Positions 1 to 64,000 of a DNA stretch of 64,000 bases are shown one piece after another. The notes below the pieces were generated by a model. It did no database searches. It was not told the DNA's origin and saw only the letters and a list, made by a program, of their open reading frames with translations. The position numbers and the translations under genes are program-made. Numbering within the stretch: the first letter of the stretch is position 1; the number at the start of each line of letters is the position of its first letter. This DNA comes from Patescibacteria group bacterium. Its GTDB lineage: Bacteria; Patescibacteriota; Minisyncoccia; Minisyncoccales; Staskawiczbacteraceae. Where the stretch lies: positions 49,643-113,642 of the forward strand of contig JBBTQL010000007.1 of the NCBI GenBank assembly GCA_038065715.1. The letters are read 5' to 3'.

Positions 1-1
1 A

Positions 2-163
2 AAGTTTCAAGAAAAAATTAAAAAAATATGTAAACTTTGCGGTATTGATTTTGACATCTGGGCTGAAACAATGCATTTTAACCAAGAAAGAGAGGAAAGG
101 ATGAAAAAGCATGCATTAGGTCAATGCCGTATTTGCAAATGTTCGCCAGTTTGCATCGCATAA
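2..163 (+). CDS. 3' end of a CDS truncated by the window edge; Cys-rich C-terminus
   Basis: Reading frame starting at nt 2 is open from the window edge to TAA 161-163. Translation ...KFQEKIKKICKLCGIDFDIWAETMHFNQ...GQCRICKCSPVCIA*. Absent from the ORF track because it has no start in the window. Confidence 0.35.
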   Translation, partial: KFQEKIKKICKLCGIDFDIWAETMHFNQEREERMKKHALGQCRICKCSPVCIA

Positions 164-184
164 TATAAATTAATTTTTTATACC

Positions 185-580
185 ATGAACAAAAATTTAA
201 TAATTTTATCGATAGCAGTTGTTGCAGTTTTAATAGGAGGCTATAATTTATTGTCAGGATCTAAATTGGGCGTAAAAAATAATACGTTAACTGCTGCTAT
301 CGCCAACCAAAATCAGCAAAATCAAGTAATGTTCAGTGTAGATGCTAAAAGGTGGCAATTCACGCCAGACGTTATTCGGGTAAAAAAGGGTCAACAGGTC
401 AAAATAATTATTAACAATACCGATACCATCCACGGAATAAATTTACTAGACTTTAATGCCATTGGAGACGATTCTATTGAATTTACGGCTGATAAAACAG
501 GTGAGTTTGTATTCAGATGTAATAATTTTTGCGGTGATGGCCATGGAGCAATGCAAGGTAAAATTATTGTAACCAAATAA
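185..580 (+). CDS. Membrane-anchored cupredoxin-domain protein with CuA-type metal motif
   Basis: N-terminal hydrophobic helix. C-terminal FRCNNFCGDGHGAMQGKI = C-x3-C-x3-H-x2-M, as in the cytochrome oxidase subunit II CuA site. First gene of the copper cluster. Confidence 0.7.
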   Translation: MNKNLIILSIAVVAVLIGGYNLLSGSKLGVKNNTLTAAIANQNQQNQVMFSVDAKRWQFTPDVIRVKKGQQVKIIINNTDTIHGINLLDFNAIGDDSIEFTADKTGEFVFRCNNFCGDGHGAMQGKIIVTK

Positions 581-589
581 TTAAAAATT

Positions 590-1909
590 ATGCAAAAAAC
601 AAAATTTAAAATTCAAGGAATAAAGTGCAGTAATTGCTCTTTGTTAATTGAAGAAAGGTTAAAAAATCTTGATGGGGTTGTTAAGGTTAAAGTTGACCAT
701 GACTCAAGCAAAGGGGTTGTCATTTATGACGAACAAAAAATAACAGAGCGGGATATTTATCAAGCCATTGAAAGCATAAATGATTTTCACTTGGAAAAAA
801 TTGAAGAAATAATTCCGTCGGCAGAAGAAATGTCAGAGGCGGAAAACAAAGAACAAGATTTAGGGATTAAAAAAACAAAATTCCGAATTAAAGGATTAAA
901 GTGCGACAATTGCGTTCTTTTAATAGAGAGCAGGCTAAAAAGCAAAGAAGGAGTTGTTAAAGTTAAAGTTGACCAAACTTCAAATAAAGGTGTGGTAATT
1001 TATGATAAACAGAAAATAGACGAAAGCGATATTTACAAAACAATTGAGGAGATAGGCGGATTTAAAGTTGAAAAAATAGAAGATGCAGTAAAAAATACTG
1101 ATGAAAATACTAATTATGACAACCCTTCCGTATCAATAGAGGTAAGACCTCCAATTGAATCTTCGAATAAGCGAGGATTTGCTATTGTTGCAACTATTGT
1201 ACTTTTAATATTTTTGTTTGCTACGTTCGGGCAAAAAAATAATCAGGGGAGTCAAATCAATGGTTCTGTGAAAAACACTCAAGTACAGGTGCAGCAACAA
1301 GCTGATAACCAGCAAGCTCCGGCAACTAAAACATTAGAAAAAAGCGATAATCCTGTTTTAGAAGCTTATGTGGTTAGTAGATGTCCATTTGGGATCCAAA
1401 TGCAAAGAATAATGGCCGATGTTGTTAAAAATATTCCGTCTTTGGCAAATAATGTAAAGGTGAGATATATGGGGGCTGTTTCTAACGGAACAATTTCTTC
1501 AATGCATGGCAGCGCCGAGGCTCAAGAAAATTTAAGACAGATTTGTTTAAGAGAGGAGCAACCAAATAAATACTGGAGCTATGTTTCCTGCCAAATGAAA
1601 AGCGGTGACACTACTGGATGTGAAACTACTGCGGGAGTTGATGCCTCAAAATTAAACGTTTGTGTTTCAGACAGTAGCAGAGGATTAGTTTATGCCCAAA
1701 AAGATTTTGATTTGAACAGTAAATATCAAGTACAAGGTTCTCCAACATTAATATTGAATGGACAGCAGGTTTCAGAATTTAATTTTGGCGGAAGAACTTC
1801 TGATGCGGTAAAAAGCGTGATATGCAGCGGATTTAATAATCAGCCAGGATCCTGTTCAACAAAACTGACCACAGCTAATGCGGCAACAAGTTTCTCTGCT
1901 ACATATTAG
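590..1909 (+). CDS. Double HMA (heavy-metal-associated) domain protein with TM segment and thioredoxin/DsbA-like C-terminal domain
   Basis: Two internal repeats, KFKIQGIKCSNCSLLIEERLKNLDGVVKVKVD and KFRIKGLKCDNCVLLIESRLKSKEGVVKVKVD, each with CxxC. Central hydrophobic stretch. Cys-containing C-terminal domain. Confidence 0.6.
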   Translation: MQKTKFKIQGIKCSNCSLLIEERLKNLDGVVKVKVDHDSSKGVVIYDEQKITERDIYQAIESINDFHLEKIEEIIPSAEEMSEAENKEQDLGIKKTKFRIKGLKCDNCVLLIESRLKSKEGVVKVKVDQTSNKGVVIYDKQKIDESDIYKTIEEIGGFKVEKIEDAVKNTDENTNYDNPSVSIEVRPPIESSNKRGFAIVATIVLLIFLFATFGQKNNQGSQINGSVKNTQVQVQQQADNQQAPATKTLEKSDNPVLEAYVVSRCPFGIQMQRIMADVVKNIPSLANNVKVRYMGAVSNGTISSMHGSAEAQENLRQICLREEQPNKYWSYVSCQMKSGDTTGCETTAGVDASKLNVCVSDSSRGLVYAQKDFDLNSKYQVQGSPTLILNGQQVSEFNFGGRTSDAVKSVICSGFNNQPGSCSTKLTTANAATSFSATY

Positions 1910-1936
1910 ATGAATTAACTATTAATTAAATTTCAA

Positions 1937-4558
1937 ATGGATAAAAACATAAAACTAAAATCGAAAAGAGGGACGGTTAAGAAGAATGTAGAAAGCAGGC
2001 TCTCTAAAATTGAATTGAAAATCAATCAAGTTTTAGATTTGATTTCTGCTAATCCTATAGCTAAACCTCCAAATGTTTTTGCGCCGCCAAAACAAGCAAT
2101 TAAGGCGGAAGAAAACAAGGATAAACAAATCAGTTTGGTTGTTAGCGGGATGCATTGTGTATCGTGCGCAAAGATTATTGAGAAAAAACTACAGAAGGTT
2201 TCAGGGGTTAAAGAAGTAAATGTAAATTTTACCGCTGAAAAAGCCAGGATTATTTATGACGGCTCAAAAGTCAAAACAAATGATTTGATAGGCGCTATTA
2301 TATCTGCTGGATATAAAGCCACTGTGCCGAATATTGCTGATCCAGAAGAAGAAAGAATAAGAAAAGAAAAAGAAATTAAAAATTATCGCAACAAATTTTT
2401 AATTTCTTTTGGATTGAGCTTGCCGATGCTTTATTTCATGTTATTGGACTTCTTCAACTTCCTGCCGTTGAGAGGGCTCTTGTTGCCATATGTCGGCGTT
2501 GTTTCACTATTACTGACAATACCAGTCCAATTTATTATCGGAGCAGGATTTTATAAAGGAATGTGGAGCAGTTTGAAAATGAAAACATTTAATATGGATA
2601 GCTTGATTGCAATTGGAACAAGCACAGCATTCTTTTACAGCTTGTGGCAATTTTTAGCTTACACAATAGGAAATGGAACGCTAATTGGGTTAAACGGAGC
2701 TAAAATTCCAGAATTATATTTTGAAACAGCAGCTTATTTGATAACCTTTGTGGTGCTTGGGAAATGGCTTGAAACAAAAGCAAAGGGCAGAACATCTGAA
2801 GCCATTAAAAAACTAATGGGCCTTCAGCCAAAAACCGCAAGAATAGTAGTAAAGGGAAATGAAACACTGGATATACCAATTGATGAAGTAAAAAGGGGAG
2901 ATGTTGTTTTGGTTCGGCCTGGAGAAAAGGTTCCGGTGGACGGAGTGATTCTAAAGGGCAGGTCATCTATTGATGAATCAATGCTTACAGGAGAAAGCAT
3001 ACCTGTTGAAAAAAATGTGGGTGATAAAGTTATTGGAGCCACAATAAACAAAAATGGCAGTTTTGAATTTGAGGCAACTAATGTCGGCAGCGAAACAGCT
3101 TTGGCTCAAATTATTAGGTTGATTGAAGAAGCCCAGGGTTCAAAGGCTCCAATCCAAGCCATGGCTGATAAAATTTCATCTTGGTTTGTTCCCGCAGTTT
3201 TAGTTTTAGCCGCATTGACTTTTGTAATATGGTATTTTGCTTTGGGCGCAACTCTTTCATTTGCTTTAATGGCATTTACATCAGTAATTGTTATAGCTTG
3301 CCCATGCGCATTAGGGCTTGCAACTCCTACTGCAATTATGGTTGGCACTGGAAAGGGGGCCGAATACGGAGTGCTTATCAAGGGCGGAGAGCCGTTAGAA
3401 GCAGCCTGTAAAGTAAAAGCAGTCGTATTTGACAAAACCGGAACATTGACAAAAGGCAAACCAGAAGTTACTGATATAGTAGGCGCAGGATTAAGCGATG
3501 AAAAAAAGATTATTAGCATTACTGCAAGCTTGGAAAAACTTTCTGAACATCCTTTGGCAGAAGCAATAGTAAAGTATGCCGAAGAGGAAAAAATTCGTTT
3601 GCCTGAGGCGAATAATTTTAAGGCAATTCCTGGTCATGGCGTTGAAGGAAAAATAGACGGTAAGAAATATTACTTTGGCAATAGAAAATTAATTACAGAT
3701 GTGGTTGGATTAGAAATTGGTGAAATAGAAAGTAAAATAAGCAGGCTTGAAAATGAAGGAAAAACAGCAATGATATTGGCTTCAGAAAAAGATACGTTGG
3801 GAATAGTTGCGGTTGCAGATACAATAAAAGAAAACACTATTGAAGCGGTAAATGCTCTAAAAAAAAGAGGCATACAAGTATTTATGATTACAGGAGACAA
3901 CCGACGCACAGCAGAAGCAATTGCAAAACAGATTGGCATTACAAACATTTTAGCCGAAGTATTACCCGAAGACAAAGCTAATGAAGTAAAAAAACTTCAG
4001 GGCACTGGAATTAAAGTTGCAATGGTTGGAGATGGAATTAATGATGCGCCAGCTTTGGCGCAAGCAGATTTAGGAATTGCTATGGGCGGTGGCACTGATG
4101 TTGCAATGGAAACAGGGGGAATAGTAATTATTAAAAATGATTTGCGAGATGTATTAACGGCTATAAGTTTAAGCCGAGAAACTATGGGTAAGATAAAGCA
4201 AAATATGTTTTTTGCTTTATTTTACAATGTGATTGGAATACCAATCGCCGCAAGAATTTTTGCAGGATTTGGTCTTGTATTAAGGCCCGAATTAGCCGGT
4301 TTAGCAATGGCTTTCAGCTCTATTTCGGTGGTTTCTAATTCCTTGTTGCTTAAATATTTTAAACCCAATAAAAAGAACTACATATCCATTATTGCGCCAA
4401 TTATTCTTGCTATATTTTTTACATTTATATTTATTGAGTTTGGCAGGATTAGTTCTAGAATGGCAATTATAGAGGCAGGAGATAAAAAAATGGAAAATGT
4501 TTTGATTCAGGGAAAAGCAGAAAATTTAAATAAGCAAAATAAAAATTTAGTAAAATAA
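1937..4558 (+). CDS. copA: Copper-translocating P1B-type ATPase
   Basis: N-terminal [14 protein letters not shown]; TM metal site CPC ([11 protein letters not shown]); phosphorylation motif DKTGTLT; hinge GDGINDAP. Confidence 0.95.
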
Positions 4559-4568
4559 CCACAAAAAA

Positions 4569-4778
4569 ATGACAGAAAAAATAATACTAACAATTTCAGG
4601 AATGCATTGCTCGTCTTGCGCAAAAATAATTGAAACTACTCTTGAAGAGAAAGAGGGGGTAGACTCAATTTCGGTAAACTATGATTCTAAAAAAGCATTT
4701 TTAGAATTTGACCAGCAAAAAATAAACCTTGATGAAATAAAAAACGAAATAGAAACATTAGGATATAAAGCGTTGTAA
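4569..4778 (+). CDS. copZ: Copper chaperone (single HMA domain)
   Basis: 69 aa. GMHCSSCAKIIE motif. Lies 10 nt after copA. Confidence 0.85.
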   Translation: MTEKIILTISGMHCSSCAKIIETTLEEKEGVDSISVNYDSKKAFLEFDQQKINLDEIKNEIETLGYKAL

Positions 4779-4782
4779 CAAA

Positions 4783-4812
4783 ACAAAAACTACTCCAACG
4801 AGTAGTTTTTGT
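4783..4812 (+). terminator. Rho-independent terminator after copZ
   Basis: AAAAACTACTC-CAAC-GAGTAGTTTTT hairpin plus T-run. A near-identical hairpin design recurs at 40501-40530. Confidence 0.6.
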
Positions 4813-4891
4813 TTCCATTTAACATAGTGTTGACGCGGGAGTTGATTTTGCTAATATAGACCTATACCATAATTAAATAAATATAAAAGTT

Positions 4892-5095
4892 ATGCAAAAA
4901 ATTACTGACAAAGCAACATTAAAAAATATTTTAGAAAAAAAAGGAGCTTGTGAAATTTTAGCAAAACACAACCTTCCCTGCATGTCTTGCCCAATGGCTT
5001 ATTTTGAGCTGGAAAAATTAGAAATTGGCGAAGTGTCAAAAATGTACGGGCTTCCTTTGGAAAAAATATTAAAAGATTTAAATAATTTAAAATAA
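4892..5095 (+). CDS. Small DUF1858-like (hybrid-cluster-protein-associated redox disulfide) domain protein
   Basis: 67 aa. ...HNLPCMSCPMAYFELEKLEIGEVSKMYGLPLEKILKDLN pattern typical of that family (from memory). Confidence 0.5.
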   Translation: MQKITDKATLKNILEKKGACEILAKHNLPCMSCPMAYFELEKLEIGEVSKMYGLPLEKILKDLNNLK

Positions 5096-5173
5096 TATGA
5101 AAAGAAAAAAAGCCACAGAACAGAGGTTTTGTGGCTAAGGGTCATTTTTTTTGTTTTCAATGTGCAAGTTTTT

Positions 5174-5707
5174 TTACCCCGCTATACTAGTTTGGTCTAT
5201 TGGCTGATCATTATTTTCTTCAGTGCAGAGTTGAGGCGGTTTATACCTGTATCGCATTAAATAAGCGTCTTCTGGCGTATCATTAAAATGACCGTGAAGA
5301 ATCTTGACAGCCTTAAATTCGTTTTTGCGAAAAAACAGCTGGGCTGGAAGATTGGTTTCGCGAACTTCCAGTGTTACGTAGGTGCGGCGCTGAAAAGACA
5401 GCTTACTGCAAAGTTTTGCAACCATTTGGCTACCAACTCCTTGCCTCCGCCATTCAGGATGCACAGCAAAATTCAAAACATGTATTTTGGTTTTATGTAA
5501 TTCATAAACCATAAACCCGACTACGCGGTCTTCGTGTTCGGCCGCCATGCCAATGCAATTTCTTTGCCGCAGACATCTTACAAAATCATCTTCTCGCCAA
5601 GGAAATTCAAAACTTGAACTTTCAATGGCAAGAACCTCTGGCATATCCTGCCGAATCATCCACCTAATGTGAACACGAATGTCTTGTTTTACATTAGCTG
5701 TAGACAT
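5174..5707 (-). CDS. GNAT-family N-acetyltransferase (RimI-like)
   Basis: Acetyl-CoA motif HPEWRRQGVGSQMV. Start chosen at MSTANV because AAAGGAG lies 7 nt upstream. Minus strand and visibly G+C-richer than its neighbours. Confidence 0.8.
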   Translation of the reverse strand: MSTANVKQDIRVHIRWMIRQDMPEVLAIESSSFEFPWREDDFVRCLRQRNCIGMAAEHEDRVVGFMVYELHKTKIHVLNFAVHPEWRRQGVGSQMVAKLCSKLSFQRRTYVTLEVRETNLPAQLFFRKNEFKAVKILHGHFNDTPEDAYLMRYRYKPPQLCTEENNDQPIDQTSIAG

Positions 5708-5859
5708 GGCATTCTCCTTTATGCCGAGCATCCGTGGAAAGAACAACAATTAAATAATTGTATTCCCATAAAAAAGTTAGTCAAGAGTTAGTAGGTAGTT
5801 AGTTAATATTGATTTTGGTATTTTTTTGTGATTTAATTAACATGTAAAACATAACACAC

Positions 5860-6246
5860 ATGAAAACTATAAATAAAAATTTAATATTAATTATAGTAGC
5901 CTTTGTGCTTGTTATAGGCGGCGGCTTGCTTTTAAACCAGAAGCTTGGTTTTGCAAAGTTTTTATTTTCAGCATCTCCTGAAGGCATAATTTTGTTTTAC
6001 GGAGAGGGTTGCCCTCATTGTAAAATAGTAGACGATTATATTAAGGCAAACAATATTAAAGACAAAGTTAAGTTTATAGAATTAGAAGTTTTTAACAATA
6101 AAAACAACGCTAATATATTATTAGCAAAAGCTAAAACTTGTAACATAGACCAAAGTCAAATTGGAGTTCCTTTTTTATGGGATGGAAGTAAATGTCTGTT
6201 GGGCGACCAGGATGTTATAAATTTCTTTAAGGAAAAAACAAAATAA
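5860..6246 (+). CDS. Membrane-anchored thioredoxin/glutaredoxin-fold protein
   Basis: N-terminal TM helix followed by the redox motif GCPHCK. Confidence 0.6.
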   Translation: MKTINKNLILIIVAFVLVIGGGLLLNQKLGFAKFLFSASPEGIILFYGEGCPHCKIVDDYIKANNIKDKVKFIELEVFNNKNNANILLAKAKTCNIDQSQIGVPFLWDGSKCLLGDQDVINFFKEKTK

Positions 6247-6265
6247 ATAAAATAATAATTTAAAA

Positions 6266-6790
6266 ATGAAAATAAAAAATTATTCGTTAGCCAGTTTAAT
6301 TTTAGCTTTAATTTTATTTTTCGCAAAATCTGCCAAAGCTGTTTGTCCTGTCTGCATTGCGGCTGTGGGAACCGGACTTGGCTTCTCAAGGTGGTTGGGC
6401 GTAGATGACACAATTACAAGTTTATGGATTGGAGCATTACTTGCTTCTTCAAGCATTTGGACAATAATTTGGTTGAATAAAAAGAACTGGAGTTTTAAGT
6501 TCCAAAAAATTATTATTCCGGCTGCTTATTATTTGCTTACGTTGGTTCCGCTTTATTATTACGATATAATAGGGCATCCTTTTAATGTAATTTTTGGCGT
6601 TGATAAAATAATTTTTGGCGTAATTACCGGAACAATAATTTTTATGGCAAGTATATGGCTGCATAATTATTTAAAAAGAAAAAATGGTTTAAAATCATTT
6701 TTTCCTTATCAGAAAGTAGTTTTGCCAATTACGGTTTTATTAATTGCAAGTTTTATAATTTACTTTTTGCTTAAATGGATGATAATATAG
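6266..6790 (+). CDS. Polytopic membrane protein with N-terminal CxxC
   Basis: Signal-like N-terminus. AVCPVCIAAVG, then about 4 hydrophobic helices. Follows the thioredoxin-fold gene. Confidence 0.45.
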   Translation: MKIKNYSLASLILALILFFAKSAKAVCPVCIAAVGTGLGFSRWLGVDDTITSLWIGALLASSSIWTIIWLNKKNWSFKFQKIIIPAAYYLLTLVPLYYYDIIGHPFNVIFGVDKIIFGVITGTIIFMASIWLHNYLKRKNGLKSFFPYQKVVLPITVLLIASFIIYFLLKWMII

Positions 6791-7308
6791 ACAAAAATAA
6801 AATAGACGAGTTTATAAAAAAAGTTCAAAGCAATAAACAAAATCAACTTGATTTGTCTTCTGATGAAGATTTGTCAATTGCTATAATGAATTTAATTTCA
6901 ATTGAAGAGCATTTTTTCTTTACAGGAGCTAAAACAGGCAAGCCAGAATATTTTGATTTGTTAAATACGGCAAGAGAAATGAGAAAAGAGCTTCTAAAAA
7001 AGATTATTAAAGACTATGAAGGCGAAGTCTGGTGCATTTCAAAACATTTGCTGTCTGCTTCAATGAGATTAATGGAGGTTGGAACAAAAGCTTTAACAAA
7101 AGGAAACAAACAAGAGGCAGAAGATATGTTTAAAAAAGCATACGAGCTTTATTCTCTTTTTTGGGGAATAAATTTAAAGCTGATTGATATTGGCGAAGTT
7201 AAAAAAATAGGTGAAAACCAGATAGACAAAAAAGACCCGGATAAAAAGGGACTTCTGGGAAAATTAGGCAAGGTTGTTCAATATGTAATTGACTGCTGTA
7301 AAGAATAA
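6775..7308 (+). CDS. Hypothetical helical protein
   Basis: 177-aa ORF overlapping the previous stop by 16 nt. No motif recognised. Confidence 0.4.
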   Translation: MDDNIDKNKIDEFIKKVQSNKQNQLDLSSDEDLSIAIMNLISIEEHFFFTGAKTGKPEYFDLLNTAREMRKELLKKIIKDYEGEVWCISKHLLSASMRLMEVGTKALTKGNKQEAEDMFKKAYELYSLFWGINLKLIDIGEVKKIGENQIDKKDPDKKGLLGKLGKVVQYVIDCCKE

Positions 7309-7342
7309 TTGACATAGATTACTGTTGAATTATAATTAGAAT

Positions 7343-7702
7343 ATGGTAAACAACAAAACTAAAAAACAAGAGCCGTTAACCTTGGATGGTTTGGTAAAAT
7401 ACAACCAAGATGTTTTGTTTCCATATTTTAAAGAAACGTTTGCCGGGAAAAAGGAGTTTACTGATTTTAAAAACGAGATGACTGATTTTAAGAACGAGAT
7501 GACTGATTTCAAAAACGAAAATTTAACTGGTCAAGACAAAATATTAAAAAAATTAGACATACTTTTAATTGAAAAGGATGTCAGAGATTACCAAGATAAA
7601 AAACAGAAAAAATTATTTGCAATCATGATAAAATCACTAAAGGAACATAATATTTTATCTTCTAAAGAGTTGGAAGAAATAACCAAGTTAGAATTTTTTT
7701 AA
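7343..7702 (+). CDS. Hypothetical protein with in-frame heptapeptide repeat
   Basis: 119-aa ORF containing FTDFKNEMTDFKNEMTDFKNE. A terminator-like hairpin follows at 7712-7737. Confidence 0.4.
   Translation: MVNNKTKKQEPLTLDGLVKYNQDVLFPYFKETFAGKKEFTDFKNEMTDFKNEMTDFKNENLTGQDKILKKLDILLIEKDVRDYQDKKQKKLFAIMIKSLKEHNILSSKELEEITKLEFF
7458..7520 (+). repeat. 21-nt in-frame tandem repeat (about 3 copies)
   Basis: actgattttaaaaacgagatg / actgattttaagaacgagatg / actgatttcaaaaacgaa. Confidence 0.8.
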
Positions 7703-7889
7703 AAAAATAGTCGGGTTGAGAATGCCCGGCTTTTTGTTTGCAACCGTGAAATGAGGTATAATAGAAGAATATTAATTTTTTATAATTTTTAATTTTGTAA
7801 TTTTATAAATAATTTATTAATTTCTTAATTTTTAAAAATTTGAGCATTCAATCATTATTTAAAAATTAAAAATTGGAAATTAAAAATTT

Positions 7890-8687
7890 TTGTTTATGTT
7901 TGGATTAAATAAAACAACTTCAAAGTTTTGCGATTTAAGGGGAAAGGTGGCAATAATTACAGGAGCCGCCAAAGGCATGGGCAAAGCAGATTCAATAAAA
8001 CTTGCTAATGCCGGGGCAAAAGTGGTTGTGTGTGATATTGATTTTGAAGGATGCAAGCTGGTTGCAGAGGAAATTAAGAAACAAAGGGGGCAAGCTCTTG
8101 CTGTAAAATGCGATGCCAGCAAAAAAGCAGAAGTTGACAGCTTGGTTTCAGAAACTTTGAAAAAATTTGGCAAAATAGACATTTTGGTTAATAATGCCGG
8201 AATTTTTCCGTTTGAACCGTTTTTAGAAATGCCTGAACAAAATTTTGAAAAAGTAATTGATGTAAATTTAAAGGGATATTTTCTAATGGCGCAAGCTGTT
8301 GCAAAAGAAATGGCAAAGCAAAAGTCTGGGGCAATTGTTAATATCGCCTCGATTGCAATGGGGCAGGTGGGTGTTGGATTTGCCGGTTTAACTCATTATT
8401 GCGCCTCAAAAGGAGGAATTGTTGCAATGTCACAAGCTATGGCCTTAGAACTGGCTCCTCTTGGAATTAGAGTAAATTGTATTTCTCCTGGGGCAATTGA
8501 CACTCCGGGAGCATCTTCTGTAAATATGGATCCAAAAGCAATGGAGGCAATGTTAGCTCCCATTCCAATGAAAAGAAAAGGAAAATCAGAGGAAATTGCA
8601 AATGCAGTTTTGTTTTTAGCTTCAGACGAATCTTCTTATATGACAGGGTCAACAATTGTGGTTGACGGGGGGTGGGTTGCCGGTTAG
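7890..8687 (+). CDS. Short-chain dehydrogenase/reductase (FabG-like)
   Basis: Cofactor motif TGAAKGMG, NNAG, and catalytic YxxxK in YCASKGG. Confidence 0.9.
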   Translation: MFMFGLNKTTSKFCDLRGKVAIITGAAKGMGKADSIKLANAGAKVVVCDIDFEGCKLVAEEIKKQRGQALAVKCDASKKAEVDSLVSETLKKFGKIDILVNNAGIFPFEPFLEMPEQNFEKVIDVNLKGYFLMAQAVAKEMAKQKSGAIVNIASIAMGQVGVGFAGLTHYCASKGGIVAMSQAMALELAPLGIRVNCISPGAIDTPGASSVNMDPKAMEAMLAPIPMKRKGKSEEIANAVLFLASDESSYMTGSTIVVDGGWVAG

Positions 8688-8839
8688 ACTTGACTTCACG
8701 ACTATTATAAAGTAAAATAGAATAAAACATTTAAAATTTTAATAAAGTCGACTCTATAATCAAGATTTCGAATTGTAAAATTGAATTTTAGTTTTTTATA
8801 ATCAATAATTCATAATTTATAATTCGTAATTTTAAAAAA

Positions 8840-9004
8840 ATGGCAACAGAAGCTTATTGCGTAAAATGCAAAGCAAAAAGAATGATGAAAGACGAGAAAG
8901 AAGTAACAATGAAAGGAAAAGGCGGTAAAAAAAGATTTGCTATGACAGGAACTTGCGAGAAATGCGGGACAAAGATGTTTAGGATAATGGGAATGAAAAA
9001 ATAG
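8840..9004 (+). CDS. Small zinc-ribbon protein (54 aa; below the ORF-track cutoff)
   Basis: Hand translation MATEAYCVKCKAKRMMKDEKEVTMKGKGGKKRFAMTGTCEKCGTKMFRIMGMKK*. Two CxxC pairs. A terminator follows directly. Confidence 0.6.
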   Translation: MATEAYCVKCKAKRMMKDEKEVTMKGKGGKKRFAMTGTCEKCGTKMFRIMGMKK

Positions 9005-9017
9005 AAAAGATTCTCTG

Positions 9018-9046
9018 AAAAAACCGAGCTATGCGCTCGGTTTTTT
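9018..9046 (+). terminator. Rho-independent terminator
   Basis: AAAAAACCGAGC-TATGC-GCTCGGTTTTTT. Confidence 0.6.
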
Positions 9047-9065
9047 CGTAATTTAAGATTAATGA

Positions 9066-9935
9066 ATGAAAAAGAAATATGTTTTAATTTTTACTGGGTT
9101 GCTTTTTGTGTTGAATGTTTTTGCCTGGCAGGAGGTTTTTTATTTATCGGGACAGCAAAATTTAAAAGTTAATTTTTTAGCCGTAGGGCAGGGCGATGCG
9201 GTTTTTATTGAAACTCCAGAAAAATTTCAGATTTTAATTGATGGCGGCCCAGATTCAACTGTTTTGTCAAAACTGCAAAAAATAATGCCTGTTTTTGACA
9301 GGTCAATAGATGTTGTAATTTTAACTCACCCTGAAAAAGACCATTTAACAGGACTTATAGATGTTTTGCAAAGATATAAAGTAGATTATGTTTTGTGGAC
9401 GGGAGCTGTAAAAAATAGCGCTGAATATAAAAAATGGGTTGAAATTTTAAATAAAAAGCAAAAGGAAAAAACTAAAATAATAACAGCGTTTTCAGGGATG
9501 AAAATAAAAGCAGGAAGAGTTTTAATTGACACTTTATTCCCTTTTGAAAATTTGCAGGGTAAAGAATTTAAAAATACAAGCAATGACACTTGTATTGTTT
9601 CGCGCTTAGTTTTTGGCAGTAATTCTTTTCTTTTTACTGGCGACATAACAAGCAAAGCAGAAAAAGCGCTGGCTAATTCGTACGAATTAGCCAGTCTGAA
9701 ATCAGATGTTTTAAAGGTGGCGCATCACGGATCAAAATATTCAACTTCAGATTTATTTTTGCAAAATGTTAAACCAAAGATTGCAGTAATTGAGGTTGGC
9801 AAGAATTCTTATGGGCACCCAACGCCTGAAACTTTGCAAAGATTGGAAAAATTTGGTATAAAGACTTTTAGAACCGACAAAGACGGAGATGTAAAAATAG
9901 AAAGCAACGGAAAAAATATTAAAATTATTAACTAA
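9066..9935 (+). CDS. ComEC/Rec2-related metallo-beta-lactamase-fold hydrolase
   Basis: N-terminal TM. LAVGQGDAVFIE...ILIDGG, HPEKDHLTG, VAHHGSK motifs. Confidence 0.75.
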   Translation: MKKKYVLIFTGLLFVLNVFAWQEVFYLSGQQNLKVNFLAVGQGDAVFIETPEKFQILIDGGPDSTVLSKLQKIMPVFDRSIDVVILTHPEKDHLTGLIDVLQRYKVDYVLWTGAVKNSAEYKKWVEILNKKQKEKTKIITAFSGMKIKAGRVLIDTLFPFENLQGKEFKNTSNDTCIVSRLVFGSNSFLFTGDITSKAEKALANSYELASLKSDVLKVAHHGSKYSTSDLFLQNVKPKIAVIEVGKNSYGHPTPETLQRLEKFGIKTFRTDKDGDVKIESNGKNIKIIN

Positions 9936-9948
9936 TTAAAATTCTGTT

Positions 9949-11046
9949 ATGAAGGATTTAGATTTTCCATTATTTAAAACTAAAATTGACGGGCAAGCTA
10001 AAAAATTTGACCTGACTGATTTTAATTCTCGGCAAGAGTATTTTGAATACAAAGCTGGAGACGAAATAAAAAAATTGAGAGAATTTTTAAAAGACAATAC
10101 TTTTATTGCTTATTTAATGGGTAAAAAAAGCTCTGGAAAGGGAACTTATTCTAAAATGTTTGCTGAAGTTATAGATAAGGATAGAATTACCCATTTTTCT
10201 ATTGGAGATATGATAAGGTCTTTTGACGAAGTTATAAAAGACCAAGGGAAAAGAAAAGAGATTGTAGGGTTTTTAGAAAAGAATTACAGAGGCAGAATGC
10301 CTTTAGAAGATATAATGAAGTCCTGGGATAACAGGTCAACAAAAACTTTATTGCCAACAGAATTAATTTTAGCCTTGGCAAAAAGAGAAATATCAAAGCT
10401 TGGCAGAAAAGCAATTTTTATTGACGGGTTTCCCAGGGACATAGACCAGGTCTCATACTCTCTGTTTTTTAGAGACCTTATAGATTACAGAGATGACCCG
10501 GATGTTTTTATTTTAATTGATGTGCCAACCGATGTAATTGATGAAAGGGTAAAGTTTAGGGTAATTTGCCCCTTATGCAACACATCAAGAAACTTAAAGC
10601 TTTTGGCAACAAAAACAGTTGAATACGACAAAGATGCCAAAAAGTTTTATTTAATTTGCGATAATTCAAGTTGTCTCGCTTCGCGAGATCTGGCAAAGCC
10701 AGACAAAGGAGCAAGAATGGTTACAAAAGAGGGTGATGAACAAGGTATTGAGCCAATAAGAGAAAGATTAAATAAAGACGAAATGCTTGTAAAAGAAGCA
10801 TATAATTTAAAGGGAATTCCTAAGGTGCTTTTAAGAAATTCAATTCCGGCTAACCAGACAAAAGATTTTGCTGACGATTATGAAGTTACGCCAGAATATG
10901 TATATACTCTTGAAGCAGATAATGTAAAAACAACAGAAAAGCCGTGGGAGGTTAAAGATGACGAAGGCGTTTTATCAAACAGTTTAATGCCGCCTCCAGT
11001 TGTTGTTTCTTTAATAAAACAACTGGTAAAAACCCTTGACCTATAA
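9949..11046 (+). CDS. Long adenylate-kinase-family (NMP kinase) paralog with Cys4 lid
   Basis: P-loop GKKSSGKGT. IDGFPR (adk LDGFPR-like). Lid CPLC...C..SSC. 365 aa. A canonical adk is also present at 29626. Confidence 0.6.
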   Translation: MKDLDFPLFKTKIDGQAKKFDLTDFNSRQEYFEYKAGDEIKKLREFLKDNTFIAYLMGKKSSGKGTYSKMFAEVIDKDRITHFSIGDMIRSFDEVIKDQGKRKEIVGFLEKNYRGRMPLEDIMKSWDNRSTKTLLPTELILALAKREISKLGRKAIFIDGFPRDIDQVSYSLFFRDLIDYRDDPDVFILIDVPTDVIDERVKFRVICPLCNTSRNLKLLATKTVEYDKDAKKFYLICDNSSCLASRDLAKPDKGARMVTKEGDEQGIEPIRERLNKDEMLVKEAYNLKGIPKVLLRNSIPANQTKDFADDYEVTPEYVYTLEADNVKTTEKPWEVKDDEGVLSNSLMPPPVVVSLIKQLVKTLDL

Positions 11047-11055
11047 ATTTAAAGA

Positions 11056-11124
11056 GTTAACCCTTCACCTTTTGATATTTCAATTTTTAATATCGCGTAT
11101 TGACATACAAAGGTGAAGGGTTAA
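11056..11124. repeat. Inverted repeat GTTAACCCTTCACCTTTT / AAAGGTGAAGGGTTAA enclosing a -35 box
   Basis: 16-nt arms read directly. Related CTTCACCTTTT/AAAAGGTGAAG hairpin at 12760-12784. Confidence 0.7.
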
Positions 11125-11133
11125 TATGAAAGT

Positions 11134-11297
11134 AGCTCTGATGTTTTCAAAATAGATTCTATACAAACTTTTTTATGGGAGCTCAAATTTGTTAAGACCG
11201 TGGTCTTAATATGCGGGCACCCACTTAGATTTTACTAGAAATCTATGAAAAGGTCAGAGCATTAAAAAGACACTCAAAAAAATTGAGTGTTTTTTTA
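11134..11297 (+). ncRNA. Candidate structured sRNA (closing stem, central bubble, apical hairpin; 6S-like shape) with its own promoter and terminator
   Basis: TTGACA(11100-11105)-16 nt-TAATAT(11122-11127). 5' GCTCTGA..TTTTC..ATAGATTCT pairs with 3' AGAAATCTAT..GAAAA..TCAGAGC. Inner helix TGGGAGC/GCACCCA. Apical TTAAGACC-GT-GGTCTTAA. Terminator ACACTCAA-AAAAA-TTGAGTGTTTTTTT. Confidence 0.45.
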
Positions 11298-11374
11298 ATT
11301 TTTGCCTTTACACTGTATTTATAAAACTATATAATTAATTCAGTAAATATCATTAATTTAATAAAATTATAATA

Positions 11375-11749
11375 ATGCCAAAAAATATTTTAATTGTTGA
11401 AGATGACGAATTTTTAAGGGGGCTGATAAGCAAAAAGCTGTTGGCCGAAGATTTTAAAATTTCTGTGGCAGTTGACGGAGGAGAGGCAGTCAAAAAAATA
11501 AAAGAGGAAAAGCCTGATTTAATATTATTAGACCTTATTCTGCCCGTGATGAATGGTTTTGAGGTTTTATCAAAAATAAAAAAAGACTCCAGCATAAATT
11601 CAATTCCGGTAGTTATTTTATCAAATCTCGGTGAAAAAGAAGATATTGATAAAGGATTAGAATTGGGAGCCATAGATTATTTTGTTAAAGCCCAGCTTAC
11701 TCCAGAAGAAATTGTTGTAAAAGTAAAAAATATTTTTGAAGAAAAATAA
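11375..11749 (+). CDS. Stand-alone response-regulator receiver domain (CheY-like)
   Basis: ILIVEDDEF...DLILLDLILPVMNGFEV...K. 124 aa, no output domain. Confidence 0.85.
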   Translation: MPKNILIVEDDEFLRGLISKKLLAEDFKISVAVDGGEAVKKIKEEKPDLILLDLILPVMNGFEVLSKIKKDSSINSIPVVILSNLGEKEDIDKGLELGAIDYFVKAQLTPEEIVVKVKNIFEEK

Positions 11750-11773
11750 TTTGTAACTAATGCGCAATACAAA

Positions 11774-11800
11774 CAAAAAACGCCCTCTGGCGTTTTTTTT
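11774..11800. terminator. Bidirectional terminator between convergent genes
   Basis: AAAAAACGCC-CTCT-GGCGTTTTTTTT. Confidence 0.6.
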
Positions 11801-11812
11801 GTTTTGCTTGCG

Positions 11813-12019
11813 TTAAATTTTCGCTGTTCTTTTTATGCATTTAGCGCAGGCTAAAACTCGTTTACCAGATGACAAACCTGCCTGCGCAGGCAGGCGCGTC
11901 CATTGTAAATTTGGGTGCTTTCTTACCTTTTGAGTAGGATTATATTTACCTCTTAATTTAACAAGAGTCCATCCCATGCTTGATTTTTTTCCGCAGATCG
12001 TGCAAATTTTTTCAGCCAT
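11813..12019 (-). CDS. rpmB: Ribosomal protein bL28
   Basis: MAEKICTICGKK...NPTQKVRKHPNLQ...RVLACAKCIKR. Carries an in-frame 18-nt perfect GC palindrome (11877-11894). Confidence 0.85.
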   Translation of the reverse strand: MAEKICTICGKKSSMGWTLVKLRGKYNPTQKVRKHPNLQWTRLPAQAGLSSGKRVLACAKCIKRTAKI

Positions 12020-12094
12020 AATTATAATTTAAAATTTAATAATTCTATATTACACTAACTTTCTTTTTTTTGCAACATCTGGTAATATAAAATA

Positions 12095-12751
12095 ATGGAT
12101 TTAATTATTGCTATATTTTCTTTAATAGTTCTGCTTTTTTCAGTTATTATTCATGAGTTAGCTCACGGATATGTTGCTTATTCGCTGGGAGATCCTACTG
12201 CAAAATATGAAGGCAGGCTTACTCTAAATCCTTTAAAGCATTTAGATTTTTTTGGTTCCATTATATTGCCTCTGCTTTTATTTATTAGCCAAAGCCCTAT
12301 TTTGGTAGGCTGGGCAAAACCAGTGCCGGTTAATCCATATAATTTTAAAGACCAAAAATGGGGAACATTAAAAGTTTCAATTGCCGGCCCGGCAACAAAT
12401 TTTTTAATTGCTATAATTTTTAGCATTTTTGTAAGGCTTTTAAATGCGCAGCAACAATTATTTTTTATTTCTCCCCAGCAAGCAGCATTTTTTACAGAGC
12501 TGCTGGGCATTGTGGCAATTTATAATTTTTTATGGGGATTGTTTAATTTGGTTCCCATACCTCCACTTGACGGTTCGTGGATACTTTTTAGATTTTTACC
12601 GCAAAGATTTGAAAAATTTAAAATGTTTATACAGCAGTACGGGCTTTTCATTTTGATTTTTTTTATTTTTTTTGGCGGGTTAAGCGGATTAAGTTTTATA
12701 GCCCAGCTTTTTTACTCTTTAATCGTGGGTACGCCCTTAGGTTTGCTTTAA
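12095..12751 (+). CDS. Site-2 protease family (M50) membrane metalloprotease
   Basis: HELAHG zinc motif, multiple TM helices, NLVPIPPLDG. Confidence 0.8.
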   Translation: MDLIIAIFSLIVLLFSVIIHELAHGYVAYSLGDPTAKYEGRLTLNPLKHLDFFGSIILPLLLFISQSPILVGWAKPVPVNPYNFKDQKWGTLKVSIAGPATNFLIAIIFSIFVRLLNAQQQLFFISPQQAAFFTELLGIVAIYNFLWGLFNLVPIPPLDGSWILFRFLPQRFEKFKMFIQQYGLFILIFFIFFGGLSGLSFIAQLFYSLIVGTPLGLL

Positions 12752-12759
12752 ATATTGAC

Positions 12760-12784
12760 TCTTCACCTTTTGAAAAGGTGAAGA
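12760..12784 (+). terminator. Perfect 12-bp hairpin TCTTCACCTTTT/AAAAGGTGAAGA flanked by TTGAC direct repeats
   Basis: Read directly. Follows the M50 gene. The 3' flank supplies the -35 box of the rpsL promoter. Confidence 0.5.
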
Positions 12785-12785
12785 G

Positions 12786-12814
12786 TTGACTTCAATAAAG
12801 TTATCTGCTAATAT
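12786..12814 (+). promoter_or_regulatory. Sigma70-like promoter for the str operon
   Basis: TTGACT(12786-12791)-17 nt-TAATAT(12809-12814). Confidence 0.5.
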
Positions 12815-12848
12815 ATATTTAATTAAGCGCTATGCGCTTTTATATTTT

Positions 12849-13259
12849 ATGCCGACAATTCATCAATTAATAAAAAAACCTAGAAAAAATAAAAAAAAGG
12901 CAAAGAAAGGAGTTGCTCTGCAGTTTGGTTTTAATGTTTTAAAAAACAGGCCATCGCATTATTCTTCTCCTTTTAAAAGGGGAGTTTGCGTTAAGGTTTT
13001 TACACAAACGCCCAAAAAGCCAAACTCAGCTTTAAGAAAAGTTGCCAGAGTAAAATTGTCTAATGGAATGGAGGTTACAGCTTATATTCCTGGAGAAGGC
13101 CACAATTTACAAGAGCACTCTGTGGTTATGATAAGAGGAGGCAGGGTTAAAGATTTGCCAGGAGTAAGGTATCATATTGTAAGGGGAGTTTTAGATACGG
13201 CTGGAGTTGAAAACAGAAAACAGGAAAGAAGCAAATACGGAACTAAAAAAGCAAAATAA
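12849..13259 (+). CDS. rpsL: Ribosomal protein uS12
   Basis: [13 protein letters not shown]...[15 protein letters not shown]...[10 protein letters not shown]. Start trimmed from the track ORF to the conserved MPTI. Confidence 0.95.
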
Positions 13260-13260
13260 C

Positions 13261-13725
13261 ATGCGAAGAGCTTACAAAAAACACAAAGTAGCTCCAGATT
13301 CGGTTTATAACGACGTGGCAATTGCCCAGTTTATAAACAAGGTAATGAAAGACGGCAAAAAAACAACCGCGCAAAAAATTGTGTACGGAGCTTTTGATAT
13401 TATAAAAGAAAAAACAAAAAAAGAGCCTGCTGAAGTTTTCAGGCAGGCAATTGAAAATGCTTCGCCTATTTTAGAAGTAAAGCCAAAAAGAATTGGAGGA
13501 GCAACTTATCAAGTTCCAATGGAAGTAAGAGGGGAGAGAAGGCTGGCTTTGTCAACAAAATGGATATTAGACGGCGCAAGGGGAAAAAAGGGAAAAGCAA
13601 TGGCAGAAAAGTTGGCGCAAGAATTAATTGACGCATCAAACAACGAAGGCATTGCAATTAAAAAGAAAAACGACACCCACCGCATGGCCGACGCCAACAA
13701 AGCTTTTGCTCATTTCGCTAGGTAA
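13261..13725 (+). CDS. rpsG: Ribosomal protein uS7
   Basis: MRRAYKK...[11 protein letters not shown]...[13 protein letters not shown]...[10 protein letters not shown]. Confidence 0.95.
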
Positions 13726-13778
13726 AAAAAACACGCGAATTCCCGGTATCCGCGCGTATCTGATCATTTTGCCAGGTA

Positions 13779-13794
13779 ACGTGAGTACTCACGT
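13779..13794. repeat. Perfect 16-bp palindrome ACGTGAGTACTCACGT flanked by GGTAACGT direct repeats
   Basis: Palindrome at 13779-13794. GGTAACGT at 13775-13782 and 13799-13806. Confidence 0.5.
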
Positions 13795-13809
13795 GAGGGG
13801 TAACGTAAC

Positions 13810-13953
13810 AAAAAATCCGTCCTGAGCAAAGTCGAAGGACAGATTCTTTGACGCGGAGGCCGGTGGAGTCGAACCACATTCTAAATAAATAGAACCAATT
13901 GTTTATCAGGCAAAGACCAGAACCGTCTGGTTTCAACCTCCCATAACCTCCGC
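13810..13953 (-). ncRNA. tRNA-like sRNA (acceptor-like helix + T-arm + D-arm-like hairpin, no anticodon arm) with terminator
   Basis: Extended -10 TGcTATAAT (13965-13960) puts +1 at G13953. 9-bp helix GCGGAGGTT(13953-13945)/GGCCTCCGC(13861-13853). T-arm GTGG-TTCGACT-CCAC (13877-13863). TGG-GAGGTTGAAA-CCA hairpin. Terminator GTCCT...AGGAC plus T-run (13840-13810). Confidence 0.55.
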
Positions 13954-13969
13954 AACTAAATTATAGCAC

Positions 13970-14047
13970 AAAAAAAACAGCACTTCCAAAATTGAAAATG
14001 CTGTTTCCGGTTCCATTCTTATAGAATGTGACACTGCCTGATAAACT
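13970..14047 (-). ncRNA. Short sRNA whose 5' end is complementary to the tRNA-like sRNA
   Basis: Lies downstream of the promoter at 14054-14081. The 5' GTTTATCAGGCA (14046-14035) is the exact complement of TGCCTGATAAAC (13912-13901). Ends in hairpin ACAGCA...TGCTGT plus T8. Confidence 0.45.
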
Positions 14048-14053
14048 AACTTA

Positions 14054-14081
14054 ATTATAGCAGAACCAAGCACCCTGTCAA
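14054..14081 (-). promoter_or_regulatory. Near-consensus sigma70 promoter (minus strand)
   Basis: TTGACA(14081-14076)-16 nt-TGcTATAAT(14059-14054). Confidence 0.55.
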
Positions 14082-14169
14082 GAGTAAAAAAAGACCCCGA
14101 GAGATGACTCGAGGTTTGCCCCAGCAATCGCCAGGTCTGGCGCCAAAACGCCTTTTCGCGTTTTGGGGG

Positions 14170-14400
14170 TCAGAGTTTTTTGCCACAACATGGGCAAAAC
14201 TCTGCATCTAATTCATACTTTATGAGCTCGTGCTTACAACCAAACGCTAAATCTGCGAGCTCTTGTTCTTGAAGCTCATTAATGGTTGGTGGAAGCGGTA
14301 AGACCTTCCCGCAATAACAACAATAACGAAAATGTATAGCAACCAGACAACCACAATCCGGACAGTTATATAAACCACGGTCATCGGGTATTATACCCAT
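14170..14400 (-). CDS. Small double zinc-ribbon protein
   Basis: CPDCGC...CCYCG and C...CPCCG pairs. AAGGAG SD 8 nt upstream. G+C-richer than the flanks. Three consecutive hairpins in the 3' region (14100-14168). Confidence 0.6.
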   Translation of the reverse strand: MGIIPDDRGLYNCPDCGCLVAIHFRYCCYCGKVLPLPPTINELQEQELADLAFGCKHELIKYELDAEFCPCCGKKL

Positions 14401-14549
14401 AGTTTTTTCTCCTTGTAAGGTGCAGAATAAATAATATTACAAGATAAATAAGTTATTGTCAAGTTATCATGATAACCGAAAAAATTTAGAAATTTAGTCA
14501 TTTAAAAATTATTTAAAAATTTAAAATTAAAAATTGAAAATTATAGTTT

Positions 14550-16625
14550 ATGGCGCGTAAATATCCACTTAATAAATTAAGAAACATAGGAATAATTGCT
14601 CATATTGATGCTGGCAAAACCACTTTTTCAGAGAGGTTGCTTTTTTATACCGGAGTTTCGCATAAAATTGGCGAAGTGCACGAGGGAGACACTGTTATGG
14701 ATTGGATGGTGCAGGAAAGAGAAAGGGGAATTACAATCACTTCAGCTGCCACAACAATGTATTGGAGAGACCACCAGATAAACTTGATTGACACTCCGGG
14801 CCACATCGATTTTACAGCAGAAGTGCAGAGGTCTTTGAGGGTTTTAGATGGAGCAGTTGTTGTTTTTGACGGAGTTGCCGGAGTTGAGCCGCAAAGCGAA
14901 ACAGTTTGGAGGCAAGCAGATAAATACGCGGTCCCAAGAGTTTGCTTTGTCAACAAATTAGACAGAATGGGGGCTTCTTTTGAAAAAAGTTTTCAGTCAA
15001 TTTTAAATAAATTAACCAAAAATGCGGTTGCGGTAAGCTTTCCAATGGGACTTGAAGAAAAATTAGAAGGAGTTGTTGATTTAATAAAAATGAAAGCGTT
15101 ATATTTTGAGGGAGAAAAAGGCATTGAAGTTGTTGAAAAAGATATTCCCGCAGAATGGAAGGCCGAGGCTGAAACATGGCACAAAAAAATGATTGAAAAG
15201 GTTGCTGGAGAGGACGACGCTTTAACGGGAAAGTTTTTAGAAGGAAGGGAAATAACAGCCGAAGAAATTAAAGCAGTTTTAAGAAAATCAGTTTTAAATT
15301 ATAAATTAGTGCCGGTTTTTTGCGGTTCTGCCTTAAAAAATAAAGGAGTGCAAACTATTTTAGACGCTATTGTTGAATTATTGCCTTCTCCTTTAGATGT
15401 GGTTTCCCAAAAAGGAACCGATCCAAAAACGGGGGCTGTAATTGAAAGAAAGGCAGATGACAACGAGCCATTTGCGGCTTTAGTTTTTAAGATTGCCACA
15501 GACCCTTATGTGGGAACTTTAACATATTTTAGGGTTTATTCTGGAGTTTTGAATAAGGGTTCGTATGTTTTAAATGCCAACACAGGAGAGCAAGAAAGAA
15601 TTGCCAGAATTTTAAGAATGCACGCAGACGAAAGACAGGAATTAGATGTTATATATGCTGGCGAAATTGGAGCCACAGTTGGATTAAAAGGAACAAGCAC
15701 AGGGCACACGTTATGCGCCAAAGAATCGCCGGTTATTTTAGAAAAAATTGTTTTTCCTGAGCCTGTTATTGGAATTAGAGTTGAGCCGAAAACAAAAGCT
15801 GACCAGGAAAAACTTATTATGTCTATCAGAAAATTAACCGAAGAAGATCCGACTTTTAGAATTAAAGAAGATATTGAAACAGGAGAAACAATTATTTCGG
15901 GCATGGGAGAATTGCATTTAGATATTATTGCAGACCGTTTAAAAAGAGAGTTTAAAGTTGAGGCAAATTACGGCAGGCCTCAAGTGGCTTATAAAGAAAC
16001 AATAACAGCTGAAGCTGAAGCTGAAGAAAAATATGTAAGGCAGTCTGGAGGAAAAGGCCAATATGGACACGTGCTATTAAGAGTAAAACCAAAAGAAAGG
16101 GGAGCGGGCTTTGAATTTATTGACGAAATAAAAGGAGGCGCAATTCCAAAAGAATTTATTAAGCCAGTTGAAAAAGGAGTTGTGGAGGCAATGGATAAAG
16201 GAATTGTTGCAGGATATCCAATGGTTGATGTTGAGGTTATATTATTTGACGGAAGCTACCATGATGTTGACTCTTCTGAATTTGCTTTTAAAATTGCAGG
16301 CTCAATGGCTTTTCAAAAAGCCGCAAAATCAGCAAAACCAGTTATTTTAGAGCCAGTAATGAAAATAGAAGTTGTCACTCCGGAGGATTTTTTTGGGCAG
16401 GTTATTTCTGATTTAAATTCAAGAAGAGGGCAAATTAAAGAAACATCAGAAAGAGCTGGAATGAAAGTTATAGACGCGATAGTTCCATTATCAGAAACAT
16501 TTGGATATGCAACGTCTTTGAGGTCATTAACAGAAGGCCGCGCCTCATTTACTATGGAATTTAATAGTTACGAACAAGTCCCAAGTAATATTGCTCAAGA
16601 AATTGTTGACGGAAAAAGGCAGTAA
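14550..16625 (+). CDS. fusA: Elongation factor G
   Basis: [18 protein letters not shown] GTPase motifs. 691 aa. Position after rpsG. Confidence 0.97.
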
Positions 16626-16701
16626 TCAATTACATAATTAAATATTAAAAAAAGCCCCGGGATCAGAAATTGCTATCTCGGGGTTTGTGTTTTAGCCAGC
16701 G

Positions 16702-17007
16702 CTAATGAACTTGGTCTAATATATCTTTTTCATTATCGCTGACAGTGGGCGGTTTATGAGTTCCCACTTCATACCTATGATGTGGCAACGGTGAAACAGC
16801 CTGTTCTTTTGCGCATTCGGGTTGCTCATCGGCAAGCGGTCCTGCCTGTGCAGGCAAGTCGGGAATTTCCCGCTTAAAGATTAGGACAATTTCGGTCCTA
16901 AATCCACTTAATTTCCAACCGCTTTTTTTCTCTTTATCGACTATCTGTTGGCGTATTTCCGCTGATATGTCGCTGGGCAGACGTAATTCTTTGGTTTCTG
17001 TTTTCAT
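16702..17007 (-). CDS. Hypothetical protein (G+C-rich, SD-led, antisense to the operon)
   Basis: 101-aa ORF. AAAGGAAAAA upstream of ATG. Contains a TGCCTG-TG-CAGGCA hairpin (16843-16856) encoding PAQAG. Confidence 0.5.
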   Translation of the reverse strand: MKTETKELRLPSDISAEIRQQIVDKEKKSGWKLSGFRTEIVLIFKREIPDLPAQAGPLADEQPECAKEQAVSPLPHHRYEVGTHKPPTVSDNEKDILDQVH

Positions 17008-17055
17008 GGCGTTTTTCCTTTCGAGGTAAATCAGCGGAGAACGGGTCTCCGCGAG

Positions 17056-17331
17056 TTAGTAGCGCCGATTCTCTTTGTCAAAACGAGCTCGCGTTTTTTT
17101 CAAATCTGCCTCTGTTATACCATCTATACGTCCGTCTTCATCGTATTCTGGCCTTTCCCTTTTCTTTCTGAAAAAGATTGTTTCAACCAAAATGAAAACA
17201 GAGAAACAAATCACCGAAATGCAAAAAAATACAGCTGGTTTTAGATAGTTTGGACAGGGTATGTATATTACCCCTGTAAACGCAAGCACAAACGCAAAAA
17301 CCGAAAGCAGTGCTCTGAGTGAAGTTGACAC
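17056..17331 (-). CDS. Hypothetical two-TM membrane protein (GTG start)
   Basis: 91-aa ORF. AGGAAAGGAA upstream of GTG. Two hydrophobic helices, then a charged tail. Confidence 0.5.
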   Translation of the reverse strand: MSTSLRALLSVFAFVLAFTGVIYIPCPNYLKPAVFFCISVICFSVFILVETIFFRKKRERPEYDEDGRIDGITEADLKKTRARFDKENRRY

Positions 17332-17560
17332 GGCAAGTTCCTTTCCTAAAAGATTGTCAAAGAACAGTAAATATAGTATAATTAAACTGTTAATAAAGTC
17401 AATGTCTCTTATAAGCTATTGACTATTTTAAATATATATAATAAGATAATAAATACACTAAAATTTACAATTTGAAATTTTCAATTTGAAATCAATTTGA
17501 AATATTTAAATATTAAAATATTGAATTCAAATTTCGAATTTCAAATTTCAAATTAGAACT

Positions 17561-18757
17561 ATGGCAACAGAAAAATTTGAGAGGTCAAAGCCTCACGTAA
17601 ACGTAGGTACTATTGGTCACGTTGACCATGGAAAAACCACATTGTCAGCCGCAATTATGAAAGTTTCAGGATTGCGCGGTTTTAAGCATTCAGAAAAAGG
17701 AGTAGACCAAATTGACTCAGCTCCAGAAGAAAAGGCAAGAGGCGTAACGATTTCTATTACTCACTTAGAATTTGAAACAGCAAAAAGGCACTATGCTTTA
17801 ATTGACTGCCCAGGCCACGCTGACTATATTAAAAACATGATTACGGGAGCCGCCCAAATGGACGGAGGTATTTTGTTAGTTTCAGCTCCAGATGGACCTA
17901 TGCCTCAAACAAAAGAGCACATTCTTTTAGCCAGGCAGGTAGGTTTGCCATCATTGGTTGTGTTTATGAACAAATGCGATATGGTTGACGATCCAGAAAT
18001 TTTAGATTTAGTTGAATCAGAAATCAGAGAACTTTTAAAGAAAAACGGTTATCCTGGCGACGAAACTCCAATTATTAGGGGTTCAGCCACAGAAGCATTA
18101 AAAGCAAATTCAATTGACGACGCATCTGCTAAGCCAATTATAGAATTATTAGACGCAGTTGATAATTATGTTGAGGAGCCTGTTAGAGAATTAGACAAGC
18201 CATTTTCTATGGCTATTGAAGATGTTTTCTCAATTGAAGGAAGGGGAACTGTGGCAACAGGAAGGATTTCAAGGGGAATTGTAAAACAAAACGATGAAGT
18301 TGAAATTATTGGTATTAGGCCAACACAAAAAACTGTTGTTGTGTCAGTTGAAATGTTCCAAAAGAGCCTTGACCAAGGAAATGCCGGAGATAATGTTGGA
18401 ATTTTGTTAAGAGGCTTAAAGAAAGAAGATATTGAAAGAGGCCAAGTTATAGCAAAGCCAGGATCAATTACTCCTCATACCGAATTTGAGTGCGAAGTTT
18501 ATGTTTTGAGCAAAGATGAGGGCGGAAGACACACTCCATTTTTCTCTGGATATAAACCGCAATTATATATAGGAACATCTGATATTACTGGCGACGTAAC
18601 TTTGGCAGAAGGAACCGAAATGGTAATGCCAGGAGACACAGCCAACTTAAAAGTTAAATTGATAGTGCCGGTTGCATTGGAAGAAAAAGGAAAATTTGCC
18701 ATTAGAGAAGGCGGAAAAACAGTTGGATCTGGAGTAGTAACTAAAATTATAAAATAA
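17561..18757 (+). CDS. tuf: Elongation factor Tu
   Basis: [22 protein letters not shown]. 398 aa. Confidence 0.97.
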
Positions 18758-18765
18758 TTTTAAGA

Positions 18766-19152
18766 ATGCCTGCAAAGAAAATTGTTCGGAAAAGAACAAT
18801 AAAAGCAAATAAAGAAGAGAACGCAGAAGAAAAGGGAGCCCCAGAAATGAGGCAGAAGCTTCGCATAAAGCTTAAAGCTTATGACCACAAAATTATTGAC
18901 AATTCAGCCCGCCAGATAATTGATATTGCAAACCGCTACGGAGTTGACGCAGTAGGTCCTGTTCCATTACCCACAGAAATTTTAAAATACACTGTTAACA
19001 GATCAAGTTTCGTGCACAAAAATGCCAGAGAACAGTTTGAAATGAGAGTTCATAAAAGAGTGATTGATATTTTAAATCCAAACCAAGATATTATAGAAGC
19101 GTTGAGAGATTTGAATTTACCTTCAGGTGTTGACATTGCGATTAAAATTTAG
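18766..19152 (+). CDS. rpsJ: Ribosomal protein uS10 (with Lys-rich N-terminal extension; alternative start 18847)
   Basis: Core [21 protein letters not shown]...VHKRVIDI. Confidence 0.9.
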
Positions 19153-19222
19153 TAAACTATCATATATAGACAATAGTTAACTTCCCGCCACAATGCTTAT
19201 AGCTTTGGGCGAGGTAACAACA

Positions 19223-19255
19223 TTGCCAAAAATCTGGCAAGCACGCCAGTTTTTT
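19223..19255 (+). promoter_or_regulatory. Attenuator-like pair of mutually exclusive hairpins between rpsJ and rplC
   Basis: Hairpin A is TTGCCA(19223-28)/TGGCAA(19235-40). Hairpin B is CTGGC(19234-38)/GCCAG(19245-49) plus T6. The two share 19234-19240. Confidence 0.4.
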
Positions 19256-19346
19256 GTTAATGCCAATTTACGAATTATATGCTAATAATGCAAATTCGTA
19301 TTTGGGTCATTGGCGACGTCATTAGCTATATTTGCATTGTATTTAT

Positions 19347-19946
19347 ATGAAATTTATATTAGGCCAAAAAATTGGAATGTCCCAGCTATTTGATAAAGAC
19401 GGCAAGTTAACGCCAGTTACCTTGGTTTTGGCAGGGCCTTGTTATGTTTTGCAAAAAAAGACAAAAGAAAAAGACGGTTATAATGCTTTGCAGATTGGAT
19501 TTGAAAAAATAGAAAAGAAAAACAAAATCAAAAAATCAATGGCTGGAAAGGAATATAAATATATACGGGAATTCAGAATCCAGAATTCAGAATTTGAAAA
19601 AGATGGAGAAAAAGAAATTAATGTCGCTACTTTCAGCGAAGGAGAAAAAGTAAAAGTTTCAGGAATGTCAAAAGGCAAAGGATTTCAGGGCGGAGTTAAA
19701 AGGCACGGATTTTCAGGAAGAAACGCCACTCACGGCGTAAAGCATGAACACAGAACAATAGGTTCAACTGGTTCGCGTTTTCCTCAGCATGTTATTAAGG
19801 GCAGAAAAATGCCAGGTCGAATGGGATATGAAAGAATTACAGTTAAAAATTTGAAAATAGCGAAAATTGACGCAGAAAATAACTTGTTAATATTAAAGGG
19901 AGCAGTGCCCGGGCACAAGGGCACATTGCTTGAAATCAGAGGATAA
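19347..19946 (+). CDS. rplC: Ribosomal protein uL3
   Basis: MKFILGQKIGMSQLFDKDG...KGKGFQGGVKRHGF. Confidence 0.95.
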   Translation: MKFILGQKIGMSQLFDKDGKLTPVTLVLAGPCYVLQKKTKEKDGYNALQIGFEKIEKKNKIKKSMAGKEYKYIREFRIQNSEFEKDGEKEINVATFSEGEKVKVSGMSKGKGFQGGVKRHGFSGRNATHGVKHEHRTIGSTGSRFPQHVIKGRKMPGRMGYERITVKNLKIAKIDAENNLLILKGAVPGHKGTLLEIRG

Positions 19947-19953
19947 TTTAAAT

Positions 19954-20598
19954 ATGAAGGTAGATGTTTACAATCAATTAGGAGAGATATCCGGAAGTAT
20001 GATTTTGCCGAAAGAAATTTTTGAGGTAAAACTTAATACTGATTTAGTGCACCAAATTGTTGTTTCGCAAATGGCAAACAAACGCCAGGTTTCAGCCCAT
20101 ACAAAAGACAGAAGCGAGGTGAGGGGAGGAGGAAAAAAACCGTGGAGGCAAAAAGGAACAGGCAGGGCAAGGCACGGTTCAATAAGGTCTCCATTGTGGA
20201 GAGGCGGCGGAGTTACATTTGGACCAAGAAATGAAAAAGTGTTTGAAAAAGATGTTCCTAAAAAAATGAGGAGAAAAGCTTTGCTTATGGTTCTTTCCGA
20301 AAAAGCTAAGAATAATTTCTTGATTGTATTAGAAAGCCCCGCCTTCGCTGAAGCTACGGCGGGCAAAGCAAAAACAAAGGAGGTGGCAAAAATATTGAAA
20401 AAATTGCCAAGCAAAGATAAAACCCTATTGATTGCTTTGCCAGAATACGACAAAAATGTATTTCTGGCAGCCAGAAATATAAAAAAAACCAGCATTTCAG
20501 AAGCAAGAAATTTGAATGTTTTAGATTTAATGTCGTCTAAATATTTGTTAATGCCAAAAGAAAGCATAAAAACTATAGAAAAAACATTTCTAAAATAA
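19954..20598 (+). CDS. rplD: Ribosomal protein uL4
   Basis: ...GGGKKPWRQKGTGRARHGSIRSPLWRGGG. In-frame GC hairpin at 20337-20366. Confidence 0.95.
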   Translation: MKVDVYNQLGEISGSMILPKEIFEVKLNTDLVHQIVVSQMANKRQVSAHTKDRSEVRGGGKKPWRQKGTGRARHGSIRSPLWRGGGVTFGPRNEKVFEKDVPKKMRRKALLMVLSEKAKNNFLIVLESPAFAEATAGKAKTKEVAKILKKLPSKDKTLLIALPEYDKNVFLAARNIKKTSISEARNLNVLDLMSSKYLLMPKESIKTIEKTFLK

Positions 20599-20604
20599 AA
20601 TATC

Positions 20605-21039
20605 ATGGCTTTATTTGATTTTTTAAAAAAGAAAAAAGCAATAGAAAAAGCAAGGGAAACGGATAAAAAGTCCGAGAAAGTTTCGGCTGAAGGAAAACCC
20701 GCTGAAAAGGCAAAGCCTATTAAGGCGGACTCGCAACAATCTCGCCGAAAGGCGAGTTTGGGCGGGTTTTCTTACAACGCCATAAAAAATCCGCATATAT
20801 CAGAAAAAGCAACTGCTTTGGCAGAAAAAAACCAATATACTTTTAAAACATTGGCAGGCGCTAATAAAACAGAAATAAAAAAAACAGTGGAAGGAATTTA
20901 CGGGGTAGATGTTTTATCTGTAAATATAATAAAAATTCCAGCTAAAAAAAGAAGAATAGGAAAAACTAAAGGATTTAAATCGGGGCACATAAAAGCAATT
21001 GTAAAAATAAAAGAAGGCCAAGTAATTGAAATTTTTTAA
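20605..21039 (+). CDS. rplW: Ribosomal protein uL23 (N-terminally extended)
   Basis: C-terminal core ...ISEKATALAEKNQYTFKT...KTEIKKTVEGIYGVDVLSVNI. GC hairpin at 20741-20756 in the extension. Confidence 0.9.
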   Translation: MALFDFLKKKKAIEKARETDKKSEKVSAEGKPAEKAKPIKADSQQSRRKASLGGFSYNAIKNPHISEKATALAEKNQYTFKTLAGANKTEIKKTVEGIYGVDVLSVNIIKIPAKKRRIGKTKGFKSGHIKAIVKIKEGQVIEIF

Positions 21040-21870
21040 ATGAAAATATATAAACCAACAACGCCAGCTAGAAGAGGAATGACAGGGATAGATTTTTCGT
21101 TGCTTTCAAAAGAGCCAAGCGAAAAAAGGCTTTTAAAATACATTAAAAGAAGCGTGGGAAGATCAAAATCTACAGGAAGAATTACAGTAAGGCACAAAGG
21201 TGGCGGAGTAAAAAAACTTTACAGAATTATTGAATTTTCGCAAAAAAGAATGGACAGCCCCGCAAAAGTTGTTGCCTTAGAATATGATCCAAACAGGACA
21301 GGATTTATAGCTTTAATAGAGTACGATAATAGAGAAAGGCAATATATTATAGCTCCGCAAGGATTAAATGTTGGAGACAGTGTAGTTTTTTCCGAAAAAG
21401 CCCCGTTAACTCCGGGTAATAGAATGAAATTGAAAAATATAACAGTGGGAACAGCAGTTTATAATGTTGAATTAGAGCCTGGAAAGGGAGGAAAATTAAT
21501 AAGATCAGCAGGATCTTCGGCTCAGGTTTTGGCTCAGGAAGAAAATTATACGAATTTAAAAATGCCTTCAACCGAAGTTAGAAAATTCAGCAACGAATGT
21601 TTTGCAACAATAGGAATGGTTTCAAATCCAGAAAACAGATTTTACAGAGTTGGCAAGGCAGGCAAGTCAAGGTTAAAAGGCAGAAGGCCTCATGTAAGGG
21701 GCTCTGCAATGAATCCGGTAGACCATCCACATGGCGGCGGAGAGGGCAGGCAGCCAATTGGCTTAAAGCATCCAAAAACTCCGTGGGGAAAACCAGCTTT
21801 GGGAGTGAAAACAAGAAACAAGCGTAAATGGACAAATAAATTCATCGTTCAAAGAAGAAAGAAAAAATAA
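21040..21870 (+). CDS. rplB: Ribosomal protein uL2
   Basis: ...GRITVRHKGGG...VRGSAMNPVDHPHGGGEG. Confidence 0.97.
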   Translation: MKIYKPTTPARRGMTGIDFSLLSKEPSEKRLLKYIKRSVGRSKSTGRITVRHKGGGVKKLYRIIEFSQKRMDSPAKVVALEYDPNRTGFIALIEYDNRERQYIIAPQGLNVGDSVVFSEKAPLTPGNRMKLKNITVGTAVYNVELEPGKGGKLIRSAGSSAQVLAQEENYTNLKMPSTEVRKFSNECFATIGMVSNPENRFYRVGKAGKSRLKGRRPHVRGSAMNPVDHPHGGGEGRQPIGLKHPKTPWGKPALGVKTRNKRKWTNKFIVQRRKKK

Positions 21871-21882
21871 AAAAACAAAAAA

Positions 21883-22206
21883 ATGAGCAGAAGTTTAAAA
21901 AAAGGTCCATACATTGACCCAAAATTGTTAGAAAAAGTGTTAAAGCTCAGGAAAGACGAAAAGGTTATCATTAAAACATGGGCAAGGCACTCTACGATTT
22001 CTCCAGAAATGGTAGGCCATACTTTTGGGGTGCATAACGGCAAAGATTTTGTTCCAGTTCATATTGCAGAGGATATGGTAGGCCACAAGCTGGGCGAGTT
22101 TGCGGCTACAACAAAGTTTGTAAGACATGGAGGAAAAATGCAAAGAGAGATAGAGCAAACCGCAGAACAAAAAGAAGCGGTAAAAACAGCAGCAGAAAAG
22201 AAATAG
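21883..22206 (+). CDS. rpsS: Ribosomal protein uS19
   Basis: [12 protein letters not shown]...[10 protein letters not shown]...GHKLGEF. Confidence 0.95.
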
Positions 22207-22215
22207 CATAATAAC

Positions 22216-22644
22216 ATGGAAATTAAAGTAATATTAAGACATTTAAGAATATCGCCAAGAAAGGCAAGAGAAGTGGTTGATTTGGTAAGAGGTAAAAATG
22301 CGGCCGAGGCAAAAACCGCCCTTGAATTTGCGGTGAAAAGAGCATCGGCGCCTGTTTTAAAGCTTTTAAATTCAGCTGTTGCTTCAGCTAAACACGATTT
22401 TCAGATAGACGAATCAAATCTTTTTGTGTCTAAAATTACAGTAGATGAAGGCCCAACATTGAAAAGGTGGCATGCAATGTCTCGCGGCAGAGCTTATCCT
22501 ATAATGAAAAGAAGCTCGCATATTACTTTAGTATTGGGAGAAATAAATCCAACTGAAAAGAAAGAAACAAAAACCGAAAAAATTAAAGAAGTTAAAGCAG
22601 TAAAAAAGTTAAAAAAACAGCAAAAAAAAGTTAAAAAAACATAA
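22216..22644 (+). CDS. rplV: Ribosomal protein uL22 (Lys-rich C-terminal tail)
   Basis: LRISPRKAREVVDLVRGK...GPTLKRWHAMSRGRA. Confidence 0.93.
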   Translation: MEIKVILRHLRISPRKAREVVDLVRGKNAAEAKTALEFAVKRASAPVLKLLNSAVASAKHDFQIDESNLFVSKITVDEGPTLKRWHAMSRGRAYPIMKRSSHITLVLGEINPTEKKETKTEKIKEVKAVKKLKKQQKKVKKT

Positions 22645-22652
22645 TTCATAAT

Positions 22653-23306
22653 ATGGCTCACAAAGTCCACCCAAAATCATTTAGAATAAAAGGAACAGAA
22701 GATTGGAATGTCCGCGGTTTTTATGGCAAAAAAATGCCTCAGTATTTAGCGGAAGATTTTTTAATTAAAGATTTTTTAACAAAAAAATTGGCAGATGCTT
22801 CGGTTGCTAACATTGAAATTGAACATTCAGCAAACAAATTAAATATTATTATTGCAACAGGCAGGCCTGGATTAATTATAGGCAGAGGCGGAGGCGGAGT
22901 TGAAAATTTGAAAGATTTTATATTGAAAAAAATATATTCAAAAAAAATAGATAATACAAAAAGAGAGATAAAGATAGAAATTAGAGAAATAAAAAATCCT
23001 TGGATTTCAGCTCCTTTAATAGCTCAAATGGCAGCTCAGCAAATTGAAAAAAGAATACCATTCCGCCAAGTTTTAAAAAGAACAATAGAAAGAGTTATGG
23101 CAAACAGAGAGGTAAAGGGCATAAGGATAGAAATGTCAGGAAGATTAAATGGCGTTGAAATTGCCAGAAAAGAGTGGTTGAGGCAGGGCAGATTGCCAAG
23201 AAATACAATAAGAGCTGACATTGAATATAGCCAGGCAGAAGCGCATTGCACCTATGGGGCAGTAGGAATTAAAGTTTGGATATATAAAGGAGAAAAATTT
23301 GAATAA
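22653..23306 (+). CDS. rpsC: Ribosomal protein uS3
   Basis: MAHKVHPKSFR...KH domain...GRLNGVEIAR. Confidence 0.95.
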   Translation: MAHKVHPKSFRIKGTEDWNVRGFYGKKMPQYLAEDFLIKDFLTKKLADASVANIEIEHSANKLNIIIATGRPGLIIGRGGGGVENLKDFILKKIYSKKIDNTKREIKIEIREIKNPWISAPLIAQMAAQQIEKRIPFRQVLKRTIERVMANREVKGIRIEMSGRLNGVEIARKEWLRQGRLPRNTIRADIEYSQAEAHCTYGAVGIKVWIYKGEKFE

Positions 23307-23325
23307 CTAAAAATAAAAATTCGTT

Positions 23326-23736
23326 ATGAGTATTTTAATGCCGAAAAAAGTTAAACACCGCAAGTGGCACAGGGGAAGATCAAGAGGAGTTGAAACTAGG
23401 GCAACCGAGCTTACTTTTGGCAGTTTTGGATTAAAATCTTTGGGAACAAAATGGATAACTGCCCGCCAACTTGAAGCTTCAAGGCGTTATATAATAAGAT
23501 ATCTTAAAAAAGGAGGAAAGCTTTGGATAAGAATTTTTCCAGACAAACCAGTGACATTTAAGGGCGCTGAAGTTGGCATGGGAGGAGGAAAGGGAGGAGT
23601 TGACCATTATGTTTATCCTATAAAACCAGGCAGAATTATTTTTGAATTAGACGGCATAAAAGAAGATATGGCCAGAGCTGCATTTCGCGGAGCGTCAAAA
23701 AAATTGCCGATTAAAACCAGATTTATTAAAAAATAA
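23326..23736 (+). CDS. rplP: Ribosomal protein uL16
   Basis: LMPKKVKHRKWHRGR...GMGGGKG. Confidence 0.95.
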   Translation: MSILMPKKVKHRKWHRGRSRGVETRATELTFGSFGLKSLGTKWITARQLEASRRYIIRYLKKGGKLWIRIFPDKPVTFKGAEVGMGGGKGGVDHYVYPIKPGRIIFELDGIKEDMARAAFRGASKKLPIKTRFIKK

Positions 23737-23746
23737 AACTAAAACA

Positions 23747-23935
23747 ATGAAAGCAAAAGAACTTCGTAAAAAAGATAAAAATGAATTGGAAAAATCAGCA
23801 GAAGACCTTAGAAAAAAATTAAGCGGCCTTAGGTTTAAGTTTTCTTCTAATAAATTAAAGAATGTAAAAGAAATAAATCACGTGAAAAAAGAAATAGCGA
23901 GAACATTAACAGTATTAAAAGAACAAAAACAATAA
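23747..23935 (+). CDS. rpmC: Ribosomal protein uL29
   Basis: MKAKELRKKDKNELEK...LRFKFSSNKLKN. Confidence 0.9.
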   Translation: MKAKELRKKDKNELEKSAEDLRKKLSGLRFKFSSNKLKNVKEINHVKKEIARTLTVLKEQKQ

Positions 23936-23996
23936 GTAATCCTTCGCCCTTCGTCGTAGCGACTTCTCAGGGCTCAGGATGAATTTATTAAAATTC

Positions 23997-24230
23997 ATGC
24001 CAAAAAGAAAATTAAAGGGTGTTGTAGTTTCAGACAAGATGCAAAAAACAGTTGTTGTCAAAGTGGAAAAAGTTAAAGAACACCCAAAATACAAAAGAAG
24101 ATATAAAGTTCACAAGAAATATAAAGCCCATGACGAAAAGGGAGAATTTCACATTGGAGATAATGTTGTGATAGAAGAAACAACGCCTATATCAAAAGAT
24201 AAAAAATGGAAAGTAATAAATAAAATTTAG
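23997..24230 (+). CDS. rpsQ: Ribosomal protein uS17
   Basis: MPKRKLKGVVVSDKMQKTVVVKVE...KYKAHDE. Confidence 0.92.
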   Translation: MPKRKLKGVVVSDKMQKTVVVKVEKVKEHPKYKRRYKVHKKYKAHDEKGEFHIGDNVVIEETTPISKDKKWKVINKI

Positions 24231-24251
24231 TATTCACTTTGTTTATAAATT

Positions 24252-24620
24252 ATGATTCAATTAAGGTCGATGTTAAAAGTTGCCGATAACTCCGGGGCAA
24301 AAATTGTCCAGTGCATTAATGTTCCAGGCGGCACAAGAAGAAGATATGCTCAATTGGGAGATATAATTGTTGGAGTAGTAAAAAAAGCGGAGCCAAGAAA
24401 GTTAGTTAAAAAACATGAAAAGATTAAGGCTGTTATTATAAGGCAGAGAAAAGAATTTAAAAGAGCAGACGGTTCTTATATTAGGTTTGATGACAACGCC
24501 GTAGTTATTTTAGGAGACGGAAAAGCGCCGAAAGGAGGAAGGGTTTTCGGGCCTGTAGCAAAAGAATTAAAAGATAAAGGTTTTGATAAAATTGCTATGA
24601 TGGCAACCGAACTTTTATAA
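24252..24620 (+). CDS. rplN: Ribosomal protein uL14
   Basis: MIQLRSMLKVADNSGAK... Confidence 0.96.
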   Translation: MIQLRSMLKVADNSGAKIVQCINVPGGTRRRYAQLGDIIVGVVKKAEPRKLVKKHEKIKAVIIRQRKEFKRADGSYIRFDDNAVVILGDGKAPKGGRVFGPVAKELKDKGFDKIAMMATELL

Positions 24621-24629
24621 CTTAAAACA

Positions 24630-24935
24630 ATGAAAGTTAAAAAAAATGACACAATTTTAATAACCGCAGGCAAAGACAGAGGCAGAACCGGAAAAGTTTT
24701 AAGAGTTCTTGTTAAAGAAGAGGCTGTTTTAGTTGAAGGGATAAATTTAAAGAAAAAACACGCAAAACCGAAAAAAGAAGGCGAGAAGGGACAGGTTGTG
24801 CAGATTCCAGCGCCTTTAAATATTTCTAATATAAAAGTTATTTGTTCAAAATGCGGGAAGGCCACAAGGGTTGGATATAAAGTTGATAAAGAAAGAAAGG
24901 TCAGAGTTTGCAAAAAATGCGGACAAGAGATTTAA
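24630..24935 (+). CDS. rplX: Ribosomal protein uL24 (with C-terminal CxxC...CxxC)
   Basis: KOW motif KKNDTILITAGKDRGRTGKV. CSKCG...CKKCG tail. Confidence 0.93.
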   Translation: MKVKKNDTILITAGKDRGRTGKVLRVLVKEEAVLVEGINLKKKHAKPKKEGEKGQVVQIPAPLNISNIKVICSKCGKATRVGYKVDKERKVRVCKKCGQEI

Positions 24936-24950
24936 TATAAAGTTTTTAAC

Positions 24951-25505
24951 ATGCCAAGTTTAAAAGAAAAATATAAAAAAGAAGTAATACCGCAAATGAT
25001 GAAGTCTTTGGGTTATAAAAATCCTATGGCAGTTCCAAAGATTAAAAAAGTTGTGATAAATACTTCTTTTGGCAAGGAAGTTGCAAGCAAAACTTCCGGA
25101 GAGAGGGAAAAAATATACAATCTTATTTTGCAGGATTTAACTTTGATTTCAGGACAAAAGCCAAATTTAATAAAATCAAAAAAATCTATCGCCGGCTTTA
25201 AATTAAGGGAGGGGCTTGAGATAGCCGCAAAGGTTACATTAAGAAAGGGCAGAATGTGGGATTTTTTAGAAAGATTGATTTATTTGTCTTTGCCAAGGTC
25301 GCGCGATTTTAAAGGCATTGACTCAAAATCAATTGATAAAAGAGGAAATTTAACTATTGGATTTAGAGAACATATTTCATTTCCTGAAATTTTTACAGAA
25401 AAAGAAAAAACGATTTTTGGATTAGAAATTACTGTTGCGACTAATGCTAAAAATAAAGAAGAAAGTTTAGAATTATATAAATTAATGGGATTCCCAATAA
25501 AATAG
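24951..25505 (+). CDS. rplE: Ribosomal protein uL5
   Basis: ...NPMAVPKIKKVVINTSFG...FGLEITVATNA. Confidence 0.95.
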   Translation: MPSLKEKYKKEVIPQMMKSLGYKNPMAVPKIKKVVINTSFGKEVASKTSGEREKIYNLILQDLTLISGQKPNLIKSKKSIAGFKLREGLEIAAKVTLRKGRMWDFLERLIYLSLPRSRDFKGIDSKSIDKRGNLTIGFREHISFPEIFTEKEKTIFGLEITVATNAKNKEESLELYKLMGFPIK

Positions 25506-25511
25506 ACAAAA

Positions 25512-25697
25512 ATGGCAAAAACATCACAAATTGCAAAAGCAAAAAAGAAGCCAAAATATTCTTCAAGAAAAATAAGGCGCTGTTTTAAGTGCGGAAGAAG
25601 AAGGGGATTTATAAGGAGTTTTGGCCTTTGCAGAATATGTTTTAGGGAATTAGCCAATAAAGGAGAAATTCCAGGAATTAAAAAATCAAGCTGGTAA
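25512..25697 (+). CDS. rpsN: Ribosomal protein uS14, short zinc-ribbon (type Z) form
   Basis: 61 aa. [23 protein letters not shown]. Confidence 0.93.
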
Positions 25698-25712
25698 ATA
25701 AAAAATAAAAAT

Positions 25713-26102
25713 ATGACAGACCCAATTACAGACATGTTAAATCAAATAAGGAATGCAGGAGCTGTTGGCAAAACAGAGCTGTCTTTGCCTTCTTCAAAAT
25801 TAAAATTTGAAGTTGCTAAAATTTTAATGCAGGAAAATTTTATTTCCGATGTTAAAAAAACAGCCAAAGGAAAAAGCAAAACGATGAAAATTGTTTTAAA
25901 GTACGACAACGGAATTATGGCGATTTCAGGGTTGAGAAAAGTTTCAAAGCCAGGACAGAGAATTTACGCAAAAGCGTCTGAAATTAAAAATGTTAAAGGA
26001 GGTTACGGCATATCAGTGGTTTCAACTCCAAAAGGATTAATGACAAATAAAGAAGCCAGGAAAGTAAAATTGGGAGGGGAGATATTATTGGAAATTTGGT
26101 AA
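25713..26102 (+). CDS. rpsH: Ribosomal protein uS8
   Basis: MTDPITDMLNQIRNA... Confidence 0.95.
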   Translation: MTDPITDMLNQIRNAGAVGKTELSLPSSKLKFEVAKILMQENFISDVKKTAKGKSKTMKIVLKYDNGIMAISGLRKVSKPGQRIYAKASEIKNVKGGYGISVVSTPKGLMTNKEARKVKLGGEILLEIW

Positions 26103-26111
26103 CACCTTAAA

Positions 26112-26140
26112 TTGACCAAAGTCAAAAAATAAGATATAAT
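26112..26140 (+). promoter_or_regulatory. Internal sigma70-like promoter between rpsH and rplF
   Basis: TTGACC(26112-17)-17 nt-TATAAT(26135-40) inside an unusually long 99-nt spacer. Confidence 0.45.
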
Positions 26141-26201
26141 AGTAAATTCATATTGCCAATAATAAAAGAAATTAGGAAATTATTTTAAAAAATAGAAATT
26201 C

Positions 26202-26759
26202 ATGAGCAGGATTGGAAAAAAACCAATTGAAATTCCAGAGGGTGTAAAAGTTGATATTCAGGGTCAAAACCTGAAGATTTTAGGTCCAAAAGGGGAGTTG
26301 CAAATACAGCTAAACAGGGAAGTAAAAGTGGATATTGACGAGAATGGAAAGAATATTTTAGTTTCTAAACGCAAAGAAACAGCTACTGGAAAAGCAGGGG
26401 CTTTATGGGGCCTGTACAGGGCGCTTATATTTAATATGGTATATGGAGTTACAAAAGGTTTTGAAAAAAAATTAGAAATAGAAGGAGTTGGCTTCAAAGC
26501 TATGATTGATGGCGATAATCTAGTTTTGAATGTGGGTTTTGTAAATCCAGTTAAAATTAAAAAACCAGAAGGCATTAATTTTTTGGTAGAGAAAAATGTA
26601 ATTACTGTTTCTGGCATAAATAAAGAAAAAGTCGGTCAAATTTCAGCAATAATAAGAAAAGTAAAAAAAGCCGAACCTTATAAGGGTAAAGGAATAAAAT
26701 ATCAAGGAGAAAAAATTAGAAGAAAAGAGGGCAAGAAAGTTGTTTCAGCTAAAAAATAG
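26202..26759 (+). CDS. rplF: Ribosomal protein uL6
   Basis: [17 protein letters not shown]... Confidence 0.95.
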
Positions 26760-26784
26760 AAATGCTTCGCATTTATATAATAAA

Positions 26785-27156
26785 ATGCAGACAAAAAAAG
26801 AAAAAAGAATAAGGCGCCATAAAAAGATAAGATTTAAAATTAAGGGCAGTAAAGACCGCTTGCGCCTTTGTGTTTTTAGGTCTATAAATCATATTTACGC
26901 CCAGGTCATTGACGACAAAAATGCAAAAATTATTGTGTCGGCTTCAGATAAAGAATTAAAAGGAGTAAAAGCAAACAAAACAGAAAAAACAATGACGCAT
27001 AAAGTAGGCATTGCCCATGAAGTTGGCAGGCTGATTGCAAAAAAGGCTATTGAAAACAAAATAGAAAAAGTGGTTTTTGACAGGGCTGGAATTCTTTTTC
27101 ATGGCAGAATAAAGGCATTGGCCGATGGAGCAAGAGAAGGAGGGCTTAAATTTTAA
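26785..27156 (+). CDS. rplR: Ribosomal protein uL18
   Basis: ...[18 protein letters not shown]...[28 protein letters not shown]. Confidence 0.93.
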
Positions 27157-27170
27157 AACAAATTTAAAAA

Positions 27171-27770
27171 ATGGAAGAAAAAATAGAACAAAATAATAAT
27201 AGTCCTCAGTTAACACCAAAAGCTCAAGATAGATCTGGGTTTAAACCTTTTGGCCAAGGCGAAAACAGGGGCCCGGGCAGGAGTTTTGGCGGAGGCCGCG
27301 GCCGCGGTTTTGGAGGCAGAGATAAAATAAAAGATGAATTTGATTCAAAGCTTTTGGATTTGGCTAGAGTTACAAGAGTTACGGGCGGAGGAAAAAGAAT
27401 GAGTTTTAGGGCAGTTGTGGTTGCTGGAGATAAAAAAGGCAAAGTTGGCATTGGAATAGATAAAGGAAAAGATGTTTCTCAAGCGATAGAAAAAGCAACA
27501 AGAAGAGCCAAGAAAAATTTAGTCAGTGTCGTAATTGTGGATGGAACGATTCCTTACGAAGTTATGGCAAAGTCAGGGCCAGCTATAATTTTATTAAAAC
27601 CTCAAAGAAAAGGCAGGGGATTGGTGGCTGGCGGGGCTGTAAGGGTTATTTGCGACTTGGCTGGCATTAAAAATATTTCTTCAAAAATACTTTCTGGTTC
27701 AAAAAACAAATTAAACAACGCAAGGGCAACAATGGAAGCGTTAAAAAAGTTGAAAGTAAAAAGTTCATAA
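27171..27770 (+). CDS. rpsE: Ribosomal protein uS5 (RGG-rich N-terminal extension)
   Basis: ...VTRVTGGGKRMSFRAVVVAGD...GRGLVAGGAVR. The extension is encoded by GC-rich palindromic DNA at about 27262-27312. Confidence 0.93.
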   Translation: MEEKIEQNNNSPQLTPKAQDRSGFKPFGQGENRGPGRSFGGGRGRGFGGRDKIKDEFDSKLLDLARVTRVTGGGKRMSFRAVVVAGDKKGKVGIGIDKGKDVSQAIEKATRRAKKNLVSVVIVDGTIPYEVMAKSGPAIILLKPQRKGRGLVAGGAVRVICDLAGIKNISSKILSGSKNKLNNARATMEALKKLKVKSS

Positions 27771-27830
27771 AGTTCATAAAGTTCATCAAGTATGAAACTT
27801 TACAAACTTGATAAACTTTAAACTACGATT

Positions 27831-28274
27831 ATGCAGTTACACGAATTAAAACCAAAACATAAAACAAAAAGCAAAAAAAGAGTTGGTAGAGGTGGCAAAA
27901 AGGGAACCTATTCTGGGAAAGGAAATAAAGGGCAAAGCTCAAGGGCTGGCAGGAAAATGGCGCCAATAATAAGAGAATTGATAAAAAGGTATCCAAAGTT
28001 AAAAGGATACAGAAGCTTTGCGTTAGACGATTATTTAGTTGTTTTAAATTTAGATGTTTTAGAAAAAAACACTAAAAACGGAGACATAATAAATCCAGAT
28101 AATTTGATTAAAAAAGGAATTATTCGTATGATTAAAGGAAAGACCCCAAAAGTTAAAATATTGGGAGATGGAAAATTAACAAAACAATTAATTGTAGAAA
28201 ACTGCAAAGTTTCTAAAACTGCAAAAGAGGCAATTGAAAAAGCCGGAGGAACAATTAACTCGTTTCACTCGTAA
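27831..28274 (+). CDS. rplO: Ribosomal protein uL15
   Basis: MQLHELKPK...RVGRGGKKGTYSGKGNKGQ. Follows rpsE directly, with no rpmD between them. Confidence 0.93.
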   Translation: MQLHELKPKHKTKSKKRVGRGGKKGTYSGKGNKGQSSRAGRKMAPIIRELIKRYPKLKGYRSFALDDYLVVLNLDVLEKNTKNGDIINPDNLIKKGIIRMIKGKTPKVKILGDGKLTKQLIVENCKVSKTAKEAIEKAGGTINSFHS

Positions 28275-28277
28275 ATC

Positions 28278-29555
28278 ATGTGGTACGACAAAATATTATT
28301 TCTTTTTAAGAATAAGGAGCTTAGGAATAAATTTATATTTATTCTTTTTCTGTTTGTTGTTTTTAGGATAGCAGCCAACATACCAATTCCCGGAATTGGC
28401 ACAGAGGATTTAAGAAAGTTTTTTGCGCAAAACCAAGTTTTCGGGCTTTTAAATATATTTTCTGGCGGCGCTTTGAGTAATTTTTCAATTGTGCTGTTGG
28501 GATTAGGTCCTTATATTACAGCCACAATTATATTACAGCTTTTAACAATGATTTTTCCGGTCCTAGAAAGATTATATAAAGAAGAGGGAGAGGCCGGCAG
28601 GCAAAAATTTAACCAGTATTCAAGATTATTGACAATTCCATTGGCAGCTTTTGAAGGTTATGGAATGTTAACATTATTTCAACGCCAGAATGTTATTGCA
28701 GGTCTTTCTCCATTTATTTTGATAAGTTCAATTGTAACAATTATAGCTGGAGCAATGTTTTTAATGTGGATTGGAGAAATTATTTCAGAGCAGGGATTGG
28801 GCAATGGCATTTCTCTTTTAATTTTTGCCGGCATTGTTGCCCAACTTCCGGTTAATATATTTCAAACATTTGTCAGTTGGAATCCTTCAATGGTCCCTTC
28901 TTACTTTTTATTCTTTGTTTTGTCCGTTGTAATTATTGCCGGCGTGGTTTTAATTACAGAAGCCCGCAGAAATATCCCAGTTTCTTATGCTAAAAGAGTA
29001 AGGGGAACGAAAATGTATGGCGGCTCGTCAACCTATTTGCCGCTAAATGTTAACCCTGCTGGAGTTATTCCTATAATTTTTGCGCTTTCTATTTTGCTTT
29101 TTCCCGGAATGATAGCCAGTTTTTTTGGCGGCGCGCCCGGATTAGCGGGAACTATCGCTACCAACATAGGCGCATTTTTTAATAATGTCTGGGTGCACGG
29201 AGTATTATACTTTTTGTTAGTTATTTTGTTTACTTATTTTTATACAGCAGTTACTTTTGACCCCAAAACAATTGCAGAAAATCTTCAAAAAATGGGAGGT
29301 TTTATTCCCGGAGTAAGGCCCGGCAAATCAACTGCTGATTTTTTAAAACACATATTAAACAGGGTTTTGTTTACAGGAGCCATATTTTTAGGTTTAATAG
29401 CTGTGTTGCCCTCAATTATTGCCGGGGCCACCGGAGTAACTGGATTTACTTTTTTAATTGGCGGCACATCTCTTTTAATCGTGGTTTCAGTAGTATTAGA
29501 CACATTACGCCAGATTAACGCCCAGCTCCAAATGAGGGAGTATGATACTTTCTAG
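28278..29555 (+). CDS. secY: Preprotein translocase subunit SecY
   Basis: 425 aa, 10 TM. ...GLGPYITATIILQLL...GEIISEQGLGNGISLLIFAGI. Confidence 0.96.
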   Translation: MWYDKILFLFKNKELRNKFIFILFLFVVFRIAANIPIPGIGTEDLRKFFAQNQVFGLLNIFSGGALSNFSIVLLGLGPYITATIILQLLTMIFPVLERLYKEEGEAGRQKFNQYSRLLTIPLAAFEGYGMLTLFQRQNVIAGLSPFILISSIVTIIAGAMFLMWIGEIISEQGLGNGISLLIFAGIVAQLPVNIFQTFVSWNPSMVPSYFLFFVLSVVIIAGVVLITEARRNIPVSYAKRVRGTKMYGGSSTYLPLNVNPAGVIPIIFALSILLFPGMIASFFGGAPGLAGTIATNIGAFFNNVWVHGVLYFLLVILFTYFYTAVTFDPKTIAENLQKMGGFIPGVRPGKSTADFLKHILNRVLFTGAIFLGLIAVLPSIIAGATGVTGFTFLIGGTSLLIVVSVVLDTLRQINAQLQMREYDTF

Positions 29556-29625
29556 GTGTTAGATATTAGGTGTTAGATATTGAAATTATTAACTAACACC
29601 CAAAACCCAACACCCAACACCCAAT

Positions 29626-30330
29626 ATGAAGCAAGTTATAATTATATTCGGCCCTCCGGGAGCTGGAAAAGGCACTCAATCTGAATTATTATCAGAAAAA
29701 TTAGGATTATATCTTTTTGAAACCAGTAAAATTTTAGAGAAAAAATTTAAAGAAGCAGAAAATTTATCTGAAAATGCAAAAGAAAGATTTATTAAAGCTG
29801 ACGGTGAAAAGTTTGATATTTTAAAAGAAAAAGAAAAATGGGGAAGCGGAGAGCTTAATAGTCCTCCGTTTGTCACACAATTAGTAAAAGAAAAAATAAA
29901 TAATATTTTTGAAGAAGGAAATAATATTATTTTTTCTGGTTCTCCAAGAACTCTTTATGAAGCAGAAAGAGTTATACCTTTGCTTGAAAAACTTTACGGA
30001 AAAGAAAACATAAAAGTTGTTTTATTGGAAATTACAGCTGAAACAACAATTTTTAGAAACTCCCACAGAAAAATTTGCGAATTAATGCGCCACTCAATTT
30101 TATTTAACAAAGAAACTGAAAACTTGACTATTTGCCCGTTAGACGGCTCAAAATTAGTTAAAAGAAAAGATTTAGATGACGAGGAAACCATTAAAGTAAG
30201 AATTAAAGAATATAACGAAAGAACTTTGCCAATGGTTGAATATTTTGAAAAAAATAATATCAAGATAAACAAAATTAATGGCGAGCAATTTGTGGCAGAT
30301 GTTCATAAAGATATTTTAAAAGTAATTTGA
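29626..30330 (+). CDS. adk: Adenylate kinase
   Basis: P-loop GPPGAGKGTQ. Position after secY. Confidence 0.85.
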   Translation: MKQVIIIFGPPGAGKGTQSELLSEKLGLYLFETSKILEKKFKEAENLSENAKERFIKADGEKFDILKEKEKWGSGELNSPPFVTQLVKEKINNIFEEGNNIIFSGSPRTLYEAERVIPLLEKLYGKENIKVVLLEITAETTIFRNSHRKICELMRHSILFNKETENLTICPLDGSKLVKRKDLDDEETIKVRIKEYNERTLPMVEYFEKNNIKINKINGEQFVADVHKDILKVI

Positions 30331-30378
30331 TGATTACAATAAAATTTCAGAATAGAGACCCGATCTCTATTATCTCTA

Positions 30379-31125
30379 ATGATAAATATCAAAAGCTCAG
30401 AAGAAATTAAAATAATGAGAGAGGCCGGGAGAATCCTGGCGGCAGTTTTAAAAGAAATAGAAAAACAAGTTAAGCAGGGAATTACTACCTTAGAATTGGA
30501 CAGGGCCGCTGAGGCCCTTATTTTAAAACACGAAGCTAAGCCGGGTTTTAAAGGGTATGATAATTTCCCTTTTTCTTTGTGCACTTCAGTTAATGAAGAA
30601 ATTGTGCATGGACTTCCATCTACCAGAGTTTTAAAAGAAGGGGATATAATTAGCTTGGATTTAGGAATTTTATACAAAGGATACTACTCTGATATGGCAA
30701 TAACCGTTGCTGTCGGCAAAGTTTCTTTTGAAGCAAAAAGATTGATTAATGTTGCAAAAAAATCTTTAAGATTGGGAATTAAAAAAGTGAGGCCGGGCAA
30801 TACAACAGGCGACATTGGAAATACTATTCAAAAATTTGTTGAAGGACAGGGCTTTTCAGTTATAAGGGATTTGTGCGGCCATGGAATTGGAAAAAATCTT
30901 CACGAAGAACCTAAAATTCCAAATTTTGGAAAAAGAAAAACCGGCGAAAAGCTCCAAGAAGGCATGGTCATTTGCATAGAGCCAATGGTGGCAATGGGCG
31001 ATTACCGCCTTGAAAAAGCGCAAGACGGCTACGGATACGCCACCAAAGATAAGTCTCTAACAGCCCACTTTGAGCACACAATATTGGTTACAAAATTCGG
31101 TTCAAAAGTGTTAACTGAAATATAA
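30379..31125 (+). CDS. map: Methionine aminopeptidase type I
   Basis: ...VHGLPS...DLGILYKGYYSDMA...GHGIG..LHEEP...IEP...HFEHT. Confidence 0.95.
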   Translation: MINIKSSEEIKIMREAGRILAAVLKEIEKQVKQGITTLELDRAAEALILKHEAKPGFKGYDNFPFSLCTSVNEEIVHGLPSTRVLKEGDIISLDLGILYKGYYSDMAITVAVGKVSFEAKRLINVAKKSLRLGIKKVRPGNTTGDIGNTIQKFVEGQGFSVIRDLCGHGIGKNLHEEPKIPNFGKRKTGEKLQEGMVICIEPMVAMGDYRLEKAQDGYGYATKDKSLTAHFEHTILVTKFGSKVLTEI

Positions 31126-31184
31126 CGAGAGGCGGACTTCAACCGTCTTTTGTTTTATGATAAAATAAAATAACATAATTTAAT

Positions 31185-31937
31185 ATGAAAAATTTAATTG
31201 TAGCCAATTGGAAATTAAATCCATCAACCCAAAAAGAAGCCAAAGCTCTTTTTCAGGCTGTTAAAAAAAAAGCGAAAGTAAAAAATGTGGAAGTAGTTAT
31301 CTGTCCGCCTTTTGCTTGGCTCGCCGAAGGACGCCGGCAGGCGGCCGAAGGCGGCTTTATTTTAGGGGCACAAAACTGTTTTTTTGAAGAAAAAGGAGCT
31401 TTTACTGGAGAAATTTCTGTTTTAATGTTGAAAGATTTAAAAATTGATTATGTTATTTTGGGGCACTCAGAGCGCAGAAAATACTTTAATGAGACAGACG
31501 AAATTGTAAATAAAAAAATTAAAAAAGTTTTGTCTGCAAACTTAAAGCCTATTTTGTGCATTGGCGAAACAGACGAAGAGAGGCAGGCTGGAAAAAAATC
31601 AGAAGTTTTAGAAAAACAAATTACAGGGGGTTTGAAAGGAGTTTTAAGAGAAAACGCAAAAACCGTTGTTATTGCCTATGAGCCAGTTTGGGCGATTGGG
31701 ACGGGAAATAATTGTTCGGTTGACGAAACAATGAGTTCCGTTTTATTCATAAGAAAAATTATTTCAAAAATATATAACAGGGAAATAGCAGACAATATGC
31801 GGATTTTATATGGCGGAAGCGTCAAAAGCGAAAATTCTGGTTCTTATATTAAAGACGCGGGAGCCAACGGCCTTTTAGTCGGCGGAGCATCTTTAAATGC
31901 TGAAGAATTTATTAAGATTGTAAAATCTGCAGAGTAG
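31185..31937 (+). CDS. tpiA: Triosephosphate isomerase
   Basis: NWKLN...GHSERR...AYEPVWAIGTG...GGASL. In-frame GC-rich insert at 31318-31356. Confidence 0.93.
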   Translation: MKNLIVANWKLNPSTQKEAKALFQAVKKKAKVKNVEVVICPPFAWLAEGRRQAAEGGFILGAQNCFFEEKGAFTGEISVLMLKDLKIDYVILGHSERRKYFNETDEIVNKKIKKVLSANLKPILCIGETDEERQAGKKSEVLEKQITGGLKGVLRENAKTVVIAYEPVWAIGTGNNCSVDETMSSVLFIRKIISKIYNREIADNMRILYGGSVKSENSGSYIKDAGANGLLVGGASLNAEEFIKIVKSAE

Positions 31938-31952
31938 TGGTATGTTATATTT

Positions 31953-32531
31953 ATGAATGACGAGATAGTAAACAATGGGCATTTTTTTAATCCAAGCAAG
32001 GGAAATTTGAATTTTGACGAAGTAATAAAAGAGATTAAAAGCTATATTCAGGAGCAGCCTGAATTTTTTTATGATATTGTTGTTGGGTGCGATTCGCCGT
32101 CTTCTGATAAGCCGTTTTTTCCAATTGCTATTGTTGTATTAAGAACTGGAGCTGGCGGAAGATTCTTTTTAAAAAAAATGCGTTATCCAGATAACTTTTT
32201 AAAAAAGTTTGCCAATATTAATTGGAAAAACAGAATTTTGCAGGAAGTTTATTTGTCGTGCGAGCTGGCATTGTCTTTAAGGGAAAGATTAAATGAGGAA
32301 TTTGGTCCCGATTGCAAAGCAATCGCGGATCCTCGATGGCAAAGCCATCGGGACAAAGCCACTTCAACATTTAATTATCAATTTCAATATATTCATGCTG
32401 ATGTAGGGGAGGTTGGTAAAACAAAAGAAATGGTGAAAGAAGTTGTTGGGTTAATAAAAAGCAATGGCTTTGAACCATGCATAAAACCAAAATCTTTTGC
32501 GGCAACTGTTGTGGCAGACAGATTTACATAA
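31953..32531 (+). CDS. YkuK/DUF458-like RNase H-fold protein (tentative)
   Basis: FNPSKGNLNFDEVIKEI...IVVGCDS...IAIVVLRTGAGGRFF pattern (family recalled from memory). Compound in-frame GC hairpin at 32305-32354. Confidence 0.45.
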   Translation: MNDEIVNNGHFFNPSKGNLNFDEVIKEIKSYIQEQPEFFYDIVVGCDSPSSDKPFFPIAIVVLRTGAGGRFFLKKMRYPDNFLKKFANINWKNRILQEVYLSCELALSLRERLNEEFGPDCKAIADPRWQSHRDKATSTFNYQFQYIHADVGEVGKTKEMVKEVVGLIKSNGFEPCIKPKSFAATVVADRFT

Positions 32532-32792
32532 ACTTCGCTCGGCAATCAAATTTTAAATTTTAAAATTTATTGCCTCGCTAATATTCAGATACGCTCAAAA
32601 CGGCGTTTTTTTACGTGTTTCTAAGGTGTGTAATAATGGTGCGTACGCACACTTATTACACACTTGTTTTTAGAATAAGAAATAGCTCAAACGTGTCTGA
32701 GCTATTTTGAGGAAGTGTTTACTATGTAGTAATTAAGGTACAGTATATTAAATATTGCGAGAAAATGATTTTTGAGGTAAAATTAGAAAATC

Positions 32793-34571
32793 ATGAAATC
32801 TGACGAACTACGCCAACGATTTTTAAGTTTTTTTGAGAAAAGGGGGCATAAAATTATTCCCAGCGGTTCTTTAGTTCCAGAAAATGATCCAACGGTTTTA
32901 TTCACAACAGCTGGCATGCATCCTTTGGTGCCTTTTTTGTTAGGTGAAAAACATCCGTCTGGCAAAAGATTAGTTAACGCTCAAAAATGCATAAGGACAG
33001 GAGATATTGATGATGTTGGCGACGATACTCATAATACTTTTTTTGAAATGCTGGGAAATTGGTCTTTGGGCGATTATTGGAAAAATGAAGCCATAAAATG
33101 GAGTTTTGAATTTTTAACAAAAGAGCTGGAAATTCCTTTAGAAAGATTGGCTGTTTCTTGTTTCGCTGGTGATAACGATGCAGAAAAAGACGAAGAATCG
33201 GCAAAAATTTGGGAATCTTTGGGAGTTAAAAAAGAAAGAATTGCCTTTTTGCCAAAAGAAGATAATTGGTGGGGGCCTGCAGGAAAAACAGGACCATGTG
33301 GTACTGATACAGAAATGTTTTATTGGAAATTAAATGACAAACCAGCGCCAGAAATTTTTGACGCAAAAGATAAAAATTGGGTTGAAATTTGGAATGATGT
33401 TTTCATGCAATATATAAAAAATGAAAACGGGAATTACATTGAGGCAAAGCAAAAAAATGTAGATACTGGAATGGGTTTAGAAAGAACGCTTGCAGTTTTA
33501 AATGGAAAAGAAAACGTTTATGAAACTGATTTATTTTTGCCGATTATTAAAAAAATTGAGGAATTATCTGAAAAAAAATATGAGGATAATAAAAAGGCAT
33601 TCAGAGTTATTGTTGACCATATAAAGGCATCAGTGTTTCTTTTAGCTTCTGAAATTGAGCCGTCAAATTTAGGCAGGGGATACATTTTAAGAAGATTGAT
33701 TCGCAGGGCAATAAGATATGGAAAACAGTTGAGTATCAAAGAAAATTTTATTGGTGAAATTTATCCCGCAATTTTAGAAGTTTATAATGGATTTTACCCC
33801 GAAATAGAAAATAAAAAAGATTTTATTTTAGAGCAGTTTAAGTCAGAAGAAGAAAAATTTGAAAAAACTTTAGAAAACGGATTAAGGGAATTTATCTCGC
33901 TTTGCGAGAGCTCGCATAGCGAGATAAAATTAGACAATATATCTGGCAAGGATGCTTTTAATCTTTATCAAACTTATGGATTTCCGATTGAATTGACGGA
34001 AGAAATAGCAAAAGAAAAGGGAATGAATATTGATGTTGAGGAATTTAAAAAAGAATTAGAAAAACATCAGGAACTTTCAAGAACAGCGGGCGCGGGAATG
34101 TTTCGAGGCGGGTTGGCAGATAATTCTGAGCAAACTACAAAACTGCATACCGCCGCCCATTTAATGCTGGCTGGATTAAGAAAAGTTTTGGGCGGGCATG
34201 TTGCGCAAAAAGGAAGCAATATTACTGCCGAAAGATTGCGTTTTGATTTTTCGCACAAAGAAAAAATGACCAGTGAACAAATAAAAGGTGTAGAAAATTT
34301 TGTAAATGGTATAATAAAGAAAGACTTGCCTGTAAGCTTTGAAGAAATGAATTTAGAAAAAGCTAAAGAGCTAAACGCTATGGGAGTTTTTGAATCAAAA
34401 TACGGGGAAAAAGTTAAAGTTTATACTATTGGCGAGGGCAATGAAATTGCAAGCCGCGAAATTTGCGGCGGGCCGCATGTTGAGAAAACAGGAGTTTTAG
34501 GGCATTTTAAAATTATAAAAGAAGAAAGCTCCTCATTTGGAGTCCGTAGAATAAAAGCAATACTTGAGTAA
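32793..34571 (+). CDS. alaS: Alanyl-tRNA synthetase, short form (592 aa; no C-terminal C-Ala domain)
   Basis: FTTAGM..., GNWSLGDYWK, WWGPAG..GPCGTDTE, editing-domain HTAAHL...CGGPHV. In-frame palindrome at 33893-33926. Confidence 0.93.
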   Translation: MKSDELRQRFLSFFEKRGHKIIPSGSLVPENDPTVLFTTAGMHPLVPFLLGEKHPSGKRLVNAQKCIRTGDIDDVGDDTHNTFFEMLGNWSLGDYWKNEAIKWSFEFLTKELEIPLERLAVSCFAGDNDAEKDEESAKIWESLGVKKERIAFLPKEDNWWGPAGKTGPCGTDTEMFYWKLNDKPAPEIFDAKDKNWVEIWNDVFMQYIKNENGNYIEAKQKNVDTGMGLERTLAVLNGKENVYETDLFLPIIKKIEELSEKKYEDNKKAFRVIVDHIKASVFLLASEIEPSNLGRGYILRRLIRRAIRYGKQLSIKENFIGEIYPAILEVYNGFYPEIENKKDFILEQFKSEEEKFEKTLENGLREFISLCESSHSEIKLDNISGKDAFNLYQTYGFPIELTEEIAKEKGMNIDVEEFKKELEKHQELSRTAGAGMFRGGLADNSEQTTKLHTAAHLMLAGLRKVLGGHVAQKGSNITAERLRFDFSHKEKMTSEQIKGVENFVNGIIKKDLPVSFEEMNLEKAKELNAMGVFESKYGEKVKVYTIGEGNEIASREICGGPHVEKTGVLGHFKIIKEESSSFGVRRIKAILE

Positions 34572-34677
34572 ATTTTCAATTTTCAATTTTCAATTTTCAT
34601 TAAATTTTCAATTAATTAATTTTTAAATTAGAAATTTAATATAAATTAGAAATTAGAAATTAGAAATTAAATTGAAA

Positions 34678-36024
34678 ATGCCAAAGAAAATATATGATAT
34701 AGTGCCGCCAAAAGCAAAACATCCTGCCTGGCGGCAGGCAGGCAAAACAGCGGTCGTAAAAAAAATAACAGCCAGCGAAGAAAAAAATCTGCCTGCCGCG
34801 CCTCGGCATGCAGAACATACAGCGAAAAAATCTCATAAGGAAGTCCGCCGCCATAAGGCCGTAAATTTTTCGTGGACAAAAGTTTTGGCTGTAGTTGGTT
34901 CTGCAATAGTTTTGGCATTAGCAATATTTTTTTATTTTAAATTGCAAAAAGCAGATATAGAAATTTGGCCTAAAACAGAAACTTTAAGTTTTTCGCAAAA
35001 AATAATTGCAGATAAATCAGTTGATTTTATTGATATAAATAAAAACACTATTCCAGCCCAGCTCTTAGAAGAAGAAAAAGATTTATCGCAGGAGTTTTCT
35101 TCAAGCGGACAAGCCCAAAATGACAGCAAGGCAAAAGGCGCTGTTAAAGTTTTTAATAGTTATGAGCCGTTTTCACCCATTACTTTGGTTGCTGGAACGC
35201 ATCTTTTATCTGATTCGGGAAAATACTTTATAACTTTGAAAAAAATTACTGTGCCAGCTGCAAAAAAAGTGAGCGGAAAAATTGTTCTGGGATCTGTTGA
35301 TGCAGCTGTTGAAGCTAAAAATACAGGAAGTGATTATAATGTAGGCCCATCTAAATTTTCTTTTCCAAAACTTGCCGGAACTCCTTATTATTACAGCATT
35401 TTTGCAAGTTCATCTGGTTCTATGGCGGGAGGATTTGAAAAAAATGTTAAACTGGTTACAGACGGCGACATTCAAAACGCAAAAGACACTTTAGTTAAAA
35501 AACTTTTAAACGATGCGGAGGCAGGTTTAAGAAGCAAGATTTCTTCAGACCAAGTTCTCTTTGATAATGGGATTATAACTGCTATAGTTGAGGCCTTGCC
35601 CTCGGTAAAATCGGGAGCTACTGCAGAAAAATTTAATTATCAGGCAAAAGTTAAGGCAACGGCTTTAGTATTTAAAAAACAAGATTTAGAAAAATTAACA
35701 AAAGATTATATTCTTTTTCAAACTCAAGATTCAAAAATTATTTTAGATAAAAGTTTTTCAATAAATTATACGCCGGATTTATTAGACATAAAAGGAGGCA
35801 AAATAATTCTTAATTCTAATTTTTCAGCAAAAATATATCAAACAATTAACAAAGACAGCTTAACTATCTTAGTTTCCCGTAAAACACAGGACGAAGTTAT
35901 AAATATTATTAACAGCAATATCGGAGACAGTATTTCTCTGGTTAAAGTTAATTTTTGGCCATTTTGGACGCAGAAAACGCCAGGAGATGCGGGGAAGGTC
36001 AAAATTAACTTAAATTTTGACTAG
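34678..36024 (+). CDS. Hypothetical membrane-anchored protein
   Basis: MPKKIYDIVPP..., one TM helix, then a large beta-rich ectodomain. Two GC hairpins in the N-terminal tail (34723-34742, 34788-34814). Confidence 0.55.
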   Translation: MPKKIYDIVPPKAKHPAWRQAGKTAVVKKITASEEKNLPAAPRHAEHTAKKSHKEVRRHKAVNFSWTKVLAVVGSAIVLALAIFFYFKLQKADIEIWPKTETLSFSQKIIADKSVDFIDINKNTIPAQLLEEEKDLSQEFSSSGQAQNDSKAKGAVKVFNSYEPFSPITLVAGTHLLSDSGKYFITLKKITVPAAKKVSGKIVLGSVDAAVEAKNTGSDYNVGPSKFSFPKLAGTPYYYSIFASSSGSMAGGFEKNVKLVTDGDIQNAKDTLVKKLLNDAEAGLRSKISSDQVLFDNGIITAIVEALPSVKSGATAEKFNYQAKVKATALVFKKQDLEKLTKDYILFQTQDSKIILDKSFSINYTPDLLDIKGGKIILNSNFSAKIYQTINKDSLTILVSRKTQDEVINIINSNIGDSISLVKVNFWPFWTQKTPGDAGKVKINLNFD

Positions 36025-36071
36025 GGTATTGACCTTTATCCTTTAATTTGTTAGAATTAGGAATTACAAAA

Positions 36072-36317
36072 ATGGTATTAAACGAGAGCAAAAATAATCA
36101 AAATTCTAAAAAAGTAATTAAAAAAGAGGGCAGGGTTATAGAAGCCTTGCCAAATGCTTTTTTTAAGATAGTGTTTGATGATGGAAAAGAGGCATTGGGA
36201 TTTCTTTCTGGCAAGATGAAACTTAACAGAATTACCATTTTACCGGGTGATAAAGTAACTGTGGAAATGAGCCCTTATGATGAAAGCAAAGCAAGAATTG
36301 TTTACAGGCTAAAATAA
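36072..36317 (+). CDS. infA: Translation initiation factor IF-1
   Basis: ...EGRVIEALPNAFFKIVFDDGKEALGFLSGKMKLNRITILPGDKVTVEMSPYD. Confidence 0.93.
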   Translation: MVLNESKNNQNSKKVIKKEGRVIEALPNAFFKIVFDDGKEALGFLSGKMKLNRITILPGDKVTVEMSPYDESKARIVYRLK

Positions 36318-36323
36318 TATAAT

Positions 36324-36440
36324 ATGAAAGTCAGGCCATCGATAAAAAAAATTTGCAATGATTGTAAAATTGTCCGCAGGGAGGGCAGGCTTTATGTTAT
36401 TTGCAGAAAAAATCCGAAACACAAACAACGCCAAGGATAA
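36324..36440 (+). CDS. rpmJ: Ribosomal protein bL36 (38 aa; below the ORF-track cutoff)
   Basis: Hand translation [38 protein letters not shown]. Confidence 0.93.
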
Positions 36441-36533
36441 TATTGTAATTCGAATGACGCGAATTAAATGCGAATAACACGAATATATATTTGTGGCATG
36501 CGCATATTATTCGTAAATTCGCATTATACTTAT

Positions 36534-36923
36534 ATGCCGCGTATATCAGGGGTAAACATCCCAGAAAACAAAAGAGTAGAAATAGCTTTAACCTATATTT
36601 ATGGAATAGGCAGGAGTTTGAGCCAAAAAATTTTAAAAGAGGTTAAAATAGATATAAACAAAAAAGCGCAGGATTTAACTCCTAAAGAAGTTAACGATTT
36701 AAAAGATATTATTGAAAAAAGTTATAAAATAGAAGGAGATTTGCGAAGGCAAATTATGATAAACATTAAAAGGCTTAAAGATATTGGTTCTTATCGCGGC
36801 TCGCGTCACGCTAAAAAATTGCCTGCTCGCGGCCAAAGGACAAAAACTAATAACAGAACAATAAGGGGAAATGTCAGAAAAACAATTGGCTCGGGAAGAA
36901 AGCCAGCCGCAACGCCAACATAG
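36534..36923 (+). CDS. rpsM: Ribosomal protein uS13
   Basis: MPRISGVNIPENKRVEIALTYIYGIG... Confidence 0.95.
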   Translation: MPRISGVNIPENKRVEIALTYIYGIGRSLSQKILKEVKIDINKKAQDLTPKEVNDLKDIIEKSYKIEGDLRRQIMINIKRLKDIGSYRGSRHAKKLPARGQRTKTNNRTIRGNVRKTIGSGRKPAATPT

Positions 36924-37012
36924 TATAATGCGAATAACGCGAATTGAATGCTAATAACGCCAATACGATTCGCAGTATTCGCATATCATTTGTAAATTAG
37001 CATTATATTTAT

Positions 37013-37468
37013 ATGGGAAAAAAACATATTATAGAAACAAATCAAGAGGAACTGATAAAAGAGAAAGAAAAAGTTGAGGCTACCTTAAAAAAGGAAACAA
37101 AAGTTAAGGCATCTTCAGAGAGAGTTTTAGAGGGAAGGGTATATGTATCATCTTCTTATAACAACACAATAGTCACTCTTACGAATTCAAGAGGCAATGT
37201 TTTGGCGTGGAAATCAGCTGGGTCGGTCGGTTTTAAGGGAGCCAAAAAAGCCACATCATTTGCGGCTTCAAGAGTGGCAGAATCAATAGCTAATATTTGC
37301 AAAAAAATAGGCATAGAAAAAATTAGCGTTTTTATAAAAGGCATAGGAGCAGGCCGCGAATCTGCTGTAAGGACTTTGGTGGCGCAGGGGTTAAATGTAG
37401 TTTCAATTAAAGATGTAACTCCTATTCCTCATAATGGATGCAGGCCAAAGAAAGTAAGAAGAGTATAA
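37013..37468 (+). CDS. rpsK: Ribosomal protein uS11
   Basis: ...GRVYVSSSYNNTIVTLTNSRGNVLAWKSAGSVGFKG...TPIPHNGCRPKK. Confidence 0.95.
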   Translation: MGKKHIIETNQEELIKEKEKVEATLKKETKVKASSERVLEGRVYVSSSYNNTIVTLTNSRGNVLAWKSAGSVGFKGAKKATSFAASRVAESIANICKKIGIEKISVFIKGIGAGRESAVRTLVAQGLNVVSIKDVTPIPHNGCRPKKVRRV

Positions 37469-37526
37469 AACAGAAGGAAACCCTTCGCTAAAGCTCAGGG
37501 TGATTTCCTCGTTTCACTCGAAAATC

Positions 37527-38156
37527 ATGCGATACGATCAATGTAAAACTTGCAGAAGATTAGGGCAAAAACTCTTTTTAAAAGGGGATCGTTGTTTTTC
37601 TGCAAAATGCGCTATGGTAAGAAGAGCTTATGCGCCAGGACCCCAAAGAAAAAGAAGAGGCGGAGCGCCTTCTGAATATAAAAAATCATTAGAAGAAAAA
37701 CAAACCCTTAAAAAATGGTACGGGCTTTCAGAGCGCCAATTTAAAAGATATGTAAAAGAAACCCTTGAAAAAATGGGCAAGGTAGAGAATGTTTCAAACG
37801 AGCTTATTAAAAGATTAGAAACCAGATTAGATAATACTATATTTCGCTCTGGCATCACAGGGTCTCGCGTTCATGCAAGACAGCTTGTTTCGCATGGTTT
37901 TTTCTTGGTTAATGGTAAACCGGTTAACATTCCGTCTTATCATGTTAAAAAAGGAGATATAATTACCATTAAAGAATCAAAAAAGAAAAGGCAGATTTTT
38001 AAAGATTTGCCAAGCCAATTAAAACGCAAAGAAACGCCTTTGTGGCTGAATATGAATAAAGAAATATTTGAATTAAAATCTGTTGGAGAGCCAACTTTAG
38101 AAGAAGTTAATCCGCCTGCAGAAATTTCATTAATTTTTGAGTTTTATTCACGTTAA
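37527..38156 (+). CDS. rpsD: Ribosomal protein uS4
   Basis: MRYDQCKTCRRLGQKLFLKGDRC...S4 domain RLDNTIFRSG... Confidence 0.94.
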   Translation: MRYDQCKTCRRLGQKLFLKGDRCFSAKCAMVRRAYAPGPQRKRRGGAPSEYKKSLEEKQTLKKWYGLSERQFKRYVKETLEKMGKVENVSNELIKRLETRLDNTIFRSGITGSRVHARQLVSHGFFLVNGKPVNIPSYHVKKGDIITIKESKKKRQIFKDLPSQLKRKETPLWLNMNKEIFELKSVGEPTLEEVNPPAEISLIFEFYSR

Positions 38157-38174
38157 TTATTAAAATTAAAAAAT

Positions 38175-39137
38175 ATGATTTCGCTTCCATTACCGCCAAA
38201 AATAATTCAAAAGAAAAAAAATCAGGCCGTTTTTGAAATAGACGGCTTATACCCCGGCTATGGGGTTACTATTGGAAATAGCTTGAGAAGAGTTTTATTG
38301 TCTTCTCTTCCGGGAGTAGCTGTTACAGAAGTTAAAATAAAAGGAGTTTCGCATGAATTTTCAACAATTCACGGAGTTTTAGAAGATGTAATAGTTTTGC
38401 TTTTAAATATAAAGAATTTAAGATTTAAAATTTACGAAGGCGAGTCGCAGAAAGTTGAATTAAAACTAAAAGGTGAAAGACAGGTGAATGGCTCTGACTT
38501 TAAATTTTCTTCTCAAGTAAAACTGGTAAATCCTGAAATTCACATAGCTACGATTACAGATAAAAATACAGAATTAGAAATAGAACTGCTTATAGAAAAA
38601 GGAATTGGTTATGTGCAAAAAGACCAAAGAAAAAATAAAAAATTAATGGGTTCGCCGCAAACAAAAACAGAAATAGGAATAATTTCCCTTGATGCTATTT
38701 ATACTCCTATTAAAAATGTAAACTTCCAGGTTGAAAATATGCGCGTTGGAGACAGAACCGATTTTAACAAATTAAACCTTGAAATAGAAACAGACGGAAC
38801 AATCACTCCAGAGGAAGCGTTTTTTGACGCTTGTGATTTATTGATAAAACATTTTAATATAATTTTTGAAGGAAAAGCCGTAAAAGAAAAAAAAGAAGAA
38901 AAAGCAGAGGAAGCAAAAGAAGAATCTGATGTTACAAAATCAAGCGTTGAAGATTTAAAATTTTCAACCCGAACGCTTAACGCTTTAATGGACAATAATA
39001 TTAAAACAATAGGCGGGCTTATAAGAAAAAACGAAAAAAGCCTTTTAGAATTGGACGGAATGGGGGATAAAGCTATTTCAGAAATAAAAAGAAAATTAAA
39101 AAAACTTGGTTTTGAATTAAAAACTGGAGAAGAATAA
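38175..39137 (+). CDS. rpoA: DNA-directed RNA polymerase subunit alpha
   Basis: ...[23 protein letters not shown]...; C-terminal domain ...[22 protein letters not shown]. Confidence 0.95.
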
Positions 39138-39138
39138 A

Positions 39139-39492
39139 ATGCGAAAACAAAACAAAGGAAGAAAATTAGGAAGAGGAAAAAGCCAAAGAAAAGCGCTATT
39201 AAAATCATTAGCAAGCAGCCTTTTTTTGCACGAAAGAATACAAACAACAGAAGCTAAGGCAAAAGAGTTGAGAGTGGTTGCCGAAAAAATGATAACCAGA
39301 GCCAAAGATAATAAAATTTCAAACAGAAGAATTTTGGCTCAAGTTCTTTCTCCTAAAATAAATAAAAAATTAATGGAAGAGATTGCTCCAAAATATAAAG
39401 AAAGGCGCGGAGGTTATACAAGAATTATGAAATTAGGCCCTCGCCAGTCTGACGGAGCAAAAATGGTTATAATTGAATTAGTAAAGGAATAA
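39139..39492 (+). CDS. rplQ: Ribosomal protein bL17
   Basis: ...[33 protein letters not shown]...GGYTRI. Confidence 0.94.
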
Positions 39493-39499
39493 AATAGTT

Positions 39500-39859
39500 A
39501 TGGAAAAAGTAGAAAGAAAAACTCATATGATTGATTTAGAGGGAAAGATTTTAGGCAGAATAGCCGTGCAAATTGCTGTTTTGTTAAGGGGTAAAGGAAA
39601 GCCTGATTTTGTGCCATACAAAGATATGGGCGATTTTGTTACTGTAAAAAATGTAGACAAAATTAAGTTTACAGGCAAGAAATTAGAAAATAAAATTTAT
39701 TACAGGCATTCGGGATATTTGGGCGGATTAAAAGAAGAAAAACTAAAAGATTTATATAAAAGAATGCCGTCAGAAGTTTTGAGAAAAGCAGTAATGGGAA
39801 TGCTTGCCAAAAATAAATTAAGGGCAAAACAAATTAAAAGGTTAAAGTTTGAAAAATAA
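39500..39859 (+). CDS. rplM: Ribosomal protein uL13
   Basis: ...LGRIAVQIAVLLRGKGKPDF...YYRHSGY.GG. Confidence 0.93.
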   Translation: MEKVERKTHMIDLEGKILGRIAVQIAVLLRGKGKPDFVPYKDMGDFVTVKNVDKIKFTGKKLENKIYYRHSGYLGGLKEEKLKDLYKRMPSEVLRKAVMGMLAKNKLRAKQIKRLKFEK

Positions 39860-39860
39860 A

Positions 39861-40457
39861 ATGGCAAAAGATACAACTAAAAAACCAGCAAAACCGGCCT
39901 TGCCTGACGGCAGGCAGGCAAAAAAAACTGCAAAGCCAGTTGAGGAGATAAAAAAAATAATTTCAGTTCCAGCGCCAGCTATAACACCGATTCAAAACAT
40001 AGAAGACGATGGAGATGAATTTTCTCCAGAAGATTTTAAAATAGACAAAGAATTAGCGTCAAAGCCTGACCGTTATTTTGAGGCAATCGGGCGAAGGAAA
40101 ACCGCTGTTGCCCGCGTAAGGCTTTTTACAAGAGGCGAGAAGGAATTTTTAGTTAATGGCAAACCTTATCAAGAATATTTTACCATTGCAGAAGACCAGC
40201 AGACAGCTACTGCTTCAATGAAAAAAATGAAATGTCTTGATAAGTTTAGGATTACTTCAATAGTAAAAGGGGGAGGCAGGCACGCTCAAGCAGAAGCAGT
40301 AAGGCACGGAACTGCCAGAGTTTTAGTTGATTTTAATAATAATTTCAGAAAACGTTTAAGAAAAGCAGGTTATTTAACAAGAGACCCAAGAATGAGAGAA
40401 AGAAAGAAATTCGGATTAAAACGCGCAAGAAAAGCTCCTCAGTGGGCAAAGAGATAG
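39861..40457 (+). CDS. rpsI: Ribosomal protein uS9 (N-terminally extended)
   Basis: Core ...GRRKTAVARVRLF...GGGRHAQAEAVRHG.AR...R..ERKK.G...ARK..Q..KR. GC hairpin at 39898-39922 in the extension. Confidence 0.93.
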   Translation: MAKDTTKKPAKPALPDGRQAKKTAKPVEEIKKIISVPAPAITPIQNIEDDGDEFSPEDFKIDKELASKPDRYFEAIGRRKTAVARVRLFTRGEKEFLVNGKPYQEYFTIAEDQQTATASMKKMKCLDKFRITSIVKGGGRHAQAEAVRHGTARVLVDFNNNFRKRLRKAGYLTRDPRMRERKKFGLKRARKAPQWAKR

Positions 40458-40500
40458 TAGAACCCGTCAGAAAACGATTGTCAAGTTTAGTTTTGACTAT

Positions 40501-40530
40501 AAAAACTACTCCGCTCGGAGTAGTTTTATT
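40501..40530 (+). terminator. Rho-independent terminator closing the ribosomal super-operon
   Basis: AAAAACTACTCC-GCTC-GGAGTAGTTTTATTTT. Confidence 0.6.
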
Positions 40531-40567
40531 TTGACTTAGATGTGGTAAAATTATATGATAAATCAAT

Positions 40568-41428
40568 ATGTTGGACGCAACAATAATAAAACAAAATAAA
40601 AAAGTTGATGATGCTGTATCTCGCGAGCTGTATTACGATAAGCCCGGATTTAAATTATACAATGCGAATTGTTTAGATGTTCTTGCAGAACTTCCGGAAA
40701 ACTCCGTTGATATGATTTTTGCGGATCCTCCTTATTTTTTATCAAATGGGGGATTTAGTTTGCATGCTGGCAAGAGAGTAAGCGTAGATAAGGGTCAATG
40801 GGATGTAAGTAATGGACTAAAAAAAGATTTTGATTTTCATCTTGAATGGATAAAAGCTTGCCATAGAGTTTTAAAGCCCCACGGAACGATTTGGATTAGT
40901 GGAACCTATCATTCAATTTATCAATGTGGATTTGCTTTGCTGGTCAATAAGTTCCACATATTAAACGATATTACGTGGTTCAAGCCCAATGCATCGCCAA
41001 ATTTAAGTTGTCGATTTTTTACGGCAAGTCATGAAACTTTGCTTTGGGCTAGGAAGGACAAAAATGCAAAACACATTTTTAATTACGATTTGATGAAAAA
41101 TGGAAGTTGGCCGGAAGACCAACTGAAAAAACCAAACCTTCAAATGCGTTCAGTTTGGGCTATTGGCACTCCAAAAACTGTTGAAAAAAAGTTTGGCAAA
41201 CATCCGACACAAAAGCCGGAAGATTTATTAAAAAGGATTGTACTTGCAAGCACAAATAAAGGAGATTTAGTTCTAGATCCTTTTACCGGAAGCTCAACCA
41301 CTGGGGTTGCCTCTTATCTTTTTGGCAGACATTTTATTGGGATTGATACGGAACCAAAATTTCTAGACTTATCAATAAAAAGGTTTGAGGAGTTAGATCG
41401 TAATTTAAAGAGTAAATTTACTTTTTAA
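40568..41428 (+). CDS. Beta-class N6-adenine/N4-cytosine DNA methyltransferase
   Basis: Motif IV IFADPPYF precedes motif I LDPFTGSSTTG. HPTQKPEDLL. Confidence 0.9.
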   Translation: MLDATIIKQNKKVDDAVSRELYYDKPGFKLYNANCLDVLAELPENSVDMIFADPPYFLSNGGFSLHAGKRVSVDKGQWDVSNGLKKDFDFHLEWIKACHRVLKPHGTIWISGTYHSIYQCGFALLVNKFHILNDITWFKPNASPNLSCRFFTASHETLLWARKDKNAKHIFNYDLMKNGSWPEDQLKKPNLQMRSVWAIGTPKTVEKKFGKHPTQKPEDLLKRIVLASTNKGDLVLDPFTGSSTTGVASYLFGRHFIGIDTEPKFLDLSIKRFEELDRNLKSKFTF

Positions 41429-41432
41429 AACC

Positions 41433-41993
41433 ATGGATGAACAACAGCTAAAAACATACATGACATTTCAGAGAGATGGCCAATCAAAGATGCCTCTCGC
41501 CGTTTTTGAAGTAAATGGAAGCTATGTTGTCGGCGTTTATCAAGGTACTTTGAGTGATTTTGATATTCTGATAAAATATAGACAAAAAATAGATGGAACA
41601 TGGTCAAGAATTCGGACTCCAAAACATATTCACTGGGCTGCTGACATTTTAATTAAATTACACGAGGATAAAATTAAAACACAACAGTTCCTCGATTTTT
41701 TATTAGGTATATGGGCCACGACTGTGCCAGTTAGAAATCCGAAACAACAAAGTGATATTTTAAATATAAAATCATTGCTAAAAGATAGCCAAAATATGAT
41801 TTTAGAGTATGAGAGCTTGAGCAATAAAGGAGAATATAGTATTAAATTTTTAATATTACTTGCTAAATTATTAATGATTCAAGAAAAGACGAATATGGAA
41901 GCGGCCTTTATGTTTAAAAATTTATTGGATGCGCTCCGCAACAAAGGAGATATTTTTTCTGTTGTATCCATAGCGTCCCATACCGGACGATAA
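41433..41993 (+). CDS. Hypothetical protein embedded between the MTase and nuclease genes
   Basis: 186-aa ORF starting 4 nt after the MTase stop. No catalytic motif recognised. Confidence 0.5.
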   Translation: MDEQQLKTYMTFQRDGQSKMPLAVFEVNGSYVVGVYQGTLSDFDILIKYRQKIDGTWSRIRTPKHIHWAADILIKLHEDKIKTQQFLDFLLGIWATTVPVRNPKQQSDILNIKSLLKDSQNMILEYESLSNKGEYSIKFLILLAKLLMIQEKTNMEAAFMFKNLLDALRNKGDIFSVVSIASHTGR

Positions 41994-42003
41994 TCAAAAA
42001 TTT

Positions 42004-42624
42004 ATGAAAATTATAACTCGCGCGGTTGCCATAAGAAATTTAAGAAAATATGTGGGCCAGGATTTAAGAAAGTTGGCTTTAGAGCATGGAATTACAACTT
42101 ATGAAACCGGAAAGCAAAACAAGGGCTGGAAAGGGCTTGTTTTAGAAAGGCTGGCAGGATTAGAAACAAATATTTCAAAGGCTCCAAACGGGCTAACTTA
42201 TGAATTAAAATCGGTTGCTTTTCACCATGTTAAAAATAATCTTGTGCCGAAAGAAACCATGGCGATAACAATGATAAATCCAGAAGAATTAAAAGCCCAT
42301 TCTTTTTTTGAAAGTCATTGCTGGGCAAAACTTAAAACCATTGTGTTTTGTGCGGTTGGATGGAATGGCATAAATTCTACAGAAGCAAAATTACTTAAAG
42401 TTGCGAGCTTAGATTTTGCCGAAGACGACGAATTAATAAAAGAAATAAAAGCAGATTATGATTTTATCCGCGAAAAACTAATTACAAAAGGTTTTAAATC
42501 CTTAACTGGTGCAGACGGAAAATGGATACAAGCGAGAACAAAAGGTGCCGGACACGGATCGACAAGCCGGGCTTTTTATGCTAGAACAGGTTTAGTGAAA
42601 AAAATTTTTGAGATAGCATCATAA
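42004..42624 (+). CDS. MutH/Sau3AI-family endonuclease-like protein
   Basis: ...NKGWKGLVLERLAG......YELKSV... resembles MutH KGWIG.LLE..LG......D....ELK (from memory). The Asp position appears to be Asn (APNGLTYELK). Confidence 0.65.
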   Translation: MKIITRAVAIRNLRKYVGQDLRKLALEHGITTYETGKQNKGWKGLVLERLAGLETNISKAPNGLTYELKSVAFHHVKNNLVPKETMAITMINPEELKAHSFFESHCWAKLKTIVFCAVGWNGINSTEAKLLKVASLDFAEDDELIKEIKADYDFIREKLITKGFKSLTGADGKWIQARTKGAGHGSTSRAFYARTGLVKKIFEIAS

Positions 42625-42642
42625 AAATTAATCGAAACCATT

Positions 42643-43356
42643 ATGGAAATTAATCAAAAAGAAACCGTTGCACAATCTACAAAATTAACGGCGGCAGATG
42701 TTCTAGAAAATTCCGTAAGAACGGTTGGGACGTTTAAGCCAAAATTTAACCCTAGTGCAGGAAAAATGTTTTCAGATGAATTAAATGTATTAGGAACAGC
42801 ATTTTGGCTGAAGGAATATGGAGTGTTGATTACTTGCGCTCATGTAGTTGCGGAAATGATTAAATTGCCTTTGGAATCCGCTGGTTTGTTAGTCGTCGGT
42901 AATCACGGTAAATATCAAAGAGCTATTGTGGGTATGGTTGACTATTTACACGATTTGGCTGTTCTTAATTTGGTTGACTCTAACACTGGTATTCTTATAC
43001 CAGATTTTATTACTTCTATTGATTCTGAAAAGGGCTTACTTCTTTCAAATGATTATCCAAAAACTGGTACGAGAGTTGCCTGGGCAGGATACCCGCTGGG
43101 GAATCAATTGCTAAATCAAATTCATAATCCAACCTATTCAGAGGGAGTTGTTGGGATATCTAAAAGAGATAGTTCCCTGCGAAAAGATATACAAATATCG
43201 GGCGTTGTCGTTGGAGGATATAGTGGTTCACCAGTAATCAATATAGAAAACAATAAACTGATCGGTGTGGTCTCTAATGGTCCGCAAAATTCAGGTATAT
43301 TTATGGCTGTTTCTTGGGAGCATGTTAAGGCCTTAGCAGTGTCAGCTAAATCATAG
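42643..43356 (+). CDS. Cytoplasmic trypsin-like (S1/S1C) serine protease
   Basis: Catalytic triad contexts TCAHVV (His), LHDLAVL (Asp), GGYSGSPV (Ser). No signal peptide. Confidence 0.8.
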   Translation: MEINQKETVAQSTKLTAADVLENSVRTVGTFKPKFNPSAGKMFSDELNVLGTAFWLKEYGVLITCAHVVAEMIKLPLESAGLLVVGNHGKYQRAIVGMVDYLHDLAVLNLVDSNTGILIPDFITSIDSEKGLLLSNDYPKTGTRVAWAGYPLGNQLLNQIHNPTYSEGVVGISKRDSSLRKDIQISGVVVGGYSGSPVINIENNKLIGVVSNGPQNSGIFMAVSWEHVKALAVSAKS

Positions 43357-43378
43357 AAAAATAAAATTATTTACAAAT

Positions 43379-43639
43379 ATGGAAGATACAAAAAATTGTC
43401 AAAAAATATTCGATGAATATATTAGTTTAAATAATCAGATTGTAGCAAGAGATGTTGGGCCTAAGGGGGAAATTGTCGCAACGCCGATTAACGACATTGA
43501 AAAACTATTCGGTCTAAGAAAAAAGGTTTATAGTTGTTTACATGAATTATCTGATGAGCAACTAATAGAACTATACGGTCATAAAGACCTGGAGGAAGCA
43601 CAGAAAATTTTATTAGAACGAAAATTAAAAATTAATTGA
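43379..43639 (+). CDS. Small acidic helical hypothetical protein
   Basis: 86-aa ORF, 22 nt after the protease gene. Confidence 0.45.
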   Translation: MEDTKNCQKIFDEYISLNNQIVARDVGPKGEIVATPINDIEKLFGLRKKVYSCLHELSDEQLIELYGHKDLEEAQKILLERKLKIN

Positions 43640-43670
43640 GAAATGAATTTTGTAGGTTTTAAATGTTGTT

Positions 43671-44063
43671 GTGGGACATATTATTATGAAATTTCCATTT
43701 GAAGGAACATCGGTTAATTCTTTAGCTAAACAGGTAAGCAGCAAAAGTGCTGTAAATCCTTCTCTTTGGGCGTGCCTTGTAGTTTCCCTGCCCCTCTTTT
43801 TGCTTGCAAGCAAAACCGCCGGGATTTTATCATTCTGTTTTTTCGGGATTGCAATTTTGCCAGTTGTTGCATTTCTAATAAGTTATATATATCTTATCTT
43901 CAAGAATCCAAAATATCTTAGATCGGAAGAATACCAACTTAGAGCCGAAGCGATGAATTTAATTGGTGATAAAGATAATCCGCTTCATGCCGATGCAGAC
44001 GATATTGTTTCTGTAATAAATAATCCAATGCTTCCATCGCCTAACAAGGAAAAAAATGAGTAA
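43671..44063 (+). CDS. Small two-TM membrane protein (ATG alternative at 43686)
   Basis: Two hydrophobic helices (LWACLVVSLPLFLLA; ILSFCFFGIAILPVVAFLISYIYLI), then a charged tail. Confidence 0.5.
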   Translation: MGHIIMKFPFEGTSVNSLAKQVSSKSAVNPSLWACLVVSLPLFLLASKTAGILSFCFFGIAILPVVAFLISYIYLIFKNPKYLRSEEYQLRAEAMNLIGDKDNPLHADADDIVSVINNPMLPSPNKEKNE

Positions 44064-44343
44064 ACTATATTTTATTACCTTCAAAGCTGGTTTAAACTAT
44101 AATGCTATTAATTTTCATAGCTACATTACTGCTTTGTATGAAAAAAAATGGATTACTGATTGGTGGCATTATACTGATAATACCTACATCGTTGCTTCAT
44201 CTTACGACGTTAATCAGTTGTATAGTGCTGCTGTTCCCGGTATGTCGAATATGGTCTACGTTCTCTTTATTGAAGTAAATCCAAATAATTCACAGGGATG
44301 GTTGCCTCCGGACGCATGGACATGGCTACAGAAGTATAAGTAA
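44056..44343 (+). CDS. Small Trp-rich hypothetical protein
   Basis: 95-aa ORF overlapping the previous gene by 8 nt. ...WITDWWHYTDNTYIVAS...GWLPPDAWTWLQKY. Confidence 0.45.
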   Translation: MSKLYFITFKAGLNYNAINFHSYITALYEKKWITDWWHYTDNTYIVASSYDVNQLYSAAVPGMSNMVYVLFIEVNPNNSQGWLPPDAWTWLQKYK

Positions 44344-44348
44344 TGGGC

Positions 44349-44376
44349 TTGACTCGTTAAACTATCGCGGTATAAT
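44349..44376 (+). promoter_or_regulatory. Sigma70-like promoter for the orphan sRNA
   Basis: TTGACT(44349-54)-16 nt-TATAAT(44371-76). Confidence 0.5.
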
Positions 44377-44382
44377 AGGTAA

Positions 44383-44500
44383 TGTAGTGACTGTTGGTTT
44401 CGAAGAATAGAAATTCCTGGTCTCAACTGCGGTGAGAAACATTCTCGCTTAAGTGGGCAAAACGTTAATTACAAAAAAAATCCCCTCCCGGGGATTTTTT
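44383..44500 (+). ncRNA. Candidate ~118-nt structured sRNA in the accessory island
   Basis: No ORF. Hairpins GGTGAGAA-ACA-TTCTCGCT and GTTGG...CTCAAC. 5' GTAAT / 3' ATTAC. Terminator ATCCCC-TCCC-GGGGATTTTTT (44480-44500). Confidence 0.45.
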
Positions 44501-44575
44501 AATTTACTTTTTTTACTATTTTGCTATAATATCAATTAAGGTCTTTTCCAAAGGTCTCTTTAAAGGGAGATTAAT

Positions 44576-44794
44576 ATGGGATACTGGGATGCAACAGATC
44601 AAATTATAAATGCAAACGGGGGACAAAACCCAATTTGCCCAGCTTGTCATCAGGAAATGATTCCAATTGATGACCATGGAAGATTTTCCTGTGCCTGCAA
44701 GCCGTTGTTTGACCGCGATATCGGATATAGATTACCAACACCAATTCCTATGGTAATTGATAGAATTTTAGACATTGAAAGGCATCGGCCATAA
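44576..44794 (+). CDS. Small zinc-ribbon-like protein (SD-led)
   Basis: CPACHQEM...FSCAC. GGGAG 7 nt upstream of ATG. Confidence 0.5.
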   Translation: MGYWDATDQIINANGGQNPICPACHQEMIPIDDHGRFSCACKPLFDRDIGYRLPTPIPMVIDRILDIERHRP

Positions 44795-44873
44795 GTATTT
44801 TCAACCGTATGGTTTTACCCAGCGGTCTTTTTTTATCCCTTGCAAATATTTTTTGAAATGATAAAATAATAGC

Positions 44874-45569
44874 ATGTTAAAAGAACTTATTGACGAGTTT
44901 TACGAGGAACAGCAAAAAAATAAAGAGCAGACCAAGTTTTATATTACAGACGCCGGCAAATGCCCGCGCGCTGTTTTTTTTAAATTTAAAAATGCGCCAA
45001 GAGAGCCAATGGATGCGCGTATTTTAAGAATTTTTGAGCACGGCGAACACATACACAGAAATATTTTTAATGTTTTGTATCGCCTTAGAATTGGGGTAAC
45101 AACAGAAATTTCAATTCCATCGCAAGAAATAATTTCTGGCAGAGCCGACGCAATTTTATGCATTAACAACGAAAATTATGTGTTAGACATTAAAAGTATG
45201 AACAGCATGATTTTCAGAAATTTAAATCAGCCAAAAGAAGAAAATATTTACCAGATTCAGCTTTACTTGCATTATTTTAACATTAAAAAAGGCATTCTGC
45301 TTTACATAGACAAAGACCAGCAAAACATTAAAGAGTTTGTTGTGGACTATGATGCAGAGCTTGTAAAAAGTTTGCTTGATAAATTTTACAGCTTAAAAAC
45401 CAAAGTAGAAGAAAATATTGTTCCAGAAAGAATGCAAGATTATCCAAAAAACTGGCAATGTCAGTATTGCCAATTTAAAGACATTTGCAAAACGGCAAAC
45501 GGCCAGGAAATGAAGTGGCAGGAGTTTAAAGATAAAATTGAGTCGCAAAACACCAATCAATCATCATAA
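44874..45569 (+). CDS. Stand-alone Cas4/RecB-like PD-(D/E)XK nuclease with 4-Cys cluster
   Basis: N-terminal Cys (DAGKCPRAVFF). Motif II GRADAIL. Motif III LDIKS. QxxxY (YQIQLYLHY). C-terminal CQYCQFKDIC. Confidence 0.7.
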   Translation: MLKELIDEFYEEQQKNKEQTKFYITDAGKCPRAVFFKFKNAPREPMDARILRIFEHGEHIHRNIFNVLYRLRIGVTTEISIPSQEIISGRADAILCINNENYVLDIKSMNSMIFRNLNQPKEENIYQIQLYLHYFNIKKGILLYIDKDQQNIKEFVVDYDAELVKSLLDKFYSLKTKVEENIVPERMQDYPKNWQCQYCQFKDICKTANGQEMKWQEFKDKIESQNTNQSS

Positions 45570-45601
45570 AAATAGCGGGTGTCCGACACCCGCTATTTTT
45601 G
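45568..45601. terminator. Bidirectional terminator between convergent genes
   Basis: AAAAATAGCGGGTGT-CCG-ACACCCGCTATTTTT. Confidence 0.7.
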
Positions 45602-46735
45602 TTATTGAGTGATTTTTTCTGAAGAAAGGAGAGTGTTACCTGTCAATATATACAATTTTCCGTCAGATTGTTTAAAAAATATTTTAGGATTTTTGATTTC
45701 TAAGGAATTGCCGCTTGTTAAAGTTGCGGTTTGCGGCAGGGTAAACGTATTTATATTGCCCCTTTCGTCAATTTCTGAAATTACTATTTTATTTCCAAGG
45801 TTAAAAATTAAATAATTGTCGTTTAGCCAAAAGCTGTCGCCAATTTTTTCTGAAAATCTGTTTAAAAATATTTGGTCGGTTGGAGAATTGAGGTAAGAAA
45901 ATAGAATTTCATAATCGTTATAAAAAAGCAGTTTTTGCCCGTCCGGAGAAATTTTTAAATTATTTACCGGGCTATAAAAATTTTTAAAATCGTTTGTCGT
46001 TTTTGAAAAAAACAAAAGGCTATTATCATTTTTGAGAAAGATATTTTGCTGGACTGTTATTATTTTGTAAGTATTTTTTATATTTATACTTAGGGCAGTT
46101 TGGCTTAATTTTTGCGTATTGCCCCCGCTTTGGTCAGAGCTGTATAAAAAACCGTTGGCAGAAAGCCAAACTATATTGTTGTTTAATACTGTGCTTGCTA
46201 AAACATTTTTTAAAACGGGAATAGTTTTATCGGCTTTCGTTATATTATTATTTTCTGGCGCGTTAGAATAATACAAGTTGCCATTTTTAATAATATATTT
46301 TTCTTGTTCTTTTGGTTCAATAAAAGGGGATTGGGTTTTGTCTGTTAAAATTTCAAAAAGAATTTGTTCTTTAAATAAAACAACGTGTTCTAATTTTGCC
46401 ACTTCTTTCTCTTTTACATCCAAGGTTTTTTGGTATGAAAAATAGCCGTTTTTTTTTACCAAGACATTATGCGACTTTGGCAGAAGGTTTTGCATAAACA
46501 CAAACCCAGAAAGCATGTTTGTTTTTCCGGCAAGCTTTGAATTTATATAAATCTCGGCTGGCTCTGGCCAGACTTTAACATAAATGCCGCCTGTTGCCAC
46601 TAATTTTTTGTTTTCAAAATCAACCCTGTATCCAAGGGAATAGGCAACTATGTAGGGCGTTATGATAAAAAACAAAACAGCGCAGGTGATTAGTATTACA
46701 AAACGAGTTCTTTTCTGCATATATGTTTTAAGCAT
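45602..46735 (-). CDS. Membrane-anchored PEGA-domain protein with beta-rich C-terminal region
   Basis: N-terminal TM. VKVWPEPAEIYINSKLAGKT...HNVLVKKNGYFSYQKTLDV (PEGA-like). Confidence 0.55.
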   Translation of the reverse strand: MLKTYMQKRTRFVILITCAVLFFIITPYIVAYSLGYRVDFENKKLVATGGIYVKVWPEPAEIYINSKLAGKTNMLSGFVFMQNLLPKSHNVLVKKNGYFSYQKTLDVKEKEVAKLEHVVLFKEQILFEILTDKTQSPFIEPKEQEKYIIKNGNLYYSNAPENNNITKADKTIPVLKNVLASTVLNNNIVWLSANGFLYSSDQSGGNTQKLSQTALSINIKNTYKIITVQQNIFLKNDNSLLFFSKTTNDFKNFYSPVNNLKISPDGQKLLFYNDYEILFSYLNSPTDQIFLNRFSEKIGDSFWLNDNYLIFNLGNKIVISEIDERGNINTFTLPQTATLTSGNSLEIKNPKIFFKQSDGKLYILTGNTLLSSEKITQ

Positions 46736-46837
46736 ATATTAGCACAAAATCTTGCAATTTACCATTTATAAATCTTGATATGAATTAGTTTAAAGTGTAA
46801 AATAAATTAATATTATTAAATTCATTATTTATTAATT

Positions 46838-47221
46838 ATGTTTACAAAAATTGATAAAAAGATTTTGTTGATTTCAGCAGTTTTATTAATAATTTTTTTA
46901 ATAGTTGGATTCTTTATTTATAAAAATTTAATTGAAAGTTCAGCAACAAATGATGAAAAGGGAGATGTAATAGAAACGCAAGACCAGCAAAAAATAGAAG
47001 AAGCTCCGCAAAATTCAAACCTGCAAAATAATTCTCCAGAAATTACAATACCAGAAGGCGGCATAAAAACAGATAATGGAAACACGGGCGCGGGGTTGAG
47101 CATTTGTTCAGATAGGTGCGGAGATGGTGTTTGCCAAAAGTCCGACTCTGAGTGCAAGGTTGATAGTTTAAATTGTGTTTGCCAAGAAACTAAAGAAGAA
47201 TGCCCAAATGATTGCAAATAA
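46838..47221 (+). CDS. Small secreted/anchored Cys-rich protein
   Basis: N-terminal TM. C-terminal CSDRCGDGVCQKSDSECKVDSLNCVCQETKEECPNDCK. Terminator at 47231-47253. Confidence 0.5.
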   Translation: MFTKIDKKILLISAVLLIIFLIVGFFIYKNLIESSATNDEKGDVIETQDQQKIEEAPQNSNLQNNSPEITIPEGGIKTDNGNTGAGLSICSDRCGDGVCQKSDSECKVDSLNCVCQETKEECPNDCK

Positions 47222-47271
47222 CAAGCGCATAAAAGCCCAATTCGGGCTTTTTGTTTAAAGTTCGATAAGTA

Positions 47272-47300
47272 TTGACAAAATTATATTATGGTGATATAAT
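47272..47300 (+). promoter_or_regulatory. Consensus promoter giving a probably leaderless mRNA
   Basis: TTGACA(47272-77)-17 nt-TATAAT(47295-300). ATG at 47308. Confidence 0.5.
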
Positions 47301-47307
47301 TAATTAT

Positions 47308-48063
47308 ATGAAAGGAGGTGAACAAATTTCTATAAATAACAGCTCAAAAGTGGGAGTTTTAATGCTCCACGGTTTTTCAAGCACTCCAAGGCAGTTTAAA
47401 GAATTGAGCGCCTTTTTATCTGAAAAAGGTTTTAATATATTGGCTCCGGTTATATCGGGACACGGAACTTCGCCAGAAGATATGATGAAAACTTCGCCAG
47501 AAGACTGGAAAAAATCAACAATGGATGCTTATTTAAAATTGAAAAATAGCTCTGAAAGCATCTTTGTTATTGGAAATTCTTTTGGCTCTAATCTGGCTTT
47601 ATGGCTGGCAAAAGAATTAAATGGCAATTTAGCTGGGGTTATTACTTTAGGCGCTCCTATTTTTTTAAGATTTCATAATTTTATTAAATTCAGGCTTTTT
47701 ACATACGGCAGATTTAAAAAATATTACAAAAAACCTTTGCGCGTTTATAAAGCCGATTACACAGACATGTTAGACGAAGTTTCGTATCCTGTTATTCCTG
47801 TTAAAAACTTAAACGAGTTTATTAATTTTTTAGAGCAGGAAACAACGCCGAATTTGCATAAAATAAAAACACCAATTTTAATAGCTTACGCCACGGTTGA
47901 TCCTGTTATACATCCAAAAAGCGCAAAATATATTTTTCAAAATATAGGCTCTGAAAAAAAAGAAATTTTTTGGTTTGACAGCAACAGGCACAGCATTTTG
48001 GGAAAAGGATGCGAAAATTTATTTTGTAAAATTTTTGAATTTATAAAAGAACAAAATGTATAA
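47308..48063 (+). CDS. Alpha/beta-hydrolase carboxylesterase
   Basis: LMLHGFSSTP, nucleophile elbow GNSFGS, C-terminal D/H region. Confidence 0.8.
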   Translation: MKGGEQISINNSSKVGVLMLHGFSSTPRQFKELSAFLSEKGFNILAPVISGHGTSPEDMMKTSPEDWKKSTMDAYLKLKNSSESIFVIGNSFGSNLALWLAKELNGNLAGVITLGAPIFLRFHNFIKFRLFTYGRFKKYYKKPLRVYKADYTDMLDEVSYPVIPVKNLNEFINFLEQETTPNLHKIKTPILIAYATVDPVIHPKSAKYIFQNIGSEKKEIFWFDSNRHSILGKGCENLFCKIFEFIKEQNV

Positions 48064-49819
48064 GGCAATTCCAGAAGTTTTTTTTGAAGTTGCGAAAAAA
48101 CATCCCAATAAACGCGCCCTTTTATACAAAAAGGAAGGAGTTTATTTTCCTATTACTTACAAAGAATTATCTAAAAAAATATCAATATTTAGCAAGGGGC
48201 TTTCAGATATTGGGGTTGGCAAGGGAGACAAGGTGGCAATTTTATCAGAGAACAGGCCAGAGTGGGTTATTTCAGATTTATCAATTATGGCCATTGGAGC
48301 TGTTGCTGTGCCTCTGCACACAACATTTAATCCAAAAGCTGTTTGCAGTGTTTTAAGGCATTGCCAAGCAAAAGTTCTTATTGTTTCAAATAGCGATCTT
48401 TTAAATAAAGCGTTATTGGGTCAAAAATATTTAAAAGACCTTAAAAAAATTATTTTCATAGAAAATTTAACTTCGGCCCAAAAAGAGATATTAAGCAACA
48501 AGGTTTTAAGCTGGAAAGCAATGATGGCTCAAAATCAAAAACTTTCCGCCCAAGGCGGACCAGCCTCGGGCTGGGAAAAAATATTTTTAGACCCAGACGA
48601 TTGCTGCTCAATTATTTACACTTCGGGCACCACAGGCAAGCCAAAAGGCGTGGTTTTAACCCATAGAAATTTTTTAAGCAATGTAGAGGCGGTTGCCGAA
48701 GTTGTTCCTGTAAATAGCAGCGATATTTTTTTGTCTTTTTTGCCTTTGTCGCATGTTTTAGAAAGAATGGCAGGTTACTATATGCCTTTGTGCCACGGGG
48801 CAACTATTGCATACGCAGAAGGCATAAAACAGCTTTCAGCCAATTTAAAAGAGGTGAAGCCTACAGTAATGATTTCTGTTCCGCGCGTCTTTGAAAAGTT
48901 CCACGATGCTATTTGGGACAAAGTTAATAGCTCGTCTAAGCTTCAAAAAAGAATTTTTAAATGGGCGCTAAAACAGAAAAAGGGGACGGTGGCATATAAA
49001 GTTGCAGATTTTTTAGCTTTCAAAAAAATACGCAATAAAATGGGAGGCAGGTTGCGCTTAACAATTTCCGGGGGAGCATCTTTAAATGAAAATATTGGCA
49101 GATTTTTTTCAAAAATTGGAATTTTAATATTAGAAGGTTATGGGTTAACAGAAACTTCGCCGGTTATTTCTGCAAATCAGGAATATGATTTTAAATTTGG
49201 AACTGTTGGTAAAATTATTCCCGGAGTAAAAGTTAAAATTACTGATACAAAAGAAATTTTAACAAAAGGCCCAAATGTTTTTCAGCAATATTTCAAAAAT
49301 AAAGAAGAAACAAAACTAAGTTTTGACAGAGAGGGCTGGTTTCATACGGGAGACTTGGGATTTATTGACAAGCAGGGTTTTTTAACAGTTATTGGCAGGG
49401 CAAAAGAAATGATTGTCACTTCTGGCGGCAAAAATGTGTGGCCAGAGCGCGTTGAAAATTTATTAAATAACGACCGTTTTATTTCTCAGGCAATAATAAT
49501 TGGAAACAATAGAAAATTTATTTCAGCTTTAATTGTTCCTGATTGGCAGGAAATTGAAATATATCTAAAAGAAAATAATCTGCCTTTGCAGGAGCACGAC
49601 AAGCTTATAAAAAGCCCTGTTCTTTTAGATGTTTTTCAAAAAAGAATAGACGAAAAAATAAATCCGAATATTCACGAATTTGAAAGAGTCAAAAAATTTA
49701 AATTGCTTCCGCAGGAATTTTCTCAAGACCAAGACGAGCTAACAGCCACTTTAAAACTGAGAAGGCGCATAATTGAAAATCACCATAAAAAGCAAATAGA
49801 CTCAATGTACGAAGACTAA
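48056..49819 (+). CDS. Long-chain fatty-acid--CoA ligase (AMP-forming)
   Basis: AMP-binding motif YTSGTTGKPKGV, GYGLTETS, TGDLG. In-frame double GC hairpin at 48545-48574. Confidence 0.9.
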   Translation: MYKAIPEVFFEVAKKHPNKRALLYKKEGVYFPITYKELSKKISIFSKGLSDIGVGKGDKVAILSENRPEWVISDLSIMAIGAVAVPLHTTFNPKAVCSVLRHCQAKVLIVSNSDLLNKALLGQKYLKDLKKIIFIENLTSAQKEILSNKVLSWKAMMAQNQKLSAQGGPASGWEKIFLDPDDCCSIIYTSGTTGKPKGVVLTHRNFLSNVEAVAEVVPVNSSDIFLSFLPLSHVLERMAGYYMPLCHGATIAYAEGIKQLSANLKEVKPTVMISVPRVFEKFHDAIWDKVNSSSKLQKRIFKWALKQKKGTVAYKVADFLAFKKIRNKMGGRLRLTISGGASLNENIGRFFSKIGILILEGYGLTETSPVISANQEYDFKFGTVGKIIPGVKVKITDTKEILTKGPNVFQQYFKNKEETKLSFDREGWFHTGDLGFIDKQGFLTVIGRAKEMIVTSGGKNVWPERVENLLNNDRFISQAIIIGNNRKFISALIVPDWQEIEIYLKENNLPLQEHDKLIKSPVLLDVFQKRIDEKINPNIHEFERVKKFKLLPQEFSQDQDELTATLKLRRRIIENHHKKQIDSMYED

Positions 49820-49910
49820 TATCGGCAACGGATGTCAACGGCTTGACTATGTTATATATAAATGGTAAGATGTAGTATCAAATCATTTTAACTGAGAAAT
49901 ATTCTTTTTT

Positions 49911-52900
49911 ATGAAAAATAAAAAAAATCAATTTTTCAAGGCTAAACTTTTTAGCCGATTCCTAACAAAATCAGCGAATAATTTTTTATTTAAGCCAACT
50001 ATAATAATGTTGGTTTTTTTGTTTGTTTTTCAGCCAATGGCGTCCGTGTTTGCGCAGGAAGCGCAGGAGGTAAACGTTATTGTTCCTGAAAGCCCTGTAA
50101 TAGGCGAGATAGGACAAATTCCCGCAATAAGCAATGTTGAGCCAACCCAGACTATTAGCCCTATAACAGAATTAAGTCCTAGTGAAATTCCTCTTGTTCT
50201 ATCGCCAGAGCCTCAAGCCCCAACTATAGAGAGCGTTCCTATCGATTCGCCATTAGAGCAAAATACAGAACAAAATGTTGCAGAAAAAGAGCCTGTAGCT
50301 GCTCAAGCATTAAATCAGAACGAAGAAAACAAACAGCCAAGTTCCAGTTTGCAATTAACTCAAAAATTGCCTGAAATAGATAAAAACACAGGCGCTTTAA
50401 CATATAATTATTCTATTGCTGTTCCGCCCGGCAGAAACGGTTTTCAGCCAGAAATTGGGTTGTCATATAACAGCAATTCAAATGAACAAAACAGCATTGC
50501 AGGATATGGCTGGACTATAAATATTCCATATATCAAGCGGTTAAATAAAGCGGGTTCTGACAAACTTTATACTTCAGGAGCCGCCAGTTATTTTTATTCT
50601 TCGCTTGACGGCGAGCTGACATCAGCTGGCGGAGTTTTATATGTTCCCAAAATAGAAAACGGCAATTTTAATAAATACACTTTTGAAAATAATCAATGGA
50701 TTGTTGTTTTTAAAAACGGCACACAATATAAATTTGGGTATAATGATAATTCAAAGCAAAACGACCCAGCCAATCCAGACAACGTTTATAAATGGATGCT
50801 GCAAGAAATAAGGGACACAAACGATAATTTTATTTCTTATGAGTATTTTAAAGACAGGGGGCAGATTTATCCTTTGTCAATAAAATATACTGGCAACGGC
50901 TCAACAGACGGCATTTTTGAGGCTGATTTTCAGAGAATTGACAGGACAGACAATTTTGCCAATTATTCAACTGGTTTTAGCGTAAAGTCTAATTATTTAA
51001 TAGGTGAAATTACAGCAAACATAAATAATGACTGGACAAATAAATATGTTTTGAATTACGAAAAAAGCCAAGACGCAAACAAATCTTTATTAAAATCAAT
51101 AACAACATCAGGCAAAAATAGTAGCGGAAATATTGTTTCTTTAGCGCCATCAAACTTTAGTTATCAAAATTCAACTGCTGGTTTCACGCCCTCAAACACT
51201 TCGTGGAATATTCCATCGCCCCCAGAAGGCGATTGGAATTTACTCACAAGATCTCCTCAATTTGCCGACCTTAACGGAGACGGTCTGCAAGACTTAGTAA
51301 TAGTTGCCCATATTCCAATTGTAATAGGAACTTATCACGGCTCTCGCCTACAAGATTATCAATATTTAAATACAGGCTCAGGCTGGCTGCAAACAACAGC
51401 ATGGAACTTTCCAGGTGTGCCAGACGGCGAATCTTTATGGCAATGGCCAACTATTCCGCCGATGTTCACCGACCTTAACGGAGATGGCTTAACAGACCTT
51501 GTTTTGGTTGCCAGCCACTATAATTATGGAAATATTTATAAAGACTATCAATATCTCAACACCGGAAACGGCTGGGCGCCAAATTTCACATGGCAGCTTC
51601 CAACTCTGCCAGAAGGAGAATGGAATTTTATTTCAATGCCTCCGCAATTTGTGGATCTCAACGGAGATGGCCTGCCAGACATTTCAGCTTTAACAAGAGT
51701 TACTTTTTATGAGGATAACCGTTCTTGGAGGGAAGACAGAAATTATCAATACCTCAACACCGGAAGCGGCTGGGCGCTGGTCTCCGCCTGGAAACTTCCA
51801 ACCCTGCCAGATGGCGAATCTATGTGGCAGTGGCCTACCATACCTCCGCAGTTTACAGACCTCAACGGAGACGGTTTAACAGACCTTGTTTTAGTTGCCA
51901 GCCACTATAATTACGGACATATTTATAAAGACTATGAATATCTCAACACAGGCTCTGGTTGGACGCCAAACTCCACATGGCAACTGCCAGAGGTGGGCTG
52001 GGATTTTATTTTAATGCCCCCGCGGTTTGTGGATCTTAATTCTGACAACCTGCCAGACATTGCAATAATAGTTCGCAGGTGTGTGGAAATTGATAACAGA
52101 ACTTCTTGCGAGTATAAAGACTATCAATATCTTAATAATGGTTCTGGCTGGACACAGATTCAAACGTGGAAATTTCCAGATGTGCCAGTCGGCGAAGATA
52201 CATGGCAATATCCAGGCAGGCCACCGATATTTACAGACCTTAATGGAGACGGTTTACCCGACCTTGTTTTAATTGCCAGGCACTATAATTATGGAAATTA
52301 CCCAAAAGACTATGAATATCTTAACGGCGGGTTAAAACAGGATTTGTTAAGCCAGATAAATTATCCGCAGGGCGGCAATACAAAAGTTGATTATAAGCCC
52401 TCAACTCAATATATAGACGACTCTGGGGTTTTGTTAAATAAATCACCATATCCTATATTTACTGTTTTACAAATTATAAACAGCGATGGCCAAGGCAGTG
52501 AAATAAAATTATCATATAGGTACGCGGGCTCGCATTATTACTACAACAACCCTTTTGACAGGGAATTTGCAGGATACGATTTGGTTGAGCAAACAGATTC
52601 TATGGGAAACACAGCCAAAACTTATTTTCATACAGCTAACGACAGCAATTCATCTGCCGGAGAATTTGAAGACAATTATTTTAAAATTGGCAAGCCGTAT
52701 AGAATAGAGCAGTATGACAACAATAATAAACTTTATCAAACAACAATAAATAAATGGGGAAGCGCTAATTTAGGAAGCAATGCCGGTTTTGTAAAACTGC
52801 TTCAAACAATAGAACAAAATTTTGACCCTGACTTAACTCATAAAGACAAGGCAGAAAGCTATGAATATGACAACAATAATGGGAATCAAACTCAAAAAAT

Positions 52901-55900
52901 AGAATGGGGCGAAGTTTTGGCAAATGATGACGGTAGTTTTTTAGATATTGGAAATGACAAGCGTATTGCTAATATTAGTTATGCTGTTGGCGGAATTTCC
53001 AATTTCCAATTTTCAATTTCCAATCAATTTATCAATGACCAAAACGGAACTAAAATTAAAGAAGCCAAATATTACTACGACGGCCTGCCGCTTGGCCAGT
53101 TAACCTTGGGAAATCAAACTAAACAGGAAAATTGGATAAAAAACACAGATTACGCCAGCTCTGAAAATTCATATAATAATTTTGGCCTGCTCACACAAAC
53201 AAAAGATGCAAATAACAATGCCACAAATTTTTCATACGAAGCAAATAATATTTATCCAGCCTCTGTTATAAATGCCAAAAATCAAACAACGCAATATGTT
53301 TATAATTACGCTATTGGTAAACCAGCTCAAATAACCAATGCCAACGGAAATATATTTAAAAACACTTATGACGGTTTTGGCAGAATTTTAAAAACAGAAC
53401 AGCCAGACCAAAATAACCCTTCAACATTAGTTGTAAAAACATCTTATGTTTACAACGACAGTCCCTTGGCTGTGAGCGTTCAGCAAACAGATTATTTAGA
53501 CGGCTCAAACTCTGTAAACAACTATAATTATTATGACGGTCTTTCAAGAACTATACAGACAAAAAAATCTGCTGAAAATAGCAACTTTGAAACAAAAGAT
53601 TATATTTATGATAATAGGGGAAATTTACAAAAAGAATCTTTGCCTTATTTCTCTCAAGGTTCGGCAAAAACAAGCTCAACTTCAGAAGCTAATCTTTTTG
53701 CAAACTATGTTTATGACGCTTTAAATAGAAAAACAAGTGTTATAAATGTAGTTGGAGCAACAAGCTATAACTATAAAAATTGGCAGGCAATAATTACAGA
53801 TGTTAATGGAAACAAAAAAGACTATATTTATGACGCTTACGGCAATTTAACGCAGGTTTTAGAGCATAATGGGCAAGACACTTATATAACTGCTTATACT
53901 TATGACGGAGCAGGGAATTTAATTTTAATTACAGATGCTTTGGGAAATGTCCGCAATTTTGTTTATGACGGTTTAGGCAGAAGATTATCTGCCCAAGATT
54001 TGCATAATCCTGCAGATTCGGTTTTTGGAACTTTTACTTATTCTTATGATAATGCAGGAAATCTAATTAGTTTAACCGACCCTAAAAACCAGACAATAAA
54101 TTATGCTTACGACGCTTTAAACAGAAAAATAACTGAAAATTATACAGGAAAAACTGGCATAGAAGTTATATTAAACTATGATTATTGTTTAAACGGCAAA
54201 GGTTTATTGTGCGACAGCGTTTCAACAAGTCAAACAGAGCAATATGAATATTCAGCCTTGGGAAATGTAATAAAGCAAACAAAAATTATTGGAGATAATA
54301 TTTTAACAACCCAATTTAATTATGACAGGCAAGGAAGTCAAATTTTTATTGCAAACCCAGACAGCTCGCAAGTTAAATATGATTTTAATTCAGCCGGCTT
54401 AATTGAAAAAGTGTGGCGAAAAGAATCTGGCGACGCAGCATTTACTGTTGTAGCCAGCAACCTTGATTATTCGCCAACAGAACAAATTGCCAGTATTTCT
54501 TTAGCAAACGGAGCTCAAACAACAAACACTTATGACGCAAACCAGCTTTACCGCTTAACCCGTAAATTATCTTATGCAAACAACGTTAATTTGCAGGATA
54601 TTTTTTACCAGTATGACAGCGTGGGCAATATAAAACAAACAACTGACAATTCAAATACAGCCGCCAAAAAAATAGTTTATTATAATTATGATAATTTATA
54701 CAGATTAATTTCGGCTGTGGCCAGCAATACGTCAGACAATCAAGATTATACTCAAAATTTTACTTATGACGCTTTAGGCAATATATTATCTCAAAAATTA
54801 AACGAAAAAACTCTTTCTTATAACTACGAAGGCAATTTAGATTTATCTTACGCAAACCCAGATGCGGCAACAAAAATTGTTGAAAGCGGAATTAAGCCAG
54901 TATTAATTATTTCAAATTTTGTTTCTTCGCCAGCAACAATTAAACCGGGGGAGCAAGCAGTTTTGTCGTGGGCTGTTTCAAACGGAACTCCAACAAGTTT
55001 AACCATAGATAACGGAATCGGCTCGGTTTTGGGCTTGAATTTTAAAATAGTAAATCCAACCGCAACAACAACTTACACAATAACAGCTGAAAACAGCAAC
55101 GGAACAACCACAAAATCAATTACTATAACAGTTGCCCAACAACAGGCCGCAATTTTCACAAAAACTTTGGGCAATATAATTGACTCAGCAATTCCTGCTG
55201 CCCCAGTTATTTCAACCTTTAAAGCCTCGCTAACCACTATAACTCAGGGAGGCTCAAGCTCTTTATCATGGACTTTGTCTGGCGGAGCTCCAGCAAGTTT
55301 AATAATAGATAACGGAGTAGGCAATGTTTTAGGAAAAACAAAAATTACTGTAAAGCCATTATTCACCACAACATACACAATAACCGCAACAAACAGCGCA
55401 GGCGAGGCAACTAAATCTGTAACAATAACTGTGAAGCCTCATTCTTTGGCTCCGGTAATTTCAAGTTTTACCGCAAACCCGACCTCTATTGAAAAAGGAA
55501 AATATGCAACCTTGTCGTGGAAGATTACAGGCTCAATTAAACCCACAAGTTTAACCATAAACAATGGCGTGGGTTCGGTTTTAAATACCACTTCAAAAAG
55601 AATTACACCTAATGCAACAGCCAGCTATACGCTTACCGCAACAAACAGATATGGCGCGGCGTTTAAAACCGTAAAAATAACTGTAAATGATGTACCGCCG
55701 CCTCCGCCTCCTCCTCCTCCGCCTCCACCGCCAGCAGAAGAAGCCCCAGTTATTAATTCTTTCACAGCTGACAATACAACAATTATTCAAGGACAATCTG
55801 CAATATTATCATGGACTTTGTCTGGCGGAACTGCTACAACCCTAAGTATAAACAACGGAGTTGGCAGTGTTTTAGGAAAAACAAGCGTTATTGTAAATCC

Positions 55901-62408: not shown

Positions 62409-63386
62409 ATGGCAAGCAAAAAATTAAAATTTATTGATTTTTGCGCTGGTATTGGCGGGGGACGTTTGGGTTTGGAAAATTTAGGCATGAAGTGTGTCGG
62501 TTTTTCGGAGATTGATAAGTACTCGGAATACACATATAGGATGTTTTTTGGTAACGAAGAAAAAAATTATGGCAACTTAATGAGGATAGATCCAAAAAAT
62601 TTACCCGATTTTGATTTAATGATTGCTGGTTTTCCGTGTCAGACTTTTTCAGTAGCCGGAAAAAGAAAAGGGATGGAGGATAAAAGGGGGCAAATAATTT
62701 ATGGTTTAATTAAAATAATGAAAGAGAAAAACTTGCCATTTTTCATTTTAGAAAATGTAAAAGGATTGGTTAATCATGATGGCGGAGACACATTGAAAAC
62801 AATTTTAAAAGAACTAGACGAGGCTGGATATAAAGTTTACAGCGAAGTGTTGAACAGTTTGAATCTAGGAGTTCCGCAAATGCGAGAAAGAATTTATTTT
62901 GTAGGTATAAGAAAAGATTTAGTTTCTAAAAATACAGAGTTTCAATGGCCCATGCCCATCAAAACCCCAGACGTAGAGGAATATTTGATAGATAATAAGG
63001 AATTAGAATTTACTGAAAAACAAAAAGCTTATGAAACATTTCTGAGATTTTTAGACAATAAATACAATAAAGGATTATTTAAAATAGAAAGTTTGCTAAA
63101 AGACGACTATTTAGTTTTAGACACTCGTCAATCAGATCTAAGATTATATAAAAGAAAAGTTCCCACATTGAGGACCGGAAGACACGGTATTTTGTATGTT
63201 AAAAATAAAAAATTTAGAAAGTTATCCGGTTTTGAATCTCTGCTTTTGCAGGGATTTCCCAAAGAATTATCCCAAAAGACTAATAGAAAAATAGCTGATA
63301 TTTATTTGCTGAGCCAAGCGGGTAATGCAATGACTGTTAGCGCCATAGAGTCAGTTGGTAAAGAATTAATAAATTATATTTCATAG
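62409..63386 (+). CDS. DNA (cytosine-5) methyltransferase
   Basis: Motif I FCAGIGG, motif IV GFPCQTFS, ENVKGL, QAGNAMTV. Confidence 0.93.
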   Translation: MASKKLKFIDFCAGIGGGRLGLENLGMKCVGFSEIDKYSEYTYRMFFGNEEKNYGNLMRIDPKNLPDFDLMIAGFPCQTFSVAGKRKGMEDKRGQIIYGLIKIMKEKNLPFFILENVKGLVNHDGGDTLKTILKELDEAGYKVYSEVLNSLNLGVPQMRERIYFVGIRKDLVSKNTEFQWPMPIKTPDVEEYLIDNKELEFTEKQKAYETFLRFLDNKYNKGLFKIESLLKDDYLVLDTRQSDLRLYKRKVPTLRTGRHGILYVKNKKFRKLSGFESLLLQGFPKELSQKTNRKIADIYLLSQAGNAMTVSAIESVGKELINYIS

Positions 63387-63387
63387 T

Positions 63388-64000
63388 ATGGATAAAAAAA
63401 AGTTGCTAAAGAAGTTAATAAAACTTGGATCTCAAACAGCGTGTGGCGGGTTTAAAAACGAAAAGGATGTAATCACGCGTTTTAATAATTGGAAAAATGA
63501 TGAAGTCTCTCAGAAGTGGCTTGAAGCCATGAATTATAAAATTGGTGATATTGAATATGTGAAAGCCGTAAAAATTCGCGGCTCATATAAAGCAGATATA
63601 CAGGTTAAGATACGAATTATAATCAAATTAAAATCACAGGAAGATTTGCAAAATTTACAAGTGAAGTTAGTTAGCAATCCTCAGGGGTTCAATCAAATAG
63701 ATAAAAGACGAGTTGATAAATATGCTGAGCTATGGGAAATCCCATCAGATACTGTAAAAATTCTTAAAATATTTACAGGGGAGATAGCGCCAATAAAAAA
63801 CGGGTTAAGAGACAAAAGGAGAATGTTCTTAGATGAAGTGGGCTTATCTGATCAAGAAAAAGTTTTAAATTTTTTTACTAAAAATAAAATTTTGATTGTT
63901 TCGGATCTGCTGAAAGGCAGAGGAGAATTTTCCGCCGATTGGATTTTAGTTATTCTAAAAGCGGATGGAAAAAATAGCTGGGTTTTGAAATCAATCAATG
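63388..64000 (+). CDS. HinP1I/MspI-family type II restriction endonuclease (3' end cut by the window)
   Basis: LGSQTACGGFKNEKDVITRFNNWK...YKADIQVKI...LQVKLVSNPQGFNQIDKR...KDKRRMF closely parallels R.HinP1I as recalled. Starts 1 nt after the MTase stop. Confidence 0.7.
   Translation, partial: MDKKKLLKKLIKLGSQTACGGFKNEKDVITRFNNWKNDEVSQKWLEAMNYKIGDIEYVKAVKIRGSYKADIQVKIRIIIKLKSQEDLQNLQVKLVSNPQGFNQIDKRRVDKYAELWEIPSDTVKILKIFTGEIAPIKNGLRDKRRMFLDEVGLSDQEKVLNFFTKNKILIVSDLLKGRGEFSADWILVILKADGKNSWVLKSIN

Follow-up and report, generated by a model that had tools for sequence, protein, structure and literature searches.

The question raised by this locus is why a genome with a background of 35% GC carries short GC-rich hairpins inside conserved genes. 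The host is an AT-rich, uncultured groundwater member of the Candidate Phyla Radiation (CPR), and several families of such hairpins occur in its ribosomal-protein, tRNA-synthetase and metabolic genes, the in-frame copies being roughly 15-50 nt long. A first-pass annotation of the window (the whole 64-kb stretch of DNA analysed) had read them as a single family of elements inserted in frame. All of the hairpins it listed were found where it had placed them, with gene assignments that were correct by Pfam; rpmB (11813-12019) and ORF 16702-17007 had, however, to be moved to the minus strand, and the slightly mistranscribed ykuK-like element reads GTCCCGATTGCAAAGCAATCGCGGATCCTCGATGGCAAAGCCATCGGGAC. 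L-numbers (L001, L251 etc.) denote the related loci or genomes with which the window was compared.

Excess and inventory of GC-rich hairpins

The window holds 32 perfect GC-rich hairpins (stem ≥6 bp, GC ≥4/6, loop of 3-8 nt), whereas its dinucleotide shuffles yield 5.4±2.2 (maximum 11), and hairpins in the related loci stood at 250 against 86. Within CDS, 20 sites were counted, where resampling of synonymous codons gave 4.3±1.9 and permutation of codons 4.3±2.0 (100 replicates, maxima 10-11), and density was about four times higher outside CDS (10.0 per 10 kb) than inside (2.35). The elements considered in this study are the following:

10671-10707, plus strand: compound element in an adk paralog (30-nt insertion 10675-10704)
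11877-11894, minus: perfect 18-nt palindrome CCTGCCTGCGCAGGCAGG in rpmB (L28), encoding LPAQAG
13819-13840, minus: intergenic CC-TTCG-N-CTCAGG member, plus-strand sequence GTCCTGAGCAAAGTCGAAGGAC (pattern scan)
16843-16856, minus: palindrome TGCCTG-TG-CAGGCA in ORF 16702-17007, encoding LPAQAGP
20337-20366, plus: rplD element, stem CCCGCC/GGCGGG, 14-nt loop TTCGCTGAAGCTAC, encoding PAFAEATAGK
20741-20756, plus: perfect hairpin CTCGCC-GAAA-GGCGAG in rplW (SRRKAS, Lys-rich N-terminal extension)
23941-23979, plus: nested intergenic element upstream of rpsQ, outer TCCTTCG..CTCAGGA, its loop holding CCCTTCG..CTCAGGG
31318-31356, plus: nested hairpin in tpiA, encoding AEGRRQAAEGG
32305-32354, plus: compound element in a ykuK-like (RNaseH_like) gene (48-nt insertion 32307-32354)
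33893-33926, plus: alaS element, +30 nt, adding 10 aa
34723-34742, plus: N-terminal tail of ORF 34672 (a membrane protein), CCTGCCTG-GCGG-CAGGCAGG, encoding PAWRQAG
34788-34814, plus: second hairpin of that tail, TCTGC-C-TGCCG-CGCCT-CGGCA-TGCAGA, fold energy -15.1 kcal/mol
37478-37500, plus: intergenic CCCTTCGCTAAAGCTCAGGG upstream of rpsD, TTCG..CTCAGG family (pattern scan)
39898-39922, plus: CCTTGCCTG-ACGG-CAGGCAGG in the rpsI N-terminal extension, encoding LPDGRQA
48545-48574, plus: 30-nt double hairpin TCCGCC-CAA-GGCGGA + CCAGCC-TCG-GGCTGG in an acyl-CoA ligase gene (ACS), encoding SAQGGPASGW

Folding as ssDNA was significant for the ykuK (z -5.9), alaS (-6.6), adk (-3.3), ACS (-3.5) and 23941 (-2.4) elements and weak relative to composition-matched shuffles for rplD (-0.3), tpiA (-1.2) and 37478 (-1.0), which stand out chiefly through GC content and family resemblance.

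Three other CDS hairpins were rejected as insertions. That of a P-type ATPase gene (4045-4062) lies within the motif DAPALAQ, and that of rplC (19905-19924) within KGAVPGHKG, its stem being perfect in the window only. Across about 40 orthologues the map hairpin (30502-30518) is conserved and its stems covary: 81% of cells are paired, and 17 show changes on both sides where shuffling gives 7.2±2.2 (0/500 shuffles as high). Structural selection therefore exists in these genomes and could preserve some of the inserted copies as well.

Lineage-specific insertions, turnover and hot spots

Codon alignments with orthologues identified lineage-specific in-frame insertions, as had been proposed, of 18 nt in rpmB, 48 nt in ykuK, 30 nt in alaS and the adk paralog, 15 nt in rplD and 18 nt in tpiA, and a further one in ACS. 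The rpmB insertion comprises the whole palindrome and splits an Arg codon between CG and T; no target duplication was seen in the orthologue alignment, and the palindrome is missing from L003, L007, L010, L021, L022 and the closest relative, L251. The ykuK-like element, in which an 8-bp outer stem (GTCCCGAT/ATCGGGAC) encloses two hairpins with AAA loops, is lacking in 15/15 orthologues shown, at up to 80% identity. The alaS site reads GAA TTT GAA AAA TTA in 15/15 orthologues shown, and in the window its GA is replaced by 32 nt that can be read as a single long hairpin, TATCTCGC..GCGAGATA, or else as a pair of 15-nt modules, of which the first is TCTCGC-TTT-GCGAGA and the second GCTCGC-ATA-GCGAG(A). 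Inserts in rpmB, ykuK, alaS and a PEGA-protein gene bear no relation to their flanking sequence, and three precisely defined events revealed no target-site duplication. The notion of in-frame insertion holds, with the refinement that several events were not pure insertions but replaced resident bases, namely alaS, ACS (12 nt becoming 36 nt) and TpiA of L056 and L058, where length is unchanged.

In the adk paralog, two 15-nt hairpins (TCTCGC-TTC-GCGAGA and TCTGGC-AAA-GCCAGA) enclosed by an outer stem TTGTC/GACAA encode LASRDLAKPD. This element is shared with L252 (33/36 nt identical), whereas L253 and about 60% of 120 orthologues lack it; at that site L251, the closest relative, has another element, 18 nt long. 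An AlphaFold model gives pLDDT <50 at the inserted residues 246-251, in line with the earlier suggestion that permissive loops and termini tolerate the elements. The rplD element adds 15 nt (5 aa) relative to close orthologues; L250 has the same architecture in its adk paralog (CCCGCC-TCCGCCAAGGCTTC-GGCGGG, PASAKASAGK), and L018 and L036 have related forms. The tpiA element makes the gene 18 nt (6 aa) longer than it is in most of 45 orthologues and consists of an outer stem CTCGCC/GGCGGC, a GAA/GAA internal loop and an inner GGACGCC-GGCA-GGCGGCC; the outer frame is common to L038 and L049, the latter from a different TpiA clade, with unrelated inner hairpins (GCCCC/GGGGC; GTCCCGCC/GGCGGGAC).

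The rplW extension could not be aligned among orthologues, and relatives carry other hairpin modules there (L001, TTCGCCAAAGGCGAA; L022; L029, CCTGCCTGCCGGACAGGCAGG). The rpsI element also occurs in the closest relative L247, with a differing centre (TACC register), and absent from more distant orthologues; the ORF 34672 tail region with both hairpins is lineage-specific among 22 orthologues, and the ORF 16702-17007 palindrome is absent from L003, the sole orthologue found.

Turnover is recent. In GCA_964555955.1 (the closest relative, at about 85% aa identity), GC hairpins account for 6/7 indels of at least 3 aa across the 18 non-giant gene pairs shared with the window, and the CCTGCCTGCGCAGGCAGG 18-mer lies in rpmB in the window only and in the PEGA-protein gene in that genome only. 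Because hairpin-bearing genes differ between close relatives, the sequences appear recently mobile. The elements have spread, as the first-pass annotation inferred, and are still turning over; they are not confined to this genome and occur across Parcubacteria.

Certain sites are hot spots that receive different elements: the L28 loop, the adk Zn-finger site, two TpiA loops and the ykuK site. The L28 loop holds related inserts in about 20/120 orthologues at no fewer than two insertion points, with varying centres (GCGC, GCCGGT, ACCGGTC) between conserved arms; the adk Zn-finger site is occupied in about 40% of 120 orthologues, and the ykuK site of L049 and L055 carries a CCTTCG..CTCAGG element instead. 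Where the window has the nested 23941 element, L003 and L040 have the simple outer one.

The ACS element is absent from 117/120 orthologues, including an 88%-identical sister, and identical at 30/30 nt in L248, between genomes at 75% nucleotide identity and with only 58% of same-amino-acid codons matching gene-wide; its conservation could reflect function rather than youth. The same element is also present in TpiA of L055, L056 and L058, in rpoA of L047, in L018 both within rplV (read in another frame) and between genes, and in intergenic DNA of L026. For ACS as for TpiA, lineages that are not sisters have the element at one and the same site; lateral allele exchange via homologous recombination, instead of new insertion, could account for this.

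Element families and the closest known systems

Judged by sequence, there are at least three families, and the single family of the first-pass annotation is excluded. One comprises CCTGCCTG..CAGGCAGG palindromes; another, 15-nt modules (6-bp stem, 3-nt loop), frequently paired as 30-nt double hairpins; the third, hairpins of the CC-TTCG-N6-14-CTCAGG type with conserved loop and variable stems. They were found throughout Parcubacteria in various genes and reading frames, in intergenic DNA and inside the loops of other copies, with nested or compound structures in tpiA, the 23941 element, ykuK, adk and L249; the CCTGCCTG palindrome is additionally present in GC-rich viral contigs. Identical sequences in different genes are read in three frames (LPAQAG, PACAGR/PAWRQAG, TCLRRQ) and the double hairpin in two (SAQGGPASGW, PQPTADQPRAG); further copies lie between genes and within a tRNA gene, so that the families exist at the nucleotide level. 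In the CCTGCCTG family, each of the 8 coding copies whose length could be measured is a multiple of three (18, 18, 18, 18, 21, 21, 21, 21 nt), whereas the 7/7 intergenic copies measure 19-20 nt, and the coding copies are therefore translated. Each family has few copies, no more than a handful in 64 kb. The window and the related loci, the latter judged by their Pfam gene lists, contained no transposase or other candidate for a mobilising gene, no consistent target motif emerged from the insertion sites compared, and a description of such insertions in CPR bacteria was not found in the literature.

Intragenic REPs (repetitive extragenic palindromes) are stem-loops that bear a GTAG or CGTC tag, and RAYT tyrosine transposases mobilise some of them (Di Nocera et al. 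2013, PMC3733652). They are mainly extragenic, with some in frame inside known genes as single units, dimers or clusters, and orthologous genes may hold different REPs at about the same site, which was read as loop-tolerated selfish DNA (PMC3733652). The present elements resemble them as short palindromic stem-loops, several families per genome, mostly outside genes and sometimes in frame within, with different elements at one site. They differ in unit size (15-21 nt against 20-40 bp), in window copies without a conserved terminal GTAG or CGTC tag, in low copy number, with no RAYT seen in the window or the related-loci Pfam lists, in hosts that are CPR bacteria with roughly 1-Mb genomes, in targets that include ribosomal proteins, and in double hairpins made of two different hairpins in tandem instead of head-to-head dimers. 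Rickettsia palindromic elements (RPE) are in-frame palindromic repeats in genes (cited in PMC3733652). Ours are likewise palindromic repeats put in frame into genes, but they are shorter by a factor of 3 to 10, come from different sequence families and continue to vary between close relatives. RPE host genes stay functional, the added peptide lying on the protein surface; RPE-1 is about 100-150 bp, with mostly ancient insertions, and is not known outside Rickettsia.

The GC clusters of yeast mitochondria and the GC-rich palindromes of Neurospora mitochondria inhabit very AT-rich genomes and are regarded as mobile by a mechanism described as unknown; yeast clusters form polymorphic in-frame insertions in the ribosomal-protein gene var1, with fast-changing loops, merge or shuffle into compound clusters, and have terminal repeats interpreted as target-site duplications, while Magnusiomyces inserts are bypassed in translation (PMC8811140). 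Shared features are GC-rich palindromes in an AT-rich genome, polymorphic insertion in frame into ribosomal-protein genes, loops that change fast and compound forms. Those elements are, however, organellar and unrelated in sequence, the three precisely defined events here lack the duplication of the yeast clusters, and the multiple-of-three rule indicates read-through instead of bypass. Paquin, Laforest and Lang reportedly described, in 2000, small mobile-looking elements of two adjacent hairpins in chytrid (Allomyces) mitochondria, said to lie between genes, in variable regions of rRNA and within coding sequence. By analogy, our 30-nt double hairpin may be compared with them, although they are organellar and sequence-unrelated.

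Origin of the copies and rival explanations

With a probability of roughly 0.65, we regard the hairpins as selfish mini-palindromes of REP or GC-cluster type, that is, selection-filtered dispersed repeats of 15-54 nt in Parcubacteria (CPR) genomes. Of this picture, the insertions themselves, the sequence families, their recent turnover, the hot spots and the multiple-of-three filter are shown by the data. New copies would be pasted into AT-rich DNA without target-site duplication, landing in intergenic DNA, in genes or in loops of other copies, where nested and compound elements would arise. Purifying selection would purge most genic copies, leaving stop-free ones of multiple-of-three length in permissive loops or terminal extensions, to be translated into short Ala/Gly/Pro/Arg/Gln-rich peptides whose sequence would be set solely by the landing frame (one of three). 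As to the copying mechanism, we infer a route templated from another copy and assisted by hairpin formation, in which ectopic gene conversion or a template switch would take place where DNA breaks or a fork stalls; this route is preferred because several events replaced resident bases; alternatively, a hairpin-specific single-strand (HUH/RAYT-like) transposase might act in trans. The RNA-level roles that had been suggested are not needed to account for the data.

Functional RNA or ssDNA structures selected in place, serving processing, stability, pausing or protein binding in long operon transcripts, with families reflecting recognition by a conserved factor, seem rather unlikely. The covarying map hairpin, the tpiA inner stem paired by three unrelated sequences, the 30/30 identity of the ACS double hairpin across diverged genomes and the conserved TTCG..CTCAGG loop on variable stems would suit them, but presence varies between 85%-identical genomes, host genes are unrelated with positions not conserved, most orthologues lack the element (117/120 for ACS; 15/15 shown for both ykuK and alaS), one site holds different elements, and Rfam gave zero matches across the whole 64-kb window. 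Local, independent origin by template switching or quasi-palindrome correction in GC-rich low-complexity linkers, with no movement between loci, is quite unlikely: identical 18-, 20- and 30-nt sequences lie at unrelated loci and in unrelated genomes, and the GC-rich inserts are unlike their flanks and the 35% GC background, even though template switching can create hairpins (PMC10710096) and would account for perfect stems, nesting, and centres that change between kept arms (L28 centres, tpiA inner stems).

Very improbable is protein-level selection for flexible Ala/Gly/Pro/Arg linkers, the hairpins being by-products of complementary GC-rich codons (GCC/GGC, CGC/GCG). The peptides do have a high content of A, G, P, R and Q, and they are located in loops and tails, yet frame independence largely refutes this reading, since one nucleotide element yields unrelated peptides in three frames and occurs in intergenic DNA and a tRNA gene; moreover, synonymous resampling of the same proteins gives 4.3 hairpins where 20 are observed, and the inserted codons CGG, GCC, CAG and CTG are rare ones in the window's genome. 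Artefacts of metagenome assembly or sequencing deserve hardly any credence: chimeric reads can yield palindromes, but same-site insertions recur in independent assemblies and projects (L037; L248 from JGI; L249 and L252 from Logan; NCBI MAGs), and the reading frame is preserved in every case.

Hairpin excess and sequence families

The window has a GC content of 35%, strongly positive GC and AT skews and a high coding density, with nearly all genes on the + strand, and Pfam analysis identified the str/S10/spc/alpha ribosomal-protein operons as well as adk, map, tpiA, alaS and others. The nearest rplD relatives are Parcubacteria/'Staskawiczbacteria'-type metagenome-assembled genomes, and a Hainich groundwater fragment (L037) is 100% identical to the window sequence. 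Every GC-rich hairpin listed in the first-pass annotation was recovered at its position. When perfect GC-rich stems of at least 6 bp with loops of 3-8 nt were counted, 32 were found in the window versus 5.4±2.2 in dinucleotide-shuffled controls. Within genes, 20 sites were obtained versus 4.3±1.9 under synonymous-codon resampling of the same proteins and 4.3±2.0 under codon permutation; composition, amino-acid sequence and codon usage therefore each fail to explain the hairpins, whose codons CGG, GCC, CAG and CTG are rare in this genome. The same excess in 36 related loci fetched with rplD (250 hairpins, 86 expected) indicates that the phenomenon is lineage-wide. The inserts are 58-81% GC, hairpin density is 4.2 times higher outside coding sequences than inside, and each family has few copies per 64 kb. 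An Rfam scan of the whole window at gathering thresholds matched no family, so the hairpins are not explained by any known RNA.

Families were defined by stem clustering over 1.3 Mb (window plus loci) and pattern scans. A single element family had been proposed; the shared hairpin character stands, but the elements fall into at least three sequence families. Family 1, CCTGCCTG-N2-5-CAGGCAGG, has four window copies in differing frames (LPAQAG twice, PAWRQAG and LPDGRQA) and further copies in comparison loci L026, L029, L032, L067, L247, L251 and L254-L256. Family 2 comprises 15-nt modules whose 6-bp stem encloses a 3-nt loop (mostly AAA, TTC, GAA or TCG), frequently paired. The 30-nt pair in the acyl-CoA ligase gene (ACS; 48545-48574), TCCGCC-N3-GGCGGA plus CCAGCC-TCG-GGCTGG, was found nearly unaltered at other loci:

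TpiA of L055: insertion in one loop
TpiA of L056 and L058: same-length replacement of AIKKGVKD, at a different place from L055
RpoA tail of L047
L22 tail of L018: other frame, PQPTADQPRAG
intergenic DNA of L018 and L026

In family 3, (C)CC-TTCG-N6-14-CTCAGG(G), the loop is conserved and the stems vary; its coding copies yield PSTGSGQ-like peptides, and the rplD element is related to it. Its pattern gave 56 matches in 1.33 Mb of Candidate Phyla Radiation (CPR) loci, some of them false, and three in the window versus 0-3 in shuffles:

13819-13840: family-3 copy
23941-23979: family-3 copy within a copy
37478-37500: family-3 copy

Similar hairpins were seen in other contexts. An array of roughly 200-nt repeats in one comparison locus (L032:1080-1830) consists of GGGATTC..[GC hairpin]..TCAGAATGAC units in both orientations, with CCTGCCTG and CCCGCC-TTC-GGCGGG hairpins as cores of the larger tandem repeat. 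Between rplW and rplB of another (L022:11088-11560), a small AbrB/SpoVT-like ORF has several 15-17-nt GC hairpins on either side, including GCGAAGC-type triloops. The N-terminal extension of rpsE (27263-27313) is a GC-rich RGG/GRG low-complexity segment, GENRGPGRSFGGGRGRGFGG, with a fold of -22.7 kcal/mol, and may be an old decayed cluster of similar elements.

In-frame insertion and turnover in core genes

Orthologues drawn from 116 related loci were aligned by codon, which confirmed most sites as lineage-specific in-frame insertions and showed rpmB, rplD, tpiA, ykuK, alaS, the adk paralog and ACS to be intact genes. The first-pass observation is confirmed and its interpretation supported with refinements. 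The window rpmB reads ACG CG[C CTG CCT GCG CAG GCA GG]T TTG TCA TCT GGT, where relatives have R-L-(A/P/L/S)-S-G-K; the bracketed 18-nt insert is exactly the perfect palindrome and lies within an Arg codon, with no target-site duplication. In the ykuK-like gene 48 nt are missing from 15/15 orthologues shown, and in alaS GA is replaced by 32 nt (net +10 aa), an element likewise missing from all 15 shown. The adk paralog carries a 30-nt insert just after its Zn-finger cysteines (element 10671-10707), rplD has +15 nt relative to orthologues, and tpiA is 18 nt longer than most of the 45 orthologues compared. A same-length replacement in tpiA, suggested at first by the E. coli TIM sequence, was dropped; the helix is shorter there in CPR orthologues, so the element is an insertion in this lineage. 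The ACS double hairpin is absent from 117 of 120 orthologues, all 117 of which retain the ancestral N-x-E-[F/Y]. The hairpins of rplW, rpsI and ORF 34672 lie in N-terminal tails that are not alignable, so they can be called no more than lineage-specific. Insert lengths measured were 15, 18, 21, 30, 48 and 54 nt.

All eight family-1 coding copies of measurable length are 18 or 21 nt and all seven intergenic copies are 19 or 20 nt; in L256, a related locus, intergenic CCTGCCTACCGGCAGGCAGG is the counterpart of coding CCTGCCTACCGGTCAGGCAGG. This length-modulo-three filter on coding copies implies that the ribosome reads through the elements, so that coding copies are translated and not removed. 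Tolerance in surface loops had also been proposed, and the AlphaFold model of the adk paralog agrees with it: pLDDT falls below 50 exactly at the insert, which fits a surface loop.

The same loops are used repeatedly. About 20 of 120 L28 orthologues carry a family-1 insert in the same loop; the inserts enter at two points or more and differ in their centres. Of 120 adk-paralog orthologues, roughly 40% carry an insert behind the Zn finger, and at least five different inserts were seen there; a second site accepts family-3 elements. At the ykuK site, L049 and L055 have a family-3 element where the window has its 48-nt compound element, and TpiA has two hot-spot loops. In tpiA an outer hairpin, CTCGCC..GGCGGC, is common to the window, L038 and L049 (the last in another TpiA clade) and encloses three unrelated inner hairpins; it resembles the rplW module, and we read the nesting as the result of one hairpin having inserted in the loop of another already in place. 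Compound structure is also seen in the ykuK, adk, 23941 and L249 elements. Three lineages that are not sisters share the ACS double hairpin in an identical local arrangement, and window and L248 (a JGI locus) are identical at 30/30 positions despite a gene-wide codon match of 58% (codons for identical residues), which points to lateral allele exchange or strong constraint.

The closest available genome, GCA_964555955.1 (L247 and L251), is syntenic with about 85-90% amino-acid identity. Orthologous pairs were surveyed for every internal indel of 3 aa or more; outside the giant surface protein, 6/7 were GC-rich hairpins:

window only: LPAQAG in rpmB; double hairpin in ACS
adk site: one site, different elements in the window and the relative
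relative only: 21-nt CCTGCCTCGCGGCGAGGCGGG in adk, inserted GA^T
relative only: 54-nt GC-rich insert in rpoA
relative only: 18-mer CCTGCCTGCGCAGGCAGG in a PEGA-domain gene, inserted GA^C

The 18-mer in the PEGA-domain gene is identical to the window rpmB palindrome, and the window orthologue (45602-46735) is empty at that place. When two close genomes carry one palindrome in different genes, this marks a sequence that is copied to new places, and together with the presence-absence differences it upholds the earlier proposal that the elements are spreading or have spread.

CPR genomes are tiny and streamlined and are usually thought to be poor in repetitive or selfish DNA. Here most recent core-gene indels, those of ribosomal proteins L4, L23, L28 and S9, AlaRS and TIM among them, derive from hairpin repeats. 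If this is true, a hidden mutational process would shape the loop insertions and extensions that characterise CPR proteins and would explain the odd recurring peptides LPAGRQAG, GGPASGW, PSTGSGQA and AEATAGK in their "hypothetical" and housekeeping proteins; it would also be relevant to alignment-based phylogeny and gene calling, and would offer a natural experiment on protein sites that tolerate insertions.

Proposed copying mechanism and alternative explanations

Short palindromic repeats have been copied to new sites, leaving no target duplication, and selection has then filtered the copies, which raises the mechanistic question of how an 18-nt palindrome is so copied. Pfam analysis revealed no transposase among 20 window ORFs or among the genes listed for related loci; the window ORFs included a DNA methylase/MutH-like pair, a C5 methylase, LexA and a Cas4-like nuclease. 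RAYT (IS200/IS605-like tyrosine transposase) was likewise absent from the scanned window ORFs and the Pfam gene lists of L247-L256, and the flanks of precisely defined events, CG^T, GA^C and GA^T (several copies then with CAAAA), follow no consistent target rule. Several events swapped out resident nucleotides, as templated repair typically does and cut-and-paste transposition seldom does. Such replacement, with no transposase found, favours templated copying: an existing copy would serve as template in ectopic gene conversion or template switching, with hairpin formation helping. A hairpin-specific HUH/RAYT-type enzyme might alternatively act in trans, as has been proposed for REPs (PMC3733652).

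The copied sequences might instead, though less probably, be purely functional RNAs, for which only side evidence, from map, speaks. Its coding-region hairpin (30502-30518, AGGGCC-GCTGA-GGCCCT) is not an insertion, is conserved in about 40 orthologues and covaries, partly by synonymous changes (AGG..GCC, AGA..GCT, AAGGTC..GACCTT, GAGCTT..AAGCTC), with three AGG..GCT and no AGA..GCC G-T intermediates among close orthologues. This hairpin may be a functional mRNA structure, and its conservation and covariation show that coding-region hairpins can be under selection here; RNA function does not account for elements that are present or absent polymorphically in unrelated genes. Local de novo origin fails against identical sequences at unrelated loci, and selection for the peptides fails because the elements are frame-independent. 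Nor are the inserts an assembly artefact, since they were seen in independent assemblies.

A further reading, which we consider unlikely, is that the 15-21-nt perfect palindromes (such as CCTGCCTG-N2-4-CAGGCAGG) are autonomous-looking mobile units, among the smallest known. Any single-stranded loop could then receive them, be it a protein-coding loop, the loop of another copy or a tRNA D or variable loop, and no target duplication would result; the units would spread by a hairpin-dependent mechanism and would range across CPR bacteria and unrelated GC-rich phage contigs. Ribosomal-protein and enzyme surfaces in streamlined genomes would then be continually remodelled, and some copies might be co-opted as conserved mRNA hairpins like that of map.

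The exact 20-mer CCTGCCTGCCGGCAGGCAGG matches 35 IMG/VR viral-contig loci (L117-L151), fewer than one match being expected by chance on a rough estimate; many of these contigs are 60-68% GC, several have multiple copies, and short tandem repeats often flank the copies. In L141 (2239-2330) a copy occupies the variable loop of a tRNA-Met gene that ARAGORN still calls; a copy in L148 (515-534) sits in a sequence that by eye resembles a tRNA D-loop, where ARAGORN calls no tRNA. Viral contig L137 has multiple copies, and among 10 of its ORFs Pfam detected a phage adaptor protein only, and an exact search for the double hairpin in IMG/VR gave no match. The 15-mer CCAGCCTCGGGCTGG had 95 IMG/VR matches, about chance for a 15-mer, and was not used.

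Comparison with known repeats and neighbouring loci

MITEs are 70-300 bp long with terminal inverted repeats and target-site duplication; the CPR elements are too short and lack the duplication. DNA uptake sequences (USS/DUS) consist of one short motif about once per kb genome-wide, unlike the many different rare sequences here, which share a hairpin and not a motif. The suggested analogy to Rickettsia palindromic elements (RPEs) holds for in-frame insertion with the gene staying intact, but RPE-1 is roughly 100-150 bp and the CPR inserts are much shorter, 15-54 nt, a size difference that makes homology implausible. REP stem-loops form repeat families of 20-40 bp with stems of 5-13 bp and loops of 2-20 nt, and intragenic REPs, including dimers and same-site occurrences, are described from Proteobacteria and PVC bacteria (PMC3733652). 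CPR stems (6-8 bp) and loops (2-14 nt) fall within this range, although many units are just 15-18 nt. REPs are also numerous and mainly extragenic; the CPR elements are denser outside coding sequences (4.2 times), with few copies of each family per 64 kb. Unlike REPs, the flanks of window copies carry no consistent GTAG/CGTC tag, and only one GC-rich viral contig (L137) has GTAG immediately 5' of the CCTGCCTG palindrome. Intragenic REPs and RPEs are the closest bacterial precedents. Closest in behaviour are the yeast mitochondrial GC clusters, with in-frame var1 insertions, loop turnover and merging (PMC8811140): both are GC-rich palindromes in an AT-rich genome with polymorphic in-frame insertions, but GC clusters have terminal direct repeats, read as target-site duplication, which the rpmB, PEGA-protein and adk (L251) events lack. 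With REP tag, RPE size and GC-cluster terminal repeats all missing, the CPR elements work like those families without being members. Literature searches, literal element sequences included, returned no description for CPR bacteria. As probable selfish palindromic repeats, the elements are notable for their tiny size, their CPR hosts and their ongoing activity in essential genes.

Several neighbouring loci were also recorded. An AAGCGC-N3-5-GCGCTT hairpin directly upstream of rpsL (12825-12839) recurs with different loops in comparison loci (L003:2091, L010:1009, L015:1656) and may be an S12-operon leader element. Many relatives have an intergenic hairpin between rpsJ and rplC (L003:9368, L004:7807, L005:1936, L007:5767, L012:5050, L014:9376, L017:9273, L018:6126, L019:8702, L027:3575, L028:4358) whose stems vary yet pair (ACTGGGC/GCCCAGT, AACCGGGC/GCCCGGTT, TACCGGG/CCCGGTA, AGTCGGG/CCCGACT); the window spacer (19152-19332) has no perfect equivalent. 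The 800-nt gap from rpsG to fusA (13725-14550) holds a repeat-family hairpin, a tRNA-like sequence (13854-13942, minus strand; 41 bits with Rfam tRNA-Sec, where the gathering score is 47) and a small zinc-ribbon ORF (14170-14400, minus strand); ARAGORN called no tRNA anywhere in the 64 kb window.

The same 28-nt string, TGATGACCGATAGCGCAGGCGCAATTGC (peptide MTDSAGAI), occurs at 57079-57094, near the end of a 2712-aa surface protein, and at 59131-59146, at the start of ORF 59124-60050, and looks like a displaced C-terminal cassette of a putative polymorphic (RHS/YD-type) toxin locus. After rpsI, an N6/N4 DNA methylase, an unknown ORF and a MutH/Sau3AI-like nuclease (40568-42624) occupy the position of a Fic-domain gene in the closest relative (L247:4461-5633), a variable island within otherwise conserved synteny.

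What the first reader, a model, noticed from the sequence alone, without database searches (positions are those of the whole stretch)
13810..14081. tRNA-like sRNA without an anticodon arm, plus a partner sRNA with a 12-nt perfect complement, inserted between rpsG and fusA
Seen (minus strand): the promoter TTGACA-16-TGcTATAAT drives a ~78-nt RNA that begins with GTTTATCAGGCA and ends in a hairpin plus U8. Immediately after, a second TGcTATAAT places +1 on G13953. That base is the first of a 9-bp helix, GCGGAGGUU/GGCCUCCGC. The helix encloses a D-arm-like hairpin (UGG-GAGGUUGAAA-CCA), two further hairpins (ACCAGA/UCUGGU and GUUCUA/UAGAAU) and a textbook T-arm (GUGG-UUCGACU-CCAC), followed by a terminator. 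I scanned every 5-7-5 register and found no anticodon arm. The segment UGCCUGAUAAAC (13912-13901), which contains a CUGAUAA anticodon-loop look-alike, is the exact complement of the 5' end of the first RNA. Inference: this is a tRNA-mimic RNA (the elbow would form from the GG and UUCGA loops). It may be sequestered or activated by a dedicated antisense RNA, or the two may form a two-piece particle. Its location inside the str operon, next to EF-G and EF-Tu genes, is suggestive.
Basis: partly seen in the sequence, partly recalled or inferred. Interest (0 to 1): 0.7.

Follow-up and report, generated by a model that had tools for sequence, protein, structure and literature searches.

The report
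Odd tRNA with its own antisense RNA
A groundwater CPR bacterium carries a small mobile cassette that encodes a selenocysteine-tRNA-shaped, probably mis-decoding tRNA together with a dedicated small RNA complementary to that tRNA's anticodon arm, a pairing I did not find described in the literature I searched.

Summary
Starting at G13941 rather than G13953, RNA2 (13941-13854, minus strand) forms a complete tRNA-Sec-like cloverleaf. It has an 8-bp acceptor stem, a 6-bp D stem with a CGGU tetraloop, a weak anticodon arm with loop CUGAUAA (anticodon GAU), a long variable arm, a 4-bp T stem and G73. This is an 8/4 "allo-tRNA"-type fold.

RNA1 (14046-13970) is a separate small RNA (sRNA). Its 5' end is complementary to the anticodon loop.

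I found four more cassettes with the same layout in related Staskawiczbacteria. One is an orthologue of the window's cassette. Three carry G3:U70/A73 (alanine-identity) tRNAs with Ser or Pro anticodons. Each sRNA matches only its own tRNA. There are 11 compensatory changes between sRNA and tRNA, 9 within the window-type cloverleaf, and covariation in the leader helix.

The cassettes sit at different sites, so the str-operon position is a hot spot for insertions, not a functional link.

Best reading: an antisense-controlled, leader-locked, mis-identity tRNA that behaves like a toxin-antitoxin pair. The anatomy is well supported. The function is inferred.

The parts
14054..14081 (-). Promoter P1 of the sRNA: TTGACA, 16 nt, TGc-TATAAT
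   Evidence: 12 of 12 consensus matches, extended -10. The same TTGACA-16/18-(TGn)TATAAT/TATACT precedes the sRNA in all five cassettes (sequences).
13970..14046 (-). RNA1, the antisense sRNA (about 77 nt). It has a single-stranded 5' seed, hairpin 1 (14029-14015) that mirrors the variable arm, and a terminator hairpin (14008-13973) followed by eight U.
   Evidence: MFE leaves nt 1-12 unpaired. The ends are predicted from the promoter and terminator only.
14035..14046 (-). sRNA seed GUUUAUCAGGCA, a perfect complement of the tRNA anticodon loop and its flanks (13912-13901)
   Evidence: I5; 0 of 2000 shuffles. Five compensatory changes keep this pairing in L164.
14009..14030 (-). sRNA segment 2 (CACAUUCUAUAAGAAUGGAACC), 82% complementary to the variable arm and the 5' strand of the T stem (13896-13875)
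   Evidence: I1; 11 bp with 2 G-U in the window, 12 bp at the same place in L164.
13960..13989 (-). Promoter P2 of the tRNA (TTGGAA, 18 nt, TGc-TATAAT). Its -35 lies inside the sRNA terminator.
   Evidence: In all five cassettes the -10 hexamer is followed by 6 nt and then G, and that G is the first leader nucleotide.
13942..13953 (-). 5' leader. GCGGAGGUU (13953-13945) pairs with GGCCUCCGC (13861-13853), that is with N74, G73 and the 3' acceptor strand. This excludes the real acceptor stem.
   Evidence: the leader helix is in the MFE of all five precursors; 7-9 bp in all five, same register, covaries with the 3' strand and the acceptor 5' strand.
13854..13941 (-). RNA2, an 8/4 tRNA-Sec-like (allo-tRNA-type) tRNA. 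Acceptor 13941-13934 / 13862-13855; D stem 13931-13926 / 13921-13916 with loop CGGU; anticodon arm 13915-13896 (loop CUGAUAA 13909-13903, anticodon GAU 13907-13905); variable arm 13895-13878; T arm 13877-13863; discriminator G13854. CCA is not encoded.
   Evidence: RF01852, 41.3 bits; 98% of cells paired, 9 compensatory pairs against L164; own model: window 106.9 bits, L164 98.4 bits. ARAGORN does not call it.
13810..13849 (-). Terminator of RNA2: A-tract, GUCC...GGAC hairpin, U-tract. It looks bidirectional.

Best explanation
The locus is a compact two-RNA cassette on the strand opposite to the str operon.

RNA2 is a non-canonical tRNA with the 8/4 tRNA-Sec-like ('allo-tRNA') fold. It has serine-type identity features (long variable arm, G73) but an isoleucine-type anticodon loop (CUGAUAA, anticodon GAU). 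It is transcribed with a short leader that starts at +1. The leader copies the acceptor 5' strand and pairs with N74, N73 and the 3' acceptor strand. The primary transcript is therefore predicted to sit in a locked form that hides the acceptor end.

RNA1 is made from a consensus promoter just upstream. It is a trans-acting antisense RNA. Its 5' end pairs with the anticodon loop and its flanks, and a second segment pairs with the variable arm and T stem.

I infer that RNA1 and the leader lock together keep a mis-decoding tRNA inactive. That tRNA would insert Ser at Ile codons here, and Ala at Ser or Pro codons in the sister cassettes. The cassette would then behave like an RNA-only toxin-antitoxin or tightly gated mistranslation module that moves between intergenic hot spots.

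Shown: the anatomy, conservation, covariation and cognate specificity. Inferred: transcription start and end points, RNase P processing, aminoacylation, toxicity and the direction of regulation.
For: Fold:
- RF01852 aligns end to end.
- 9 compensatory pairs against L164, 98% of cells paired versus at most 48% for slid controls.
- The D loop CGGU and T loop UUCGACU equal those of E. coli selC (from my own knowledge of that sequence).

Family:
- There are five distinct cassettes with identical layout: window, L164, L005, L166, L002.
- The promoter modules of the two types are homologous.

sRNA-tRNA pairing:
- The longest Watson-Crick run in three cassettes tested is 11-12 nt for cognate pairs versus 5-6 nt for non-cognate pairs.
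- For all five cassettes, cofold ddG is -8.6 to -11.0 kcal/mol for cognate pairs versus 0 to -2.7 for non-cognate pairs.
- 11 compensatory intermolecular changes.
- None of 43 ordinary tRNAs in the same loci has an upstream complement of 9 nt or more to its anticodon arm.

Leader:
- 7-9 bp in all five cassettes, always from N74.
- It is in the MFE of every precursor, while each mature sequence folds as a cloverleaf.

Identity versus anticodon:
- G3:U70 and A73 are invariant in the three class-I members, which carry UGA, CGA or UGG anticodons.
- AlaRS and SerRS do not read the anticodon, and G3:U70 suffices for AlaRS (PMC11415595).
- Allo-tRNAs insert Ser or Ala at non-cognate codons in E. coli, some are toxic, and they lie near toxin-antitoxin systems (PMC5389517).

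Mobility:
- L005 and L166 cassettes are 76% identical but lie at different sites.
- The same gaps carry MNT/HEPN, GIY-YIG and PDDEXK genes elsewhere.
Against: - There are no expression, processing or charging data.
- The anticodon stem is weak in all five members: 3-5 pairs, and the pair closing the loop is mismatched, so the loop is effectively 9 nt. Decoding may be poor or absent.
- Allo-tRNAs are described with longer, not shorter, anticodon stems.
- Position 37 is C or U in the class-I members, which is unusual for a decoding tRNA.
- Only five cassettes were found, all in one CPR lineage, and only two are of the window's type.
- The leader helix could block maturation altogether, in which case the RNA is never a tRNA.
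- The toxin-antitoxin logic is an analogy. No stability difference between the two RNAs is known.
Confidence: 0.5

Rival explanations
1. The pair is a non-translational regulatory duo. RNA2 is a tRNA-shaped ncRNA that stays in the leader-closed form and is never charged or used on the ribosome. Either RNA acts as sponge, decoy or scaffold for the other, or for a tRNA-binding protein such as a modification enzyme, a nuclease or a tRNA-dependent transferase.
For: - The leader helix is the predicted MFE form of all five precursors.
- The anticodon stems are weak and the loops are effectively 9 nt.
- Most allo-tRNA(UAU) species tested by Mukai et al. were inactive in translation.
Against: - Synthetase identity elements are conserved where nothing else is: G3:U70 and A73 in 3 of 3 class-I members, and the long variable arm plus G73 in both window-type members.
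- The true acceptor stem covaries, so the cloverleaf form is under selection.
- No partner protein gene travels with the cassette.
Confidence: 0.25
2. RNA1 is a T-box-like cis leader. The mature tRNA binds the nascent RNA1 through its anticodon and changes termination at the RNA1 terminator. This would autoregulate read-through from the strong P1 into the tRNA gene.
For: - The order is promoter, anticodon-complementary segment, terminator, tRNA gene.
- The two contact segments lie in 'parallel' order along both RNAs, as in T-box-tRNA complexes.
Against: - No Rfam T-box match even at E = 10.
- No conserved element pairs with the tRNA 3' end, and I saw no alternative antiterminator.
- The tRNA has its own conserved promoter, with +1 exactly at the leader.
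- The complementarity is 11-13 nt plus a second segment, far more than a specifier codon.
Confidence: 0.1
3. The locus is a decaying tRNA pseudogene next to a partial inverted duplication of itself, with no function. The complementarity is only a relic of that duplication.
For: - The sRNA reads as a permuted antisense copy of parts of the tRNA. In L005, sRNA nt 1-32 resemble the reverse complement of tRNA nt 1-36.
- ARAGORN and the Rfam gathering threshold miss RNA2.
Against: - There are 20 compensatory changes within and between the RNAs in the window-type and L005-type comparisons.
- Consensus promoters and terminators are intact in all five cassettes.
- The same design recurs with three unrelated tRNA payloads.
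Confidence: 0.05
4. RNA2 is a genuine selenocysteine tRNA, a tmRNA, or an intron-containing tRNA.
For: The best Rfam match is tRNA-Sec.
Against: - The score is below the gathering threshold.
- The anticodon is GAU, not UCA, and is conserved in L164.
- The acceptor branch is 8/4, not 8/5.
- ARAGORN finds no tmRNA or tRNA, and Rfam finds no tmRNA.
Confidence: 0.02

Closest known systems
allo-tRNAs: 8/4 or 9/3 tRNA-Sec-like tRNAs (Mukai et al. 2016, PMC5389517)
   Same: - 12-bp acceptor branch split 8/4.
- Long D stem with a tetraloop.
- Long variable arm and G73.
- An anticodon that does not match the serine identity. Ile-box anticodons are common among allo-tRNAs.
- Patchy occurrence near selfish or toxin-antitoxin genes.
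   Different: - Found here in Patescibacteria (CPR). The paper lists Clostridia, Proteobacteria and Acidobacteria.
- The anticodon stem is shortened and mismatched rather than lengthened.
- It comes with a dedicated antisense sRNA and a conserved leader lock. A term search of the paper found no mention of antisense or complementary RNAs.
Type I toxin-antitoxin systems such as hok/sok
   Same: - A small antisense RNA from a strong promoter lies next to its target gene.
- The target RNA has 5'-3' fold-back pairing that keeps the primary transcript inert.
- Small size, mobility and location in hot spots.
   Different: The target is a tRNA, not an mRNA for a membrane peptide. No ORF is involved. 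The sRNA is not transcribed from the opposite strand of its target. It is a neighbouring, same-strand, permuted antisense copy.
T-box riboswitch
   Same: An RNA recognises a specific tRNA by pairing with its anticodon, with a second contact further 3' on both RNAs.
   Different: No T-box sequence or structure and no contact with the acceptor end. No downstream aaRS or transporter gene. The pairing is much longer and invades the stem.
Encoded mistranslating tRNAs, such as the Streptomyces tRNA-ProA family (PMC10404621) and Ala/Ser anticodon variants (PMC11415595)
   Same: The tRNA identity elements and the anticodon disagree, using synthetases that ignore the anticodon.
   Different: As summarised in the papers I consulted, control there involves a dedicated synthetase or expression level. 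Here an RNA partner is complementary to the anticodon arm.

Membership tests
allo-tRNA (8/4 type) | 12-bp acceptor branch made of an 8-bp acceptor stem and a 4-bp T stem | tested here: met
   Pairs 13941-13934/13862-13855 and 13877-13874/13866-13863. Two acceptor pairs covary in L164. The would-be fifth T pair is U.C in the window and U.U in L164.
allo-tRNA (8/4 type) | tRNA-Sec-like D arm: long stem plus tetraloop | tested here: met
   6-bp stem with loop CGGU. Five of 6 pairs changed on both sides between the window and L164.
allo-tRNA (8/4 type) | Long variable arm and discriminator G73 or U73 (serine identity) | tested here: met
   6-bp variable stem in the window, 4 bp in L164. G73 in both. 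Charging by SerRS was not tested.
allo-tRNA (8/4 type) | Anticodon stem longer than in canonical tRNAs | tested here: not met
   Only three contiguous pairs plus an outer C-G. The pairs flanking the core are mismatched in both members.
allo-tRNA (8/4 type) | Active in translation (processed, charged, delivered by EF-Tu) | not testable with these tools
   Needs RNase P, CCA-adding, SerRS and reporter assays.
tRNA-Sec (Rfam RF01852) | Score at or above the gathering threshold | tested here: not met
   41.3 bits against a threshold of 47.
tRNA-Sec (Rfam RF01852) | UCA anticodon that reads UGA | tested here: not met
   The loop is CUGAUAA (anticodon GAU), identical in L164.
tRNA-Sec (Rfam RF01852) | 13-bp acceptor branch (8/5 in bacteria) | tested here: not met
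   8/4 = 12 bp.
tmRNA, including two-piece forms | tRNA-Ala-like domain plus a tag reading frame, detectable by ARAGORN or Rfam | tested here: not met
   ARAGORN finds no genes in the 64 kb. No tmRNA family appears even at E = 10 in 13700-14200. The acceptor has no G3:U70.
Canonical tRNA | 7/5 cloverleaf recognised by ARAGORN or RF00005 | tested here: not met
T-box riboswitch | Stem I with specifier loop, and a T-box antiterminator bulge that pairs with the NCCA end, upstream of an amino-acid-related gene | tested here: not met
   No RF00230 match at E up to 10. No complement to the tRNA 3' end is shared among the cassettes. The downstream gene is the tRNA itself.
Type I toxin-antitoxin | The toxin is a small, usually hydrophobic, peptide encoded by the target RNA | tested here: not met
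   RNA2 contains no conserved ORF or Shine-Dalgarno sequence. The ORFs that overlap it run through terminators and are not shared with L164.
Type I toxin-antitoxin | The antitoxin is a small antisense RNA that base-pairs with the toxin RNA | tested here: met
   By sequence only. Binding and its effect were not tested.
YrlA / bacterial Y RNA | Long Ro-binding helix formed by the two ends, plus a tRNA-like module, usually next to rsr | tested here: not met
   No Rfam Y RNA match. The terminal helix is only 7-9 bp. None of the neighbouring genes I examined resembles rsr.

The most novel reading that the evidence does not exclude
This is an RNA-only addiction or defence module. The 'toxin' is a deliberately mis-identified tRNA: Ser or Ala identity with an Ile, Ser or Pro anticodon. 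The 'antitoxin' is an sRNA that sequesters its anticodon arm. A 5' leader acts as a zymogen-like lock on the acceptor end. The chassis is modular: the promoters, leader design and terminators are shared, and the tRNA and the matching sRNA seed are swapped together.
Probability: 0.3. Interest if true: 0.9.

Novelty: new variant of a known kind. Interest (0 to 1): 0.8.

Why it matters
If the inference holds, a cell or a selfish element can keep a proteome-wide mistranslating tRNA on a leash made only of RNA. That would add tRNAs to the list of toxin-antitoxin effectors. It would give allo-tRNAs, whose biology is unresolved, a concrete regulatory context. It would also supply natural, programmable parts: an anti-anticodon sRNA and a leader lock that could switch engineered suppressor tRNAs on and off.

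Even without the functional claim, three things stand. The finding extends 8/4 tRNA-Sec-like tRNAs to the CPR. It shows that standard tRNA finders miss them. It also documents a conserved conformational switch at the acceptor end of a tRNA precursor.

Tried and rejected
- ARAGORN and Rfam at gathering thresholds found nothing in the window.
- BLAST of the whole rpsG-fusA spacer against 80 related genome loci gave no homologue.
- A metagenome scan with an EF-G fragment returned mostly distant relatives and no new cassette.
- A loosened structural scan for leader, acceptor and T arm was too noisy to use.
- Eight further S7-based look-ups gave no cassette: P0003, P0006, P0097, P0115, P0039, P0008, P0011 and P0058. 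The P0026 look-up also gave none.
- A covariance model of the window type found only the window and L164 among 94 of the fetched sources (0.98 Mb).
- RNAduplex-type energies were uninformative, so I replaced them with run-length statistics and cofold ddG.
- I considered that a GUGC T loop marks a cell-wall-type non-ribosomal tRNA. I dropped this because L166 has a canonical UUCGAUU loop.
- I considered that the 76-aa zinc-ribbon ORF belongs to the cassette. I dropped this because L002, L005 and L166 lack it and similar ORFs occur alone in other gaps.
- I considered that the conserved CAAAGAATCT trailer is a family signature. It is just the A-tract of bidirectional terminators.
- Literature searches found no description of an sRNA that targets a tRNA anticodon arm in bacteria.

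Full report
**Where the locus is**

The window comes from a Candidatus Staskawiczbacteria-like CPR bacterium from Hainich groundwater. Its EF-G is 78-91% identical to that of Staskawiczbacteria MAGs. An identical contig occurs in ENA sample ERZ1292635. rpsL, rpsG (ends at 13725) and fusA (14550-16625) lie on the + strand. The 825-nt spacer between rpsG and fusA carries, on the minus strand, a 76-aa weak double-zinc-ribbon ORF (14400-14170) and then the two RNAs of the finding.

**Checking the observation**

- Promoter P1, TTGACA-16-TGcTATAAT, lies at 14081-14054 and matches 12 of 12 consensus positions.
- RNA1 runs from G14046 to a 16-pair terminator hairpin followed by eight T, ending near 13970.
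- A second TGcTATAAT lies at 13968-13960, with G13953 seven nt downstream.
- The 9-bp helix GCGGAGGUU/GGCCUCCGC, the two hairpins, the T arm and the terminator are all there.
- The 12-nt perfect complement pairs 14046-14035 with 13912-13901 (I5). No run that long occurred in 2000 shuffles.
- A second, 22-nt, 82% complementary stretch links RNA1 hairpin 1 to the variable arm (I1).

**What RNA2 is**

ARAGORN finds no tRNA or tmRNA in the 64 kb, and Rfam finds nothing at gathering thresholds. With relaxed thresholds the only credible match in the window is tRNA-Sec (RF01852). It scores 41.3 bits against a gathering score of 47, with E = 6e-7 locally and 8e-5 for the whole window. It aligns end to end on 13942-13854.

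It uses the near-repeat 11 nt downstream. The 5' strand GGAGGUUG (13941-13934) pairs with CGGCCUCC (13862-13855). The resulting cloverleaf has:
- an 8-bp acceptor stem;
- a two-nucleotide AA linker;
- a 6-bp D stem, ACCAGA/UCUGGU, with tetraloop CGGU;
- an anticodon arm with loop CUGAUAA;
- a 6-bp variable arm;
- a 4-bp T stem with loop UUCGACU;
- discriminator G73.

**Relatives**

The rpsG-fusA spacer ranges from 10 to 1706 nt among relatives. It usually holds unrelated minus-strand genes.

I found four further cassettes with the same layout: consensus promoter, sRNA of about 80 nt with its own terminator, extended -10 promoter, short leader, odd tRNA, terminator.
- L164 has an S7 protein 98% identical to the window's. 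It carries the orthologue of the window cassette at the same site.
- L002 and L166 carry cassettes in the same gap.
- L005 carries one after rpsJ.

L005 and L166 are 76% identical over 226 nt although they lie at different sites. The promoter modules of the window-type and L005-type cassettes are also similar.

The tRNAs of L005, L166 and L002 are class-I tRNAs. G3:U70 and A73 are invariant in all three, while the anticodons are UGA, CGA and UGG.

No further cassette turned up in about 200 loci (about 2 Mb) using BLAST and ARAGORN-based or structural scans, or in a covariance-model search of 94 of those sources.

**Covariation within RNA2**

Between the window and L164, the 8/4 cloverleaf is 98% paired. 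Nine pairs changed on both sides: five in the D stem, two in the acceptor stem and two in the anticodon stem. With the partners slid by 1-3 columns, at most 48% of cells pair and at most two pairs covary.

The class-I trio is 96% paired, with six compensatory pairs.

In all five tRNAs the pair that would close a 7-nt anticodon loop is a mismatch. The loops are therefore effectively 9 nt and the stems have only 3-5 pairs.

**The leader**

In all five cassettes the -10 hexamer of P2 is followed by six nt and then G. That G begins a 7-9-bp helix with N74, N73 and the 3' acceptor strand.

From its third nucleotide on, the leader is a copy of the acceptor 5' strand. In the class-I members the leader replaces G3.U70 with A:U.

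Where the 3' strand differs between cassettes, the acceptor 5' strand and the leader both differ in step. This holds for window versus L164 and for L002 versus L005.

Each mature sequence folds as a cloverleaf. Every precursor has the leader helix in its MFE structure. Both conformers seem to be under selection.

**RNA1 and RNA2 pair specifically**

- In three cassettes tested, the longest Watson-Crick run between an sRNA and its own tRNA is 11-12 nt. For non-cognate pairs it is 5-6 nt.
- For all five cassettes, cofold ddG is -8.6 to -11.0 kcal/mol for cognate pairs and 0 to -2.7 for non-cognate pairs.
- Of 45 ARAGORN tRNAs in the fetched loci, only the two odd ones have an upstream complement of 9 nt or more to the anticodon arm.
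- The complement begins at or next to the predicted +1 of the sRNA in every cassette.

Between orthologues the pairing is kept by compensatory changes. In the window, GUUUAUCAGGCA pairs with UGCCUGAUAAAC. In L164, GAGUUAUCAGUUC pairs with GAACUGAUAACUC. That makes five double changes around an invariant loop. L005 versus L166 adds six more.

In the class-I cassettes the sRNA 5' half is antisense to most of the tRNA 5' half, and a second segment covers the anticodon and the 3' strand of the stem. In the window type the second segment covers the 3' strand of the variable arm and the 5' strand of the T stem. In all five, the two segments occur in the same 5'-to-3' order on both RNAs. They are therefore a permuted antisense copy, not a continuous one.

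**Interpretation**

AlaRS and SerRS do not read the anticodon, and G3:U70 suffices for AlaRS (PMC11415595). The two identity types seen in this family are exactly those two, and each is joined to a foreign anticodon. Allo-tRNAs of this fold insert Ser or Ala at non-cognate codons in E. coli. Some are toxic, and they are often found next to toxin-antitoxin genes (PMC5389517).

The gaps that hold the cassettes hold MNT/HEPN, GIY-YIG or PDDEXK genes in other genomes.

The reading I favour is that RNA2 is a potentially mis-decoding tRNA kept inactive in two ways. The leader hides N73, N74 and the acceptor strand. An abundant antisense RNA sequesters the anticodon arm and may direct the duplex to degradation. 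The whole cassette would then be a mobile, toxin-antitoxin-like or gated-mistranslation module.

Everything beyond the anatomy and the pairing is inference. The weak anticodon stems and the unusual position 37 in the class-I members leave room for a non-translational role.

**Comparison with known systems**

- RNA2 meets four of the structural criteria of 8/4 allo-tRNAs and fails one, the long anticodon stem.
- It fails the tRNA-Sec criteria: score, UCA anticodon and 8/5 branch.
- It is not a tmRNA, T-box or Y RNA.
- The cassette works most like a type I toxin-antitoxin pair, including a 5'-3' fold-back in the target RNA. It is not a member of that class, because there is no toxin ORF.
- I found no report of an sRNA dedicated to a tRNA anticodon arm.

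**Verdict**

The structural interpretation is wrong in an instructive way. The antisense-partner idea is strongly reinforced, and the str-operon link is incidental. I rate the finding as a new variant of known kinds (allo-tRNA plus antisense control), with a real chance that it is a new type of RNA-only module.

Noticed in passing
window 11750-11812 (between the response-regulator gene 11375-11749 and rpmB 12019-11813): Most related loci with this neighbourhood carry a minus-strand tRNA-Pro(GGG) here (for example L004, L190 and L194). The window and L164, the two genomes with the window-type cassette, have no tRNA at this site, and ARAGORN finds no tRNA anywhere in the 64 kb.
   Followed up: partly
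window 13726-13809, minus strand: Downstream of the RNA2 terminator lie a near-perfect palindrome (GTAACGTGAGTACTCACGTTAC, 13776-13809) and a second minus-strand terminator (13757-13731). This could be a third short transcript or a protein-binding site. It is not present in L164.
   Followed up: no
window 16702-17331; also L167, L168, L177: The intergenic gaps of the str/S10 operon are insertion hot spots in this lineage. The window has two minus-strand ORFs (101 and 91 aa) between fusA and tuf. Relatives carry MNT/HEPN pairs, GIY-YIG or PDDEXK genes and small zinc-ribbon ORFs at the same junctions.
   Followed up: partly
window 19153-19331; L203 12571-12720: The rpsJ-rplC spacer holds a conserved motif (ATAGTTAAC ... 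GGTAACAACATTGCC, then a terminator-like hairpin) that is shared with a relative. It may be a ribosomal-protein leader or small RNA. The L005 cassette is inserted at this junction.
   Followed up: no
L200 about 420-520 (minus) and L202 about 500-590 (plus), IMG/VR phage contigs: Inside phage tRNA arrays lies an uncalled tRNA-like gene. It has an 8-bp acceptor (TCGGCCTG/CAGGCCGA), a 4-bp T stem (GTGG-TTCGACT-CCAC), loop CTGATAA, a long variable region and no obvious D arm. ARAGORN skips it. The search pattern itself required the loop and the T arm, so only the remaining features are independent.
   Followed up: partly
window 29541-29625, minus strand: A sub-threshold Rfam match to a microRNA precursor model (30.6 bits, E = 0.06). 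It is certainly not a miRNA, but it may mark a stable hairpin.
   Followed up: no
L005 10026-10101 and L002 3128-3200: Two of the class-I cassette tRNAs have T loops UGCAACU and UGCGAAU (G at position 55 in place of U). The L166 orthologue has a canonical UUCGAUU.
   Followed up: partly

Follow-up and report, generated by a model that had tools for sequence, protein, structure and literature searches.

Several described systems place hairpin-forming sequence between bacterial genes. The REP/BIME (REPIN) elements of Proteobacteria are short imperfect palindromes of 20-40 nt, extragenic, multi-copy and lineage-specific, that lie at gene 3' ends and are marked by a terminal GTAG or CGTC tag and a RAYT transposase. 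The Correia/NEMIS elements of Neisseria and the pneumococcal BOX and RUP elements are longer, at 50-150 nt, and are dispersed in intergenic DNA near genes. Correia hairpins are RNase III substrates, and BOX elements have tandem sub-repeats. Each RNase III hairpin in the early region of phage T7 occurs once, is conserved and has been shown by experiment to be cut. Ribosomal-protein leaders such as the S4 pseudoknot of the E. coli alpha operon (RF00140) overlap the initiation region. The TIGR arrays of CPR bacteria and phages combine palindromic stems with 9-nt modules; TIGR-Tas occurs in CPR including Staskawiczbacteria, and the natural targets of dead TasR and TasA are unknown (bioRxiv 10.64898/2026.09.09.750476).

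Here we analyse a 64,000-nt stretch of a Candidatus Staskawiczbacteria (CPR) contig, hereafter the window, in which a preliminary description had reported a covarying 9-bp hairpin at a fixed distance from the start codons of rplC, rpsM and rpsK. On balance, and with a little better than even confidence, we assign the three sites to a single palindromic repeat family, dispersed and evolving fast, in the style of REP elements and MITEs. They are not a conserved ribosomal-protein control site. The bacteria that carry the repeat are tiny and come from groundwater.

Three leaders carry arrays of short units

The repeat copies and other leader hairpins of the window described below all lie on its + strand. 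Pfam matches confirm L3, S13 and S11 as the proteins that begin at ATG 19347, 36534 and 37013 (rplC, rpsM and rpsK, respectively). The reported helix arms were recovered exactly when the sequence was re-checked: AATGCAAAT (19287-19295) and ATTTGCATT (19330-19338) before rplC, AATGCGAAT (36467-36475) and ATTCGCATT (36517-36525) before rpsM, and AATGCTAAT (36947-36955) and ATTAGCATT (36996-37004) before rpsK, which has an additional pair, AATGCGAAT (36927-36935) with ATTCGCAT (36977-36984). The central bases are A, G and T against T, C and A, the loops measure 34, 41 and 40 nt, and 8 nt separate the last arm from the ATG at all three genes (GTATTTAT, ATACTTAT and ATATTTAT). The arrangement is also non-random, as had been proposed. 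The 9-mer by itself is not enriched (11 matches vs 9.2 expected); the composite pattern AATGCNAAT-N25-50-ATTNGCATT occurs three times, exclusively at these hairpin-forming sites a few nucleotides before the starts, and never in 100 dinucleotide shuffles.

Each 9-mer is one unit within a tandem array, with three to four near-identical units per arm (alignment A1), so it is much less improbable than with a unique helix that the last 3' unit should have an exact partner. The repeat family is about 90 nt long, and its arms are arrays of about four 8-10-nt units with the consensus (A/T)A(T/C)GCGAAT in the 5' arm and ATT(C/T)G(C/T)A in the 3' arm. It has terminal inverted repeats, TATAATGC...GCATTATA. 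The rplC copy spans 19258-19346, with 5' units AATGCCAAT (19259-67), TTACGAAT (19268-75), ATGCTAAT (19279-86) and AATGCAAAT (19287-95), 3' units ATTCGTAT (19294-19301), ATTGGCGAC (19307-15), ATTAGCTAT (19319-27) and ATTTGCATT (19330-38), and the tail GTATTTAT (19339-46) adjoining the ATG. The rpsM copy (36441-36533) begins 2-6 nt past the rpmJ stop codon and comprises ATTCGAATG, ACGCGAAT, AATGCGAAT and AACACGAAT in the 5' arm and ATTTGTGG, CATGCGCAT, ATTATTCGT and ATTCGCATT 3' of the loop, followed by ATACTTAT and the ATG. The rpsK copy (36924-37012) begins immediately past the rpsM stop codon TAG with a perfect TATAAT (36924-36929); its units are TATAATGCGAAT, AACGCGAAT, AATGCTAAT and AACGCCAAT on the 5' side and ATTCGCAGT, ATTCGCAT, ATTTGTAA and ATTAGCATT on the 3' side, and ATATTTAT leads into the ATG. 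The same rpsK sequence is present in four independent assemblies of the same population. The 8 nt (RTAYTTAT), described earlier as an invariant spacing, are not a general constraint; they are probably the 3' terminus of this sub-family, within the TATAATGC...GCATTATA pairing, and variants of the element are spaced otherwise.

None of the three leaders has a Shine-Dalgarno (SD) sequence, which bears out the preliminary description but does not set them apart: such sequences are absent across the genes of the window generally, with SD-like 4-mers upstream of 6 of the 64 genes compared with 13% of random 17-nt windows. Predicted start-site accessibility is ordinary (0.34-0.58 for rplC, rpsM and rpsK; window median 0.53). 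The statement that no leader of this form had been described agrees with our searches, in which no Rfam family exceeded its threshold for these leaders and no description of the element was found in the searchable literature.

Predicted folds and covariation of the arms

As a structure, the reported helix is disfavoured. None of its pairs has a predicted probability above 0.007 in any of the three leaders, and forcing it costs +2.6, +3.7 and +7.8 kcal/mol; by these models it is one of several registers, with less than 1% ensemble probability, and other registers are favoured. In the minimum free energy (MFE) fold of the rplC leader, the partners of units 1 and 2 are ATTGGCG and AATTCGT, respectively. 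The rpsM leader is predicted to form a single long nested hairpin (-27.6 to -29 kcal/mol, z = -2.2) that closes at UGUAAU/AUUAUA with 5 nt remaining before the AUG, and in the rpsK leader units 1-2 pair with ATTCGCAGT/ATTCGCAT (z = -2.6).

The case for compensatory covariation proved weak. When ten family members are aligned, three have GC as the central pair of the helix, two have UA, and in five the pair is broken. Overall arm pairing is 87-88%, against 86% with arms swapped between sequences; because swapped arms pair nearly as well, the complementarity derives from the unit consensus that the arms have in common. What looks like a compensatory base is best read as one unit pairing with one among several alternative partners. 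Among arm mismatches G·U is not in excess (182, vs 165 A·C), and the sense strand gives the better MFE in 58 comparisons and the antisense strand in 81 across the wider class of such elements described below (11 vs 11 within the family). The TTGACA family is an exception, with ten G·U and two A·C mismatches, and pseudoknot-type pairing in the AATGC family has a modest covariation excess (0.144 vs 0.105) that 6 of 500 shuffles reached. These two observations leave room for some RNA-level selection.

Distribution of the repeat among relatives

In the nearest relatives, none of the three genes has the element in its orthologous leader. For rplC, the terminator-to-ATG distance is 12-25 nt in relatives that lack it and 97 nt in the window. 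On other, unrelated CPR contigs the same element, its 3' end likewise adjoining the ATG, precedes leuS, response regulator, groES, atpC, accC-like and ftsX-like genes. In metagenomes the same 3' end lies ahead of genuine starts in at least 17 distinct leader contexts (genes include leuS, groES, atpC, rpsR, rpmC, rpsG and rpoA), where adjacency to the start codon is partly by construction since the sample was chosen by the 3' end plus ATG. The sequence is common to unrelated genes and genomes, and copies from these give pairwise local alignment scores of 40-59, compared with a shuffled maximum of 19. Elements begin 0-4 nt past an upstream stop codon, or downstream of a promoter, and terminate about 8 nt ahead of the start codon.

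At the DNA level, elements come and go, give way to others and change orientation. In one ortholog pair (L106 and L146) a 78-nt core is cleanly inverted, flipped copies are found in the TTGACA family too, and the rpsK copy has 84% identity over 82 nt to the flipped rplC element of L088. That L088 element is 83% identical to the rplC copy of the window, with the two reported 9-mers unchanged, while identity at third codon positions is only 49-66%, which indicates purifying selection, concerted evolution or recent exchange rather than neutral junk. The 5' arm is missing from about 5 of 17 family members, which retain the 3' array with its tail, and a pure hairpin model leaves these copies unexplained. 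In L114 the element lies in the groES 5'-UTR, downstream of TTGACA-16-TAAAAT and, as we read the sequence, of a putative CIRCE operator. No target-site duplication is visible, and the scanned parts of the window contain no transposase.

The rplC copy sits between the ATG and an attenuator-like hairpin that lies outside the repeat. A terminator scan located this feature at 19224-19255, with the hairpin CTGGC-AAGCAC-GCCAG and its T-run at 19234-19255; an upstream TTGCCA (19224-29) can pair with TGGCAA (19235-40). Among 36 rpsJ-rplC spacers of Paceibacteria, 31 have the same hairpin and T-run, and the upstream complementary 5-7-mer covaries with the hairpin (GGCAAT/ATTGCC, GGCTAT/ATAGCC, GGGTTAG/CTAACCC). 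This hairpin, a candidate attenuator, is the truly conserved part of the spacer.

A larger class of tandem-unit palindromes

The AATGC-type family is best placed in a far larger class of tandem-unit palindromes that occur between cistrons and in 5'-UTRs throughout Paceibacteria (CPR) genomes. Within the window, the tuf 5' leader has a hairpin of AATTTGAAAT-type tandem units (17462-17554; MFE -21.2, z = -3.75) ending 6 nt before ATG 17561, with promoter-like sites upstream (TTGTCA-17-TATAAT, 17354-17382; TTGACT-17-TAAGAT, 17419-17447). A DUF5679 gene has a hairpin leader (8762-8832; z = -2.77) that ends 7 nt before ATG 8840, downstream of TTGACT-17-TAAAAT (8690-8718). The leader of a GlxA-like gene at 34678 reads ATTTTCA x4 ... 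AATTAGA x4 (34572-34677), and the orthologous spacers of relatives hold hairpins of other units (L204, 682-771; L014, alaS to g34678).

Intercistronic spacers of 55-200 nt number 229 in 80 relatives, and 153 of them fold with z < -2.5. Those with a single hairpin (n = 95) have a median length of 97 nt, a 5' tail of 3 nt and a 3' tail of 8 nt, leaving an unpaired remainder of 11 nt, where native gaps have a median of 5 nt (IQR 2-13); for the class as a whole, 3' tails have a median of 8 nt (IQR 5-12). In L014 and L003 an 80-130-nt tandem-unit hairpin occupies almost every ribosomal-protein junction, and the same junctions (rpmJ to rpsM, alaS to the next gene) hold differently sequenced hairpins in different genomes, a recurrence that could reflect functional need instead of an insertion hot spot.

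Discussion

The preliminary description was correct in what it observed, and its interpretation holds in part. On our preferred reading, a dispersed repeat, the elements would be co-transcribed with their neighbouring genes and the RNA would fold into an imperfect hairpin of 30-35 bp, so that the inserted sequence is looped out from between the genes. A short A/U-rich single strand of about 8 nt would be left before the AUG, similar in length to the 3-11-nt spacers native to this SD-less lineage, which would explain why insertions are tolerated even inside a ribosomal-protein operon. If the elements affect mRNA processing or stability, the effect would be generic, secondary and not gene-specific.

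It is unlikely, though the best of the alternatives, that the elements are co-opted RNA processing or stability modules, RNase III substrates or 5'-end protectors of the kind found in the T7 early region. The operon transcript would then be cut so that each piece has a short A/U-rich leader, or the downstream cistron would be stabilised. The predicted helices lie exactly between cistrons and in some genomes at nearly every ribosomal-protein junction, different sequences recur at the same junctions, and the comparison with L088 points to sequence constraint. Such modules must nevertheless be dispensable, since most relatives have spacers of 3-11 nt without hairpins; mismatches are symmetric between G·U and A·C overall, and copies without a 5' arm persist. 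Rather doubtful is a selected initiation structure, a standby or positioning element that loads ribosomes without an SD sequence from a fixed 8 nt upstream of the AUG. A genome that lacks SD sequences throughout needs another start-site cue, the hairpins end near start codons and precede highly expressed genes (tuf, ribosomal-protein genes, groES), and the rplC copy, with both 9-mers invariant, has diverged less between two species than synonymous sites have. Against this stand the low helix probability, the broken central pairs and the ordinary AUG accessibility described above. Most genes, most ribosomal-protein genes included, have no hairpin, nor do the orthologous leaders of relatives; spacing varies in the variants and across the class, the sense strand has no G·U excess, and the core is invertible.

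We consider it quite improbable that the sites are promoter cassettes, or a terminator plus promoter, with a TTCGCA-like -35 and a CATTAT -10 placed 6 nt before the ATG, which would yield leaderless or near-leaderless rplC, rpsM and rpsK transcripts. The rpsK sequence does read TTCGCA-N17-CATTAT-N6-ATG, with the TATAAT at its 5' end, and two further genes of the window (12095 and 44874) show a -10-like hexamer at the identical 6-nt distance from the ATG. However, a scan of 36300-37100 finds no site on the + strand and one in total (- strand) against 3.4 expected, rplC gives only weak 9-of-12 sites, the recognisable promoters of the window are canonical (TTGACx-17-TATAAT), unit sequences are unrelated in other families of the class, and an internal promoter in L114 would bypass the control exerted by the strong promoter and CIRCE operator upstream. 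There is still less reason to expect DNA-level operator arrays whose 9-bp units, in both orientations, bind a protein or an RNA-guided repressor. Candidates would include catalytically dead TIGR-Tas effectors with paired 9-nt spacers: TIGR spacers are 9 nt long and dead TasR and TasA repress transcription (bioRxiv 10.64898/2026.09.09.750476). Direct and inverted arrays of 9-nt units just upstream of genes, the retention of the direct array alone in some copies and the missing RNA-strand asymmetry would fit such a role; unrelated units with periods of 7-10 nt elsewhere in the class fit no single binding specificity, and the window holds no TIGR unit or tas-like neighbour. Least credible is an autoregulatory operator on a leader hairpin or pseudoknot, such as those that S4 binds in the alpha operon and L4/L3 in the S10 operon. 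The start of rpsM and the interior of the S10 operon are where E. coli has such operators, a-b-a'-b' pseudoknot-type pairing is possible, and Alpha_RBS gives a weak match at 36461-36566 (17.9 bits, E = 0.12). That score is far under the gathering threshold of 38, one site would have to serve three different ribosomal proteins, and the regulatory-looking conserved part of the rplC leader is the separate upstream hairpin. The non-ribosomal gene contexts, the absence from orthologous leaders and the Alpha_RBS score largely refute this proposal.

Among known systems, the elements resemble REP/BIME as imperfect palindromes that are extragenic, multi-copy and lineage-specific, and in their position within operons between cistrons, their presumably co-transcribed hairpins and their variable presence among relatives. 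They differ in their length, their tandem sub-units and their adjacency to start codons; they lack a terminal tag of either kind, GTAG occurring only inside some units, and no RAYT transposase was seen in the 64 kb covered. With Correia/NEMIS and BOX/RUP they share size, terminal inverted repeats, dispersal near genes and long hairpins that would be co-transcribed. Unlike bacterial MITEs, they have no visible target-site duplication or known parent IS, the core flips by inversion, the class saturates the ribosomal-protein operon in some genomes, and the host is an SD-less CPR bacterium. The T7 early region likewise has long irregular hairpins separating neighbouring cistrons of a single transcription unit, but the present elements are repetitive and evolutionarily unstable. 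The rpsM copy shares its location and its structured leader with the alpha-operon pseudoknot, whose covariance model it fails, and the element is neither specific to ribosomal-protein genes nor conserved among orthologs. Palindromic stems, 9-nt modules and poor sequence conservation recall TIGR arrays; here no boxC-N9-boxD pair has a stem that reaches 8 bp and the elements do not cluster beside a tas gene, and where TIGR arrays have two single-stranded spacers, the present elements are almost wholly base-paired.

The three leaders and their genomic setting

The ribosomal proteins L3, S13 and S11 begin at the ATG codons at 19347, 36534 and 37013, as assigned by Pfam, and each start is preceded by an inverted pair of 9-mers. 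The pairs are AATGCAAAT (19287-19295) and ATTTGCATT (19330-19338) before rplC, AATGCGAAT (36467-36475) and ATTCGCATT (36517-36525) before rpsM, and AATGCTAAT (36947-36955) and ATTAGCATT (36996-37004) before rpsK, where an extra pair is present at 36927-36935 and 36977-36984. The preliminary description had read these as a covarying helix, AATGCnAAT pairing with ATTn'GCATT, and its coordinates and 8-nt spacer before the ATG are exact in all three leaders. A single 9-mer is not enriched in the window (11 matches versus 9.2 expected). The composite inverted pattern is not a chance occurrence: it is found three times, solely before the rplC, rpsM and rpsK start codons, and in none of 100 shuffles.

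The window comes from a CPR genome and has a GC content of 34%. Its SecY matches the protein of a Hainich groundwater MAG at 88% identity, an identical S11 protein is found only on Hainich H43 contigs, and the 80 best loci belong to Candidatus Staskawiczbacteria, Nealsonbacteria and other Paceibacteria. Shine-Dalgarno-like 4-mers lie upstream of 6 of the 64 genes, compared with 13% of random 17-nt windows, and the 20 nt before all gene starts in the window are 83% A+T (50% A, 33% T). The three leaders do lack a Shine-Dalgarno sequence, as first described, but since the window genes make no use of one, this appears to be a property of the whole genome and is not particular to the three. Two genes have a -10-like hexamer exactly 6 nt before the ATG (TGGTAATAT-AAAATA-ATG at 12067-12097, and TTGCAA-N16-TAAAAT-AATAGC-ATG at 44835-44876) and, judging from sequence, may produce leaderless transcripts. 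Promoter-to-terminator intervals with neither an ORF nor an Rfam match are present at 11075-11305 and 44345-44505; one runs from TTGACA..TTAATAT to GACACTCAAAAAAATTGAGTGTTTTTTT and the other from TTGACT..TATAAT to TCCCCTCCCGGGGATTTTTT, and both may specify small RNAs. A single ORF of 2712 codons occupies 49911-58049.

Anatomy and predicted fold of the element

A 10-member family alignment places the 9-mers as single units within tandem arrays. Each element (19258-19346, 36441-36533 and 36924-37012) has four units per side, which are (A/T)A(T/C)GCGAAT-like in the 5' arm and ATT(C/T)G(C/T)A-like in the 3' arm, and many pairing registers are possible because all units look alike. The window copies start with TATAATGC, TATTGTAAT or GTTAATGC and terminate in GCATT(A/G)TA, and the 8-nt spacer belongs in part to the terminal inverted repeat of the element. 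Minimum free energy structures of the three leaders are long imperfect hairpins (z = -1.8 to -2.6), which in most family members close at TATAATGC...GCATTATA (AUAAUGC/GCAUUAU) and leave 3-7 nt before the AUG. For the helix first described, the pair probability does not exceed 0.007 in any of the three leaders, and forcing this helix costs 2.6, 3.7 and 7.8 kcal/mol. The 24-36 pairs predicted between cistrons would suffice for an RNase III hairpin, taken as 20 bp or more of mainly double-stranded RNA. Predicted start-region accessibility of element-bearing genes is unremarkable. About 5 of 17 family members keep the 3' array and tail and lack the 5' arm.

In the rpsM hairpin the reading frame remains open across 36468-36533. 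A public S13 gene call (1456-1911 on comparison contig L196) begins inside the repeat, at ATG 36468, and gives 151 aa, 22 codons more than the 129 aa obtained from the conserved MPRI... start at 36534. Gene callers are thus misled by these elements into extending an ORF through the hairpin.

Covariation and strand asymmetry

Changes at the central base of the helix had been interpreted as the classic compensatory signature of selection. In the 10-member alignment, the central pair is GC in three members, UA in two and broken in five. Among about 20 independent leaders that share the 3' unit, an exactly complementary AATGCnAAT partner is present in just three, a non-complementary one in two, and none in the rest. 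The signature is therefore not robust. We scored the family alignment under two topologies, a fully nested hairpin and an a-b-a'-b' (pseudoknot-type) arrangement that contains the proposed helix. The nested hairpin pairs 87.1% of cells with a covariation score of 0.114, matched by 92 of 500 shuffles; the a-b-a'-b' topology pairs 88.3% with a score of 0.144, matched by 6 of 500. The latter signal is due to the inner hairpin, in which units 1-2 pair with the first two units of the 3' arm, and neither topology is clearly favoured. Arms exchanged between sequences pair at 86%, so the complementarity stems from the unit consensus. For covariation among orthologues, the nearest genomes, with S11 identities of up to 87%, lack the rpsM and rpsK elements, and the sole orthologue of the rplC element is in L088, a locus from a related species in the same aquifer.

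Structured RNAs under selection are normally expected to show both an excess of G·U over A·C among arm mismatches and a better fold of the sense strand. We found no such G·U excess across the wider class of tandem-unit palindromes from Paceibacteria (182 versus 165), and the sense strand folds no better than the antisense strand in either the class (58 versus 81) or the family (11 versus 11). The picture is not uniform, since another family of the class, the TTGACA family, has 10 G·U against 2 A·C mismatches.

Distribution among genes and genomes

The element is missing from the orthologous rplC, rpsM and rpsK leaders of 80 related genomes, and in the two nearest by S11 (85-87%) the spacers are short or unrelated. 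Scanning metagenomes with the 3' end ATTNGCATTRTAYTTATATG returned 115 matches. Of the distinct matches, at least 17 clearly represent this array element and stand before genuine start codons. The genes behind these copies include leuS, a response regulator, groES, atpC, an accC-like gene, rpsR, rpmC, an ftsX-like gene, rpsG and rpoA. Alignment scores between copies at unrelated genes are 40-59, compared with at most 19 after shuffling. Upstream of the groES copy are TTGACA-16-TAAAAT and, by sequence reading, a CIRCE operator, which places the copy inside the 5'-UTR. Occurrence before leuS, groES and atpC, together with absence from the relatives' ribosomal leaders, argues against the suggested autoregulatory site for a ribosomal protein and led us to reject a ribosomal-protein leader identity. 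Presence/absence polymorphism at orthologous sites is found, as in MITEs. Viral contigs gave six pattern matches, none in array context, and no copy of the element.

Rearrangement and constraint at the DNA level

In comparison loci L106 and L146, from two related genomes, the orthologous leaders have collinear flanks, but the 78-nt palindromic core is cleanly inverted in one relative to the other; inverting it raises their alignment score from 67 to 98. Flipped, the L088 rplC copy is 84% identical to the window rpsK copy, and flipped-type arms are seen in the TTGACA family as well. The rplC element of the window is 83% identical to its L088 orthologue, while the flanking genes are 49-66% identical at third codon positions and 70-81% identical over coding DNA as a whole. 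The excess over third positions argues against neutral decay. Purifying selection, recent exchange, or concerted evolution among members of the repeat family are each compatible with this identity.

A wider class of tandem-unit hairpins

Quite different A/T-rich units make up further leaders in the window, which are hairpins or, at the least, tandem arrays. They belong to tuf, a GlxA-like gene, a DUF5679 gene, an SDR gene and fusA, adjoin the ATG and have promoter-like sites upstream. For fusA the fold is not significant (z = +0.6), which shows that arrays exist without hairpins. A/T-rich tandem units (AAATTTAG, TAAAAAT) are seen in the fusA (14480-14549) and SDR gene (7780-7889) leaders. Hairpin-free C/A-rich tandem repeats of the ACACCCAA type are present immediately upstream of an adenylate-kinase-like gene (29596-29625) and in the spacer before 59124 (58930-59030).

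Across 80 loci, we surveyed the spacers of the ribosomal-protein cluster. Intercistronic gaps have a median of 3-11 nt; 229 of them measure 55-200 nt, and 153 of these have folds with z < -2.5. In L014 and L003, both from Staskawiczbacteria RIFCSPHIGHO2 MAGs, a tandem-unit hairpin of 80-130 nt is found at almost every ribosomal-protein junction, with the unit families CAATTGACA/TGTCAAATG, GAATCTnGAAT/CAAGATTC, CTAAAyC/TTTAGAA and CCGAAAT/ATTTCGA. Some combinations of junction and family are common to both loci and others differ. In spacers with a single hairpin (n = 95), the hairpin begins a median of 3 nt past the stop codon and stops 8 nt short of the start codon (IQR 5-12), leaving an unpaired remainder of 11 nt that is similar in size to native gaps (median 5, IQR 2-13). 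A small recurring hairpin, TTTCTTTTACGAAGTAAAAG(C), occurs 0-4 nt before ATGs in L003 and L014, for example at rplV-rpsC, rplE-rpsZ, rplO-secY and alaS and its next gene, often downstream of a larger tandem-unit hairpin.

A conserved attenuator-like hairpin in the rplC leader

Between rpsJ and rplC (region 19176-19257), the window has a terminator-like hairpin with a T-run at 19234-19255. This hairpin lies upstream of the rplC element, is distinct from it and is conserved, being shared by 31 of 36 Paceibacteria rpsJ-rplC spacers; it has no Rfam match. Further upstream, a 5-7-mer shows covariation with the hairpin and is able to pair with the 5' half of its stem and loop. The distance from this hairpin to the ATG is 12-25 nt in relatives and 97 nt in the window, because the repeat lies between. 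It is this hairpin, and not the helix first described, that is the candidate regulatory leader or transcription attenuator of the S10-operon interior.

Interpretation

The preliminary interpretation is supported in part. The hairpin design beside the start codons is real and apparently undescribed, and we found no literature account of such leaders in CPR bacteria, but the design is neither a gene-specific covarying helix nor a ribosomal-protein operator, and its suggested role in ribosome loading is putative. On balance, we favour a dispersed palindromic repeat that is maintained and rearranged at the DNA level. The repeat would be co-transcribed with its genes and, we propose, tolerated because the hairpin loops out of the spacer. 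A co-opted role in processing, stability or translation is possible. We think it improbable that the hairpins are a lineage-wide functional device of Paceibacteria that lack Shine-Dalgarno sequences. As an RNA device, a hairpin would form a bridge from stop to start codon or else be cleaved, letting cistrons inside a long operon initiate without Shine-Dalgarno pairing; as a DNA device, arrays of the 9-bp units would act as operators through which RNA-guided TIGR-Tas repressors tune the translation apparatus. Either one, if true, would mean that operon expression follows a new principle across a very large and uncultured section of the bacterial tree.

Automated RNA-motif searches and human readers will continue to take these elements for conserved regulatory leaders, because repeated units mimic covariation. 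Palindromes of 80-130 nt can saturate even the operon that is most conserved and most highly expressed in a streamlined CPR genome, which bears on how internal cistrons are translated without Shine-Dalgarno pairing. If the hairpins are processed or needed for re-initiation, they offer an experimental handle on expression in organisms not yet grown alone.

Comparison with known systems

Rfam gave no match in the whole window at gathering scores, and a permissive search of both element regions returned only sub-threshold noise. Alpha_RBS (RF00140) reached 17.9 bits at 36461-36566, compared with a gathering score of 38, and was rejected. TIGR stem-loop arrays are a CPR feature, defined by two boxC(CNA)-N9-boxD(YG) intervals at most 15 nt apart and a stem of at least 8 bp (bioRxiv 10.64898/2026.09.09.750476). 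The three leaders contain no such unit, the whole window contains none with a stem of at least 8 bp, and the neighbouring genes are rpsJ, rplC, infA, rpmJ, rpsM, rpsK, rpsD and rpoA rather than a tas (Nop-domain) gene. Intrinsic termination was rejected for lack of a GC stem with a T-run within the three elements, and other families of the class also lack U-rich tails. A Bacteroidetes-type or sigma-70 promoter at the 3' end scored no higher than background in a consensus scan, and the position of the groES copy behind a strong promoter and CIRCE also opposes a promoter reading, which we rejected.

As a multi-copy extragenic imperfect palindrome, the element resembles REP/BIME (REPIN) sequences. 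It differs from them in having no terminal GTAG or CGTC; GTAG is found only within units of some metagenome copies (ATTCGTAG). No transposase was present among 20 proteins scanned from the 64-kb window; REP sequences are associated with a RAYT (Y1) transposase in the genome. Terminal inverted repeats, a length of about 90 nt, within the 50-500 bp range of such elements, and dispersal (three copies in 64 kb and at least 17 contexts elsewhere) are Correia-like MITE features. Filled and empty sites at rpsS-rplV, rpmJ-rpsM and rpsM-rpsK show no flanking direct repeat indicative of target-site duplication, and the elements at these sites begin immediately after the stop codon. Overall, the behaviour of the elements is that of REP/BIME sequences or of MITEs that form hairpins (Correia, BOX), and they are set apart from both by their tandem-unit arms and start-codon-proximal placement.

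What the first reader, a model, noticed from the sequence alone, without database searches (positions are those of the whole stretch)
40531..42624. Three-gene restriction-modification-like module with an unknown middle gene and a MutH-like nuclease
Seen: this module sits right after the terminator that closes the ribosomal super-operon. It consists of a beta-class MTase (DPPY before FTGSSTTG), a 186-aa protein with no recognisable motif starting 4 nt after the MTase stop, and a 206-aa MutH/Sau3AI-like protein 10 nt further on. Established: MutH-fold enzymes act at GATC-type sites, and Sau3AI-type restriction enzymes are duplicated MutH folds. Inference: the single-domain MutH-like protein may need the unknown protein as a partner for specificity, dimerisation or activation. 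That would make this a non-standard two-subunit R system. The four downstream genes are co-directional with gaps of 31 nt or less, so the unit may be larger than an R-M system.
Basis: partly seen in the sequence, partly recalled or inferred. Interest (0 to 1): 0.55.

Follow-up and report, generated by a model that had tools for sequence, protein, structure and literature searches.

The report
GATC restriction module with orphan-fold gene
This is a mobile restriction-modification operon, probably GATC-specific, from a Patescibacteria genome; its unknown middle gene is not a partner of the MutH-like nuclease but an optional cassette from a widespread, unannotated protein family that travels only with GATC-type methylase operons and has no recognisable fold.

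Summary
They are a beta-class N6-adenine MTase (40568-41428), a 186-aa protein with no family match (41433-41993), and a 206-aa MutH-fold protein (42004-42624).

The proposed two-subunit nuclease is not supported. Among 76 informative close relatives of the MutH-like gene, 62 sit directly after the same MTase with no ORF2. Only 8 carry ORF2, and 6 carry a different small gene at that junction. A syntenic relative (L011) lacks ORF2 cleanly.

ORF2 belongs to a large family (1171 clusters at 90% identity, 218 species in many phyla). It is almost always next to a Dam-class or DpnA-like MTase. In 41 of 80 loci the operon also holds a DpnII-family GATC endonuclease, in 8 a MutH-like gene, and in about 26 only an MTase. 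It is also found fused to both MTase classes.

The AlphaFold model is very confident (pLDDT 95) but matches nothing in the PDB or BFVD. Ten polar residues are invariant in every context.

Best reading: this is a GATC R-M operon carrying a second, structurally novel GATC-directed nuclease. That function is inferred, not shown. The downstream genes are an unrelated island.

The parts
40502..40527 (+). Terminator-like hairpin (11-bp stem followed by a T run) that closes the ribosomal-protein operon upstream of the module
   Evidence: scan; sequence
40531..40559 (+). Sigma-70-like promoter candidate (TTGACT-17-TATGAT), 9 nt upstream of the MTase ATG. This is a consensus match only.
   Evidence: the number of such sites in the region is not above the shuffle expectation, so the evidence is weak
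40568..41428 (+). Beta-class N6-adenine DNA methyltransferase (DPPY before FxGxG), DpnA/M.MboIC-like. Its inferred target is GATC.
   Evidence: PF01555 E 2e-57. PADLOC MTase_II E 2e-96. It is 47% identical, TRD included, to the beta-class MTase of a Dam|DpnII|ORF2|M operon. It is 66-92% identical to the MTases that partner MutH-like or ORF2 genes elsewhere.
41433..41993 (+). ORF2: a member of an unannotated family that accompanies GATC-type MTase operons. It has an N-terminal beta meander (residues 12-61) and a C-terminal helical bundle (65-182). D44 Y49 R61 H65 H67 W68 D71 K75 E151 K152 are invariant. It is a candidate novel nuclease and an optional cassette in this operon.
   Evidence: family and conservation; confident model, no fold match; context; absent from syntenic L011
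42004..42624 (+). Single-domain MutH/Sau3AI-fold endonuclease homologue and the usual REase partner of this MTase in Patescibacteria. E48, E67 and K69 are present, but Asn62 replaces the canonical Asp (MutH D70).
   Evidence: sequence; PN-x4-ELK conserved; fold TM 0.8 to MutH; M|MutH pairs

Best explanation
The core is a mobile two-gene type II restriction-modification operon that is common in Patescibacteria. A DpnA-like beta-class MTase methylates the adenine of GATC. A single-domain MutH-fold endonuclease attacks unmethylated GATC.

In this genome a third gene, ORF2, has been inserted as a cassette between the two. ORF2 is a member of a widespread, unannotated family that is a dedicated satellite of GATC methylation operons. 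Its most likely role is a second GATC-directed nuclease of unrecognised fold, held in check by the same methylation. On this reading the window carries one MTase and two unrelated restriction nucleases for one site. That redundancy would harden the system against phage inhibitors aimed at a single nuclease, or extend it to DNA forms the other enzyme handles poorly.

Shown here: gene identities; the cassette-like presence/absence of ORF2; its linkage to GATC-type operons; its conservation; and the lack of any fold match.

Inferred: the GATC specificity of this particular MTase; nuclease activity of ORF2; activity of the MutH-like protein despite its Asp-to-Asn change.
For: (1) The same MTase family (66-92% identity, with the two partner types interleaved) is followed by the MutH-like gene, by ORF2, or by both.

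(2) ORF2 relatives occur in 218 GTDB species from Patescibacteria, Bacteroidota, Spirochaetes, Aquificota, Chloroflexota, Zetaproteobacteria and archaea. Only 2 of the full-length ORF2 loci examined have no MTase anywhere in the fetched locus, and in most the MTase is the adjacent gene, often overlapping.

(3) In 41 of 80 loci the operon is Dam-class MTase | DpnII-family REase (PF04556, E 1e-96) | ORF2 | beta-class MTase. This ties the family to GATC.

(4) About 26 loci hold only MTase + ORF2 set between housekeeping genes (gltX, PFK, GGT, AIR synthase, GATase). The pair therefore moves as a self-contained two-gene module, as M+R pairs do.

(5) ORF2 is fused to a Dam-class MTase (P0334) and to a beta-class MTase (L020).

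(6) G38 D44 Y49 R61 P63 H65 H67 W68 D71 K75 E151 K152 N154 are retained in all, or all but one, of 83 loci whatever the context. This Asp/Glu/His/Lys set looks like an active site.

(7) GATC is depleted in the window (57 observed against 101 expected), while GANTC is not.

(8) The MutH-like model has TM 0.80-0.82 to MutH, and PADLOC classes it as a type II REase.
Against: No nuclease fold or motif could be assigned to ORF2. Foldseek against the PDB and BFVD gave nothing (best E 0.04-0.2, TM 0.31 or below). The same method recovered MutH at 20% identity for the neighbouring gene. hhalign against DpnII, MutH and a shallow GIY-YIG profile gave probabilities below 1%.

More than half of ORF2 loci already contain a classical GATC REase. 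This is odd for a merely redundant enzyme and fits an accessory role equally well.

An ORF2-domain-TIR fusion sits with no MTase nearby, and 2 of the full-length ORF2 loci examined have no MTase in the fetched locus.

The MutH-like family has Asn in place of the metal-binding Asp, so its activity is not assured.

GATC depletion is shared with five other 4-mer palindromes. Specificity was never measured.
Confidence: 0.5

Rival explanations
1. ORF2 is a non-catalytic GATC reader or accessory protein. It would bind unmethylated or hemimethylated GATC, or single-stranded DNA, and modulate whichever MTase or REase is present. Possible roles are timing of establishment in a new host, targeting of the DpnA-like MTase, or sensing of foreign DNA.
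For: ORF2 co-occurs with two unrelated REase families and three MTase families. What these share is the DNA site, not a protein surface. Most ORF2 loci already encode a REase. One relative is fused to a TIR effector domain without an adjacent MTase, which is the architecture of a sensor-effector protein. No nuclease fold was detected.
Against: Invariant acidic and histidine residues (D44, D71, E151, H65, H67) are typical of catalysis rather than simple DNA binding. About 26 loci are stand-alone MTase+ORF2 pairs between housekeeping genes, which under this rival would be an orphan MTase with an accessory that has nothing to modulate. No HTH or other DNA-binding family was matched consistently.
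Confidence: 0.27
2. One reading: ORF2 is an obligatory subunit or activator (a MutL-like role) of the single-domain MutH-like nuclease, and the two form a heteromeric restriction enzyme.
For: ORF2 and a MutH-like gene are adjacent in several distant lineages and in different gene orders: M|ORF2|MutH in Patescibacteria, Dam|ORF2|MutH|M in Dehalococcoidia and Ignavibacteria, and ORF2|M|MutH in Zetaproteobacteria. There is also a Dam|ORF2-long|M(-)|WYL|MutH-like integrative element. E. coli MutH does need an activator (established knowledge). The MutH-like family lacks the canonical Asp.
Against: 82% (62 of 76) of close MutH-like relatives lack ORF2, and 90% of ORF2 loci lack a MutH-like gene. 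ORF2 more often accompanies DpnII-type enzymes. The syntenic relative L011 has M|MutH only. ORF2's invariant residues are the same with and without a MutH-like neighbour.
Confidence: 0.05
3. The MTase and the MutH-like protein are not a restriction system. They would be a Dam/MutH-type strand-discrimination module for methyl-directed mismatch repair, with ORF2 as an unrelated passenger.
For: The protein is a single-domain, full-length MutH homologue (TM 0.8 to MutH). It is unusually conserved: every one of the 119 other listed relatives is 84-95% identical across named candidate phyla.
Against: The pair sits at different chromosomal positions in different lineages, next to resolvase, Rep or integrase genes in some. 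The junction accepts variable cassettes, which is the behaviour of a mobile element. No MutS or MutL gene was found in the window or in any of about 170 loci (sensitivity is limited, and the rest of the genomes was not examined). The tight, often overlapping M-nuclease operon is the R-M arrangement; in Gammaproteobacteria dam and mutH are unlinked (established knowledge).
Confidence: 0.08

Closest known systems
DpnII / MboI / LlaDCHI type II R-M systems (GATC; Dam-class MTase + DpnA-like beta-class MTase + DpnII-family REase)
   Same: The window's MTase is a DpnA/M.MboIC-like beta-class N6-adenine enzyme, 47% identical to the beta-class MTase of operons that contain a DpnII-family REase. ORF2 relatives sit inside exactly these operons in 41 of 80 loci.
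   Different: The window has no Dam-class MTase and no DpnII-family REase. Its nuclease is MutH-fold. The classical DpnII, MboI and LlaDCHI operons are described with three genes and no ORF2-like fourth gene (PMC4471560 for DpnII; otherwise my own knowledge).
Sau3AI / LlaKR2I / DpnIII (GATC REases with tandem MutH-like domains, paired with C5-cytosine MTases)
   Same: The MutH fold (TM 0.74 to the Sau3AI N-domain; NCBIfam Sau3AI model E 1e-13) and the presumed GATC target.
   Different: The protein has one domain of 206 aa instead of a catalytic plus an allosteric domain (about 470-490 aa). Its partner is an N6-adenine MTase rather than a C5 MTase, so the nuclease must be m6A-sensitive like MutH. 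Asn replaces the PD aspartate.
E. coli MutH (methyl-directed mismatch-repair nickase)
   Same: Same length class, same fold, alignment over 180 residues, and the E-x-K motif plus Glu56 equivalent are conserved. Action is presumably blocked by Gm6ATC.
   Different: It is encoded in an operon with its MTase on a mobile module. No MutS/MutL linkage was seen. The motif is PN-x4-ELK instead of QD-x6-ELK.
Type II REases not assigned to any known REase fold in the 2008 classification (56 characterised, 521 predicted; PMC2441816), and novel-fold REases such as R.PabI (half-pipe; my own knowledge)
   Same: ORF2 is a small protein tightly linked to MTases, with no detectable sequence or fold similarity to known nucleases. 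This is how orphan REases typically look.
   Different: No activity has been shown. Unlike ordinary REases, ORF2 often shares its operon with another REase of the same presumed specificity.

Membership tests
Type II restriction-modification system | DNA MTase with an AdoMet-binding motif (FxGxG) and a catalytic (D/N/S)PP(Y/F) motif | tested here: met
   FADPPYF and DPFTGSSTTG in the beta-class order; PF01555 E 2e-57; PADLOC MTase_II E 2e-96
Type II restriction-modification system | Adjacent gene for an endonuclease of a recognised REase family | tested here: met
   The MutH/Sau3AI-family protein lies in the same operon. The M|MutH pair recurs in 62 of 76 related loci.
Type II restriction-modification system | Nuclease and MTase recognise the same sequence (here GATC) and methylation blocks cleavage | not testable with these tools
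   Only indirect evidence is available: MutH-family membership, 47% identity to the MTase of DpnII-type operons, and GATC depletion to 0.56.
MutH/Sau3AI endonuclease family (PF02976) | MutH fold across the whole protein | tested here: met
   Pfam 38.8 bits against a cut-off of 23; PDB MutH E 6e-6; Foldseek TM 0.80-0.82 to 2azo/2aor
MutH/Sau3AI endonuclease family (PF02976) | Catalytic D-(X)n-E-X-K triad (MutH D70, E77, K79) plus Glu56 | tested here: not met
   E48, E67 and K69 are present, but the Asp position is Asn62. The PN-x4-ELK motif is invariant in close relatives and in relatives of about 45% identity. Activity is therefore uncertain.
Methyl-directed mismatch repair (Dam-MutH-MutL-MutS) | MutS and MutL present in the genome and MutH dependent on them | tested here: inconclusive
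   No MutS/MutL was found in the window or in about 170 loci by phmmer with E. coli queries. Whole genomes were not available.
Heteromeric (two-subunit) type II REase | The two subunit genes always co-occur | tested here: not met
   ORF2 is absent from 68 of 76 MutH-like loci. A MutH-like gene is absent from about 72 of 80 ORF2 loci.
Known nuclease folds for ORF2 (PD-(D/E)XK, HNH, GIY-YIG, PLD, half-pipe) | Sequence-profile or structural similarity to a member | tested here: not met
R-M controller (C) protein for ORF2 | Small (about 70-100 aa) HTH_3-type DNA-binding protein upstream of the REase gene | tested here: not met
   ORF2 is 186 aa and no HTH family was matched. The model shows a beta meander plus a helical bundle.

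The most novel reading that the evidence does not exclude
ORF2 founds a new structural class of site-specific DNA enzyme dedicated to GATC: a restriction nuclease or nickase with a fold not represented in the PDB. It spreads by inserting into pre-existing GATC R-M operons of any type (DpnII-type, MutH-type, or a lone MTase), where the host's methylation already protects the chromosome. It would in effect be a 'hitch-hiking' restriction gene.
Probability: 0.4. Interest if true: 0.75.

Novelty: new variant of a known kind. Interest (0 to 1): 0.6.

Why it matters
Only a handful of catalytic folds are known for restriction enzymes, and GATC is the best-studied methylation site in bacteria.

Here is a conserved, compact protein of 186 aa, confidently modelled, in more than 200 species. 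It accompanies GATC methylases of three families, and restriction nucleases of two families in more than half of its loci. It has no name, no Pfam family and no structural relative. That makes it a concrete, testable candidate for a new nuclease fold or a new kind of methylation-state reader.

The result also shows that the very common M|MutH-like operon of Patescibacteria has a cassette slot between its two genes. That bears on how these tiny-genome bacteria diversify their defences.

Finally, it corrects a tempting but wrong reading: adjacency in this window does not mean ORF2 and the MutH-like protein form a complex.

Tried and rejected
1. A weak NTP_transf_2 hit (E 0.064) and a by-eye hG[GS]...DxD nucleotidyltransferase motif in ORF2. 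Rejected: only 1 of 60 family members hits it, and G28/S29 and D42 are not conserved.

2. A GIY-YIG reading by eye (Y36...Y49...R61-x3-H65...E...N154). Not supported: no PF01541 hit, only 2 of 60 members give a faint DUF123 hit, Foldseek finds no GIY-YIG structure, and hhalign against a GIY-YIG profile gives probability 0.05%. That profile was shallow because the I-TevI search returned only 9 proteins, so this test is weak.

3. ORF2 as a remote homologue of DpnII, MutH, the Sau3AI C-domain or the MTases. hhalign probabilities were below 1% and no Foldseek match appeared.

4. ORF2 in plasmids or phages. No tblastn match was found.

5. DpnD (the unknown gene of the DpnI cassette) as a relative. 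This could not be tested because no sequence was available; ORF2 matched no Pfam family at all, which gives no support.

6. A recurrent partner gene downstream of MTase+ORF2-only loci. No similarity was found among 30 neighbours, and the ones examined are housekeeping genes.

7. att-like repeats around ORF2 or the downstream island. Nothing convincing was found.

8. Literature searches for an ORF2-like gene in GATC systems or for MutH-like R-M in the CPR. Nothing relevant was found.

10. Co-folding of ORF2 with the MutH-like protein. The tools do not offer this.
Full report
**Observation.**
- The first is a 286-aa MTase (40568-41428).
- The second is a 186-aa ORF (41433-41993) that starts 4 nt after the MTase stop codon.
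- The third is a 206-aa ORF (42004-42624) that starts 10 nt further on.

A terminator-like hairpin (40502-40527) and a promoter-like site (40531-40559) separate the module from rpsI. The next terminator-like hairpin with a long, bidirectional stem downstream is at 44475-44500; a weaker 7-bp candidate lies at 42986-43003.

The MTase has DPPY before FTGSSTTG, which is the beta-class motif order. It matches PF01555 (E 2e-57) and a PADLOC type II MTase model (E 2e-96).

The third protein is a genuine MutH homologue.
- Pfam PF02976 scores above its cut-off, and the NCBIfam Sau3AI and MutH models score E 1e-13.
- E. coli MutH aligns over 180 residues.
- An AF2 model (pLDDT 83.6) superposes on MutH with TM 0.80-0.82 and on the Sau3AI N-domain with TM 0.74.

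ORF2 matches nothing in Pfam, NCBIfam, PADLOC, PHROGs or PDB sequences, either alone or as a 60-member family.

**Is ORF2 the partner of the MutH-like protein? No.**
The MutH-like protein has 3890 relatives. All 119 other listed relatives are 84-95% identical and come from many Patescibacteria lineages.

In every context I looked up, this gene directly follows the same MTase family, without ORF2. The chromosomal sites differ, and some lie next to resolvase or Rep genes.

A scan of metagenome contigs gave 78 loci of close relatives, of which 76 were informative:
- 62 are M|MutH with nothing in between.
- 8 are M|ORF2|MutH.
- 6 have a different small gene in the slot. These belong to two recurrent families of about 125 and about 135 aa, plus others.

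Locus L011 is syntenic with the window: ribosomal operon, MTase (91.5% identical), MutH-like gene, then a PEGA-domain gene on the minus strand. Its DNA aligns up to window position 41416 and resumes at 42002. ORF2 is therefore a clean gene-sized presence/absence difference.

The same comparison shows that window 42632-45749 is absent from L011. This stretch carries a trypsin-like peptidase, four small ORFs and a Cas4-like exonuclease. Downstream genes also differ in all other loci, so the unit does not extend downstream.

**What is ORF2?**
It is a real and widespread family.
- It has 1171 clusters at 90% identity, nearly all 175-195 aa.
- It has 243 clusters at 50% identity.
- Relatives occur in 218 GTDB species: Patescibacteria, Bacteroidota (including cultured Flavobacterium buctense, Epilithonimonas bovis and Arcicella rosea), Treponema, Aquificota, Chloroflexota, Zetaproteobacteria, Clostridia and archaea.
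- RefSeq calls these proteins hypothetical.
- No relative was found in the plasmid or phage collections.

I gene-mapped the 80 genomic loci.
- ORF2 is almost always next to a DNA MTase, often with overlapping stop and start codons. The MTase is the DpnA-like beta-class family, a Dam-class (D12) enzyme, or a 460-520-aa beta-class enzyme.
- In 41 loci the neighbourhood also holds a DpnII-family REase (PF04556, E about 1e-96). The typical order is Dam | DpnII | ORF2 | beta-MTase, which is the MboI arrangement plus ORF2.
- In 8 loci there is a MutH-like gene, in several different gene orders.
- In about 26 loci there is only MTase + ORF2. Where I examined the flanks, these pairs are set between housekeeping genes: gltX, phosphofructokinase, gamma-glutamyltranspeptidase, AIR synthase and an amidotransferase.
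- Two loci, on short contigs, show no MTase.

Fusion proteins also exist:
- Dam-class MTase fused to ORF2 (P0334).
- Beta-class MTase fused to ORF2 (L020).
- One divergent ORF2 domain fused to a TIR domain, with no MTase nearby (P0368).

The MTases that precede ORF2 and those that precede the MutH-like gene are the same family, and the two sets interleave. For example, 89% identity links an ORF2-linked MTase to a MutH-linked one. The window's MTase is 47% identical, TRD included, to the beta-class MTase of a DpnII-containing operon.

All of this ties ORF2 to GATC methylation rather than to any particular protein partner.

**Structure and conservation of ORF2.**
AF2 with a 60-sequence alignment gives pLDDT 95 and pTM 0.90. 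The model has a beta meander (residues 12-61) followed by a nine-helix bundle (65-182).

Profile-profile comparison with DpnII, MutH, both MTase classes and a shallow GIY-YIG profile gave probabilities below 1%.

G38, D44, Y49, R61, P63, H65, H67, W68, D71, K75, E151, K152 and N154 are retained in all, or all but one, of 83 loci. This holds whether ORF2 sits with DpnII (41 loci), with a MutH-like gene (14), with an MTase only (26) or alone (2). ORF2 therefore does the same thing in all contexts. A constellation of three acidic residues, two histidines and two lysines points to catalysis.

**Interpretation.**
The two-gene M|MutH-like operon is a mobile type II R-M unit of a known kind. PADLOC models would classify it that way.

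Its target is very probably GATC. The evidence is indirect: MutH/Sau3AI family membership, the DPPY N6-adenine MTase related to DpnA-type enzymes, and GATC depletion to 0.56 of expectation while GANTC is not depleted. The depletion evidence is weakened because five other palindromes are depleted as well.

One caveat concerns the MutH-like protein. The whole subfamily has PN-x4-ELK where MutH and Sau3AI have (Q/P)D-x6-ELK, so Asn62 replaces the metal-binding Asp. The motif is conserved down to about 45% identity, so the protein is under selection. Its chemistry may nevertheless differ from that of MutH.

For ORF2, I commit to a second GATC-directed nuclease of unrecognised fold, with confidence of about one half. 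The reasons are:
- It forms self-contained two-gene modules with three different MTase families.
- It is fused to MTases of two classes.
- It is almost never found without an MTase.
- It conserves an active-site-like residue set.

The main rival is a non-catalytic GATC reader or accessory protein. That rival is favoured by three points: ORF2 frequently shares an operon with a classical REase, one relative is fused to TIR, and no nuclease fold can be assigned.

**Novelty.**
The M+MutH-like pair is a known kind of system. The three-gene form, and ORF2 itself, are new. I found no annotation, no family model, no structure and no literature for ORF2. The 2008 classification of type II REases mentions MboI/DpnII, Sau3AI and CviAI as unrelated GATC-specific families, and notes that many REases remain unassigned to any fold (PMC2441816).

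I rate the finding a new variant of a known kind, with a substantial chance that ORF2 is a new enzyme class.

Noticed in passing
L113:2573-2956, L145:3612-4004, L147:2132-2509, L166:3617-3997; L133:3631-3996, L143:2975-3391, L015:5568-5996; L157:1223-1519; L173:528-1085: The junction between the MTase and the MutH-like gene in Patescibacteria relatives is a cassette slot. Besides ORF2 it holds two other recurrent small-gene families. One is about 125-130 aa with a motif reading LYRG..SWT.. and no Pfam hit. The other is 121-142 aa with a faint ART-PolyVal ADP-ribosyltransferase hit (E 0.047). There is also a 98-aa ORF with a DGQHR motif and a 185-aa ORF. Some loci carry two cassettes (M | xB | ORF2 | MutH).
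   Followed up: partly
window 42632-45749: A 3.1-kb island that is absent from the syntenic relative L011. It carries a Trypsin_2 peptidase (42643-43356; PADLOC RT-Protease_XI protease part, E 2e-16), ORFs of 86, 130 (phrog_27377), 95 (phrog_1090) and 72 aa (the last a zinc ribbon), and a Cas4-like PD-(D/E)XK exonuclease (44874-45569; phrog_1706, E 1.5e-32). It looks like a phage- or mobile-element-derived remnant or defence islet. L011 has a 147-aa cupin-like gene at this position instead.
   Followed up: partly
window 42004-42624 (residue 62) and all relatives seen: The MutH-like subfamily has Asn where MutH (D70) and Sau3AI have the catalytic, metal-binding Asp, and the spacer to the E-x-K motif is two residues shorter. 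This is invariant in the relatives examined, which range from 41% to 95% identity. No explanation has been tested.
   Followed up: partly
L175:4408-5574 (P0368): A divergent ORF2-family domain is fused to a C-terminal TIR domain (PF13676, E 1.6e-17). No DNA MTase lies on the 7.3-kb contig. H65 and W68 are replaced in this copy. It may be a sensor-effector derivative of the family.
   Followed up: partly
L176:332-8717 (P0250 locus): A long (336-aa) form of ORF2 with an extra N-terminal domain lies on an integrative element with an integrase and RepA_N. It sits between a Dam-class MTase and a divergently oriented beta-class MTase, followed by a WYL regulator and a weak MutH-like gene. Other long forms (about 280 aa) carry a Cys-rich N-terminus, and P0241 has a degenerate duplication of the N-terminal half.
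   Followed up: no
window, whole 64 kb: Several 4-mer palindromes are strongly under-represented against a second-order Markov expectation: CTAG 0.41, TCGA 0.44, GTAC 0.49, GGCC 0.53, GATC 0.56 and ACGT 0.61. This suggests exposure to several R-M specificities.
   Followed up: no
window 49911-58049: A giant 2712-aa ORF lies in a stretch with raised G+C (0.40-0.45 against about 0.34) and negative GC skew. It was not analysed.
   Followed up: no
L003-L006 (P0113 loci), upstream of M|ORF2: A diversity-generating-retroelement-like pair (a bAvd accessory protein and an RVT_1 reverse transcriptase) lies about 4 kb upstream of the M|ORF2 pair in a Parcubacteria lineage. It is probably unrelated.
   Followed up: no
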